A stretch of DNA of 64,000 nucleotides from Phoronis australis (Eukaryota; Animalia; Phoronida): assembly GCA_002633005.1 (NCBI GenBank), contig NMRA01000137.1:186001-250000 (forward strand), read 5' to 3'. Every line of letters starts with the position of its first letter. Within the stretch, counting starts at the first letter, position 1. Below the pieces are notes generated by a model. The model was given only the letters and a program-made list of their open reading frames with translations. It was not told the origin of the DNA and ran no database searches. Shown here piece after piece: positions 1-64,000 of the stretch. The translations under genes and the position numbers were made by a program.

Positions 1-71
1 GATATTTTTTGTGACTTTGTCACAGAATAGCTTTGTGTCCCCACCCGTGTTTTAAGTTTTTGCACACCTAG

Positions 72-133
72 GTGATCTTCAAAACAGACAAGCGACTGCA
101 CCAGTCATAAATTTGTTATCGTGCAAAGTTGAG
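72..133 (+). CDS. EEA1: Probable upstream EEA1 exon (DLQNRQATAPVINLLSCKVE)
   Basis: ctag acceptor and GAG|gtatgt donor; open frame ending in phase 0, compatible with exon 3347. No recognisable homology. Confidence 0.5.
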
Positions 134-760
134 GTATGTTATATACTGTACATTCTTGTTTGTAGATGTGATGTTTCAGACAATAAACCTGCTTTATTAA
201 ACATGCAAATCTCATGAATTCCCTTTATTACGGTTTTTGAGTGTCAGCTATAATGTTCTCATGTGCGAAAACAGATAAAAACAAATGGAGTCCAGTTTGA
301 AAGTTTATAGAATTATTTACACCTAGGCTATGTAAGGTAAAGATAATTATGTATATGGTAAAGATCTCCATTAAATTCTGAACAACTTTTGTGCAGACCA
401 CTTTTATGTGAAGCTGATATTACCCCTTCAAATTTCCAATTTAAAAATGTTAGGTCATTAATCTGAGTGACCGTCTTAACAGCCCAGTGCAGAGCAGCAG
501 TGGTGACCTACTTAGCTCAGCACACAGGGAAAGTCGTGTGATAAGGGTTAAAGAAAGTCATTTTTGCAAACACTTTAAGTCTTGCCAGCATGCCATCTGT
601 TGGCCACATCACTTGACCTAATGAATAAGCCAGTTATTGTCAGGAATTGTCAAAAAATTATTCATTTACCATTAAACCCAGTGTAATGTAACTTGCACGA
701 TATCATGATTTATTGTTACATTCCACAATGTCATTAAAAATCAGCAAAACTTAAGGCGAT

Positions 761-2228
761 TTTTATGCGCCCACATATTTATATGTGGACGCATTATGCC
801 GTCATCTCTGTCCGTCCGTCCGGCCGTCCGTCCGTCCGGGCGGCGTCCGGCGTCCGCTGCTCTATCTCCGAAACCCTTTGACATATGTTCATGAAATTTG
901 GCACATATGTTCCATTCATGAATGGGACAGCATGTGCGAACTTTCGGACGGATCCGACTACCGGTGTGCCCCCTAGTGGCAATTTTAGTTTTTTACGCTT
1001 ACCTTTGTATCTTCAAAAGTCCTGAACGGATTTTCATGAAATTTGGTATATAGGCACCTATTAGTGAGATGACGCTATCCTGCCGTTTTCAGATGGATTC
1101 GACATAGTTTGCGCCACCTAGTGGCCATTTTTAGTGTTTTTGAGTCTGTTTTTGTGCGTCCACCCCTCTATCAACCAAACCGCTCAAAGGATGATTGTGA
1201 AAATTGGCATGTATATGCTTACTATGTAGAGGACGGTTGACGATGATTTTCTGACGATTTCGAGTACTGTGGCGCCTCCTAGTGGCAGTTTTGTTTTTTT
1301 TGAGCCTATGGCTGTATCTCCTAAACCTTTCGCGGACGGATCCGACTACTGGTGTGCCCCCTAGTGGCAATTTTAGTTTTGTACGCTTACCTTTGTATCT
1401 TCAAAAGTCCTGAACGGATTTTCATGAAATTTGGTATGTAGGCACCTATTAGTGAGATGACGCTATCTTCCCGTTTTCATATAGATTCGACATAGTTTGC
1501 GCCACATAGTGAGTCTGTATTTTTGCGTCCACCCCTCTATCAATCAAACCGCTCAAAGGATGATTGTGAAAATTGCTGTGTATGTGCTTACTATAAGGAA
1601 GACAGCTGACAATGATTTTCAGACGATTTGGACTACTGTGGCGCCTCCTAGTGGCAGTTTTGTTTTTTTTTTGCGCCCATTGCTGTATCTCCCAAACCGT
1701 TTGCAGGATCTTTACTAAATTTACGTAGCACGTGTATTTATGTGATATTGACAACGGACGATGACTACTTTAGGATGATTCTGACTATCGGTATGCCTCT
1801 AGTGGCAATTTTAGTATTTGCCTCTAGTGGCAATTTTAGTATTTTACATTGACCTCTGTATTTTCATAGGTCTTCAGGTGTATACTTTGTGTTACTTTGT
1901 GACTATGAAGGAAAAGTTCCAAGTAGAAATTTGTTTCTGGCATTCTAATGCTGTTCTAATCTCGTATGTTGGTAAATTTGTTTTTAATTCTATGTTTCTG
2001 TGGTGCTTAAAGCAACTGGTGTATAGGATGTGCTTGTATTATGAAGATTACTCACATTTTGCCCCTAGCCTATTGAGGAGACAATGACCATGCCTTTCCA
2101 TTTTGCTAAGTACAGCATACTACATATATGCCCTCTACTGGCCACTTTATGGTACCACTAAACAACCCTAGAGGGATACCGTATGCGGTGCAATTGTGGG
2201 CGCATTTCAACGCTCTGCGTTGCTCTTG
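761..2228 (+). mobile_element. Helentron-associated (HINE/DINE-1-like) non-autonomous element
   Basis: T-run, subTIR ATGCGCCCACA (765-775) with inverted partner at 784-794, (CCGT)n microsatellite, about 390-bp internal tandem units, 3' subTIR TGTGGGCGCAT (2195-2205), hairpin CAACGC-tct-GCGTTG, T-run. Confidence 0.7.
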
Positions 2229-2453
2229 TTTTTCAAGTTAGACTTTCTTATTTTGTCTCAAAGTGGACGGAACAGTTCTGCACTTTTTTATATCCACTTA
2301 AGGCCATAAAAATGGTATACCTTACCCTAAACATGCATTTCCCTTATTAGCTGTTCAATTTTTACCATGCGGAATATTCTGCAGTGACTGCAGAATATTT
2401 CCCAAATTTTTGCGGAATGTTCCGCAGCCACTGTGGAATATTGTGGAATATTA

Positions 2454-2586
2454 TGCACTTGCAGAGTACTGTGCAAGTTTTGATGAATACTGTGCACTTG
2501 CAGAGTACTGTGCAAGTTTTGATGAATACTGTGCACTTGCAGAGTACTGTGCAAGTTTTGATGAATACTGTGCACTTGCAGAGTAT
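2454..2586. repeat. 39-bp tandem repeat, about 3.4 copies
   Basis: tgcacttgcagagtactgtgcaagttttgatgaatactg repeated. Confidence 0.9.
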
Positions 2587-3346
2587 TTATTATGCATATT
2601 TTGTGGAATTTCGGAGTAAATTGAACCAGTAGAAGTTTTACAATTGATGAAAATGAGTTTTGGGCTTGGAATTTTCATCATTTAAGAAGATTCCACTGTT
2701 TTGGTTTCGATTTCCTCTTATTTGATTACAGTTTCATCTTTCTTGTCTCTTTTTTATCATTATTTTGACTATATTCATGTAAAAAAGGTTTATTTTCAGT
2801 TAAATTGTAAAACTAAACAAAAACGTTTTATTATCACACGCTGGAACCCAATTAATGGCATTTCCCACTTATTATCATAATTTATGTCAAAACCAATGGT
2901 ATGACATTGAGCGGGCTCCACTATGATGTGAAATTTTGGGAAATTAATTTGCTCGTTTCTAAACAGTGGCTGGGCTTCGAAAAAATTGAAGTTACTCTAG
3001 GTGATTGCTGTTGTCGATACTTCATGATTGCTTTGGGCCAAATAGCGACTTTGTTTTGATGAAAAACATTCAATGTCTTAGAGACCCAACATTGTAGGTG
3101 GTAACATGCTTGAAATATTTTGAATTTTAAGTAGAGTTTCTGAGCATTAAACGTTGTAGATAGGCTCTGGATCAATTCTTAGTTGTTGATTATTTGTTTT
3201 TATCATTGATTGACCTAAAAATGTTTGTCAAGATGATTTCACATTCGTGTCGGCTTTCTTATATATTTGCTACAACTGGATAAATTGGTAACAAGTTGAA
3301 TGTTGCAGTCAATGGAAACTTGTACTTTAAATATCTTTCTCACCAG

Positions 3347-3475
3347 GTTTCTTTAGATTTAACTCATAAGACAGACCAGTATGCCAGTCTTGAGGCTTCT
3401 TTGAGAGAAGAGAAAGAGCAGTGTCGTCAGAGTCAGATGAAGTGTGCCTCTCTAGATACTGAACTGGCAACAAAG
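3347..3475 (+). CDS. EEA1: EEA1 coiled-coil exon
   Basis: cag|GTT...AAG|gtgtg, 43 codons, VSLDLTHK...ELATK. Confidence 0.85.
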
Positions 3476-6400
3476 GTGTGTTGAATGTACTAGTATTAAG
3501 ATTGGACATCTTGCTTTTCCACGTTTATTAATGAGACACCTCTATCTTACTCTCCCAACACATTGGAAACCCAGACTTCTCTTATCTCAAGCGTTTACGA
3601 GAGTCTCCCGCAGTTGCCTTCGACCTCGTGCTCTTATATATTTTCAAGCAGAATTTCTTCAGTTGATGGTTTTAATGCGTTATTTTTTCAAAACAAGCTT
3701 GCAAGTCAACATGTACGAACACAAGTACAGGTGCTTGCTGTCGTGTAAGCTCGACGCTGCCTTTTGGTAAATAACTGAAGACTGTATCTCACTTCTTGGA
3801 AGATATTATTTAATTAACTCTAAAATATTTCTGTGAACTTTCATCTGTCTTCAAACAGGAGAATTTTTGTCAAATATAGTGTTCACCTGAGTGAGCCAAT
3901 CAGTGACGAGCTTTCATAGTGATGCGAAGCAAGAGGTCTGATATCAGAGCAGACCAAGTGATATATGGTATCAGAGTAGACCAAGTGTTACATGATATCA
4001 GAGCAGACCAAGTGGTATGTGATATCAGAGCAGACCAAGTTATATGTGATATCAGAGCAGACCAAGTGATATATGTTAGCAAAGCAAACTATGTGGTATA
4101 TGATATCAGAGCAGACCAAGTGGTATGTGATATCACAGTAGACCAAGTGGTATATGATTTAAGAGTAGACCAAGTTGTATATAATATCACAGCAGATCAA
4201 GTGGTATGTGATATAGAGCAGACCAAGTGGTATGTGATATCAGAGCAGACCAAGTGGTGTATGATATCAGAGCAGACCAAGTGGTGTATGATATCAGAGC
4301 AGACCAAGTGGTATATGATATCAGAGTAGACCAAGTGTTACATGATATCAGAGCAGACCAAGTGGTATGTGATTTAAGAGTAGACCAAGTTGTATATAAT
4401 ATCACAGCAGATCAAGTGGTATGTGATATAGAGCAGACCAAGTGGTGTATGATATCAGAGCAGACCAAGTGGTATATGATATCAGAGCAGACCCAGTGGT
4501 ATATGGTATAAATTGATGTTTGAAAGGGTTTACACCTTGTTTAGACATCTTGACTGTTGTTTGAAATACTGTGAGCCATGTTTGAAAGATTGATCCATTT
4601 TTGAAAAATCTGACTTTTCCTGTTTCACACGGCAATTTTTACCAACAAAAGGCTTAGACCGTGACTGTGCTAATATGTCACCAGTTTTGGACAAGAATAA
4701 TTAGCCAGAATTGCAGTTATTTCATTTTCAAGGGATTCTAGTGTTGTGAATGCCCACAATTTTTTTCAAAATACTTCTGTTGCAGTCCTGGTCCATAACT
4801 TAGATATTGACGAAGCATAAGTCTGGTACTACATATCATTTATGAAGAAATGCGAAAAATTAATATAATTTCCCCTCTTTGCCATTCTGTGTCATAAACT
4901 GGTGAGATTTTTCCGTCCATCGGTTTGGAGGAGAAACTGTGTGAGTGTGAAAAAAGTGGTTGACATGGGAACATGGATTAGAGTGGCTTCAAGCTTTGTT
5001 AGAAAAATACCGTTGTTCATTTTAGACTACTGTGGTCCAGAACTTGGAAGCGTCACTGTCCTCTACGAGGAAGGAGCTTGAGAATAAGCTGGAAGCTGCA
5101 CAAAAGTCTCTACAAGACAAACAAATAGAGTTAACCAAGGTATAGTTGAAGGGAATTGTAGGCGTGGTGTATTTCAATGTCTCTTTATTGTTGTAGCATC
5201 ACATTTGCATGCCATTGAAAGTGGGTGTTGTTCGAGTGTGCCCATACATAAATTATGTATATGTAAGGTCTCATATTGTTGTAGTGATGTCCAGATGTAT
5301 GCTCAATGTCTCATTAAAACCCTGATCAGATTTTGGTGAAATTTGGCACAAGGGTGTTAGGGCATGGCTTTTTCAGTATTTTTTGGGATCATGATAATTT
5401 CCGGATGATAACTAGAGAACTGACTGACCAATTTCAGTGAAACTCGACAGAACTGTATATGATGTCAATGTGCCGGCAGCATTTGATATTCGGGTAGATT
5501 CAACAAGTGGTTCACCTCTTAGTGGCCATTTTGAAACTTGGCTCAGAGGTATGTGATGTCAATGCACTGGCATTATTAAATTTTCTGGTGGTTTTGACCA
5601 CTGCAGCACTTCCTAGTGGTCGTTTTGGGGAAGAGCATTTCCTGATGATATCTAGAGAACCGATTGACTGATTTTAATTAAACACGATACTGAGGTACGT
5701 GATGACAAGGTCCTGGCACCATTAAATTTTCAGGCTGCGTTTCTGGATGACATCTTAAGAATTAACGATTTCAATGAAACTTGACACAGAGATATATCAT
5801 GTCAGTGCCAGTGGAAGTACCATGTGATTTTCGGGCGCATTCGACCTCTACATCACCTTCAAAAAACCACTTCTGGGAAAAATGTTTCCAAATGATATCT
5901 TGAGAAGTGATTGATGGATTTCAATGAAACTTGACACTGAGGTTATGACATCAATGTACGGGCACCATTAAATTTTCGGGTGAATTCGAATACCACTGAC
6001 AGCATCTCCTTAGCCATTTTGTTCTTGACAAGGCGCTTTTTTAAGCATTGTCATGTAACATGTTAACTAAAATGTAAAGTGCTTCCTGACATTAAATGGA
6101 GCATATGTAGTGAATTTGATAGAGTGTTGTGTATTTTTCTAAATATTTTGCTAAATGCAGAGACATGTTGGTAAGGTCCTTCATAACCTTAAGTCTTGTA
6201 TTTCGACGTGGATGTCCACCATTCTGAATCTGGCTCGAGTTTGACGTGCTTTGAGCCTGCGCTTAAAACACAAGCAGATAATGCTGTGAGGTACAAGAAT
6301 CAAAACATCACTGAAGCCACAAAGTATTGCAGCAAAATGTAAAGTCTGTAATTATTTAGAGCGATGTCTGCCTGCTCATTATATAAAAGGTTTCAGTCTG

Positions 6401-9400
6401 GGTATGAAAAATTGTTATCAATGTCAGATGAATCAAACAATTGTTGTTTTGGTTGTGGTAACAATGACTTGTTCCTGGAAAAGTTATCTGGAACATTTGC
6501 ACTTAGTCTACCTTCAGAAGTAAACTTGTTTCAAATATTGTGTTTTGCTGTGTCAAGTTGTTCCAGATCAACTTGCGTTTACACTGTCTGGCACTTGTAC
6601 CACGAACACTAGTATCCTAACCAACTTGCTCTCAACGTATGTGTAAGGAATGTTAGGAAACCAAATAAATGACTGATTTTTTGTAACTGGGCTTACTGAA
6701 TTAGCTTCAATATCTTCTGTAAACTTTTTCTGAAACCATGAGGGTCAGCCCTCTCAGCGAGCGAATGCTTCGCTATCCCAGTTGCCCGCTGTCGCTCATG
6801 ACAAAACCGTCCTAACAATAGCCCTATAGTGAGCCAGCCAACCACACAAATCGCTTGTGCAGTATTACGTAAGCATTAACTAGGCCTTGAGCAGACACCA
6901 GAATAGAAGTTTCAGATATTGTAACCCAAGGCGGTTGAAACCCGGTCTCCGAAACGGGTGAAATCGGAAGCTAAGATTCATAAAATTTACGCTCTGTGAC
7001 GTATATGTAATCTATGAAAGACTTTCAACAAAACTGTGGTGCATTGCTATCAAACTTTGCAGCTAAATTACGACCATTTTACAGAAAATTGTGCTGAAAT
7101 TCCAGGGCGAAAACTCGCCGACTGACTGCCTCGAAATCGCCGTCTTCGATATGGCGATTTCAATGATTGAATAAAAATGGTTTTGACTCAAGCAAATTAC
7201 CTAAAATCCTCATTAAGTTTTATAAGTAGCATCTCTAAGATTTTTTAAGTTCCCGTGGAGTCTGGATTAACGGCAGGTTTAAATACAAATCTGTGCATCT
7301 ACATGTATGATCGGCAACACGGCGAGAAAAATGTCTGGACGAACAAACATGTTGTCACGTGACGTTTGTTTTGAAGTTCGTCTGCGAATAAGCGAGCGCG
7401 TGCGTGTCACCAGAGTTCATTTGCCAAAGCAGAGACCGTCTTTTGGCCAGAGGCACGCACTCTAACTAGCTAGATGTGTCTAAAGAAATTTGCACAGGCA
7501 GTAGGCCTAAACCAGAGCGTGTTTCATTCAGCACTTGCCGGTCTCGTGCTAAAAACTTTCGACATTTGTCTCGGTAAGGCCCATATTAGTCGCCGTGTAG
7601 CTGGATGCGTACGTAACTATCTGACAGTTATTTTTCGGTGTAAGGGTGTGTAAGCATTCACTGTCAGTTGTCACTTTATCGGATGTTCGGCTTAAAAACA
7701 CCAATTATGGTTAATCAAACAATACATCTCAAAAATAACGCAAACATGTTTTATAGTATTAGAAATTGTCGGAAATTAGTGCCAATATTCATTTCTTATC
7801 GATGCTATGCTACCCGTTTCATGAATGGAAAATTCCCGACTAAGGTCTTTGATGACAGGTTCATGTATGTAGCGCGCGCGCTTCCTGGCCACGTGCGTTT
7901 AACACCGAGTTATTTTTATTCATGAGACAGTCGATGTGTCTACCGAAAGGTCAGACCATAGAGTGGGACACGGTCGTCGCGAGAGAGTAGCAACGCTGTT
8001 GCGTTCTTTTTGAAGCGCTGCGTTACTTTGAAGTGTAAAGTCACGGCTAAATACAAACGTAGCAGTGCCGCTGGTGGTCTAGAAGACCCGTGCAAAACTT
8101 TTTTGATAAATTGAAGACGTTACTGTAGCCGAGTTTTAGGACTGTAGGTACGTCATTGTTCCCGTGTACACGTTCATGGACTGGGCGCTTATTTCAGCAA
8201 AGTCTGAAAACGCGTGGGGGGCGCTTATATAGGGGCATGGGCGGTTATTACGGCGAATACGGTACATACAGTCGTTGAACGGCGAAAATTGATGCCCAAC
8301 TTGCCGAGAAACGAACCTTGTCGTCACTCAGACTAAACGAAAAGTCCGAGAAAAGGAGACAGAAGTCCACTAAAAAAGATGCATACGCACAGTTCTGATA
8401 GGTGGTACCCCGTTCTTTTAGTCCTCTCGATTTTTTTGTCCACATGGACAGAAATTCGAGCCCCCCCATTTTCAAGGCTGGGCGCGCGCATGCTCGCGAT
8501 TGATTAGTCTTCTAATGGGATCAGAGAATTGTACTATCTCAGTGCACAAATGTCCTACGTATTTTAAATCAAGAGTAGCGTGAATTTGACACCAGTTACT
8601 TATTTCTGGGGAGTTTTGAGACTGCTCAGACGATGCATCATGTGGCGTACGAACTTGGAATTCAAAAACACTATCAGAATAGGTGGCCTTTGAATAGTAA
8701 AAAACTTATGACTTTTAAAAATACTGTTCTGTTTTGGCCCTAGCTATGATTATGGTATTCGTGAAACATCCTTTTACAACGAACATTTCAAATGTTTAAA
8801 CTTCCAACAGCCATCATCTCTTACTCGGGATAAGCGCGCTTCATGCTATCAGAGGGAAATGAAGTGTAATATTTATACTTGGGCCGAAGTTCTTCGAAAA
8901 CACTGCCAACTGAAATGGACATAGATATCTAAGCTTGGCCAGCTAAAGGCTGAACCTAGTGCTTTCCCTTGTGGTGTAGCTTGGTCTTTAGTAACAGGCA
9001 GAGGAATGCCTATTGTTACCCAAGCCTACAGTTTAAACATCTCCACAATAGCCCTTTATTATGAAAGTCAATGCAGGCACAATAGGGTAAGGTATACAAA
9101 ATCAGATAAGAGATAATGATCCCCTATAGCAGTTCTGAACAGGCTGACCAATATGTATTTGTACCATTTGAACATTGAGTGTAATCACTGATAACAAAGT
9201 TTAACATTTGTTGGCCCTGTATTTTTACACGACTAATTAGTCTCATTTGTTTTAAATTAAAAGATATTAATTCCTAGATTTTAGGAAAACAGTGTGCTTT
9301 TTTGTGTTGGGAATTCAGAATATTTCCTTATTGACTCGTGCTGTATTTTGTTGTCGTTCACATCTGTGTTGTTTCAGGCTACAACTGACCTGTCCCTGTT

Positions 9401-12400
9401 AGCTGACAGGCATAGCTCAGTGGAATCACAGCTGTCGTGTGTGCAAGAGGAACTGGAGAAAACTAAACAGAAATATGATCAGCTGGAGTCTGAAAATAAA
9501 CGCACGGTGAGTGAAATCGATATCAAGCTTTCTGAGTGTGTAGAAGCTGTTGAAAAAGATAGTGTTCAAGCTTTCTGAGTGTGTAGAAGCTGTTGAAAAA
9601 GATAGTGTTCAAGCCAAGGTGTTTTAATTTGTCATTAAAATCATGGCATTATTATGAGAAAGTGATGCTCTTTGACCAGCCAGATTGATGAATCTCTCCC
9701 ACAACCAAGCGATCAGTGTCCAAAACTCTCCTGACAGTTAAACCCCACTCAATGATTAAGAGTACTTTTAAGCACACTTACCTAGTAGAGTCACCATGCT
9801 TGATTTCAGCAAATGGGTGGCAAAAACTGTTATCAATAATTTACGATTCGAAACAAAAATGCAACGAATTTTTGCTGATTTATTGTTCTTGTTAATTCTA
9901 ATAATTTAATGACATCAATAATCCCTAAAACTGAGCATGTCCTGTAAGAATTTTTTCTGGGAAATGCAAGTTCAACGGAAATCAGCAAAGACACAAAACG
10001 TGTTTTCCGATATACATTGCATTTGTTTTGGTTTTGTCTGTTTTAAATGATTTTGAGTTGAATCTATAGGCAGAGTCACTGGCCGTGCAGGAGAAGTTGA
10101 AGTCTGACCTCGAGAACCAGTTGATCCAGAGTAAGGCTAGTCTAGAGGATAACACAGAGAGACTGGCTGAGTTGAAGGAGCAATATGAGAAAGTAAGGAA
10201 ATGTGTTAACTATGTTATACAGGGGCAGATCCAGGACTTTGAGTTAGGGGGGCCAGGGCAGAATATTAGGCAGGATTTTGCACGTCAGACATTAGCACCC
10301 CTGAACTGCCAAATGGAATCTGGGAGAATTCTGGGGGGGGGGCTTGGCCCCCTTGCCCTCCCTCCCCTTAAATCCGTCACTGTTATAGATAAATGTGATA
10401 CTAGATTGTTACAATAGAGCTGTCCTGAATTACACTGAGATAGAACTCACCTTATTTTGGAGGTCTGAAAGTGTGTGACCTAGTTTTGGAAATCAGGCAC
10501 ATTTTCGTGTTTGGAAGGCAAAAATTTGTACAGTTTATCAAACTTTTTCACGTCGGAGTTGCAGCCCACAGCACAGCAGTAATATTTCGTTTGTATTGAC
10601 AGGACAAATAGAGTAATGCAACCGAGAAAAACTAATGTAAAGAATCAGACAACAAAAAATAACATGTGAAACTCTAGTGACACAAAAACGAGGCAGAAAG
10701 TGTGCCTGATGGATGTTTATGGCATTGTGGGTAAATACAGCGAGTTTTGAGTGTCACAGCCCTATTTCATTCACTCCATTGCTGATGGTGAAAGCTACAT
10801 TGAATTTGTCGGCTGTTTATTCCTGCTTTGTTCATTTTGGAATATGTTGTTCATTGTATCTTCATACTGGTGTATCTTGTTATCTTGCACTTTGCTTAGT
10901 GTCCACCCCTGTTTTTATTTTTTTGTTTACTTTAGTTATTACATGCAATGGGGTGAATAGATTTGTTTCCTGTGATGTTGCAGACTAAGTCTGAGCTGAA
11001 TGAAGAGGTGGTCTCACTGAAGGAAAATGATGCAAAGTTTCGTACCAAGGTGTCCAAGGATAAAGAAGCCCTGGAAAGCCAGGTAATTAATGAAAGCTAT
11101 GTAAAAATTCATATGACATTGATGGTAGTGCCTGACCTGATTAAGCATCATCGATGGAATGTGGATGTCATTTGTCGAATGTCTTGACAAAAATAAGTAA
11201 TTATACAGACATGAATTTATGAAAAGAATACCAAACCGGTTTTGTGCTATTAACAGATTATTAAAACGACTTTCTCCTGCATATATCTGAATTTGAATAA
11301 TGCTGTAACCATCCAGAACCCTCAAAAGTTTGGAGAAAATTTTGAAAGCTCCTTACAAAAGTGTCCCAAAGTTCATCTGCCAAGAACCAATCTGTGACAC
11401 AGAGAGTGAGTTTTTAGTTCAACCGTGCTTTTACCGCACAAGTGAGATGCCAATGATGTATTAGCAGGCAACAGAACAAGGGTTGGTTGAAATGACTTGA
11501 ACAGTGTGTGGTATCCTTTTAATAGCAACAACATTTATTCCGTATAACTGTCATGAAAGTATTAGTACTGAATGTAGGTATAGGCACATGGGGCTAAATA
11601 CACGCATAAGGAGTATAATCTTGATTTGGAGACTGAAAGGAAGTCAAAAGTAAACAAGTCAACCAGGTGTACATTTCATGAAAGTGTGTTAAGACTAAGA
11701 CAGAAAGTTTGTCTTGTGCTAACACTTCACAGTTGCTGAATAAACTTGGAAGTTTTATCCAAGTAATTGTGAGCGTATACACAGTCTAGAAGTAATTGGT
11801 AGAAATTCATTCTCTCAATAACTAGCAGTTATGTGTATATTCTCAGAGACTGCGCTTTTGCTCTAGTGAGATTTAATTATCTTAAAAAAATTGTGGTGTT
11901 GAGTGAAAGACCAAATTTCGCACTTAGAAACAGACCCCGCATGTTATCTTTAAGTTGTGAATTGTATTTCTTGAAGCTTACAATTTTTCAACACATAAAA
12001 ATGTGCTCCGTGTTGAGGTGAAGTCTCTATTTTCAGCTTCACAGTGTAACTGAAGAGAAATATGGTCTGATAATTAAGACAACATCTCTAGAGGGAGAAG
12101 TTGAAACCTTAAAGTCTGTGGTAAAGGAAACTAACGAGCAGTTGGAACAAACTAGACAAGAATTTGAAAAAGAAAAGGTATTACTGAATTCCTTATCAAA
12201 GAGACGTAAAGCACTGTCGCCTAAATATCCAATTATATCTTGGATTCATTTCATGAAACTTTGTGTTCATTGATAGGTTCAAAGCTTTTCTTGAGAGCTT
12301 GTCATTTTGGATGTATTGTGCTACCCAGATAGCGTAACAAAGTAAAATTTAATCACTTCAATATCAGTTTGTCAAATGATATATAAAGTAGCCTTTTTGT

Positions 12401-15400
12401 GCCATACTGTGACAGCCAGAGCACAGACAGAATGGGTGCACCAAGGTATTTCCACATAAACGCACGATATAAAACAAGGTGTTTATGCTGCATAGACTTA
12501 GGGAAATGAAGTCGCAAGTCATAACATCAACTGGAGATTGATTTTAATAGGTTGATTACAAGGCTTCACAGAACTTAGTGTGCCTCTTGCCTATTAGCTG
12601 ATAGCTCAGAGACTGCCAATTTTCACCAAGATTACCTTTGCCTTCTCAATTACATTAATTTCTCGACTTGGCTATTCAAAACCCGCAGGGGGTAATAAAC
12701 CATCAACGTTCTCAGCCAAGGCCATAAACTCTTTGTTAAGCAGTGTTTACTTAACAAGCCAACTTGAGCAGTTGCACTACAAAGAGCAGGGTTCACACAG
12801 AACTGCTTTCATTGACCTTGCATGTCAATTTTAAAAAGCCTGTTGTGTGTGATATACAACCCTGGGCAACATTCTAAGCCAATGTGTTAACTGGTTATTC
12901 CCTGCTAGCCCAAAATGTAAAAGAATGTTGCAATAGGTCAACCTTACTCAGATCTCTGTGTTTTTGTAGTCCACCTTACAGTCTTCCTCAGTCGCTGCAC
13001 ACACTGAACACCAGCAAAGAGTAGATGAATTGAATTCACAGATCAGCAGCCTGGATAGACAACTAACTGTGGAGCAGGTAGAAGCACTTCTTTATTGAGT
13101 CTGATTCAACACTTTAGTATGAAATGTAAGAATACCTCTTATGAATGAAGTGTCGCATAAAGTGCTATCTTACGTCTTTGGTGAATTTGACTGACCATGA
13201 GTACGGTGAAAATTTTCCAGTTTGCTCAAGGTCTGAGCTTGTACCAAACTTTAGAAAATAGGCAATGTTGACCATCCCAAGTTCAATAATTATGATCAAC
13301 GACAAACCATTTTCTTAATGTTACGTCATGCTATAGTTATGCATGAAAACGTTTCATTTGTGGCTATTTTTGAAGGTTTTGTGAACTGCCAACTAAATCT
13401 ATTTTAAGACTGTTGATACAAAATACAGGGTTTATCATGATAAATGGCCAAAATCTCCCACGTCCCAATGTTCAAAATCAAGAAAATTTATTTCAGGTTG
13501 AAGTTCAATGTCCCAAATTATAGAGACTCCCAAACTGGTGAATTTTTACCATTCGAGCTCAAAAGACAATGATTTACAATCCTGCTTGCTTTTCCAAAGA
13601 GCATGGTTGTAAACTTTTGGTTTAAGTAGCTTCAAGTTGGTTGTTTCTCTTGTAATGTAAGAAGAAGCATTTCCTAGAAATAGACAAAAGTGTTCTGTGG
13701 TTAAAGTTAAGAAGACTGACTGTATTTTTGGGGAATTTTCTGTTTGCAGTCAAGTGGTGATGCTAGTTTTGGGGTTATATTTATTCACCCTAGGTTTGCC
13801 TTTGTATCTGCTTCACCACCATATGAAGGATTTTAACGAAATTAGTGTTGAAAATTTGATTTACTCATCATTTTATGTACTTTAATTGGGAGTATTTACT
13901 TATTTGTACAGGAGAAAATTAAGGAGAAAGTTGAAGTTGAAACTATGCTGGGCACAAAGGTTTGTTTTTGTTACAGTACATTTGTTCAACATTCAACATA
14001 TTTGATGAATTTTAAAACTATTAGTACAAGCCAAACGTATTCAGACAATATGACCAAGAATTCCCTATCATGGTGGCTAGGTGGAAGCTAGAGTAGTCTC
14101 CCCTGATAACCTTGAATGTAGGTTAATTAACAGGGAAATTAGTAACGATGGCTGATCCATTGTGTAATTAGAATTTTGCCCCCTAATAGTTATTAGGGCT
14201 GTTCCAGCAAAATCTGTGTGGGAGGGGGGGAAGGCAACTGAAATAAAAATTTATGGGTGGTTGCGTTTGACTTAAATTCAAAATGGCTGGTGGTCGTACT
14301 TCAAAAAAATTAAAATTTACAGGTCGTTGTTTCATTGGGCCATAAATGTTTGATAGTGGGTAATTTTAGTAAATTTTATAAACAATCTGCACAGAATCAA
14401 AAACTGAAACAAAAATGCAACTTGCAAAGAGCTCCGACTTTTTCACTCCCTCCGATCTCCTCATCGGCATGCCCATAACACCATTTAACCACAGGTGCTC
14501 GAATTTCTCGATGGCTAATATATTAAATAACCATATATAAGAAACATGTTTTCTTAGTAATGAATGACGTTAGTGGTGATGGAGGAACAGATAAACTCAA
14601 GCGCCTGTGCAGTCAACCACAAGAACAAAAAAAAATTACCGGTGGTTGCATTTCAAACTTATAAAAAATTACGGGTGGTAGGCTGAAGAAATAAATGAAA
14701 AATATGGGTGGTGGGTGCGAAAAAAAGGTGCCTTCGCCCCCTCCCATACAGATTTTACTGGAACAGCCCTTAGCAATAGTTTTTACTGATAGCAGAATTA
14801 GCCGTCACGATGTGAAAACAACATTTTGTCTGGAGTGGTTACTTTTGTCTGGAGTGGTTACTTTTGTCTGGAGTGGTTACTTTTGTCTGGAGTGGTTACT
14901 TTTGTCTTGTACTGTATATTCTCGTGGATATCAAAAAACTAGTTTGTTTGTGGAGTAGTTGATTTTGTAACAACCTCTGGGTCAGTTTTATAGTTTCCAC
15001 TTTTGTGTGACTGCTATGTGGGACTTCTGCGAAAACCTAAAAAATACAACTGCAAAATCAATCATTTTCTATTCAAGTTTTGCTTTAACATCGATATTCG
15101 AATATTGTATAGCATGATGCAAGACGATAATGTATCAGTTGCGTTGATTGGTTTAAAAATGTTGGTTCTTATATTTTTAGTTGTATGTTTTTGTCAACTG
15201 ATTTGTTTAGATTGAAGATGTAGAAAAGCAGAGGCACAGTTTACAGGAAGTTATAAACGCGCGAGAAACGGAACTGAATGGTTTGAAGGAGAAGTTGAAA
15301 AATACGGAGGAAAAATTGACATCGCAGGTAAAAATGAGGGTAGATTTCTGTTAGTGCGGTAAAAAATCTTTAATTTTGAGGAAAATGATTTCTGAAATTG

Positions 15401-18400
15401 CCATATTTCTATTTTTCAGATTCTTACCACGTTGTTGAAAATGTTTAAAATTTTACCAAGTTTTGTTAGTTTGCTAATAGCTAGAAACCATGCTAGAGGA
15501 AAGGTAAATTTTCTTGTCGAAAAGTTATTTTTTGAGAAACTAGACAAAATGAATACAGTGACTTAGTGGTTTACAATGTAGGTGGGAGTAATGTTATTAC
15601 ATAACAAGTACTCCTGTCCTTTGTATGATCACCAACATGTGTTGCATTCTATAGACCTAAGACATTAGCCATGAACTTGCATTTATTTGAATGAGAAATT
15701 CTTGCTTTCATCAATCATCAAAGATTATAAGAAAAAATCACGGTTAGCAAAGATTGATCTGAAATTTTTGCTCTGCACTTTTGTCACATTTTGGGGACAG
15801 GAAGGTATTTTGTCGATTTTTCTTGAAAACCAATCTTTGCCAAATTGGTAGATAAGCCTGTTAGCTAAGACAGAAGAAGACCACCAGGTGGCGTTGAACG
15901 AGAAGGAAAATGAGGCTGCAAAGAGAGCTGAGAGTCACCAACAGGAAGTGAAGAACTATGAAAGCCAGCTTGTCAAGTTACAGCACCAGTTTAAAGTGAG
16001 TGGGAACTGTGACTGTGTACTGTTAGTAGTTATTGGTAATGGACATATAGGATACCATGGCGATGTTTACGTGGGTTGCCATGGAGTAAATGCTTCAAGA
16101 CACAAAAGCGTTAATTCAAAGCAAGACTTGCCCTTTTAGACTTAGTAATATTATATGTTAATTGGTAGTAAGAATGTGGGTCAACTTAAAGATGTTCCTT
16201 TGTTAAGTCTTGTAGCAGTGAGGTCAAGGTGAAATGAATACCTTCATACTGGAATAATACCTGTTATCCATTAGTACATCTGACAGCAAGGCCAATATTT
16301 TTCTGTTGTAAAGAAGATTCGAAGTCAGTGGTGTTTTTGCAATAAAATTATGTACATTGCGAACAATGAAAAGTAGAATAAATGACATAGTATACCGACT
16401 CTTCCTACCCATTTGAGGGGAGTGAGGTTAGGGTGGGTGAAATTTAAGCATACTGTAAGGATGACCTTATTGTCTCGCTGTTGTGCACATTTTGTAAATT
16501 CTAAAGTGTTTAAAGATGACACTCTTTGTGTGACTATGAAGTTGTAGCAAAAGTTTTTGACTACACATGATGTAACAACAAATGACTATCACAAACATTT
16601 TAAGTCTGGTCTGCACTCCACCCATTGGTGACATCAGGTGACCTAATGAAGTCATGTGATGTGGCCAACAGGTGGCGTGCAGACCAGACTTGTGATCTAT
16701 ATTTGCAAGCCTGTTCAAGATTTACGTATGACTATGTTACGAATTTGCTTAGTTGTGCCATGAATGCTAACTTTGATTTCGAAAATTCAGGAGGAAAATG
16801 ACAAAGTGAACAAGATAACTGTTGATTTGAGGGAAACTACCAGCAAGTTATCGGAATTGGAGAAGACGTACCAGGAAGCGGATGGCCAGCTTCAGAAACT
16901 TTTGGAGTCGGAATCGTCGCTGAACACTTCCCTCAATGAATCTATGCAGGAAAAGTCAGCTCTAAGCCAAACAGTGCAGGAACTGACAAACAGGGTGGTC
17001 GCACTGACATCGAGTGAGAGCAAGCTATCTCAAGAAAGGGTTAGAATTTTTAAAACTTTTTACTTTTAATTTTTTAGAATTGATCATCGATAAAATAACA
17101 CTTGCTTCGTACTCAAATATCCTACATATAGACGCGTTTGCCTACATTCTGCAATTAGGCATAGCTTCCCAATTAGCCGCATACAGTCAATTCCGGGGTA
17201 AACAGTAAAGGAAATTCGAGGATTTTGGACTTTAACATTGGAAATGTAGGATTAAGGTTAAACACTATGAATAATGCACTATCAACATTGTATATATTTG
17301 TCCAACATTAGGATTGAATGAATAACTGCTTACTGGCTGACCTAACAGTATTGTTTTTATCATCTTGTATCACATTCTTGTTGTCTGGGAATCACTACCT
17401 ACCACCACTAGTCCAAAAAGACCTTATCAAGTGGCAGTAAGCATACAAATGTACAACTATTATATGGACTTTCACCTCAAAATGTAGTTTCTGGCCGATA
17501 CAGCTCATACTTGATAGGCTTTACGAGGTGTTTGTAAGATTTGTTTTTTTGTTCTTTGTATCCATCATGAAGCTGTTGTCGCACTGAATCATTATAGATT
17601 TTGATTCTGTTAATTAAACCTGAAAGGGTCGTCAAGTCTTCCTGCAGTCAAAAGCGTAAAATCTGTGGCGATCAAATGATGCATGCACCTAAAAGTCCTA
17701 AGCACAATTCAAGATTAATGGAAGCGATTCATCTTTGAGCCTTAACCAGGGCGTGGAATTTTCCTCTTATAAGAGGATTTACTCGTTTTGGTTTTGATTT
17801 CCTCTTATTTGATATCCAGTTTCCTTTTTTCCGTCTAGTTTTTATAATTATTTTGACTTTATTCATGCAAAAGCATTTATTTCAGTTAAATTTCATAACA
17901 CAAAAATATTTCTATCGTACAAACTTAATACATATTTGTTGAAGCATACCTCACTTGGAAAACTTTTCCTCTGGTTTTGTCATGAATCATTCCAAGCCCT
18001 GCTAAACCTAAAATCGACTCCCGCTCCATTGGTGTCACATGGTACAGTTATCAAGTGTGTTACTTTCAGTCGGAGCTGACGACAGAAGTGGCCAGCCTGA
18101 AGACGGCCAACACTGAACTTACAGATGTCAGCACTTCACTAGAAGCGGAACTAACAACTGTAAAGGCAGAGGCGGAAACTGAAAGGCAAAAGCATATCCA
18201 GGTCAGATGTTGTTTGCTGGTTCAATAATTTTCAATAAAAAGGGAAGGGTTTTGCTCACTAAAAAAACAACAAAATTTAGGAGCGTATGTTTCTAGCTAA
18301 TTCTCTAAAAATGATATTTTTGTGGTATAAGAGTTTTAACCAATGAAACTTATCTGAAGCTCGATTGAACGGAATTCCAATGAGTCTTTCAAAATTATAG

Positions 18401-21400
18401 TTGTATTACAAATAACTATAAGTTGTTGGCGCGTGTGAAATTCTAGATTTATTGTATCGTCCCACGAAGTTTTTTCCATTTGAGCATCATATTGTTTTCG
18501 TTGTCAGGAGATGACTACATTACAAGATGCCAAACAGCTGCTAATTACTCAGAAGTTGGAACTTCAGTCTGAGATATCAACACTGAACAAACAGGTTGAT
18601 AAGGTAAGCTTCCTGCTATAAGTTACTGCTTGTACACCCTCCGAATTTTGTACATCAAGTGCGCAGTCACTAGAATGTATTTGGTATTGAGGATACTAGA
18701 TTTTAGACAATAAGAAAGGAACGTAGTTATGAGTCTTGAGATCAGGGCCAGGGTGTAACCTCTGTACTTGGACGTCAGCTAGAAAATTGTCACATATTGC
18801 GCTTTGAGTAAATTTGTGACATTGTGTGCAAATCTTTTAGCGTGATTGGTTAAATTTCGAGTCTTGAGTCGAGCCTGAGTTTGGTGATTTGATCCAGCAC
18901 CTGTACTCTGATATTGCATTATTCTACCAACAGAACTGGTTATGAACATTCAAACCATTAAGACCAAGAAATTCATCTTATCAATTCTTCACATGGATGA
19001 ATAATGGTGTCACTCATCAAGCGTTTTCTAGACACAGTTCATTAATGTTTTATGATTAGCAACAAGCTGTGTATACGTCCTTTAAATTTTTACAGTACTC
19101 TGTGGTTCTGTTTCATAAAAAGTGACTAAGAGACTCAAGTTAGAAAATTTTTCTTACGCTCCTCACAAATATTTCTCAAAAAAAATAAATCTCACTTAAA
19201 CAAAAGTGCAATCTCTGAGAATATACAGTTAGTTACTATCTGATAATATCTACATGCTAGTTTTTGACACCGATGTGCTCATAATCACTTGAGTATACCT
19301 TTGCTCTTCAATTGTGAAGTTGGAGCGAAAAACCAAATTTCTGTCTTAAGTCCTTAACCATTTTCATGAAACAGACCCCTAATGTCTGAAGACTGGAGCC
19401 AACTTTAATAACGACTCTTTCCATCAGTACATCAGCAAGGTGAATTATTACATCAATGCTGATGTCTTGCTAACTGCCACAGGATGTCGTATTGTTTTAT
19501 TTATCTCAGGTGACTGAAGAAAAAGAGGAGAGTGAAGAAGTTTCCCGCGGTGTACAGATGATGTTGAGAGAAGAGAACTCTGTGTTACAGAGCAAACTCG
19601 TAGGTTGCCCTTTTAGCCATGACACTGGCATACATTTTAGATTTCACAAATTAGTGTGTTACGGAGAATGGCTTGTGTCAGTGTGACATTCTGTGACATT
19701 TTGAGAATTCTGTGACAAAATGTGAGCCAAGTAGTTAGCGTTAGTGTTTTGTTCGGCTTAATTTTTTATGTTGGGTCAAGTGGTTGTTCCTTTTACACAA
19801 ATTGTAAAATTATGGAATTCATCGTGATCACTGACAAATATTGTGCCGCACGTATTTGACAAAAGCACAGTTGACTTGACTCGTACATGCAAAAGCTCCA
19901 AAAAATAACAAATGAGACTTCCCTGTGACATTTTGAAAATTTTGAGATGTGACAAATTGTGACTTGCCATGTGATCTTACATTGTGATCGTTTAAAGATC
20001 ACTTCTTTATATCTTTCCACTTCACAAGTCCCAAATCATCTGTACTGAAAACTAAAAGATAATTTGTTTACTGCAAATTTCAGTTACAACAATCTTTTTA
20101 GAAAAATCCTGGAAGGGCTTGTTTTAATGCTGTTTGACTGCTGCATGTAACAATTCAACAGATTTTAGCACCCTTTCGTGTACTGACTAGCTATTCATTT
20201 CCTTTCAGTCTACCGAGACGGAAGCAAAAGTGGCTCTCGAGAAACAGGTGGATGAAAGTAATGCCCGCTATGAGATGCAGCTGACTGCTCTAAATGAGAA
20301 CTTGACCACTCTGAGGAGTGACCTGATGACTGCACAAAGCTCAGTGTCAGAGCTGACCAAAAGCAACGATACACTAGCTGGCGAGAAATTAGGTGGGGCC
20401 ATAGATTTGCAGAGTGTATATTTGGGGGGGTGGGGTATAGATTGGTGGGCAGGGTATAGACTGGAGGGCGGGACATATATTAGTAGGCAGGATATATATT
20501 GGTGGGTGGGGCTTATGAATTGATAGGCGGAGCATGGTGGGCATGGCATAGATTTGTGGGTCGAATAGTAAAGTAGCACTACGAGGATACTGACAAGAAA
20601 CTAATTAAAGAGGGCAAGGTGATTGTGGTTTGATTTCTGGTATTTTGTATTTTCTTTTGTGTAGTTGATTAATTGTTCTTCTGGTTGAAATTATTTTCAG
20701 AGTTGGAAGCCAAACTTTCAGTGAATAATGATGAAAGACGAGTACTGCTAGAAAGGTATGGTTGTACCTGCCTCAACCTCATGCATACACATTCAGCCGA
20801 TGTTTCAATTTTCAGTTTTAGGAAAATTCAATGTTAGTTTAAATTTCATGGGTAGAATGCATGTACATAGCTAGCACCATTACATAGTATAGGGGATAAA
20901 GTAGTTACCTATCGGCGACCTGTTTGCTTTTGCAGACGTTGCTTTCAGGCCCGTCCTGTGCCCTTTGTCGGGGTACTGGTTGGAATCTTTGTATGATATG
21001 GCCACCTATGGGTGGTACTTGGCAGTTGTCAAACACCACCTGGTGGCTGTTACTTGCAAGGAGGCACTGGTAAATAGCTGGTAATTCATATCCATTGTCT
21101 CTGTTCAACTTTGGTTGTTTAATGCTCATGTTAATGCTCATGGTCGAGATCATGTGATACAAGAAATCCTGCCAGTACCCCAATGAAGGGGGGGGGGAAG
21201 CCTGAAAGCTAGGTGCACAAAAATAAACAGGTCGCGTATAGTTAACTAACTTATTCCTATTAAATTTCATAGTTTTGAATTTTAGATAATGTCCTTAATT
21301 GAAGAATTTTTCTAAACCATTACTTTCCTTTCCCCTCAAAACAGAGAACATGGTCTCTTTACAATAAAGTTTTGAGCTGCCCCGTTGGAAAATGTTTGGC

Positions 21401-23525
21401 TTCAAACGTGAGGTCTACCTCTCTTGGCTCTATGTCGATTTGTATTCCGATTGAAACATAGTAATTTCATCTGACATCAAGATTCTGATGCAGAATTTTG
21501 ATCTTGATGGATATACTGCTGCCTTTTGGCCACTTTTCATTCCTGTTGGCTACTGCCATACTGCTGTTCAACTGCCTTTTCTGGGCTGTTTTGGATGGGT
21601 CTCCCATCTCATGCATTTTTGCGACAACTCCCCCTTTTGTGGGTAATGGTTTTGTGTATACATTGTTTACATAAACTCCCAAAGGATTAGAAATAAGAAA
21701 AGTATTGCGTTGCTATAATTTCAGGTGTTTGATGAGTGAAAATGAATGCAAGAAACTGCAAGAGAGGACAGCGGAGCTTCGGCAAAAGTTGGAGAACTCA
21801 CAGTCGGCACTACATGAGTTGGGTAGAGAGAATCAGACATTACAGGTACAAGAATGAGTGACAACTGGGGGCAACCACAACAATTTAATAGAGTAGTAGG
21901 TTGTACAGGGCTTGAAATATTCCTCTTTTAAGAGGATTTCCTCTCTTTTGGTTTCAATTTTCTCGTATTTGATTCACAGTTTCCTCTTTATTGTCTCTTT
22001 TTTATCATTATGTTGACTTCATATTTCTATCACACAAGCCTATTAATTTGTGGAACGATACCTGGAAAATTTTCCTGCTTTTTTTGTCGCTGGTCATTCC
22101 AAGCCCTGGTCGGAGGGAGAGAGACATACGTAGAAAGTTAGGGAGCGGGGAAGTGTCACTTTTCATGGGGCTGGTGTCTGAATGAATGACAGAAGGAATA
22201 GCAGTGGTGAAAAGGCTGTTATGTATACCTACTGAATTCAAAATGTCTGAAACTACTGTAATTAGATTACGGTGTGTCTCATGTTGATATTGCTTTCATG
22301 GCAATTTACTGACCAGTTCTCGTGAAGTCTATTAAGAGTTCTTGTGGTCTTGTCGTAAGTCTTGACCATTTAGTGTTTGGAAACACCAGTTGGATCTTTT
22401 TTGTATGCTGCTTAATTTTTAATTCTTAAAAGTGAATTTTCCCTGTTAAAGCGGTTAAGAAACGAAATTCAAATTAGGACTTTTACTCTGATAAAATCGA
22501 GCTTGTAATATTCGTTACCATGATAGCATTCGATTTCTATCACCAATTCAAGTCACCGCATTGCCGCATTTGCATACATTGCTGCATTTGCATACATCGC
22601 CGCATTTGCATACATTGCTGTATTTGGATACATTGCTGTATTTCCATACATTGCACTATTTGCAATTTTAGGGTTGGCCAATTCAATTAAAGTATGATGC
22701 GTTTTCTTGAGTCGTCGATGGATTTTATATTCTTGTTGGTAACACAGTAGGAGTTCTAGCAACGGAAGGGAGTAAAAGGCATGATTCACATTTTTGTTTA
22801 TAACCAGCTAAACATTTCAAAAACAGCTTCAAGTAGTGCTGGTTTCCATCACATTATGATGTATATTTTCATAATTTATTAAGTGGGAAATCATGTCATT
22901 GATACACAGAAGTATTGAATTCTAGTTGCTCTCTGTTTTCTATCAGATTCAAAACCAAAAGACAGCTACTCGAAAGTGGACCAAGGACGATGATGTCACA
23001 GCTTGCCAAGCTTGCTTAAAGCCATTCTCTGTCACACTAAGGAAGGTGAGATACGGGGGATGGATCATTTTAGTCATACATTTTATGATCTAGTGCTGTT
23101 GAAATCACAAAATGCAAATTTTGACTTTTAAAAAAAGTAAGTTGTAAAAATTCTCCTTGTTAAGAATGTTGCTAAATGAATATTGGCACTATGAAATACC
23201 TGCATCATATTCAACATTGAGAAGATATTTTTCATATATTAAAATTGATAAAGTCTGAAACTAGATAAATTTGTTTTGAAACTTATGTGACTCCATTCAT
23301 TCATTCATCATAATCATCTTGCCTTTTTGGCTTCTTCAACTTGGTGAAGATTTTGAATATTACATAAATTAATTTCTGTGGCTAATTCTTTTCCCACAGC
23401 ATCACTGCCGTAACTGTGGTAATATCTTCTGTAATGATTGTTCCAACAAGAAGGCTCCGCTGGCGGTGTCCAAGACTCCCGTCCGTGTGTGCGACACGTG
23501 CTTCGGTGACCTGGCAAAGAATTAG
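3347..23525 (+). CDS. EEA1: Early endosome antigen 1, 3' portion (19 coding exons; 5' end lies upstream of window)
   Basis: Exons 3347-3475, 5026-5139, 9378-9506, 10070-10192, 10984-11082, 12037-12177, 12970-13077, 13912-13959, 15211-15327, 15852-15995, 16791-17039, 18070-18201, 18508-18603, 19510-19599, 20209-20392, 20701-20755, 21725-21845, 22947-23045, 23400-23525. All AG/GT and phase-consistent; 2304 nt open to TAG. Long coiled coil containing [38 protein letters not shown] and [11 protein letters not shown], which match the EEA1 C-terminus as I recall it, followed by FYVE. Confidence 0.95.
3939..4505. repeat. 27-bp minisatellite, about 21 copies
   Basis: Variants of gatatcagagcagaccaagtggtatgt. 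Confidence 0.95.
5026..5139 (+). CDS. EEA1: EEA1 coiled-coil exon
   Basis: ttttag|ACT...AAG|gtatag, [11 protein letters not shown]...[10 protein letters not shown]. Confidence 0.88.
5330..6020. repeat. Degenerate tandem units related to the HINE-type repeat
   Basis: Recurring atttcaatgaaacttgacac...gatgtcaatg...tagtgg units. Confidence 0.55.
9378..9506 (+). CDS. EEA1: EEA1 coiled-coil exon
   Basis: tttcag|GCT...ACG|gtgagt, 43 codons. Confidence 0.88.
9523..9613. repeat. About 43-bp direct duplication in intron
   Basis: tcaagctttctgagtgtgtagaagctgttgaaaaagatagtgt x2. Confidence 0.9.
10070..10192 (+). CDS. EEA1: EEA1 coiled-coil exon
   Basis: tatag|GCA...AAA|gtaagg, 41 codons. Confidence 0.88.
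10220..10382. mobile_element. MITE, CAG(G/T)GGCGGAT-type TIR, 5-bp TSD
   Basis: TSD ttata/ttata; sister copy at 35127-35279. Confidence 0.7.
10984..11082 (+). CDS. EEA1: EEA1 coiled-coil exon
   Basis: ttgcag|ACT...CAG|gtaatt, 33 codons. Confidence 0.88.
12037..12177 (+). CDS. EEA1: EEA1 coiled-coil exon
   Basis: tttcag|CTT...AAG|gtatt, 47 codons. Confidence 0.88.
12970..13077 (+). CDS. EEA1: EEA1 coiled-coil exon
   Basis: ttgtag|TCC...CAG|gtaga, 36 codons. Confidence 0.85.
13912..13959 (+). CDS. EEA1: EEA1 small exon
   Basis: gtacag|GAG...AAG|gtttgt, [16 protein letters not shown]. Confidence 0.8.
14196..14769. mobile_element. PIF/Harbinger (Tourist-like) MITE
   Basis: About 30-bp TIR GGGCTGTTCCAGYAAAATCTGTRTGGGAGGGG; TTA TSD on both sides. 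Confidence 0.8.
14824..14907. repeat. 19-bp tandem repeat, about 4.4 copies
   Basis: ttttgtctggagtggttac. Confidence 0.9.
15211..15327 (+). CDS. EEA1: EEA1 coiled-coil exon
   Basis: gtttag|ATT...CAG|gtaaa, 39 codons. Confidence 0.88.
15852..15995 (+). CDS. EEA1: EEA1 coiled-coil exon
   Basis: ggtag|ATA...AAA|gtgag, 48 codons; acceptor weaker than the others. Confidence 0.82.
16791..17039 (+). CDS. EEA1: EEA1 coiled-coil exon
   Basis: ttcag|GAG...AGG|gttag, 83 codons. Confidence 0.88.
17747..18001. mobile_element. MITE with CAGGGCTTGGAA TIR
   Basis: Related copies at 21906-22108 and a fragment near 2662-2830. Confidence 0.7.
18070..18201 (+). CDS. EEA1: EEA1 coiled-coil exon
   Basis: tttcag|TCG...CAG|gtcag, 44 codons. 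Confidence 0.88.
18508..18603 (+). CDS. EEA1: EEA1 exon ([16 protein letters not shown])
   Basis: tgtcag|GAG...AAG|gtaag; motif conserved in EEA1. Confidence 0.93.
19102..19379. mobile_element. MITE with GGGGTCTGTTTCATGAAAA-type TIR
   Basis: Imperfect terminal inverted repeats. Confidence 0.55.
19510..19599 (+). CDS. EEA1: EEA1 coiled-coil exon
   Basis: tctcag|GTG...CTC|gtagg, 30 codons. Confidence 0.85.
20209..20392 (+). CDS. EEA1: EEA1 exon ([10 protein letters not shown])
   Basis: tttcag|TCT...TTA G|gtggg, phase 0 to 1. Confidence 0.92.
20701..20755 (+). CDS. EEA1: EEA1 exon ([17 protein letters not shown])
   Basis: tttcag|AG...AG|gtatg, phase 1 to 2. Confidence 0.92.
20888..21260 (-). 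mobile_element. Penelope-like element fragment with inverted terminal arms
   Basis: Minus frame [19 protein letters not shown] resembles the GIY-YIG C-terminal LNRDxG motif; 20888-20950 is a diverged inverted copy of 21200-21260. Confidence 0.6.
21725..21845 (+). CDS. EEA1: EEA1 exon ([10 protein letters not shown])
   Basis: tttcag|G TGT...CAG|gtaca, phase 2 to 0. Confidence 0.93.
21906..22108. mobile_element. MITE, same family as 17747-18001
   Basis: cagggcttgaaat...ttccaagccctg; shared ttcctctt internal motifs. Confidence 0.7.
22557..22663. repeat. 18-bp tandem repeat, about 6 copies
   Basis: Variants of gcatttgcatacattgc(c/t). Confidence 0.85.
22947..23045 (+). CDS. EEA1: EEA1 FYVE domain, first half
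   Basis: [25 protein letters not shown] contains the WxxD motif and first CxxC. Confidence 0.95.
23400..23525 (+). CDS. EEA1: EEA1 last coding exon, FYVE second half
   Basis: [15 protein letters not shown]...[15 protein letters not shown]; R(R/K)HHCR and RVC motifs. Confidence 0.96.
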
Positions 23526-24970
23526 CGGCAGATTGCTAACACTGTGTAGATATCTGAACTCCATTGTTTAGTGGATAAAACAGTAGAGACAGATTATTTT
23601 AAGTTTCTTTGGAAACTCTTAATGTCATGATGGACTACCTGGCTCTTCATATTGGATGATCTGTGAATCTGTACTTGGGGATGTACTGGCCGTTCTAGGA
23701 TGACATATGGTGGGAGGGGGGCAACTACAATTTTCAAAGGAAAAACATCCATGTAAGTCCTACAACAACACGCGGATGACATTTTTTTGCCATGTCTGTC
23801 GGCTGTTGGCTCCTAAATCTGCCTTTGGACTCCCGATTCCAGCTCTGTGTATCCATGGTCACTTAGTACTATATTTGTCACCTTCAAATACAGGTGAAGT
23901 CAATGCATAAACGCATGGTTGCATGAAGTGACCTCGTGTACATCTGCTCTTGTGATGTAAGTGTTATCTTTCCTAAGTGTTAGATTTGTAAAGAAACCAC
24001 TTCGCCAAACTGCTGCCATCTTTATTATAAACTTGTTAGGGTACTATTAGAATTTAATATAAACAGACTTTGGTGTAACTGTTGAACTCAAGCTTGCTTT
24101 GTACTGATGCGTCTAGTGTACGAGATCAGATGTTTTGTAGAAAATATACTGATTGGCAAGGATTATTTTTGCGTCAATACATAAATGATTTAGCTGTGTA
24201 ACTCTTGTAAAATGTGCCATGGAGATAATGTTATTTAGAAGGGAAAGTTACCATTTGTATATTATGAGGTCTGTTATTTATACTTGTGAATTATTTTGTC
24301 GGTACCTACTGAAATTGTAAATATGAGTTGAAGCATTATTTTTACCGTAGCATCTTAAAGTCTATACATAAATTTTGTTACATCTCCTGTTCAGATGGGC
24401 ACTGAGGCTAAGGTTCTCACTTTGGAATTGAAAGGGGGGGGGGGGTGAGGCAACAAGAAGAGCAAACTTTGAGCATCCCTCCCATATGTCACAAATATCA
24501 ACCCCTCCCAGTTTATGTTTCTAGTTCTTCATCAAATTACCTATCTTACCTGCAAGTTGAGTTTTTTCTCTGCCAATTAGTAACTATTGGGATACCCAAC
24601 ACTGAACCCCACAGCTTTGCCGCTGCACCTGTGTTTAGCTAAGTAGGTTGCGTCTTGATTGTTACTGGTCTTGCCAGAAACTGCATTTACCTCTTGGGGA
24701 AATAATACAGAACATTAATTATAAGCAATCCTATTTCTCATAATATACTGTCGTAGTTTTTTGAAGTGACAGTTTGCTTAAAGTATCATTGTAGAGACTC
24801 GTGGTGTTCATTTGGCATCTTGCTGTAATTTACATGTACAACGAAACTCGCATAAGTCGGATATGCATAAGTGAGATTTTCGCTTAACAATGAGAAAGAT
24901 CCACAAGTTTGTGAACACTTACTGGGATAAAATCTTGGTCGAGTTGATTTCATAAGCTGTGGTTGTGAAT

Positions 24971-24976
24971 ATTAAA
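24971..24976 (+). promoter_or_regulatory. Possible EEA1 polyadenylation signal (ATTAAA)
   Basis: ATTAAA followed about 25 nt later by a GT/T-rich tract. Confidence 0.3.
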
Positions 24977-26309
24977 TATTTCATACCTCATGTAAATTCT
25001 GAGTTGTGTTTTTCTGCACAGGTGACGTGAAATTATTCTTTGAGATTACTCAGAGTCATCTGGAAAACAAACTATTCAGTTTAAGAAGCTGTGTTTACCA
25101 AGTCCTTCAATGAAGGCAGTGTATGGACGGTTGTGCCGGGTTATACCGTCCAGCATTTTAATGTTATGCAGGTCCCTCACACTGGACTGTGCATGTCTCA
25201 ATGAACATGGAGGACACAACTTCATATACCGTGTGCTCACCCAAATTGTCTCGAAAGTTCTACTGTTGCTTGTAAATGAGTTTTTATTTCACCCCTGTGG
25301 AGAAGGGTCGCAGAGGCTTGGGCAATACATTGTTGGTGGAGAGGATCAGAGAAGGCCCGGGGAAATGGTTTCACCAAGTTGTATTTGTTTATTCAATTAG
25401 CACCTTTCTATGGCCCGTCAGTGATATGGGATGAGTATCTCTTAAAAAGGTCCACAAAACTTATTTGTGTTTGCCTTATTTTTTCCTACTTGTTTCCTCA
25501 CCTCACAATACCTAATTCATCATACTTATTGTCAACAAATTATCACCACGCTGTCTCATACTCGTTCATTGGAAACAGGTTTAAAACCTACACGCAACTT
25601 CATCACTTCTTTGAGTATCAGTAGCCCGACTGCAGACACGGAGGCTTTGGTGAGTCTGCCCAGGGAGATTTCTTTATTGATGCCCCCTCCCTCAACTCAA
25701 ATGCATGGACCCTTGTTTTAAGAAAAGTAAAAAACAGGAAATGTTAAATAGAAACTACAAATTCGTCACAATTTCATAAAGTTTATTTACATTGATTGGA
25801 TGCGCATCATCAATGTGGATGCCTGGTGCCGTCGCCCCATCTCCCCATTCCCCCTTCTGCACGCTACTGTTGAGTATATAACAACAAAACGGTGCAGGCA
25901 TTTCCCCGGAGGTCCTGTTTTGGGTGAGTCAGTCCGATTTAGAGGACCGGCGGTCATGTTGTTTCTCACCCGTGTATTTCAGTGTAAAAGTAGATACGCT
26001 ACGATGACTATCTTGTTTCATGAACATGGAGAAACAACTCCATAATACCAGGAAGGCAGTACCACATGGCAACTGCTTTGCTTGCCATTCAGTTTTCTTA
26101 GAGTAAGATCTGACCAATCAGATACACACTAATGGTATCCTACGATTCATATTGGAAACTTATGACCTATGAGGTGTGACGTCTCAGACATAGATCAGTG
26201 ACATCTAACGGTCAAAGTAGGAGTATCGTGCTACAGTACGTGCCTGGGAAGAGGCGTCTTTTGTATGGGTAAAACATGTCGGGATCAAAGCATCCCCGCG
26301 CCACTAGTA

Positions 26310-27148
26310 CAGTGGCGGATCTAGGATATCACAAGGGGGGGGCCCAACTTTTTGTCCGGCTGTAAGCATTTCCGTTAACCGAACCACGATTGTAGATGAG
26401 CATTGCACCGAAGTGGGGGGAGGTCGGGAGGGGGGTTTGCCCCCCTCCCGCCCTAGAAATTTTTCTGTTTTTACCTCTAAACATCAAGCATTTTTCTTGA
26501 TTCCTGTAGACAAAAGAGGCAAAAATGAAAAAAAAAACGGAGACCGTATCGAACAGAAAAAAACTGCAAGCACCTGCGCCTCGAACCCACGACCTGGCGG
26601 ACAGGAAGCGCGTGCGTTACCACTAGTCCACCACGACATCACTACAATTCTATCTCTAAGAGACCTTACTTATTTATGGTCCACAGCGTTTGCGCGCGAA
26701 ACTTACTTCTTTTTGCAATGCTTATTACACGTTTTATATTTTGTGCCATCAATTCTTAACAAATTTGTCGTATTTAAAATAGTCTTCAAATACCCAAAAG
26801 ACCAAATCCGTTTTTCGTGTTGGCAATAATGACGGGATTGCTTTGGAAATCGTCTTAAGATAAGGTTTGTCAAAGAGAGTATTGCGAGTTTCTGAGTGAT
26901 TCACTAAGGTTTCGATTAAACACATCTTACCAGCAGCTTCTGTTTTTCATCGTCACTCAGATTCCATTTTCTTTAAAAAATGAAGTAAATTTTCTTCATT
27001 GCACAGTGGAGCAGACGACGGAAACGGAGTCGTAGTGCGCAGCGCNACTCAACATTTCCCTACGCCCTTAACTGTTTTATTTTTTTGCGGCAGCCAAGGG
27101 GGGGGGGGGGGCCCGGGCCCCCTGGGCCCCCCCCTAAATCCGCCTATG
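26310..27148. mobile_element. Non-autonomous DNA transposon, 5-bp TSD (hAT5-like)
   Basis: CAGTGGCGGATCTAG...CTAAATCCGCCTATG; TSD tagta/tagta; second copy at 55097-56059. Confidence 0.8.
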
Positions 27149-28704
27149 TAGTATGCAATCTTCAGGGACCAAAATTATGTCATTTTCTTGGTGAATAGTT
27201 CAACTTTCAAACACAGTGCTTGAATTGCTCTCAAATTGGAAATTTGCTTTGTGAATTACGTTTGAAACACGTCAAAATGCTACAAAACAGTTATCCTTTT
27301 CAAGTAATGCCTTCCTGGTACCGGTAATCACAAACCAAATAAAGAATAATCGAACATCCCTGGAAACCCTTTCTGTTTGAATAAAAAGCGCAAACAATAC
27401 TTTGGGCTCGATAATTGATATGTAAATGTGCTATTTATACATTGCCCGGCAGTAAAAACGTAAATACTTGCAGAACGAAATGTTTCCATTTTAATGTCGT
27501 CTTTCGTTTGACAAAACACTTTCTGAAGTGGTGAAAAAGAAGGAAAGAGCGTCTTAAAATACTTCCTCACCGAAGAGATGCTGCGATTTGAGATCGGTTG
27601 TAAGACCCCAGAAAATTGTCCAACTTTGACTAAATTCGGAGTATCATATCCTAGAAATTACTCACTGGATTCCAATAAATCTTTCCGATACTGTGCTCTA
27701 TGCACTGTTCTCTAAAGCTTTTTCAGGAATTGTTTTTAAAATGTCCCACTTTTGCATGAGGAACTATCAAAAATAGGGCTTTTGCAATAAGTTAGAAAAG
27801 TAACAGCATTTTTTTAGATTTTACCTGGAACATTTACATGAAACAACTTTGATCATGCTTTTGACACCGTTGATTTACTATGATTGTACCTTTCATTTTA
27901 GCCAATTTTTACTCAAGATATGACCACGTGACTCAGTCAGCTGAGTATTAGTGCCAAGTCAAAATCAGAAGTTTTGTTTGGTAGGCCACTGCCCACATTT
28001 TCAAGCACGTCACTCGTATGAAAACCATGACCTCATGATCTCCATCTATATTTCGCGAAGATCATTGTAATCTCGCGAAACTCGTAAAAACTAACCTTGC
28101 AGAACGAAACCCAGACACATGCACAATTGATGGACAACTGTGAATCCTTGTTATTTGTTTTTCTAACTATTCAAGATGAGGCTGATGTTTTTTTCTTGTG
28201 TCACGATGGCCCTCGAGTAGCAACCGGTTTTGGGGTCCCTCGTTGAACATTTTCGTTTTCTCAGCTCAAAGACACCATTTGCCTCTGTTTTTAACATTGT
28301 TGTACATTTCATTACTCTCACCAATCAAGAACACAGAACCCTTCCGTTAATTACAGACACTGTATTTATCCACGTTTTACACTAAAATTTCCCAAGTGCA
28401 TAAAATTCGTTGGTATATAAAAAATTTCAATATTTTCGAAATTCCAGTTATTTTGAAATGAATTTCATGTTTTGTTGAGAAAGCAGCTTTTGGGAATATC
28501 ACATGAGACAGATCTCTAAGCTGACTCAAACTTGTGGAACTGCTGCACTAACACATCCTGTCCACCCCTGACGTCATTAAATTATGAACATCGGTGAATT
28601 AGATATAAAATTCACACGTGGCTCAACGCAAACCACCGACTCCCAGCATCCAGTCTCTTTTGGATTTCTGCAGTCCGTTTACAGTCACCATGTTGCTAAC
28701 GCTA

Positions 28705-28881
28705 TCATAAGATGTTGCATGTTTTGCTTTTCGCGTTTGACAGTTCGCTGCCTTTCAAGCTACCCTTTTCCATCACCGCGCGTATTCCCTCAGCCGCATG
28801 TAGCACTGCTATGGCAGCGCCATCTACGTTTCCCATTTGAGTGGCAGTCGCTGCTTCTGCCGCTATTTTCGCTGCCGTCAC
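28705..28881 (-). CDS. ROCO last coding exon ending in CaaX (SKTCNIL*)
   Basis: tttttcag|GTG ACG GCA..., 58 aa Ala-rich, ends TGC AAC ATC TTA TGA. Confidence 0.78.
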   Translation of the reverse strand: MTAAKIAAEAATATQMGNVDGAAIAVLHAAEGIRAVMEKGSLKGSELSNAKSKTCNIL

Positions 28882-31800
28882 CTGAAAAAAGGATGTACAA
28901 CTTTAAGAAACACTGGCTGAGCTTTTCTGTTTACGCACGTTCCGGCTGGTCGAGCGACTAACTATCTAATTGGCCTGTAAGCCGAAAGTCGTCATCGAGA
29001 ACCAGTTGAATCAAATGCCGCAGCCGACTGATCCGGCGCCGCGGCAATCGGCGACTTTAAGCAAATGCAACAATAGCCAGTTATTCTTGATGTGAGGTCA
29101 GGGTTACGTTATGTAACCCAAGACACGCGCAATATATCCAAAAACGCAACAAATCTTGGGATATAGAACATAGTGTGTATTTTTGCAACTCATCCCAACA
29201 TTATAAACATTCCCTCCACGCCGTCAAATCACTAGGCCCACAATGAACAGACGGCCATTTTTCTACTCTATGCAGTATGGTCGCAATTCCGCCTTTCAAT
29301 AACACGTCATTGTGTGATTTTGAAAACTTCGCAAGAAACTCATCTTACGGAACGCACACCATGCTGATTATTCACTCTTAACTGGAAACTCGTTTGCAAA
29401 GCAACACAGTGATTAACTATACCTGTCTTCTGATAGAGTACCGAGAACACATTTCTAAGTACCCACCCCTACTGTTGTATGGTAAAATAACGAGAACATA
29501 CTTCTACATCGTAGTTCCAGTTACACCGCCGAAGAATACGTTTGACTTGATGCAAAATTAATATGGTACATTGGAACATAGCTCAACGTTTTGCATCAAA
29601 GCAAAATTGTTGTTTTCGTCACCACAAGGAGTCATTCAGACGATACAGTACAATATGGCCTGACTGTAACAGGTGAGCATACAATATTTCTCATTGTTGG
29701 CGTAAATTTTAACATTTGTGCGGAAAATGTCGCGCAATTAAGGTTTTAGAAAATCCCTAGAAGCCTTTCTTTCTTAAAATCACATCAGATCCGAAATTAA
29801 ATACAAACCTGTGCCTCAGTAACCCTGTGTGTCCTTTGATGGTTGTCTTCGTATGCCAGCTCGATATACTCTGCGACAGCTTTTGCCAAGATGGCCGCCA
29901 CAAAAGCCGAAGCAATTTTGCTTGCCGCTTTTATTTCCTCATCTTCACTCAGCATTTTTGCCTGGTATCGCTCGTCATTTCCAGTCTGCGCCACCATATT
30001 CTCATTTTTATGTTCATGGGGCTGTGGTGACAACGCCTCCTGGTGGTTAACGGACAGGAATGTTTTATTGCATTTCGTCTGACTAAAACGATTAGCGCTG
30101 TCTTGCCCGTTTTGGCGATTCATTTCTGTAGTACCATCCGAAGTTTCAATGCTGATCACAGGAAGGCCAGACTTAACTGATTTGACTCCGTCTCTTTTGT
30201 TGTTGATGATGCTGCCGTTGGTGGCGCTGATGCTGTTTTCTGCGCTGTTGTTGTTTAGGTTCCACGTAACAAGCAAACCCTGTAAGTTTAGCAAAAATGA
30301 ATCTGACAACGTTTGGCTGATGACAACGGGTAATGGTCGGGTATAGCGTGCCTGCATTTTGAGAACCAGTTTTTTCCACTAGACAACGGGCATCAAACTG
30401 GTTCTCAAAATATGGACACGTTATATCCGACTATTGCCTGTCAACGGGCATAAGTTGACAAGACCTTTCTCAACACTTTGGAACCTAGCGTAGACTTTAT
30501 TGGGGGTTCCATTTCACGACATTCATCTCCAAGTGCCCTCATTTTCGTGGGACCCACATAGCACCCACACATCTCACCTAGAGGGCGGACCTGCCCTGCA
30601 GGCGCCCAAACGATAAAAAAACTTCTTGCACCACTGCAAGTTGCGTTGGCATCAACTATTTCGACATTTTTGTTTTACTGGGATGTGGAAGAGTTTTTCA
30701 CAGATGAACCGGTCTAAAATCTTATGAACAATTTAGAAGAACATAATCTAACATTTAAATCAAAATCAAAAATTGAATGAAATGCAGTAGCTAAAAAGCA
30801 CGCTATCCCAATTTCTTGCAATATGCTTTTAACAAATTCTTACACAAAGTAGTTCGAACGAGGCCTACGAAATAGTAAAATTCTGTCATTGATTGTAAGG
30901 GGTTCCATCATAATAAGCGAAGCTATTCAAAAAATTTTGATGAAAGATTTGACATTGTTATCATTAACTTACAATGTATCACACGTTGGACAACATATCG
31001 ACAGTGACAACTGATTAAACGAGGCTTACCGTTTTCTTGGAAGCTTAATTAATCAGACCACGTTATCTGACTGTGTTTAAAATGACATCATCTCTAGTTT
31101 AGCCCAATGTAACGTGTCATTTACGCCCACATCCGTTGAATTTTTGAAATCAAAAAAACGCTCCGTGGTTCTCGTTAACTCTTAAAAGCTTGGAGCAAGT
31201 TTGAAAAGTCTTTACATAGTCTTCTAAACAGGCAATCATTACTAACGCTGTGGGGTCACTTAAGTCACGGCAGCGGGGAATGACTGCTAATCAAGGGTGC
31301 CACAATAAAAAACGTGTTTTAGCGAAATCATGATTTTATCTCACACCGGATGTGCAATTACGCAATAGCTGATGGAGAATCAGTTTTATGTGAAGCTGTG
31401 GAAAAGGGGTTCACCACATTTCCAACAACCATTCCGATGGTGGAGGCTAACGACAAATGCTGCTCACTAGCATCCTTTGAAAATGACACAACATAGGAAG
31501 CCATGCAACGACAAACGCCGCTTACCTTTTTCTTAGACGATTTTAGCTTCGTTTGTGTCAATGGTTTGGTGATTTTTGGAAGAACCTTTGGTAGTACTGT
31601 TGTCTGCTGACAGCATATATGACGTATCCAGGCACTCAGGTTTTGATCAGGAGTATCTGCAAAATATACCAGATGAAATTAAACATTTCCTTCCTACGTA
31701 CTGAGTACGAAATTCACACAATAACCGTATTAACCCTATCAAACTTGACTGATATTCGTTATCGTCATCATGGTATTGATTTGCACGTCACATACTCATT

Positions 31801-34800
31801 AGCATAACATCACTCTGATTTTGTGGAACTTATCAACAACGCGGCGTATTAGCAGGGAAATTTTCTCATTAGAAGGCATCATTTCTACGCTCAGCAAAAA
31901 GCTTCAAGATTCTATCCTGCTCAACAATAATTCCCAAAATGTTTTTTCGGCCGAAAAATTTAGTATGTCCATTCAGTAATACCAACGCAGTAGTTCCATA
32001 GAGCGATGACATAAAAACTTGTCAAAATGAGAATGGCAAGATACATCGTTCTTTACTTGTCGGGCTCAGTTGAGAAGTATGAATGAGCACAGATTTTCAA
32101 AAACAAAAACAAAAAAACGTCCACCCGTATCAATGTCAGCCATGGTCTCGTGCTTATTGTCTTGAAAAACTGCACAATGGCACATATGCATGGGAAAGCA
32201 AGGTTTGAAACGCCATGAGTAAAAAAATCCCGCACCATTTTACTCATCTCAGGTGAATTACATTATCTTGAAAAAATGAGCTACTGAAAAAATGGCACAT
32301 CACCGACTAGATTTTCCAAAAACTCAGAGACTAGAACCAACAACGCCTAGTGGAATTTTCAACATCTTCAAAAGTGGAGACTTGAATTCGGAAGGTGGCG
32401 AATGAATTCAAGTGTCCAGATTTGGACGAGTTGGTCAGCTCCGGCGAAAGCGATGAATTTGGAAATCATTTTTACCTGCCTTTGCCCTAGACGATATTTT
32501 CACTGGACGCAGAATATTTTCTATTATCACGACGCAACGCTTCTGACACATCATTTATGGATAAGTTATTTATTTTGCAGTCAGAGTCTGCATATATAAT
32601 TTGAAATTTAGACAGTGAAAGCTGGGGGAATGTCCGTTTTATTTCTAATAGAACAACAAAAACAACCGATTCTGCTGTTTTATATCTCTGATCAAACTAA
32701 CAAACCCAGAAGTCTATTCTACCTAGCAACAATCCTAAAATGCGTTTTTCGGCGCCCAAACCGACTGAGTTCCCTGTTCACAGAACAGTGTAACGCGGTT
32801 CACATAAATACCATCAAGGACGCAGTAGAGTGGCTGCACTGCTTATGGGAAGATCTACTATTTTTGCGAGTGCGGTATTGCAGTCCACGGCGGGCAATAG
32901 AGACTAAATACTCACTTTAATATTATCAGATATGAAATCCCCTATAATTTCTAGTGAACTTAATTTCTAATCAAATATTTACGACATTGCATTACGATAA
33001 GTGATGAATAGATGTACCTAGAAGCACGCATAGCCAAGCAAAAAGCATTTCTGCCCGGCAACGATTCCATAAACGTTGAATTGTTCCGTTAATCTCATGC
33101 GCACACCCAGAGGGGGCGGAGGGCTCGGGGGGCTAGAACGAGCCCCCCATTTGGTGAAGTGGGCGCAGTGGTGCGCCCGCTTTTTAATTTTTTAGTCCCT
33201 CAGCTATTTTGTTACCAAAAGGTCCACAACTTTAGGGATTCGAACCCCCCACCAGAAGGCTGGGTGCGCGCATGAATTTACACTTACTAAAGAACTGCTC
33301 ACCAATAAGAAATGTATTCTGAGCTCCCGAGTCACGATCTGAGCTTTAATTACGCTTTCCGCATGCGAGAGGACTTCCGGGTAACAAAAACAGGACAGCG
33401 AACTGCTACGGCGCATTCGAGAGTGCCTGGTAGCATCACAGATATAATATGTTTTAACTCGAGCCCAAGTTCTTACCTGTGAAACGTATCAGGGTGGTCA
33501 GGTCTAGTTCCCCGGTTCCGTTAATATCGGTGAAGTTGAACACATCGCCCCCTGTCAACTTCGAAAGACATTCGTTCAATGGGAAGTAACTACTCGATTC
33601 TCGCCGAGTCCCGTTGAAAAACAACTCTCCATACGGCGAAAGATATATCTAAAATAGAAAACAGTATTCTGACATTCGTTTAGTGAAGCTACCTCAGTGG
33701 AAACTTCATTTACAGCCGAAGTGTATTCTAATTGGTCGAAAGAACGGAGTTTGAGGTAAACTTTCCCTTTACGCAGAGTGATATTTAAGAAAATGTCGTA
33801 AACTAGAAGCACTGCAATTTCGACTGTAACTTCGTACAGGATACATGTATTGTGACGGCGATTTTCATTGGAAGTTAATAGGCTTCTCTTAGCCAGGAAG
33901 TTAAAGTGGTGCTTGACTAACGACAGAAAATATCCGCTATGTGGAAGTCATGTTAATTATTGAGAAATCATAGAAATCGGAAAGGACAATGATATTATTT
34001 GAAGAAAATAGGATGAAACTGATCTGTACCATATCCGACCAGAAGGCCCGTGCAGGAGGCAATCCTGATATTGCATGTCCCTAATTCACGATTTTAAATT
34101 TTTAAATATAAAACTCACGCAAAAATAGGGCCGCGGGGAGGAAGAATACAAAATAGACGTTAAAATATCAAGACTAAGGTGACAATTGCCAGTATGTAAA
34201 AGTGAAAAGGCGTTTTCCTTGCAACAAAGTAATTAAATCACATCATTTTTTGGCCAAAGTACGATTAGAAAACGGACAATTGCCGCACAAATAAAGAAAT
34301 TCATGATAACTCAGCGTTTCGTCTTATTCAACAAGACATCATCAGGATATGTACTGTGGGACAACAAGAGTCGATTACCATTTAAGTCATATCCATGAGG
34401 TGAAATGAGAGTGAGAGATACAGGGAAAGTATGTAGGTTATTACCATAGTTGCAGGGTCACTGAGCTCTGCAGGTTTTTGAGAGAATCAGTAGAATGCTG
34501 ATCCTGAAAGGCCAATGACTCCTTGATATACAGTAATTCCTTAGCAGGTTCTTTACATATAATACTGGCTTGATGGTTGTTGCTAATACAATGCCTATAA
34601 ATGTTACTTTTGTCGACATGCAGAGCTCAGTGACCCTGCAACTATGGTAATGACGTACTTACTTTCCCTGTATGGCTCACTCTCCTTTCACCTCATGGAT
34701 ATGACTTAAATGGTAATCGACATTTGTTGTCCCTCTGTACATATCCTGATGATGTCTTGTTGAATAAGACGAAACGTTCCGTTTTTTCAGTCCAACGACA

Positions 34801-37800
34801 GATTCCCTGAGCAGAAGGTATACATGTACATCATCAGCACCCGCAACTTCCGGGCCGCCTGCTTGCATACAATCGCGCTTTGCCGCTTCTCCGAGGATGT
34901 CGGCCCCCCCTCATGGTATCCTAGATCAGCCACTGAAAATGCTACTTGAGACAGAGCTATGAGAGCTTGCAACAGGGCGGGTGCTATTGTTGGTGATCGG
35001 GAGGTCAGTAGATTTTTCACTGACCCGTCACTCGGCGAAACGTTCCCCTCTCAGAAGGCCGCACAGGCACCTTTCCCGTCGGATATGAACGAGGCCTCTG
35101 AAGAAACTTGATAACTGTGCTTGTTCCAGGGGGGATCCAGGACTTTGAGTGGGGGGGGCAAGGCAGAGTATTAGCCAGGATTTTGCCCGTCAGACATTCG
35201 CGCTCCTGAACTGCCAAATGGAATCTGGGATAATTTTAGGGGGCATGGCCCTCTTGGCTCCCTTCTAAACCCGCCACTGTGTTCTGTCCAGTTAACTGAA
35301 ATTGAGCTCTAAAACGAGGTTATGTCTTGGACGAAAGAATTAAGTGTTTTAATTTTAAAATTCAACTTGGTCGAGATTGATATTTGAAAAATATAACACA
35401 TGAAATGGACGTAATTATTAAAACCAAGAAAGCAGAATTGATGGTCATATAATTTTTAATTTCAATTGCGAGCCTGGTTTTTTATCGTAATCAAAATACA
35501 TATTTAATAACATCAAGTATTATTTCAGATCAATGACAAATCAAATGTTAGTCCCGGTAGTGCCTACCTCACCAGGACATAGGCTATGCTTGAAGCTAAT
35601 AAGCCTACTCTTGATCAACAAATTAAACCAGGGCCCAGTTGCATAAAAGTTATACGCCGCATAGCAACAATGACGTCGCATGATCACGCGCCACGTTGTT
35701 ATTGTTGAACAATGCACCTGGCGTCATGCAACAATTGAACTTATCCAGCGGCTAACTTTTGAAGCTTTATGCAACTCGGCCCAGATGTGACTAATTGCAC
35801 ATGACAGCAAAATGCTATGAGCCACCATGTCGAATATATCTTCAACTCGTCAACAATACGACCAGATGACCTGGTTCGTTTAGGTAGCATTTTTATCAAG
35901 AATTTATTAGAAGAAACGTAACCCTTCATTCAGCATGATACCTAATCCGTAACACTACGATCGCCGCAATTTGGTCATGTTTACTTTTCATGTTTCGAAC
36001 CTAGTTTTTCGGAAAAAAAACTAAATTATATCTTTTCGCCAGACAATTCTTTGGTGCATTGACTTGTTCTTTAATTGTATTTTTCTGTGTTTCTGTGGTT
36101 AATTATTGACACATTTTTTAAGATTTAATATTCAGGTTGGACTCCAAAGACCGGCCATTTAACTCACGCAATGTTAATTTCCGCTTTGTTTATCGCGGTG
36201 AGCCTCGCTTTGGATTTTAATGTCCGCCGCGTAAATTGGGTCTATAGTGCGATGAAACCTTACGAGTTACGTATGCACGTACTGGAGGCGTGCATGTACA
36301 AATGGTAAACAACGAACTCTGTGATGCAGAGAGATTAGCCAAACGTATCCTAGCCGACAGTGCAATGCCAAGTGACTATCACAGAAAAGGAAAATCACTC
36401 GACGTTACATTGACGAAGTCATTTCTTGCCAAAACGTTTGTTTTTTGGATAGAATTTACCGGATTACGTCCGAGTTGTAATTACGAAATTAAAACCTTTC
36501 GGCCTGAAGATTTGGCGTTTGAAAGTTTTTATTCACACATTAGTGATACCTGACACCACACGGTGAATAATTGCACATTTATTAGATTTTACGGAAGCCT
36601 CACCTTATATATCAACCCAGGGTATCTCCTGAGGAATTCTAACAGCGGGTGCAGGAACGTAGCCAGTAAAACCCAACAAAGATCAATGGAGCCGAAGACG
36701 TCGTCACCTTCTTCCTCGTTCACACGCGCTATGATGTCGAAGGAATTGCCCTCAAAGGAGACATGGACCCATGACTGCAAAATTAATTATGAAAAATGAG
36801 TTACTTGTGTCAAGAATAAAATGCGTATAGGAGAAGTCATTATGTCACTTCATTCGCTGGGTAGCAACAATGACGTCGCACTATCACTCGTTGCTGTTAT
36901 TGACCAAAGTACATGTAGATGACGTCATGCAACAATCAAACTGTGGACATTTTTTTTCTAAGTTTTACACAACCCAGCGCTGACGTTTTAATAGTGTGTT
37001 ATTGAGTGATCATTTACTACTCAAAATTTAATATTCTCGGGAACCTGCTGGCTGCAAGTATAAGAAACACAATTATTTTTGTAAAAAGAAAAATACAGAA
37101 GTTTACTTTATAAAAAGAATAAATAAACATGTGAAGACCGGTGAGCTTATAAGGTTTACAATTTTGTAAAAACCGAACATCCCGAAAGATGCGCTCATCT
37201 GCTTTTATCTTTTTATTGATAAGGGTGCTTGCTTTTAATACCCTTATTACAAGAAATGGTGCATAGTTAAATTATATTTTGGAGACTTTTATATGTAAAC
37301 GTATGCCAAGTTAGTTGAGGGGCGCTGAGTTTTAGCATTTGCTTTAATTATCTTGAGCTTAATTACGCAATATCGTCAGTGTTTTAACGTCATAGCCAAT
37401 TTATTATACGCAGATAGCCTCTTACTCGCAGAAAGAAAACAACAGAAAATCCAGACCGTTTCAAATATTGCTCCATGGGCGGATCTACAATTTTAGGAAA
37501 GAGATTATTAAACCAGCGACGCCGCTTTGTTATTCTAGCGGCGTTTCTTCCTTTTGGTCGCGGATCGCTCCCAAAATGGGAACACCCTGAACCCCTCGTA
37601 AATTCGCCAACGCAATTCACAGGTGGATTAAGCTACTGCTCCGATAAGGTAGGTACCTAAGGTTGTCAATTCAAGGGTAGGGTTGAAAACTCACTAACAT
37701 TTCAATGAAGTCAAGACCACTCTGAGATAACAGAACCAGTGACAATTGCACGTTTCCTTATCCCAGGCTAGCCGAACAACACGAGTGCAGCACTCAAAAA

Positions 37801-40800
37801 CGTAGTTTCCTCACATGCAAATTCTGTTCACTGACCCGATAAACTTGGTTTACCGACTAACAAACAATGACTAAGTGACAGCCAGGGGCATTAAAAAACA
37901 CTGCTTGCGCACACAAACACGCACACACACGCACGCACAAGCAAAACACGTGCCTGGACTCTCAAACACGATTAGTGAGCCGTATTTGTAAGTCCAGGCA
38001 CGATTTTTGGGTGTGTAAGCCGTACCTTGTGAACGCAGCATCGCACTTGGCGGTCGGTGAGCTATGTGGGTCGGTGAACTGAAAATTTTTCATAAGTGAA
38101 GGAACTATGTCTACGAATACGGAAGCCGTGATGTTCGGGTAGCCTGTATTCGCTACTGTGCAATTAATTCATAGCGTTAAAGGAAATAAACAGAATCATT
38201 GCCAACGTTCTGTTGATTTTCAAGCGCTATTAATTTATTGCAAAACAGCCATCAAAGTTACATAAAACCGATTTTTATTGTCGGTTTGCAGTACCTGCGT
38301 ATACACACCATTTGAGTGGATTCTGCTCTGAATGGTAAATTGCCAATGATCGTATTAAGAAACAATCACAACAAACACGCTATTACTAGCGATATTGCGT
38401 CACGCGCACCACGTGACATATAAAGGCAACCAACAATTTCCAGGGACTTGTGACGACTTACCAATATCAATGATGACAAACTTCTCAAATCAAAATGGTT
38501 AAAACCAGTTTAACGATTTATCCAATATTGTTCAAGAACTTCTGCTCACCTTGTTTGCAGATGAGCGTTTTATATTTACATTGGTATCATTTTCAGTTGA
38601 AATATCATTATTTCTTGAAACATAAAGTTAGTAACATTTCAGGTGTATCAATTAAAACGTTCTTCAGAACAGTGTTTCACAATATGGCGTTCAATAAAAC
38701 CGCTATAAACCAAAACGTTTGTGTCCAAAACAACTTTCTTAAAGGCACCACGTTGTTATTGTCTGAATTTCAATCAAGTGCCTACCTGAGGTGTAAACGC
38801 CGTGTTAGCAAAATCCGCATGACTTACCGAAGATGCTCTGTACAATGAGATTAGGAGATAACCGAGAAATTATCACTTCATGTTGACATAATTTGAAAAG
38901 CCCTAGTGCATCCGGGGTACGTCATATAACTATGACAGACCGAAGATACCATTCAGACTTTTTACGACCCATTTCCCTTCAAGCGTGTACTTTTCCGACA
39001 AAACTCCCTACAAAGGGGTGCCGCTTACGACTATATTCTCTTTCAAATTTGGATTCACTTTACAGATGGAAACATAGAAGGGTTTGGTTGCAAAAATGTT
39101 CGAATTTCTGACTACATGACATGATTTCAAGCTTCAGTGGTAAGGAGAGCTGTCCAAGGAGCCCCCCGAAAGGGTTGGGTTCGTAGAATAGACCCCTACA
39201 AAAGGGCGGTATGTCTAGAACAAAACTTTACGACATGATGACTTTTTATAGAAACTTCATACAAATGAGTGGGTACCCTTGTTTCAGCTGTATCCGCCGT
39301 CAAAAATATAGTCGAGTGCCCCCCGGAATGATCGGAATGTGTCTATCGCACCTGATATTAGACTAAGCAGCGAACGGTAATCGCGAAACCTGAAAGGGGA
39401 CGAGTTCAAAATAACAAGCGCAGTTATTAAATGACTGACCAAGTCGGAAAACAGAAGTTAGGATAGATTTTCTAGTCAAGTTGTTGGTGATACAATGAAG
39501 AAATATTTCAATATTGATCCTTGAAAATCCGCTTAAAGTTCGTTGAAATATTTTTTGTATAACGATATTAATCTAAAGGGGGTAGATAAGATGTTCGAGC
39601 CAAGGAGACTGTGAAATGTCAATTGACTACACATGTTCATAACCAACGGTCCAAAGCAATACCCGTGGCAGGCTTGAACTACTACTTAAATTATTGTACC
39701 ATTTATTATTAAGAGCATCCGCTATTCACCTAGTCCACTCGATTTTAAAACACGACCACTTAAACGCTTCTACTGTCATTAATATTACAAAATACTGTAG
39801 AATCACTGGCTTTCATTATCGATCCAAATGGACCTTAAAGTGTAATAACTTTCAGGCAGTCACATTTTTGGGTCTGAAGAACAACATGTTGACCCTGAAT
39901 AAAACACACTGAGTCTTATTACATGATTACACTCAGCAATCCATCACGTGACCGCCTGACACTCAGCGAAGCTTTAAGGTTTGTCACGTGTCCGAAGACG
40001 TAGTTGAAGATGTTGCAAATCTGTAATGAACTTCCGATTTTGACATCTGTCGCTGAAAACTGTCAACTAGCTCGTAACTGCAAATTCTAAGTAATTTCTG
40101 GGACTGAGAAGAACAATTAGATGATTACTGCTTGATAACATCACGCTCCGCGCATACAATGATCTCACGGGTCAAACAAATACGCTGAGTTTAGTCTCAA
40201 GCGATAACCAAATGGCGGTGGTTTGACTGAGTATTACATTTAGTTTGACTGGCAGAAGGTGAGTTTACGACAGATTTAAAGAAATTATTTACTTTGCATT
40301 CACCAATTTAGAACACATGATGTTTTGTCAGTCGAAAAACATCACTAATATATAAACATTTCGTAACTTTCATCCCTGATTGTGTTTGCCTTATTTTACT
40401 ACTAGTTTTTTTAAAGTGGGCGGGATTCCGCGGAAATCTCATTACATATGGCGGCAGTTGAGTGAGTACCCATAATGCACGAGTCACCCGTCACTCACTA
40501 CGACGGCCACTTTAGTTGGTGGTGCACCAACAAAAATAAAAATTAATCAAAAAATACATGTAAAATTCAGTCGAGTTTGAAAATATTTGGAGTTATAATG
40601 AATGAACATAATTTGGGCTTAAACTACGACTGAACTAACTTGCTTTAAAATCCGTTTCATGAAGTTTTTAATCAAAATGAATCAGAAAAGGTGTCTTAAA
40701 TTGAAAATAACTATGTTCCAGGAAAAGAAAATTCCTTTAAGTTAAAATATCCTCCCAATCTTCCTGACGTTTCGCAAATTTTATTTCATGGCTGCAGCTC

Positions 40801-43800
40801 GGTTAACCTCCACTTGATATATTAATACAAAATTACTCCGGCCAAAATATCATGACAGCCACTTACCACTGTAAAACTGATTTACAACCTCTTTAGATTA
40901 AAATTAGTTCCCAGACTTTGAAAAACTAATAGTTGCTTGAGACTAGTATCCAGATGTTGGTTTGATTAAGCGGGCTACTTTATAGTTAAGCGAATTGCCA
41001 ATCTTCACAACAAAGCTCACTTCTAATTCGAATAAGGAACAAAGTGGGACAAATTTTATAACAACATGTGGTCTAAATCAAAAATTATTTGAAATCGGTT
41101 TCTGATATCATATTGTATACATGTTAATATATCATGTTATCGACAATCGTTCTCAGTTTTCTACTGCTAATTTTGTCCAAAAACTAATTTCTTTGAATGT
41201 TAATTTCCTAACATAATGTAGACGTATACCTTATTGAATTGTCAAGTTTAACCTTATTGGGCAAGCATGAGTTGAACACTTACCTTAAATAGTGGCGGTA
41301 ACAGGCTAAACCGACAAAACTCGTGACAGGATAATTGACGTCTACCATGGTTCAGTGAGAACAAATTTATTAAACTAGACTCGTTTCGACACGGATATTG
41401 CTTTTGTTTTGCGATATTTTTTGTTATCTGACAACAATCAGGTCGACTTGCCATATTAAACGTAAGTGATACTTAACCTTGGTGCATACTGCATATGTTT
41501 GGTGTGCATTCAGTAAATTTATGAGTTTTATCTACTTGTAGAGGTTACTATAAAAAGGATATGGCCACGGGTCAGATACTGGTTTTGACAGGTGAAAAAC
41601 GCCATCTCTTGACAGAAATACAGAAGAGCTTTCCTTGTCCAAGGGACCACCGTAAAGCGACGATAGATCGAAGAGATTTATGGCAATGAAAAATATACTT
41701 GATTGGGATTGTCAGCACCTTTTATGTGTTGGGGCAATGTTTCAAACGTATATTTTTTGAAAAGCATATCTCTCAGATGGACATGCCAAAAGAGTCAATT
41801 TTAGACCATCGCCGCGACAAGTTTGAGGAAGCACTTGACGGCTTTTAGTGCGAAGATAAAAATGTTTTTGTGACAAATTTAACAACTGGCACACCGCAGG
41901 TTATCAGTATTATTCTAGTCTATTGTCACTCCCCTGTAACTGAATGTGTCTGTATATCATTATTGTTGTTGGGCCTAACAAGGCGGCCAATGTTTTTGCT
42001 TCAGAGGATGGTGTTTTAATAAACGCCGAAACATGTCAAACCGGTTTAAATCCGTCGTTGTTTTTATCAAAATATGCTGCTACTTGCTATCATGGAAATC
42101 TAACATCTGAGAAAACCTTCACTAATTGTCAGCGCTACATAAATTTTCAAGCTTGTGCCAGACAATTAAATTGGCTTGTTTAGTACACTGACCTTTGGCT
42201 TGGCAAATACTGAGTGTAGATATATTCACGGTAAATTTGCAAAGCAGCGGCATATAACACCAAAACCCCAGGTTGAATGGGCCTCAGTTTAACGTAGGTA
42301 CCAATAGTGCAAAGGTCACCTAGGTGCATTATTTTTGTTTTCACAATTAGAAGTTGTCGATCAATATACATGTAGCTGCACGCTGTTTCGCGAAGATGAT
42401 GTTCACACAGCATTGTCGTTTAGTTCCTGCTATACATTAGCATATTTAGTAACATGCAAATACATCTTTAAAGTTGCATTTCTCTCTAGTTAGCTACTTT
42501 AAAGTTGCATTTCTCCCTAGTTAGCTAGTTTAAAAACGAAAGTGGAATAAGGCCTATTACTCTCATGAAACCTGTCTTAAACATGAGGAAAAGAAGCTTT
42601 AATTACATCAAAGGTTTCTACAGACAGCCGTCTCAGATCAAATCTGTACCTACGAAAATAAGAATTTGCTGATTCCTTCTGCATTGTGTGGATTGGTTCC
42701 TTAAGCGTTGACACACTTTTCTAAAGGTTTTTGAAATTCTGTAAGGGTTCATGCAAAAACAGACCTTCTATTTTTTGTTGTAGTCACTAGTTCATCGTCC
42801 CTTTAAATATAATGGGTTTACAGAAAAAAAAAAAAACAAAAAAGAAACGTCATGGGCATGCTGAGTTCAGTGGCTCCGCAAAAGTCGTTGTAGGGCCCCT
42901 CTTATGACGTCATACATGAAGATCCATCAATGAAGCTAATATTTTCGGAACTTGATCAGAACGTCAAACAATCGGTTTGAAGAATACTTTTGTTAATTGA
43001 ATTAATTTTAATTTGAATACACTAACATATTCGAAATATATGCGAAATTGGCCAGAAATGCCTTCACAAATGTATTTTCCCTCATAAGTTTAAATCAAGT
43101 TCTTCTTCATATACATGTTGCAAATATGGATTTGATGCCTTGCTTAACGTTTGTTTCCACAAACAATCTTACCTCATCAATTTTAGTCAACAGACCGTTG
43201 TTCCATAGATGCTGGTAGTTGGAATGCTTGGTAGCCACTCGTTTACATCGCGTCAGCATTAGACGGAAGAAGCCAGGCAAAATACTTCCCGAAAACTCAA
43301 AGTGCCACACTATCTGCACATCATCTTTCAACGGCTTGGGCATCCAATTGAGTTGCTATGGAAACAAAACGCGTGATTATATCAACCTACTGGCCATGTT
43401 TGGTTTGTTTGAAGCATTATGATAAATGGCTTCAAACTGTTGTTCTTTATGTCACAACAGGATTAATTAAGATCAAATTCTACGTGTTTCAGATGTTAGT
43501 TTTTCGTTTTAGAGAGGTTAAAACTGCGCTTCGACTTCATTTCGTGTGGGCGAACAAGCGTGAAACATGAAATTTTTGAATTTGAGAGCAACCGCGTGCT
43601 ACGATAAAACTCTTAAAGGAGAATGCCACCCGATTTAATTAGTCTTTTTTACAGTCTTAATCCATCTATGTCAACATCGCCTCTTATACGGTCGACCTCA
43701 CCTTGCCGAGAGGTGTCGCGTTAACATGTGAGGAAGGTGAGAAGCGACGCAGCGACATCAGTGGTTCGTCTGCAGAGTGAATGCCGTTATATTGCGGTGC

Positions 43801-46800
43801 ATCGCTTCCCGCTTGTCCGAACTATGAAGATGCGAAGAAAGCGGGTATATCATTTTTTCGACTTCCTCGAGAGCCCGAAATGCTTAGGAAGTGGCTCGCG
43901 GGAGTGAAGAATATAAGGTATGCTGTTAATAGCAAGTATGAGGCCGTGAAACGTCTCCGTGTCTGTGGCCGGCATTTCGTTGACAGTGATTTCTCTGACG
44001 AATTCCGGCTTACCAAAGAATTATCCATACGTTCCGTTGCCTATGCATGTTCACGGCGCTACTCTAGTGCTTCTTGATCAGTGTATTCCGGTTCGAACTG
44101 ATAGCCTGTGAAACCTAACGATCCGACCCGTGAAGTCTTCGTCGGATGAGCTCTTGACTACGTCAGGATTGGCGCCTGGCGAGTTGCCATGTAGACCTTT
44201 ATTTATCTGTGTTCTGTTTCAAAATGAAGTCATCCTAAAATGATCCTAATGAACTGAAACAAAGTCTGTCTCATTAGATACAATTTGTAATGCATTGGAG
44301 TGCTCGTGAGTGCAAATATTTCGAGAAGCCAGCAATGAATAAACCACTGCAAAGGTAACTGACCGGGCACCGAGGCCGTGTGAGCGCATGCTAAGTGTTT
44401 GCTGACAGAAATCTGTTGTGAAACAATTACTCGATTTTATATGCTATTGTCACATGTTAGGGGAATCTTTATTTAGAAATATACATACAATTTTCTAATC
44501 ATTGTTACTGTACAACCTTTGCCCTGACGGTCTGTGGAAGGGGAACCCGACTTCGCGGCCCCCGACTTAGATTTCAGCTTCGTGGCTAACTCACATAAAT
44601 AATTACGTGCACATCATTTCTTTGGCTCACTATTATAGTCTTTTCGTGACTGGAGGTTTAGTTTCCAACTCAAGCTGGTTTATGTTCGTGCCAGTCCCGG
44701 CGGCCGCGACGGGCCTGATCGGGTTCCGAGCCACTGGCTGCGATAACGAGTCAGTCCGGCCGCGACGGGCCTGATCGGGTTCCGAGCCACTGGCCGGGAT
44801 AACAAGCGCTCTCTGTGTTTAGAACTAAAAAATCACAAGTATAAACAACACAGATCTAGGTTCTCCTGTCTGTATTTTACGGAAAATACTTCGAATTTAT
44901 CTCCGAACAGACCCCAAACTCCTGCTACGGCGGACGGCCTGAGTGCCGAACTTCATTGTAGGCTACGGTGTGTCCAAATACCAGTAAATCCGTAACAGCG
45001 AAATAAAACAAGACGTTTTTATAAGAACTCGGTGTATTTTTAAGGGTTTACATCGAAGTTTGATGATTTATTGGTGTTAAACGATGAATTCAAGCGACAA
45101 GCTGACACCACTAACACGGGTTTTGAACTGCTGAACAGACTTCGTGTGAAACCAATGACGTCATTGGATAATTTCAACACCTCCGTCTGCCGTCAGGTGT
45201 CAGGTAACGCAACCGAACCTGCCGTTATTGAGTAGAACTACTCGATGTAAATTAATTCAAAATAGGTTGTTTTTTGCGTGGCATTCTCCTTTAATGCACT
45301 GGTTAAACGATCCTATGCAAAATTATTACTGGTTAACAATACGTAAATGTGTTTCATTAAGACCGTTGCTTAGTTTCATTTTAAAACGGCAACATGTATA
45401 GACCTACTTTCCGTCACAAAACCCATTTTTTGATTTGGATCCATTAAGGTAATTGGTCTCAAATCCTTCCTCAGACAAAGTTAGCTGTGATGCCTGGGCT
45501 TTGAAAGCAATGGTTGACTTATACACGACTTGCAATTTTATTCGCAGAGCATAGACTGCCAGTTCTTTGTATGCCCCCACATCACCTCAAGTACATAGTA
45601 TGGATAAGGAACAAGTTGAGATAACGTTAAGTGATTTAAATTAACATTTATTCGACAGAAGATGGGTTTACAGCCGCTCCAAGTAATGACCTCGGCGACT
45701 TATGTCAGTGTTTTCCTCCTCTTTGACATGCAGCGTGCCGTTAGCGACGACGTGGCTAGGACTAAGCTACGTGTATCAGAAGACGTGCGAGATTCAAAGA
45801 GAAATATTGAAGCATTTACAAGTTCAACATATAAACATATAGGGGTTTCCACAGATAAGCCCACTCGATGAAACACCGTTGGGCGTTTATTCGGAAAATT
45901 ATGCCGAATACACGCCCATGGGCGTTTATTTGGTGTTTCAACTTGTGGTGTCAAGAGTCCAGACAGTGTGACGTTTATTTGGAAAATTTCCTTTTAAAAA
46001 CACACTCAGCGTCAACTTTTTGTTACAAATTCCGTTTTGTGGAGCATTTATCATTTATAAAAACGAACAAGGCGTTGAAGAAATATGCATTTATTAACAA
46101 AAAATTTGAAAACGCAGTTTTAAGTAAAACAGTGTCAAATCAGCAAATCTATGGCTTTCCGTTTACACGCCACCTTTTTCGAATAAACGCTCGGGCGTTT
46201 GTTTGGTGTTGCTAAAACGCCTGACAATTTTCTATTTCTGAATACACGCCCATGAGCCTATCTACGGAAATTCCCGGTATCATTTTCTACTTGAACACAG
46301 AGACGGCATGGTAAAGCTCCTGCCCTTATCGTCTAACAGAAATTCTCCATTTACATGTACTAAGGGACTTTGCATGAACATCGATGTGCCCCATAACTAG
46401 TTTTAACGAAACGATCATTGTTTTTAAATGTCTCCCAGTTCACGACGCATGTCAAAACGGAAGGGTTTACAAAATGGTACAAAAGCTACATATTAGCATT
46501 TGAACGTTCATATTTTCGTTCAAAATAGCATCACATAAAATTTTGTGCAAACTAGGAAATAAGGAACACACTAAGTGATTTACAATTCAAAGAGGCGCCA
46601 TGAAAACAAGAATTTTTGTAATGTTTATTACGACAAATACAATGCACAATAATAAGAGTTAAGCCCAGAAAGCGATAGAAAGCATTTATTTATATCTGTA
46701 CACGTTTGTCAGACGATTGACTGTGGGTTTATTTGAAAGGTAGCTATGCTTTGAGATTGTGCGCAGAGGGAGAGTGAATAATGAAATCCAGTAATTAATT

Positions 46801-49800
46801 TATTAAATGATAACCCCTAACTAGGCAAGTAAAACCTGTTGTTAATTAAGTGATCAACTACAAAGAAGAGTAACTGTACTACGCTAGCGCCCTCTTTAAA
46901 GATTACTTTAATCAACCAACCAAAATAATAACATGTCTTATCTGCTATTCAAGCTAGGACTCTCCACTTGTTGGATGTCTGTCCTGTTGGGGAATCTTCT
47001 AGCTACACACACTGTATAAGGACAGTGTACTTGCTGGTCACTGTCTCTGGTGATGCAACACTTGCCGGCAATTTCTTCTACCCGCGATTCTTCTTGCTGG
47101 TCACAGTCTCTGGCTGGTGACGCAACACTTCAGGTAGTATCTTAATACCCACGACGCAAGTGACAAGCTTTTAGTTAACTTGCTGTTCGTTAACCCTTGC
47201 CCTTGACAAGATCCTTTCTAGAATCTTCCACGAGACGGCTCTGTCGTGCAATTGCTTCTGTACACCGTAGCAAGTCTTTATGCTTCAACTACTATAGCGC
47301 ATATTAGTGTCTTGCTGACTTAAGCCCATATTATAATATTCTACTTATTTAGTCATTGGTTAATAAAATCCACGTGATCACATTCAATCATGTCATTGGC
47401 TGTTACAGTTAGTTCTCAGAATGTTTTAGAATCTCTAGAGTACTTTGACCCCAGAACCCAAAGTTGTAAACACCATTTAAAATAGATTTTGACGTTAAAG
47501 TACATGTCAACATAAATTTTGGGATACTTAAAATGGTTCTATTCTTACTAATTACTTAATCAATATTTATATGCGCTAACTGCGAAGCGATACCGAAGCT
47601 AGTTTACAGTGAAACAACACATGTAGTTGAGATAAAAGGTCATATATATTATGACAAACTAAACTACTACAGATATCAGTAATTACAAAAGTTATATAAC
47701 ATGCTGCACTGTAAAGGTGGGTGACAATCTGCCATAGTAAGTTAAGAAACAATATGCGGAAGAATAACAGCAACACCGGGACAGCGACATGTGAAATTTG
47801 AGGATAAAGGGAAAGAATGAAAATTGGTTTGAGGGAGGGAGGGAAAGAGAAATTGAGTGAAAAATGAAAGTTGGAGAGAATTGTGGACGATGGCCCAGTG
47901 TTGCAACAAGACAAAGAGATCACGTGGTACAATTAAACCAATAATCGTAAAACAAAGAGGGTCACTGACCAGAGAATCCAAACAATATGATAATGAGGAG
48001 GAGGCAGTATAGCTTACATAAAATAATTTAATACTTAAATAATTTTTATATGCGCTAACTGCGAAGCGATACCGAAGCTAGTTTACAGTGAAACAACACA
48101 TGTAGTTGAGATAAAAGGTCATATATATTATGACAAACTAAACTACTACAGATATCAGTAATTACAAAAGTTATATAACATGTTGCACTGTAAAGGTGGG
48201 TGACAATCTGCCACAGATGCAGCAGAAGGATGCATCCGCCCACCCAAGGGAGAGCGAGCGAGGCTGACAAAAGTAGCATAAGAAAACGGGGGCAAAAGTA
48301 AGCCCGTAAAAGGAAATGCAAACATGGAGTAGTACAGCCAGGTAGCATGATACAATAAAAATAAAATCATGGAGCGACAAAACAAGGTGGCGAAACCATA
48401 GTAATTGAAACCCAGTGGGATATAAAGCTAACATGAATAGATAAAATTTAAGGAATATACATAAGGGACATATCAACCTACCAAAAGCATGCTGTCGATA
48501 TAGGTATAAGGAAACAAAAACGGTGACATGTACAAACAACATACAGATAAGCAACAGCAAAACGATGCCCCGGCAAAAGTAAACCTATATAAAGTATGGG
48601 AAAAAAAGCTAAGTATAGAATAACCCATAATAGGGCATGAGGTAAACCAACAACAAATGTAAAAGGGGCGGGAAAGACTGCCCGGGAGGGAGAACCCCAA
48701 AAAGGTGAGTGGAAAGGGCGTGGCAATGAAAATGGGGAATAAGGGAATTAGGACACTGGCAATACAGGCGTCCGAGGGTGAGAAATGGTGTGAGTGAAAG
48801 AGACACTGGCAATACAGGTGCCTATGAATGGGACACTGGCAATACAGGTGCCCCGCGATGAAAAGGGAGTGGTGAGCGAGGGGGGGGACTGGCAATACAG
48901 ATGCCCCAGGATGAAGAGGAGGTGTAAGGAGGGGAAGCACTGACTGGCAGAGCTACCCCTGGGTGGTGGATGATCATGTCAATGAAGGTGTGGGAACGTT
49001 AGCAACGGGCAAGTTTAAGGAGGAGAGACGAATGTAGTTCTTGAGCGCGTCAGACTTCCAGCGACCCATACGCTGGATGGTGGAGTCCGGAATTTGGAGG
49101 TTAGCAGCGGAGGTGGCTGCACCAATACGAAAACTATGAGATTTATAGCGTTGAGGATCGAGACCGACGCACCCAAGTACCAAGTTAAGGTGGCGAGTGA
49201 AGTAAGAGCGAGTGATGGGGGAACCATTAGGTAACTGGAAGAGAGGGCCAGAAGAGTGGTTGGAGAGAGTGAGGTAGTGTTGAAGGGTTGCAACAGGGCA
49301 ATGGGGACCAGTAGAACGGGGGATAACGAGAATGTTAGGGGTGTGATCGTGATGTTTGAAGTGGGAGATAGTGAGAGACATGGACGAAGACGTGACTGAG
49401 ACATCCGAGACCTGGAGGACAGAGAATGGGGATGAGGCAGAGGTGGCGACAGTAAATTCGCTAACACGAAGGAAGGCGTGAAAGGCAGTGGAAAACATAG
49501 CGGCACAGAGAGATGCATGGAAATGAGAGTTGAGAGCAGAGGGCAGGGCGTTAAGAAGGCGGTGAAGAATAGGTGTAGTTATGGGGAGCCGGGTGTCCAC
49601 GGATGGCCGCGAATTGGACACCCCCTTCAGAATTTTCTTGACCAGAAAAGAGGAGGTAGGGTCAGGTAAGGAGTCCAGTTTATGAATGAAACCAATGGCG
49701 GAGACATAGGTAGAGATGGTAGATGCAGTTAAGCCAGACGAGAAGAGATGTGCTATGTAAGAAGCTAAGGTCGATGTGGAGACAGGAAACACAGGCAAGG

Positions 49801-52800
49801 GGCATGCTGATGAGGAATGGTAGTGGAGAAAATGTGAAAGGGCGCGGCGGTAAGTTGAAATGGTGGATGGGGCAAGGGACGACTGGAGGAGCGAAGTCAG
49901 AACGTAAGGAGGTGCTGTGGAACTGTGGTCGGTGTTGGAGAGAGCCATGGAGCCATGGAAAAGGCATCCTGGAAAAGAAAGCGAGACAACTTATCGGCAA
50001 TGAAATTAGTTTTGCCAGGGATGTGTTTGGCCTTGAAATGGATATTATGGTGTAGGGTAGAGAGGACCAGGCGTCGGACGAGGCGCATAATGTTAGGGTC
50101 CTTAGAGGAAGTCTTATTGATGATATGCACCACGGAATGGTTGTCGCACATGAAAAGAATACGATGGTTAGCAAGTTTGGGTCCCCAGATTTCTAAGGCA
50201 AGAACGATGGGGAAGAGCTCCTTGAAGGTGATGGGAAGATGAGAGATGGATGAGGGCCAAGGGCCAGAAAACCAATTAGACCCGCAAACCGCGGCGAATC
50301 CCCCATGGACCGAGGCCGAATCAGTATACAGTTTGAGTGATTGGGAAGAGGTCCAATGCTCAAAAAGGAACATGGATTTGCCGTTGAAGGAGTGGAGGAA
50401 TGTAAGCCAAGCACGAATGTCCGCACGGGATTCTTTGGTGAGAGTGACGTGATGATGAGGCTGAGATATGCCAAGGGTGAGGTCAATGAGGCGACGGAGG
50501 AAGGCTCGGCCGGGAATGATGACAAGGCAAGCGAAATTGAGAAAACCAATGAGAGACTGAAGATCACGTAGTAGGACTGACCTTTTATTCTGGAAGGACT
50601 GCAGGAGATGCAGGGCCTTAGTGAGTTTGTCCTGGGGAAGGGAAGCCGTCATGGATTGGGAGTCGAGATGAATGCCGTAGATGGTGATGGAGGTCGTGGG
50701 AAGGACGGTCTTTTGGTGATTGATGGGGACGCCGATTTCTTCACAGAAAGTGAGAAACGTACGGAGATAAGAGGAACATAAAGGGGAATTAGGGGGGCCA
50801 ACAAAAAAGAAGTCATCAAGGAGGTGGGACACCCCTGGGACATTGAATTTATTTTGAAGAATCCATTGGAAGGATGAGCTGATGAGTTCAAAAATGTTGC
50901 ATGAGGAAGAAAGACCAAAGGGAAGACAACGGTCGAAATAATATTGACCGGCCCAAACAAACCCAAGGAAACGATAGTCAGAAGGGTGTATGGGAACAAG
51001 ACGGAAGGCATCCTTTATGTCTGTTTTAGCCATGAGAGAATTGTGACCGGAGCGGCGGACTAGAAACATGGCATTTTCGATGGTTTCATAGTGAACCTGA
51101 GAGAAGGATAAGGGAATATGAGAGTTAACGGAATCGGTATCCCGAGATGGGTATGAAAGGTTATGGATAAGGCGAAATTTACCAGAGTCTTTCTTAGGTA
51201 TAAGCCCCAGAGGGGAAGTGATGAAATTGTCGAATGGAGGGTACTGGTGGGGACCGGAGTAGCGGCCACAGTCAACCTCGTGCTGTATTGTGTGTTCAGT
51301 CACAGTAGAGTTGAGGACCGCAGATGGGTGGTTATGCGGAGGTGGGGAGGATAACATGGAGGAAACGCCGATACGGAAACCATACGTGAAACCATGAATG
51401 ATGCGAACAGTAAGGGCGGATGGATAACCGAGGAGATATGGTTCAAGTTTGTTTATTTTTATGGGTGTTGGAAGGTCGGGTGGAGGTGGAGGTGGTTCGC
51501 GGTGTTGGTTGAGGGTGGGAGGTGGTAGGGCAAGCAGAGGCGGGGTGGAAGCCATTGCAAGTGATACAGCGGTGGATGTAGCGACAGTGCTGCTGAGGGC
51601 AGAATGCGGAGTTGAACCGCCGGCAGAAACCGCTGGGGTGTGAGGCGGCTGAACGTGGTTGGAGAAATTGGGAACGAAAGGACTGTGTGCGTGGGTAGTT
51701 AGTACGGATGGAATTTGGGTAGTTAGAGGGAGATGAAATTTTGTGAGATTGGAGGATAACCTGATTCCAGAGTTCCATATTGGTGGTTTCCCAAGGAACA
51801 GGGTTAACGGAGCGCAACTGACGAAACTGTTGATCGTAAAACATGGCTGGGGCAAAACCGAAATGGTGATTGATGGAGATTATGGTATGACAAAACTTTG
51901 CGAGATGAGGTGCTTGATGTGGGTGACGGGTGGTGTAGATAGCTAAATAGATGAGGAATGCCTGGTTCCACTGAAACATGTTGTTGATGGAGCGAGATTT
52001 GGGGGTAGGTGAAAAAACGGGTTGATGGTTAACAATGGAGAGGTGGAGTTGTGGGGATGAAACCGGGTTAATGAGGTGACCAAAATCGACATATTGGTCT
52101 GTCCATATAAGGTTTTTGGTTTTGGCATCCAAGTTGAAGCCTAAAGCCAGAGACGTATGTACGGAGGCGTCAAGGTTACCTGCAATAGGTGGAATATGAT
52201 GATCCAATGCTGCGGAGAAATAGAGTGAAAAATGAAAGTTGGAGAGAATTGTGGACGATGGCCCAGTGTTGCAACAAGACAAAGAGATCACGTGGTACAA
52301 TTAAACCAATAATCGTAAAACAAAGAGGGTCACTGACCAGAGAATCCAAACAATATGATAATGAGGAGGAGGCAGTATAGCTTACATAAAATAATTTAAT
52401 ACTTAAATAATTTTTATTCTGACAACGTTAAACAAGAAATAAAAACCTTACCGGCTTTCCAGTTTTCATTAATCCAAGCAGAGGTAGATAGAAAGCGCCC
52501 TCTGTCGACAAGCGCGGGAAGTAAGGCATGCACAATTCACTCAAGCCGACACGACAGTCGTCACTGGATTGTAACAAATCCAAGTTCTCCATAAGTTGCA
52601 GCATTATTCTAACTTGAGATTCATTTAGCTTTGTATCCTGAAAACGTACCTTCAAAACTAGAAAAGGTGATGTTGAATGCGGCTGTGTAAACCTAAGTCG
52701 AAAGCAAAGCTAACATTTGTTTAGACCCTTTTGATTCCTACGTTACAAAAAGTAGTCTAAAATTGCTATTTTAAACTTAGTAAACTTAGAAATGATTTTG

Positions 52801-55800
52801 AGTACACCCTGGTGTCAACAAAAACAACTGACAGTTGTTTTCTGTTGAAACCAGGGAGTACAGTCAGACTAGCCACGGTGGGTCATTTTGTGCACCTAAC
52901 ATGGTCTCCAGCAATACTGAACTGCCGTTTTTTTCGTAGTCTGGAAACTACATAACTTCTCACCTGAATTTTTTGAAACGAGTTTTACATCGGTAATCAA
53001 AACTTAGGTTCTTTGAAAGAACGCGGGATCAGGTATATCAAAGGTAAACTTGCCCCACCATTGAGGTCTCTTTATTTTTGCTTAGTGAACCAACTGAACG
53101 TTTCACTGACAGTGGGGCAAAAGATTTACACAAACATAATACTGAACAGTCGCAATTCCGTAGGTTCCTGTAGGTGTTATATTTACATGTATTATAATAA
53201 ATTTGTTGATGTATCTATAGTGTTAAATCTAACTTGATACATCAAATTTTCCTTTGAAATCGACACGGTTGACAGATGATTTACAAACATTAGTCAGCAG
53301 TTGTCTGAAGAAAACAAACTATGTTTTAGATTTGATCAAAACTTGACTAGTGACAGAAATGCATTTCAAACTTCTTAAAATTGCTCACGTAAGCATCGAA
53401 CGTAGTCAGCACAAAAACAAAACATTAGCCTACGTTTACCTCAACGGGTTTTGCTAATAACTGCGAAACATGGTAATCACATTACCTGCCACAAAATTGG
53501 AAATAGTATTTCCCTGGCTAGCCCTCTAAGAGGTATATCCTCTAGCGCCCTAACAAGGAGGCCAGGATCTGGTGTCGTGCACTTGCTGCTTTTTGGCCAA
53601 AATCTACCAGCTTCAATTCTGAAAAATCGAAATTGATTGAAAACTCACGATAGGACTATACCACATCAGTATGAGGCTGTATTTAAAATAATAGTTTTTT
53701 TTTAAAATGATAATAACTAAATAAGTGACTATAAAAGGTGTAGACAGTGCAACGAAACATTTATGAGGTCGACTGAAATGAAATGATTACAACAACAGTA
53801 ACAAATATATGTTTAGTCTACGTGGTACAGAACACGTGAATCACGCTCTTGTTGAAAGTAGATTACTCACTTCCTTTCCAAGGATTCTCACCTGAAGGAT
53901 TTTTTATCGTCATCGACTAGCATGCAGCAGATTGCGTTAGCGAGCGCTCTCGGATTGACACACAGAATCAAGGAATCCATTTCGTTTCCCTCACCTAACT
54001 CGTACCTAACAATTGATCCCTGCAATTACAGACAATTGAATTGCATAACATTCACCGTGAATTGGCATTCCCGTATGCCAGCGTATCCACTGGTGGAATG
54101 ACGCCAGCCTTAAAGTGACATAGAACGTGAAAACTGACTAAGTTGCATTATTCAAGGTGGTCTCTGCCACTAAAAGAGACCTCACACTGCTCACCAGGTA
54201 TATTTAAAGTTTCGTCTTGATTTTTCTTTAGGTTTCAAATTTCACAAAACGATCCGTCAGCTGCTCTCTGACAGGGCAATGGACGTCTCCTTATTTGGTA
54301 TGGCATGACACACGTAATACATTTCCCTTTGATGTAATCAAAACTGATGGCAGCAGCCAGTCCAACTTCTTTGAGCGCATGCGCGTATTATTAGGGGCGA
54401 AGACATTTGAAAACTGTATTGAGTTGAAAAGATTATAATTTTTGGTTTGTGTTTTAAAAATGCTGATTATTACGAATTTTTCTAAAAATTCTTGCAATAT
54501 TCAAAGTCAATAAACCTCACGTTAGTATCCCGAAGAAGTAGATTCGTCACGATCTGTTTAAAAGTGATTTTACGAGAATTCGCGTTCCAGGCCCCTTTAA
54601 AGTCTATGTGTGCAACTCTTTTACGATTGTTAAAGCAAACAAAGCTGTTGCCAAACTCAAATCTTATGGACGGAAGTTATAGGGCTAGATGATGTCAAAT
54701 AATATCACAGCAAAATCTGCGTCCACGAAAAGCTCTGCTTTCACAAAGATTTTTCCAGAACAAAGCATTCACATCCAAGGGATGCAAAGGTTTGCAAGAT
54801 TTCCAAAAGGCAAAAAAAGAAACAATGTGAGCACGGAATAAGTAAGAATTATTAGTTTTTCTTACACGCAATAACTTGGTCACATCACGTGACCTATAGT
54901 GAAGCCTAAAATGTTCCCTGTGACGACCGGAACTGGAACCCGGCACTATGTGCTAACCATGTAGAGGCTCAAGTCCACTGCGCTGTCGAGACAACCGGTC
55001 AATGTCAGAAACCCAATCAGACTTAACAGGAGGCCTTTTACCCTAACTTGGTAATTTATGCAACTGTGTTGTTATGAAGCAGCATGGTTAGCAGAACAGT
55101 GGCGGATCTAGGATATCACAAGGGGGAGCCCAACATTTTGTCCGGCCGTAAGCATTTGCGCAAACCACGATTGTAGATGCGCATAGCACCGAATGAGGGG
55201 AGGTCGGGAGGGGGGTTTGCCCCCTTCCCGCCCAGGAAATTTTTCTGTTTTTTCCTCTAAAAATCAAGCATTTTCCTTGATTTCTGAAGTATTATCCAAG
55301 AAAAAAAGGCAAAAAAAATACGGAGAACGTGTCAAACAGGAAAAACTGCGAGTTCCACAGCTTCGAACACACGACCTGGCTAATAGGACGCGCGTGCTTT
55401 ACCACTACACCACCACTAAACTAAAACTAAGAGACCTACTTGTTTATGGTCCACAGCGTTTGCGCGCGAAACCTACTTCTTTTTGTAATGCTTATTACAC
55501 GTTTTATATTTTGTGCAATCGGTTGTTAACAAATTTTTTGTATTTAAAATAGTCATCAAATGCCCAAAAGACCAAATCCGTTTTTTGTGTTGGCAATAAT
55601 GACGGGATTGCTTTGGAAGTCGTCTTAAGTTAAGGTTTGACAAAGAGAGAATTAATGAGTTTCTGAGTGATTCACTAAGGCTTAGATTAGAATTCACATC
55701 TCACCAGCAGCTTCTGTTTTTTCATCGTCACTCAGGTTCCATTTTCTTTAAAAAATAAAGTAAATTTTCTTCATTGCACAGTGGAGCAGACGACGGAAAC

Positions 55801-58800
55801 GGAGTCGTAGTGCGTAGCGCCACTACCGGTAGCCTGGGATATCGCGGGAGAGCCTACACTTAGCCATAGTTCCGTTACGAATGCGCCGTGTTCCGAATTT
55901 GACACTTCAAATTAGATCTGAGCCCCCCAAACACTAAAACTGCACACATTTAAACCTTTTTTCATCCGTATAATTTTAATTACCTGGGCAAATTAAAAAA
56001 CTCTACATTTCCCTACGCTCTTGCTGTTTTCTTTTTTGCCGCAGCTAAATCCGCCTATGCAGAAATTCCCCGGATCGAGCCCCTATCCAGATCTTTTCAG
56101 CTTTACAATAGGTCAAGTGATTTGACCAACATACGGTGTATAAGAATGATAATTCATACTTATACAACAATAATCGCGCTGATTTTAACAGCACAATCAG
56201 TTTCATCTTTTACCGTGTCAATTTGAATACCGCTAACACACGCCACTGTATATTATTCACGTTAACAGGCGACTAGACTTCCACGAGACAGCGGCGTCCG
56301 ATCACGAGGTACTAGTCTCGGAATGTTTTCCTGGGCCACCACCTTCGAGGAAGAAGTACTTCCCAGTGAAGCTAGGTGGCGATCCAAGTGTCTCACGTGC
56401 TCAGTCGTCACTGCCATGAGAACGCCGTACGATTACTACACTTAAACTACTGAACTTACCGAGATTTCTAAGAAATTTAGATATTCCTTAACGGCATTCT
56501 CGTCTTGGAAAAGATTTTCTAATTCGTCGCAATAAACTTTGAAATCAGTCCACGATACTAATACGGTTCCTGCGTTCTTTAACTTGGTTATTTTATCCTT
56601 TAATATCCAAACTTCATGTCCCACGCTGTATCCATGGAGTGGAAAAAGTTTCTGATCCAAAAGTTTTGCGAGAAGTGTTTTTCTTAACTTTTCCACGCCC
56701 TGCAATAAAAGGATGATATCTTATTTTGATAAATTTCAGTTTATTTTGAGTTGTAGCATCTCAAGTGCTTTCAATTAACCAAACTTATGTTGAAAGGTTT
56801 AATTTAAACACAATGTTTTCATCCTCAAACAGCAAACCTTGGAAACAAACAGTCTGTAGCCTGAGGGATATCTAATTTCCGGCAGTCTGCGATTGACGGA
56901 TTTCTTGATAATAACATAATTTCACGGAAAAACATCCATCACTTTTGTTAAATCGCTGGACAACGTCAAAGCGTTTTCCTGCTAGTACTAAATGCATAAA
57001 CTATCGATCTTTCCCAAAAGGACAACCTTTCCACTCCCAGTGTGAAGATTCGTTTAAAGAACACCCCACCGCTTTAATGGCGATTTCTGATTTCTTTTGA
57101 ATAATGTATTGGCAGAGCAACTCTGTGTTACTGTCGTTAACTACGAAAGGTATGTGCAAGTTCGAAAACGCTTAACAGAGTAGACGAAATAGACAAACGT
57201 ACCAAGCTTCAAAATGGCCGAATAAATGAAATCGGTGGTACATGGTACCGTTAAAGCAACCTGTGAACTCTATTCTGCCCAAGGTGTTATTGTAGACAAT
57301 TCGAAAGATAACTCAGTCGCTCTATTCAAGAACCAAAACGAAAGAGGTCTCTCTAAAAGATGAACCAGAACGGTGTCCTTTAAAAAGGGCGCTGCAAGTA
57401 ATTTAACTTCCGGAGATCAGGGACAGGTCCAGCACTATTACACGGCCACTCATACGTTTGTTCTTTGAGTGGATAACTTCCGATATACAACAATATTGAC
57501 CAAGCAGGTCGTAGAATATGACTTTTCGTTCATGCCGCTAGATGTCGCTATTCGTGAACCGTCCAACCAGACGCGGTGGATACCATAAACCCCGACTACA
57601 GTGCGAGTACACGAGGCCAGAACAATAAAGCAGGATTGATCCATATTTGTACAGTATTTCACAAAAGCATCAAATTATCTTGGCATATTACCTTTCCACT
57701 AGAACAACTTATTTCCATGATACTGTCTGCAAGCTTTGGGCGAGTTTTCAAAGCGTTGTCATAGTAATCAATTTGTTCTTGTATTTTGCCGCATATATTG
57801 CACAACCTACAAGACAAGGACGTTCATGTCACAGTGGGGAAGATTCAATCACATTTGTTTTGATAGTAGTTTAATCTTCGTACTTACCAGTGAAAACGCC
57901 TTTCATAAGAATCTCGTGTGAACGAGAAAAAATTTACACGGTATGATTCAAATTTGTTCTTTTAAATGGTGAACAAAATCAAGCCTTAACTAGTAAGTCT
58001 TAAAATCAGCCATCTAAGGCGTATTTCACGTATTTTTTCGATACATATTAGCGTGGCGTTTTTTCCCCAAAAAGCGAGAGACGGAGTATTTCGGTAAACA
58101 ACATGAGCCAATGGTCTTGGCTGTATCAGAAGAGCCATTCCGTGCGAAACCAAACGATCATGATAATTTCCAGAAATCGTTTGCACGACGTTTGCACTTT
58201 CACTGACGACATTAAATATACCGTGAAGTCCGAGCAAGGTATTATGAAAAACACCTGCCTAATCAATATTGATTATTGCAATAAACGTTCATTTTGATCG
58301 AAAGTGTCGAGCATCGGCAAACTAGCTCACGAACTGTCTCCTGCTTACGTTGTTGTTAATTTCGAAATCAATTAACATGTTTACAAATATATGTAAACGA
58401 CTTACTTGAGTTTGTAAAGCTCCTCTTGAATGTTGTCGATAAGGCGAGCCTCGGTACCAAGCACCATCTTTATTATCTCGTTTTGTTTGATCAAAAGCTT
58501 TTCGGCACTCGATATTTTGTCAATTTTTGTTGCTACCAGCAAAACGGCACTACCAGGACACTGAAATTCGAGAAGACTAAGTTGAACACAACACTATCGT
58601 GGTCGTCGTCACCGTCCTCGTTAAAGTTCACGTCATCGTCGATATCGTCACCATATCTACCAGCATTGCCATCACCGACAAAACCACAGCAACAACTTTC
58701 TTTATAGTATGTATTTTCGTTTTCGACGCAGCTATTGTCATTTGCTGCGCATATTATAATATAACACACAAAACAGGAAACGGCGGGGGGGGCGGGAAAT

Positions 58801-61800
58801 ACAAAACCCACAATAATTTGTTGTGAAATTCTCGAGATGACCGGAGGGGAGCGCAGATCGCGAAGATCGTGGAAGTCAGAGTTTGACGCAGTTGTAATGA
58901 CCTTAACAACGAATCTGTGAATGAAAATGCGTCTATACAATTTGACAAATGTTGATGTTCATCATATTTTTGAGTATTCTACTAAGTAATTATGCATGGG
59001 TCACGCTGAACGTGACATTGGCGGCAAAGATCATTTCTTGCCATCTTTGTTCACGTGCATTTCGGAACGTGTCTGTCATCGGATGCTTTTAAATTATCGT
59101 TTTCTTCCTCTTGTAACAAGTTAGTCCCATAATTTGCCTTTCTCGGAGTCTTATTCAGTGTGCCTGGAGGTTGTTACGGACCTGAGTGCACGTATTATGA
59201 GTTCTCAAAGAATATAGGTGTTCCGTTTGACCAATTTCCAGTGGATGAAAAGATCCCTCAAAGTTGGGACATTCGTCCACCCCTCAGATAATTCTAACAT
59301 TCCTTACCCTCGGATTACGAAAACGGCACGCAAAAATCATAAAGGTACATCTAGAACGTGTTATGAAGAATGATGCCATGTAGCGCCGGTACTTCTCTTC
59401 TCTGCTCAGTGCCGCCACCTGCAGCCACTGCAGTGACTCAGTGCCAAGAAGTTCATGTCACCCGTGCGTGTGAATAGTCACCGCAGTGTCCAAGGTCAAG
59501 AACCAGCACAACTTCACCATATGCTGGTTCGACCTCTGCCTGGGCCTGTGCGTATTCAGCCCACGCGTTCTTCTGTTCAAAAATGGGCTTCTATATTCAT
59601 GGGCGGCGCAGCACTGAAAAAGGTGGGGGAGGGGGGGTATAGCCCTAGTCCCCTATGGCGCAGTGCCCACTGCCTGGTCGCGAAATAATTCATCGTCACT
59701 TCCACTGTCCACCATTTCTCCGTCACTGACTCTAAAGGTGCCGATTCCAGCCATTTCCCGTCCATTGCAGATCAAACAAAGGCTGAATCGCACTCAACTG
59801 AGTTCTAATCCCGGGTCTAATTCAGCCTAGAATTTTCCATGCGCGCGCACAGGCCAAAAAGGTCCGCCTCAGAGAAACAAAAAGTCCGAGAAAACGAGAC
59901 AAAATTCCACTGAAAAGGTAAAGACGCACAGTGAGGGTGGTACCCCGTTTTTTGTTTAGTCCTTCCGCAAAAGGTCCACATCGCCAGAAATTCGAGCCCC
60001 TCATATTAAAGGCTGGGTGCGCGCATGTTTTCCTAGGACACTCTTCAAAGACAAATACTAAATTACGGAAATTTTTGGTAATTAATATTCAGATGTTCAC
60101 CATGAATCGTTGCTCCAAACAAAAATGGTGGGAAATGACCTGTACCTCGAACGTTCCATCCGGGGTGACACATGCATAATAAATTAGGACCCAAAGAAAC
60201 TTGATGAAGTTCAAAATCTATCTAGCGTCAACCGAAAGTCGTATTTTTAACCAAGATGACGCTAAAACTGCTGTAAACCCGACTGAATTAAGGCAACTTA
60301 CAGTTACAGAACTGGGGCCAAGAAACTGATAAAATTCTTTGTTGGCTTAAGTCTAAGATTTGTCTCAACTTTCAAAACTTCCACTTGACTGAAATTTAAG
60401 ATTTCTCTTAGCTAAGTCAATTTTATTGATACCGACCCCTGGTCTCAACCGGTATTTTACTCAGATTTGACGTTATTTCAGAGCTACGTAACGATTGACA
60501 GTTCGTCATCAACGGAGACCGTGCTCAATCATTTGACGTGTCACAGCGGGTCATTTTAAATGCCGAGTATGTACTCAAGCAATAACGAACTTATTTCGAA
60601 ATCCAGAAACCAGTTCTCACATCAGGTAGGAAAAACTTGAGTGTAGGGACATTTCAAAAGTAAGTTTGTTTGTCGCGAGGCGGGTTTAAGGTTACAGAAC
60701 GCTATCGGCAAGCCTCTGTATTTAGCCAAATATCCACACAACTACAGATTTTAATTCATTAAAAGTAAAATTATCATTTCGCTTGTGTTATATGCAAATT
60801 TATTTTTTTGTAAAAATCATAGACATAAATTTGATAGCTTCTCATGCAAAATGGAACATTTAAAAAACAATCCCTAACAGAGTTTAGGAGTTTCATGTGA
60901 ATCCGATCAGCCGTTTCAGATGAAGTTCCGAACTTAATCAAATTTGGACTTTTTCTAGGGTCCTGCATAACTTAAAAACATCTGAGACAACATCATATTA
61001 GAAGCCCCCACAATGGGAAACTGCTCTGGCCCAAGCAACAAAGACACGTCACTCACAAAATGGACGTATTACCTTCGTCTGTATCAGGTGTATATAATTA
61101 AGCACACTATCACAACTCGTCTGATCCACCACGTTAAAGACGATGACGTATAAAGCACCTTTGGTCATGTACGACTGATGGGCCACCTGGCAAACCTGTA
61201 ATGGCGACGGAAAAGTACAAACATTTATATTTCGAATTAAACTTGGAAGCAGAGGATAAAATCTACGAAAACACGAGGCCTACATCTTTGCCTGATACGA
61301 TGAGATCCAAATGTCGTTCAATATAAGGCGAAGTCGGGCGTGTTTTCAAGTACGCCTCGGGTTCGAAAGCAAGACAATCTCTCTGAACCTTTACAGATTC
61401 TCTACAAATTACCAACACTCAAAGAAGCGTACAGCTATTTTGAATTTAGTTGTTTCATCAATTCGCTCTTGAAATAAGGTACAATGTGCTAATTGTAACC
61501 TTGACCTAGACCAATGATAGGCGGCACTTTAATCACTTCGCCAGTTGAAACAGGTAAAGTGGTTAAGTACACAGTGACGACCATCTCTATAGAGACGGTG
61601 AGCCTCCAATCGGGCGCTTCATACGTCGGAAGCTTTTTGACGAATTATGCTTCACATTGATTAAAACATCTGGCGCGCGCGGTAAAAGTAGGAGCGCTCG
61701 CAGTGTTGCCAGTTGCCGACTTAGGCAACTGAACGAAGGACTGCTCGAAAAAAAGTTTGATTACGGGAGCAGTGTTCGAATTGGAAGGAATTAAGGACAT

Positions 61801-63364
61801 TGACGGTCTCCTAAAGCATCCCTCTATGCGCAAAAGGTGCTTTTAACAATGTGACTTTGATTTTTTAATTAGTGTGAGGCATAATTCGCCGACAAGCTTC
61901 CGGCGCATGAAGCTTCACCGTCTATAAGGGCAGGCCAGTAGAGACGGTGGTCATCGTCTACCGGCTAAGACAACCGCTTGGTTGATACACCGGTTGCCGT
62001 ACTCCATATCTTAGCCGAGTACGATAACCGGTTTACCAACCAATCCGATGTCTTGTTGACCAGGCTTAGTGCAGCCATTGTTTTTAGAGGTGTTACCGAG
62101 CATTTGTTTCGATCCTTACTCATAACGTGGCTAAAGGACTATTACGGCGAAAAAATCTTTATGTGGCATGTTCACACACAGTCCAGCAAAACAATGAACA
62201 GACAGTTTTTTCTAAAATGCATATTATCATTTACGCATACAACTTAAGTAATACCGTATTGTTGTTTACCTGTCTCCCGCACAGATCCCAAATATCGACA
62301 GCCAGGTTTTCTTTCCCAGTTACACCATTGCCGTTTGTGCCTGGAATAAAACTGTTGTTATCGCAGGTCCTCCAACCCTCCTTTCAAAAGCTGTGGAAAC
62401 ATTCATTTTCAACCTACGGTAGATAGTACATGCCTGCATATAACTTAACAAACTTTCACGATGCAGTCTCGCCTCGCCGCTTTCCACTTAACGCGGTACC
62501 GATGCCACTTTTGTTTTGAACACCTGCATTGCATGAAATGGAAGGGAGCAATAATGTCTGATTTTTATGCAGTCAAATTTCCATAAGCCATGTATAACAA
62601 ATGTCCAAGATCTAAATCCTCGAACTCAACACTTAACTCAGATTCAGACTCGAAAATCAACTAATCACGCTGCAAGATTCGAGCAAAAATTTGCAAGTTT
62701 ACTCAAACAGTGGCATTGGTCAATCTTCGATTCCAGTTAAGCGTTACTAGTATAGACCCTGAGCCCAGATTGCCATTCAAGTCAGGAATGAACTTAAGGA
62801 TGCTGAAACTGCTTTGAAGCTGTGCATGTCTCGGTACCATAGTCATATCCATTGATGAAGAAGTACTCAATCTTAAATTTAGTCTAGTGACCAAGTAATA
62901 CACTGAAATATGGTGCAGCTTGAATTTACTGACGATTCTTGCCAAAATAGAAAATTGATGGGCATCTTCTGTTGTGAGCGAGTATTTGGAAAATCATTTC
63001 AAAGTGTCAGCGACAAATCCTATCCACGACAACGTCGAGGAATTCTAAAAATTTGCAAAATGAATAATTAAATAATGCAAACTTAATCACATGGCACGAA
63101 ATAGTAACATGTTTCGTGCCCACTACGTGATGGAACTTGGCAAAACTTTCTAAATGCAAAAGTAAAACACCAACGAGTATTGAAAATTGGGTGTTTTGAA
63201 CCCTAAAGTCTATCTCACCCCTTTCATCACTTTCAAACGGAAACCAAGTGTCAACAGTTACTCCCTCTGTTGGTTGTTCAACTGTCCTCACAGATTCACC
63301 GATTAGCGATTGTACCAGACTGGTCTTCCCACTTCCAAGATCTCCCATGACGAATAGCTTACAC
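28705..63364 (-). CDS. ROCO-family (Roc GTPase + COR) protein, MFHAS1-like, 3' portion (15 exons; 5' end not located, probably beyond window)
   Basis: Exons in transcription order: 63364-63219, 62340-62270, 61195-61073, 58560-58406, 57806-57692, 56699-56460, 54019-53892, 53618-53486, 52637-52452, 43355-43173, 36774-36604, 33648-33477, 31656-31526, 30279-29809, 28881-28705. All GT-AG, phases chain correctly, 2602 nt open to TGA. GTPase motifs: G1 GDLGSGKTS, G2 PTEGV, G3 IWDLCG, G4 VATKID, G5 ISCS. COR-like motifs: GVEKLR, LNFLEISGSIVRY, LQLME, YLPLL, LPGFFRLMLTR, LWNNG, YPGL. Confidence 0.88.
29809..30279 (-). CDS. ROCO exon: low-complexity tail with AKAP-like helix
   Basis: 157 open codons, acag|GGT...CAG|gtttgt; contains IKAASKIASAFVAAILAKAVAEY. 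Confidence 0.78.
30323..30441. repeat. Imperfect palindrome (hairpin MITE-like)
   Basis: attttgagaaccagttt / aaactggttctcaaaat plus outer arms. Confidence 0.7.
31526..31656 (-). CDS. ROCO exon: tail
   Basis: ttgcag|AT ACT...KLKSSKKK|gtaagc, phase 1 to 0. Confidence 0.75.
33096..33274. mobile_element. MITE with CATGCGCRCACCCAG TIR
   Basis: TSD aatct/aattt (4 of 5); relatives at 59838-60027, 63594-63880 and about 8330-8492. Confidence 0.65.
33477..33648 (-). CDS. ROCO exon: post-COR
   Basis: tttag|IYLSPYGELFF...FPLNECL...FT G|gtaaga. Confidence 0.8.
34315..34776. repeat. Long inverted repeat (about 158-bp arms, 146-bp spacer)
   Basis: 34315-34472 is the reverse complement of 34619-34776 with a modest number of mismatches. 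Confidence 0.9.
35127..35279. mobile_element. MITE, sister copy of 10220-10382
   Basis: Shared gatccaggactttgagt and ctgaactgccaaatggaatctggga; TSD tgttc/tgttc. Confidence 0.7.
35630..35784. mobile_element. Small MITE (GGGCCCAGTTGCATAAA TIR)
   Basis: Terminal inverted repeat; related fragment at 36860-36980. Confidence 0.55.
36604..36774 (-). CDS. ROCO exon: COR end
   Basis: SWVHVSF...LEFLRRYPGLIYK|gtgagg. Confidence 0.85.
43173..43355 (-). CDS. ROCO exon: COR C-terminal subdomain
   Basis: QLNWMPKP...WHFEFSGSILPGFFRLMLTRC...HLWNNGLL. Confidence 0.87.
43617..45290 (+). mobile_element. Kolobok-like non-autonomous DNA transposon
   Basis: TTAA at 43613-43616 and 45291-45294; 13-bp TIR AGGAGAATGCCAC; internal THAP ORF. 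Confidence 0.8.
43781..44077 (+). CDS. THAP zinc-finger ORF (transposase N-terminal remnant)
   Basis: MPLYC...C...FFRLP...RKWL...RVCGRHF: C2CH THAP signature with conserved P, W and F. Confidence 0.8.
   Translation: MPLYCGASLPACPNYEDAKKAGISFFRLPREPEMLRKWLAGVKNIRYAVNSKYEAVKRLRVCGRHFVDSDFSDEFRLTKELSIRSVAYACSRRYSSAS
48974..49948 (-). CDS. Tyrosine recombinase of Ngaro element
   Basis: FLRVSE (R), FKH (K), HSFRIG (HxxR), GRW, NYIR (Y); intact 324 aa. Confidence 0.95.
   Translation of the reverse strand: MALSNTDHSSTAPPYVLTSLLQSSLAPSTISTYRRALSHFLHYHSSSACPLPVFPVSTSTLASYIAHLFSSGLTASTISTYVSAIGFIHKLDSLPDPTSSFLVKKILKGVSNSRPSVDTRLPITTPILHRLLNALPSALNSHFHASLCAAMFSTAFHAFLRVSEFTVATSASSPFSVLQVSDVSVTSSSMSLTISHFKHHDHTPNILVIPRSTGPHCPVATLQHYLTLSNHSSGPLFQLPNGSPITRSYFTRHLNLVLGCVGLDPQRYKSHSFRIGAATSAANLQIPDSTIQRMGRWKSDALKNYIRLSSLNLPVANVPTPSLT
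49897..51855 (-). CDS. Reverse transcriptase/RNase H ORF of Ngaro element (true start uncertain)
   Basis: KFRLIHNLS, KTDIKDAFRL, CLPFG, HLLDDF; RNase H YTDS, KEL, CDN, NFIADKLSR; uninterrupted. Confidence 0.93.
   Translation of the reverse strand: MPQPCFTINSFVSCAPLTLFLGKPPIWNSGIRLSSNLTKFHLPLTTQIPSVLTTHAHSPFVPNFSNHVQPPHTPAVSAGGSTPHSALSSTVATSTAVSLAMASTPPLLALPPPTLNQHREPPPPPPDLPTPIKINKLEPYLLGYPSALTVRIIHGFTYGFRIGVSSMLSSPPPHNHPSAVLNSTVTEHTIQHEVDCGRYSGPHQYPPFDNFITSPLGLIPKKDSGKFRLIHNLSYPSRDTDSVNSHIPLSFSQVHYETIENAMFLVRRSGHNSLMAKTDIKDAFRLVPIHPSDYRFLGFVWAGQYYFDRCLPFGLSSSCNIFELISSSFQWILQNKFNVPGVSHLLDDFFFVGPPNSPLCSSYLRTFLTFCEEIGVPINHQKTVLPTTSITIYGIHLDSQSMTASLPQDKLTKALHLLQSFQNKRSVLLRDLQSLIGFLNFACLVIIPGRAFLRRLIDLTLGISQPHHHVTLTKESRADIRAWLTFLHSFNGKSMFLFEHWTSSQSLKLYTDSASVHGGFAAVCGSNWFSGPWPSSISHLPITFKELFPIVLALEIWGPKLANHRILFMCDNHSVVHIINKTSSKDPNIMRLVRRLVLSTLHHNIHFKAKHIPGKTNFIADKLSRFLFQDAFSMAPWLSPTPTTVPQHLLTF
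51443..52214 (-). CDS. Gag-like ORF1 of Ngaro element
   Basis: IWTDQYVDFGHLI motif, WNQAFLIYLAIY, YDQQFR, Cys/His knuckle CRRFNSAFC...CRYIHRCITCNGFHPASAC; no N-terminal ATG. Confidence 0.8.
52452..52637 (-). CDS. ROCO exon: COR
   Basis: DTKLNESQVRIMLQLMENLDLL...FYLPLL...KP|gtaagg. Confidence 0.85.
53486..53618 (-). CDS. ROCO exon: COR
   Basis: ...RGLAREILFPILWQ|gtaatg, phase 2 to 0. Confidence 0.85.
53892..54019 (-). CDS. ROCO exon: COR
   Basis: GSIVRYEL...LCVNPRALANAICCML. Confidence 0.85.
55097..56059. mobile_element. Non-autonomous DNA transposon, second copy of 26310-27148
   Basis: Collinear similarity over most of the length; TSD cagaa/cagaa. Confidence 0.8.
56460..56699 (-). CDS. 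ROCO exon: Roc/COR junction
   Basis: GVEKLRKTLL...AVKEYLNFLEIS|gtaagt, 80 codons. Confidence 0.88.
57692..57806 (-). CDS. ROCO exon: G5 region
   Basis: LKTRPKLADSIMEISCSSGK, phase 2 to 0. Confidence 0.85.
58406..58560 (-). CDS. ROCO exon: G4 motif plus helical insert
   Basis: CPGSAVLLVATKIDKISSAEKLLIKQNEIIKMV... Confidence 0.88.
59838..60027. mobile_element. MITE with CATGCGC TIR, 5-bp TSD
   Basis: TSD ttttc/ttttc. Confidence 0.7.
61073..61195 (-). CDS. ROCO exon: Roc
   Basis: VCQVAHQSYMTKGALYVIVFNV...LIQTK, a Roc-typical HQ.....ALYVIVF segment. Confidence 0.88.
62270..62340 (-). CDS. ROCO exon: G3 motif
   Basis: ENLAVDIWDLCGRQ|gtaaac; acceptor ttttattccag. Confidence 0.85.
63219..63364 (-). 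CDS. ROCO exon: Roc P-loop (G1) and switch I
   Basis: cag|G TGT AAG; CKLFVMGDLGSGKTSLVQSLIGE...PTEGVTVDTW; donor gtgag. Confidence 0.9.
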
Positions 63365-63593
63365 CTGTGCATAAAAAGTCAACAGATTTAGATATAAGCA
63401 ACAATCTCAATTGCCCACCTAAAATACGTTTTTACAGAACAGACGTAACCGGACTAGATGCAAACAGGGATACAAAAAGGCACGACTTTCAGAAAGCAGC
63501 CTTGTTCAAGTTGTAGCGACGTGGGTAGCGAAATGGGTGACGACCAGTTAGTACAGGCGTACCTTCCGTTGACGCAATAATTCACGACATATT

Positions 63594-63880
63594 CATGCAC
63601 GCGCCCAGTTTAAAAAATGGGAGGCTCGAATTTTATTTTTGAGAATGTGGACCTTTTACTAAGATTCACAGGGTACTTTCAGAGTTATGAATTGTGCATT
63701 CGTCGAATTTTGGTAGTTCCTGCATTTTCAGTGGTCTTTTGTCTCATTTTCTACTTTTTTCGAAGCTTTTGTTTCTCTAAGACGGACCTTTTTGCCCACT
63801 TCGCCAAATGGGGGGGGGGGGGGGGCCNGGGGGGGGGGGGCCTTCAAGCCTCCCGAGCCCCTTCCCGGGGTGCGCGCATG
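63594..63880. mobile_element. MITE with CATGC(A/G)CGC TIR
   Basis: TSD atatt/atata (4 of 5); G-runs near the terminus. Confidence 0.6.
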
Positions 63881-64000
63881 ATATAGCCAGAGACCGAAAA
63901 GATATTGCCAAATGAGGCACGTGACCACACTTGCCCTGGTAACCCGGATCACTGAGGATTTTGTTCATGGCGGCCGGGCAAAGTGGCTCTGACATAGAGG

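Follow-up and report, generated by a model that had tools for sequence, protein, structure and literature searches.

The gene that we identified on the minus strand of the analysed DNA (64,000 nucleotides, referred to as the window) is genuine and spliced: an invertebrate gene that encodes a LRRK2-type GTP-switch protein. Its product is probably a prenylated, self-tethered Roco protein whose Roc-COR switch would have its output through protein binding. How Roco proteins are recruited to membranes is a key unsettled question in their biology: most LRRK2 is cytosolic, and its activation and dimerisation follow its delivery to membranes by Rabs (PMC6337361). If our reading is true, a kinase-less, self-anchored Roco would separate membrane tethering from Rab recruitment and phosphorylation, and would allow the action of the Roc-COR GTP cycle at a bilayer to be studied directly. 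The absence of a kinase after COR, on which the original prediction of a new subtype was partly based, is real but not new, because MFHAS1 and the other group-1 Rocos also lack one (PMC6337361); no prenylated Roco was found in the literature searched.

Sixteen exons between positions 63364 and 28705 (Table 1), with GT-AG ends at all 15 introns, join to a frame that is open for 874 codons (874 aa) and encodes, in this order, Roc, a divergent COR, a linker, and CNIL followed by the stop codon. In the 5' direction the gene continues past position 64000, and the N-terminus is outside the window. An open, phase-consistent chain had been predicted before with 15 exons; the chain was found, and the count has to be raised to 16, including the 24-nt exon 62523-62500, which is the least certain of all. 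RNA evidence concerns the six lower joints (28881 to 52452), and the Roc exon chain rests on GT-AG ends, phase, and the orthologue. Four of the six lower joints were observed directly (28881/29809, 30279/31526, 31656/33477, and 36774/43173), and a fifth (33648/36604), which is not listed directly, follows from the lengths and depths of the contigs. These five joints thus tie the COR-B exons (43355, 36774) through 30279-29809 to the CaaX exon 28881-28705, a connection that the original prediction had assumed. Another frame of exon 15, Gln-rich and protein-like in appearance, was rejected, being out of phase and without support from the orthologue.

Table 1. Features of the gene and its transcripts (positions in the window).
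Feature	Position	Strand	Remarks
Exon 1 in window (internal exon)	63219..63364	-	Roc G1 P-loop GDLGSGKTS and G2 Thr; 21/48 residues identical to orthologue
Exon 2, 24-nt micro-exon in Roc loop	62500..62523	-	GT-AG, required for phase; 1/8 residues identical to orthologue
Exon 3, Roc G3 (WDLCG)	62270..62340	-	
Exon 4, Roc switch II region	61073..61195	-	21/41 identical to orthologue
Exon 5, Roc G4 (TKID), then beginning of helical insert	58406..58560	-	
Exon 6, helical insert and G5-like strand	57692..57806	-	
Exon 7, Roc end and COR-A start	56460..56699	-	Atlas COR-A clusters at 0.90
Exon 8, COR-A	53892..54019	-	19/42 identical to orthologue
Exon 9, COR-A	53486..53618	-	28/45 identical to orthologue
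Exon 10, COR-A to COR-B link	52452..52637	-	
Exon 11, COR-B	43173..43355	-	Joint to 36774 spanned by 3 reads (RNA run X4)
Alternative upstream exon spliced to 36774	41284..41390	-	7 reads in X3, 2 reads in X4; 5' end approximate
Exon 12, COR-B	36604..36774	-	RNA (X1 record 5; joints into 36774 seen)
Exon 13, end of COR region	33477..33648	-	Joint 31656/33477; depth arithmetic
Exon 14, beginning of weakly conserved linker, with Lys-rich patch	31526..31656	-	Both joints in RNA
Exon 15, linker and tail helix A	29809..30279	-	Both joints in RNA
Helix A core, conserved, Ala-rich	29863..29916	-	Shares FVAAILA with orthologue; hydrophobic residues spaced as in AKAPs
Helices B and C of predicted three-helix tail module	28780..28881	-	22/36 identical to orthologue; orthologue model
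CaaX box CNIL and stop codon	28705..28719	-	Orthologue ends CNIM
3' UTR, minimum extent	28218..28704	-	X1 record 1 (28218-28879) also crosses last joint

The sole orthologue found, the uncharacterized protein LOC141904413 of the nemertean (ribbon worm) Tubulanus polymorphus (XP_074649100.1, in a single-member cluster), is collinear over the whole model, with 285 of 903 aligned columns identical (32%, E 1e-122), and all statements on conservation compare these two species. It has FBXL2-type LRRs, with FBXL2 as the best match among solved structures (E 2e-19), and we infer that the window gene's own N-terminus, too, carries such repeats. Identity is highest in the two tail blocks (15/28 and 22/36, 54-61%), lower in Roc (81/230) and COR (131/385; 34-35%), and lowest in the linker (26/157, 17%). 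Searches with single exons gave no homologue among 35 candidates for exon 7 and 8 candidates for exon 1, and exon 10 recovered only two repeat-like fragments from 1.84 billion representatives; in a simulation, the exon 10 search recovered 3/3 relatives at 50% identity, 2/3 at 40%, and 0/3 at 30%, and the orthologue is 26% identical in this exon. A metagenome match to the last exon was rejected, because it reads the opposite strand of a bacterial NADH dehydrogenase gene, and no relative was matched in viral contigs.

The predicted Roc motifs were recovered, with G1-G5-like motifs in the chain and a Pfam Roc match on exon 1 (E 6e-6, 26.9 bits with a cut-off of 27) that is clearer on the orthologue (E 4e-14, 53.3 bits, same cut-off), and the joined model matched two bacterial Rocos (E 7e-13 and 1e-9). 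COR is less evident at the sequence level: none of 14 window exon pieces matched Pfam COR, the orthologue gave a weak COR-B match below the cut-off (15.8 bits versus 27) at the residues matching exon 11 and no COR-A, and an HHalign comparison reached E 0.058 over 145 collinear columns, which is not significant; 3 of 30 shuffles scored higher. A COR-like fold after Roc is present in the low-confidence model of the orthologue, which has a poor mean pLDDT of 44 and leans towards a Roco, as its alignment included 26 bacterial Roc-COR rows. This model contains a winged helix at 563-644 (Z 10.1, rmsd 2.4, 70 aligned) and resembles LRRK1 over 187-846 (Z 8.5, rmsd 14.0, 314 aligned). Foldseek searches with it returned Rocos from E 4e-9, with LRRK1 and LRRK2 as the best matches and Rocos as all 27 matches listed through rank 28; exon 7 alone gave no clear match in fold comparisons. 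The kinase of the LRRK (group 2) and DAPK1 (group 3) proteins was found neither after COR in the window, as had been predicted, nor among the 14 Pfam matches on the full-length orthologue.

The nearest Atlas clusters are of the MFHAS1 type (at 0.95, 222-224 of 256 features shared), a comparison by features, and the LRR type of the orthologue and the extra tail differ from MFHAS1. The group-1 Rocos, which comprise vertebrate MFHAS1/MASL1, plant TORNADO1, and the C. tepidum Roco, share the LRR-Roc-COR core without a kinase (PMC6337361), whereas here we find FBXL2-type Cys-containing LRRs in the orthologue, a strongly diverged COR, a linker of ~150 aa, a conserved helical tail, and the CaaX end. 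MFHAS1 has been described as consisting of LRRs and RocCOR only and as restricted to deuterostomes (PMC4104024), in contrast to the nemertean orthologue found here. LRRK1 and LRRK2 are alike in their Roc-COR fold and act at membranes, but they have a kinase after COR, and LRRK2 is recruited by prenylated Rabs (PMC6337361), whereas here the putative prenyl signal is on the protein itself.

The predicted end NAKSKTCNIL followed by the stop codon was read in the RNA-supported last exon, and the terminal Cys, whose loss in orthologues would have spoken against the prediction, is kept in the only orthologue found, in the form of CNIM. In sequence, Cys at position −4, an aliphatic a2, an X among L/M/S/Q/A, and a true C-terminus are all present, and only a1 is not aliphatic, being Asn. 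An end of the type C-x-[VIL]-[LMSQAF] is expected by chance at 0.2-0.3% from composition and occurs 20 times among the 5523 stop-to-stop ends of the window. We consider it likely that the terminal Cys is prenylated. Geranylgeranylation had been predicted, and here the conserved part is the CaaX box and not the lipid type: a final L points to geranylgeranyl and a final M to farnesyl (PMC9141697), so that the change from L to M keeps a prenyl-type lipid signal. A second membrane signal is weak, with 4 K/R versus 2 D/E in the 20 residues before the CaaX box, and the orthologue has two extra Cys upstream of CNIM. The same last four residues, CNIL, end human GBP2, where they are prenylated and suffice to send GFP to the Golgi; GBP2 without CNIL resembled the wild type under the microscope but lost membrane fractionation (PMC2998424). 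As the CaaX box is kept in the ribbon-worm relative, the protein likely anchors itself to membranes and is not fetched by other proteins.

The protein would thus combine a Roc GTPase fold, a divergent COR, a flexible linker, a helical module, and a terminal CaaX box in one chain. The predicted prenyl lipid would likely tether it to the membrane, taking the place of the Rab-mediated recruitment used by LRRK2, and Roc-COR is predicted to act there as a GTP-controlled monomer/dimer switch with an output likely by protein binding and not by phosphorylation. The "long tail" of the original prediction is indeed present, and it is more than length: an Ala-rich block before the CaaX box, predicted to form three helices, is the best-conserved region, and this ~90-residue module, which has no Pfam family, gave nothing relevant in searches of Pfam and PDB sequences. 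It may be the working end beside the lipid, where it would bind a partner or cover the lipid in the way that GBPs use their C-terminal helices. GBP1/2/5 are large dimerising GTPases with C-terminal helices and a CaaX box (PMC2998424, PMC11846989), but their G domain is of the dynamin family and not Roc-COR, and the analogy is functional and does not imply homology of the helical tails.

Helix A might instead be a docking helix for PKA regulatory subunits. In that case the full protein, or its short form, would be an AKAP with a prenyl anchor, and Roc-COR would switch or position it. AKAP helices are amphipathic, comprise 14-18 residues, and have a hydrophobic face at 2, 5, 6, 9, 10, 13, 14, and 17 and a variable polar face (PMC12083921). 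Hydrophobic residues or Ala occupy 8/8 face positions in the window and 7/8 in the orthologue, the first main-frame Met after the alternative exon at 41284 is in exon 15 and precedes helix A, and LRRK2 has been reported to be AKAP-like through Roc (PMC8750662). However, the opposite face of helix A is Ala-rich and also conserved (6/10), the hydrophobic moment in its core is only 0.10-0.22, the orthologue model, at low confidence, packs it into a three-helix bundle, and no Pfam AKAP family matched in the tail. An AKAP sequence pattern moreover fits three registers of helix A and also two of helix C, and we regard PKA docking as unlikely. A complex prediction for helix A with helices B-C, run without alignments, scored 0.02 and counts for neither side. 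A bolder scheme would be an undescribed old animal Roco subfamily in which the GTP cycle opens a prenylated three-helix tail and exposes the lipid and a PKA-docking helix, combining GBP-style release with AKAP-style anchoring, and in which an internal promoter yields a switch-less, tail-only form; this, too, we consider doubtful.

A further question is whether the self-tethered Roco protein switches at all. The orthologue has SRRN where the window protein has TKID and thus no clear G4, so that GTP cycling is not assured, and MFHAS1 has a very low GTPase activity (PMC6337361). FBXL2, the best match of the orthologue's LRRs, is itself an LRR protein with a C-terminal CaaX box, ends CVIL, and is a GGTase-III substrate (PMC9141697). 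One could therefore imagine a degenerate Roc in a constitutive prenylated scaffold, the LRRs binding a membrane client in the manner of FBXL2. Against this stand the G1 Lys-Thr, G2 Thr, and G3 DxxG, which are kept in both proteins, and the intact TKID of the window protein. No F-box was matched on the orthologue, and, differing from FBXL2, Roc-COR and the tail lie between its LRRs and the CaaX box. Cys-containing LRRs are a generic repeat type, which also speaks against the scaffold, and we judge it improbable.

The reading of a lipidated Roc-COR protein must finally be weighed against the transcripts. An exon at 41284, with the donor AAG|GTAAGT and RNA depth fading near 41390, is likely the internal first exon of a short transcript, a second and new form that likely lacks Roc and most of COR. 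In RNA run X3, 7 reads join exon 12 to this exon and none joins it to exon 11, depth on exon 11 is low, and the joint 43355/52452 was covered by RNA yet not seen. The CaaX end might hence not be lipidated, or might belong mainly to the short transcript, with the Roc-COR form rare or ending elsewhere; this seems very unlikely to us, as three X4 reads do come from exon 11, X1 record 5 is compatible with exons 11-12-13, the orthologue, annotated independently, carries the entire chain in a single protein, and it keeps CNIM after a linker that is only 17% identical. A separate downstream gene as the sole reading was rejected on the RNA joints, the depth arithmetic, and the collinear orthologue. 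Alongside the self-tethered Roco protein, the likely internal-start transcript may supply the tail without the switch.

The window holds a real gene whose CaaX box is conserved in the single orthologue found. Within DNA of animal-like composition (~40% G+C), the gene was rebuilt on the minus strand from 16 exons. Each of its 15 introns has GT-AG borders, and the exons join into one open frame of 874 codons that closes with NAKSKTCNIL-stop, the same end that the original prediction had read. That prediction counted 15 exons; the extra one may be an exon of only 24 nt. Exon 1 starts at an acceptor in mid-codon, and the N-terminus therefore lies outside the window. The Roc domain claimed earlier is confirmed by a Pfam Roc match of exon 1 (E 6e-6) and by alignment of the joined model across Roc with two cyanobacterial Rocos (E 7e-13 and 1e-9), and the best solved-structure matches of exon 1 include M. 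barkeri Roco2 (4wnr) and LRRK2 Roc.

Searches with single exons did not recover the orthologue; a profile of 11 piled pieces led to one protein among 7997 candidates scored (E 4.2), XP_074649100.1, with 1180 residues, from the ribbon worm Tubulanus polymorphus. Nemerteans are protostomes. Residues 2 to 874 of the joined model align to this protein (285/903 columns identical, E 1e-122), and such a near-full-length alignment independently supports one single protein. The orthologue ends in CNIM, thus keeping the terminal Cys on which the claim of prenylation turned, and no kinase family is among its 14 Pfam matches, in agreement with the kinase-less architecture proposed. Identity is 35% in Roc, 34% in COR, 17% in the linker, 54% (15/28) in helix A, 61% (22/36) in helices B–C, and 42% in the last 24 residues. 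The conserved tail block of helices A–C is new and was the chief feature overlooked in the original prediction; the conservation of this block and of the CaaX box refers to two species, Phoronis australis and T. polymorphus. An ENA record (P0001) carries, in four tandem copies, a stretch 40–43% similar to the last part of exon 10. Every copy stops at the position where the Roco gene has its intron, and the record probably represents a third relative, from reads of host DNA.

By sequence comparison, the COR of both proteins is divergent. Pfam COR-B reached 15.8 bits on the orthologue versus a cut-off of 27, and HHalign against 78 cyanobacterial Roc-CORs gave 145 collinear columns at E 0.058; of 30 shuffled versions, 3 scored higher. 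In the Atlas, exon 7 is near COR-A clusters (0.90) and the orthologue is nearest to MFHAS1 clusters (0.95) by feature likeness. The orthologue was also modeled with AlphaFold2, from an alignment including 26 bacterial Roc-COR rows. Overall confidence is poor (mean pLDDT 44), but the model still predicts Roc, a winged helix at 563–644 (Z 10.1), and an alpha/beta COR-B pattern. The 27 rows that Foldseek listed up to rank 28 were Rocos without exception, with an input alignment biased towards Roco. G1–G3 are present in both proteins, and G4 is TKID in the window protein versus SRRN in the orthologue. The modeled tail has three helices (pLDDT 60–70 at 1101–1140) that align to a designed bundle of three helices (Z 8.5, rmsd 2.7, 91 residues), which for helical bundles indicates a common arrangement only. 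It seems unlikely that helix A is an AKAP helix: the hydrophobic spacing described in PMC12083921 is found at 8/8 (window) and 7/8 (orthologue) positions, and LRRK2 is reported to show AKAP-like behavior (PMC8750662), but the opposite face is conserved and Ala-rich, the hydrophobic moment is low, and the helix is predicted to be buried.

Protein ends of the type C-x-[VIL]-[LMSQAF] are expected by chance at 0.2–0.3% from composition and occur at 20/5523 stop-to-stop ends in the window; Cys at −4 was seen in 1/76 related bacterial Roco ends, which are close kin and non-independent. Human GBP2 also ends in CNIL; it takes up label from mevalonate, and its membrane fractionation is lost when the box is removed. 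CNIL by itself directs GFP to the Golgi, while GBP2 without CNIL is wild-type-like by microscopy (PMC2998424). As Leu at the last position predicts geranylgeranyl and Met farnesyl (PMC9141697), the Leu/Met change keeps the predicted prenylation, not the lipid type, and the geranylgeranylation originally proposed is predicted for the window protein and not for its farnesyl-type orthologue. The basic patch upstream of CNIL is modest (4 K/R and 2 D/E in 20 residues), and two extra Cys upstream of CNIM are possible palmitoylation sites of the orthologue. The N-terminus of the latter carries Cys-containing LRRs with FBXL2 as best match (E 2e-19). GGTase-III recognises the LRRs of FBXL2, and prenylation of the Roco by this enzyme might speculatively be hinted at by these LRRs (residues 140–305 of the orthologue). 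It is improbable that the Roco is a prenylated LRR scaffold resembling FBXL2, with weak catalysis.

We consider it reasonably likely that the protein is a group-1-like Roco, prenylated and self-tethering to the membrane through its long flexible linker; all of the mechanism beyond anatomy we infer. LRRK2 resides mostly in the cytosol; prenylated Rabs recruit it, and its dimerisation and activation take place at membranes (PMC6337361), whereas here the lipid would be built into the Roco itself. Without a kinase, its output would be binding, most plausibly via the conserved helical module adjoining the lipid, which could dock a partner or alternatively control lipid exposure; a parallel would be farnesylated GBP1, in which the last helices extend on activation (PMC11846989). 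LRR-Roc-COR proteins without a kinase form an established group (PMC6337361; PMC11378527), invertebrate Roc-COR proteins carry many other C-terminal domains (PMC9334734), and MFHAS1 is reported as deuterostome-only (PMC4104024). No prenylated Roco was described in the titles and abstract openings listed, which came mostly from open-access journals, so that a mention in a domain table could have escaped notice; 'prenylated' in PMC6337361 and PMC9334734 meant Rabs or a cited reference.

Four RNA data sets, all labeled as the same species and comprising a contig set (X1) and three raw runs sampled at 18–19%, were aligned over 27500–47400 at 90% likeness and over 33400–53300 at 98%. Joints were directly seen for 4/6 fully covered introns, with the first mate on the plus strand in all raw reads, the orientation that standard stranded libraries give for minus-strand RNA. 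Joint 33648/36604 is absent among the joints listed at 90% and from all 5 listed at 98%, and we infer it, though tightly, from the lengths and bin depths of an X1 contig (record 5; 370 nt, depth 14.8, 60 nt before and 139 nt after exon 12) that would span exons 11-12-13: seen versus expected depths were 5.05 versus 5.04 over exon 13 and 1.3 versus 1.29–1.34 over exon 11, and depth was 0 on the 41284 exon. The link of the COR exons (43355, 36774) to 30279–29809 and 28881–28705 thus stands at four joints directly and at this one by depth. Joint 43355/52452, which spans a retrotransposon, was not seen in RNA aligned over 33400–53300. A second, unexpected joint, 36774/41284, is supported by reads of two raw runs (7 in X3, 2 in X4); as X3 lacks exon 11 depth and the depth of the 41284 exon fades near 41390, this exon is most likely the internal first exon of a short transcript. 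In this exon, an ORF of 36 codons starts from a strong-context ATG at 41348 but is out of frame. A 57-codon frame from ATG 41454, with Cys-Cys near its start, is in phase with exon 12; read cover extends over only the last ~100 nt, so that this ATG is beyond the covered part. A CaaX box that is unused, or mainly a property of the short transcript, is very unlikely.

Features of the window and RNA-supported joints
Feature	Positions	Strand	Remarks
Roco gene	63364–28705	minus
24-nt exon	62523–62500	minus
Joint	28881/29809	minus	X1 contig; 4, 4 and 2 reads
Joint	30279/31526	minus	contig; 10 reads
Joint	31656/33477	minus	contig; 3 and 1 reads
Joint	36774/43173	minus	3 reads in X4
Upstream exon	41284–41454	minus	spliced to exon 12
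Retrotransposon, presumably DIRS-type	47580–52430	minus	inside intron 10
Its reverse transcriptase ORF	49900–51879	minus	Pfam RVT_1 E 1e-13
Its tyrosine recombinase ORF	48977–49990	minus
Its upstream ORF	51446–52300	minus	no Pfam match
Long coiled-coil gene	3284–23522	plus	convergent with Roco gene
Its terminal FYVE finger	23373–23522	plus	Pfam E 1e-15
Short tandem repeat arrays	3900–4640; 2300–2680		in introns of plus-strand gene

The retrotransposon, which we take to be of the DIRS type from its gene set, has repeated flanking blocks and is covered by RNA reads at 98% likeness. The plus-strand coiled-coil gene is presumably EEA1-like, and the tandem repeat arrays in its introns have long open frames in several phases.
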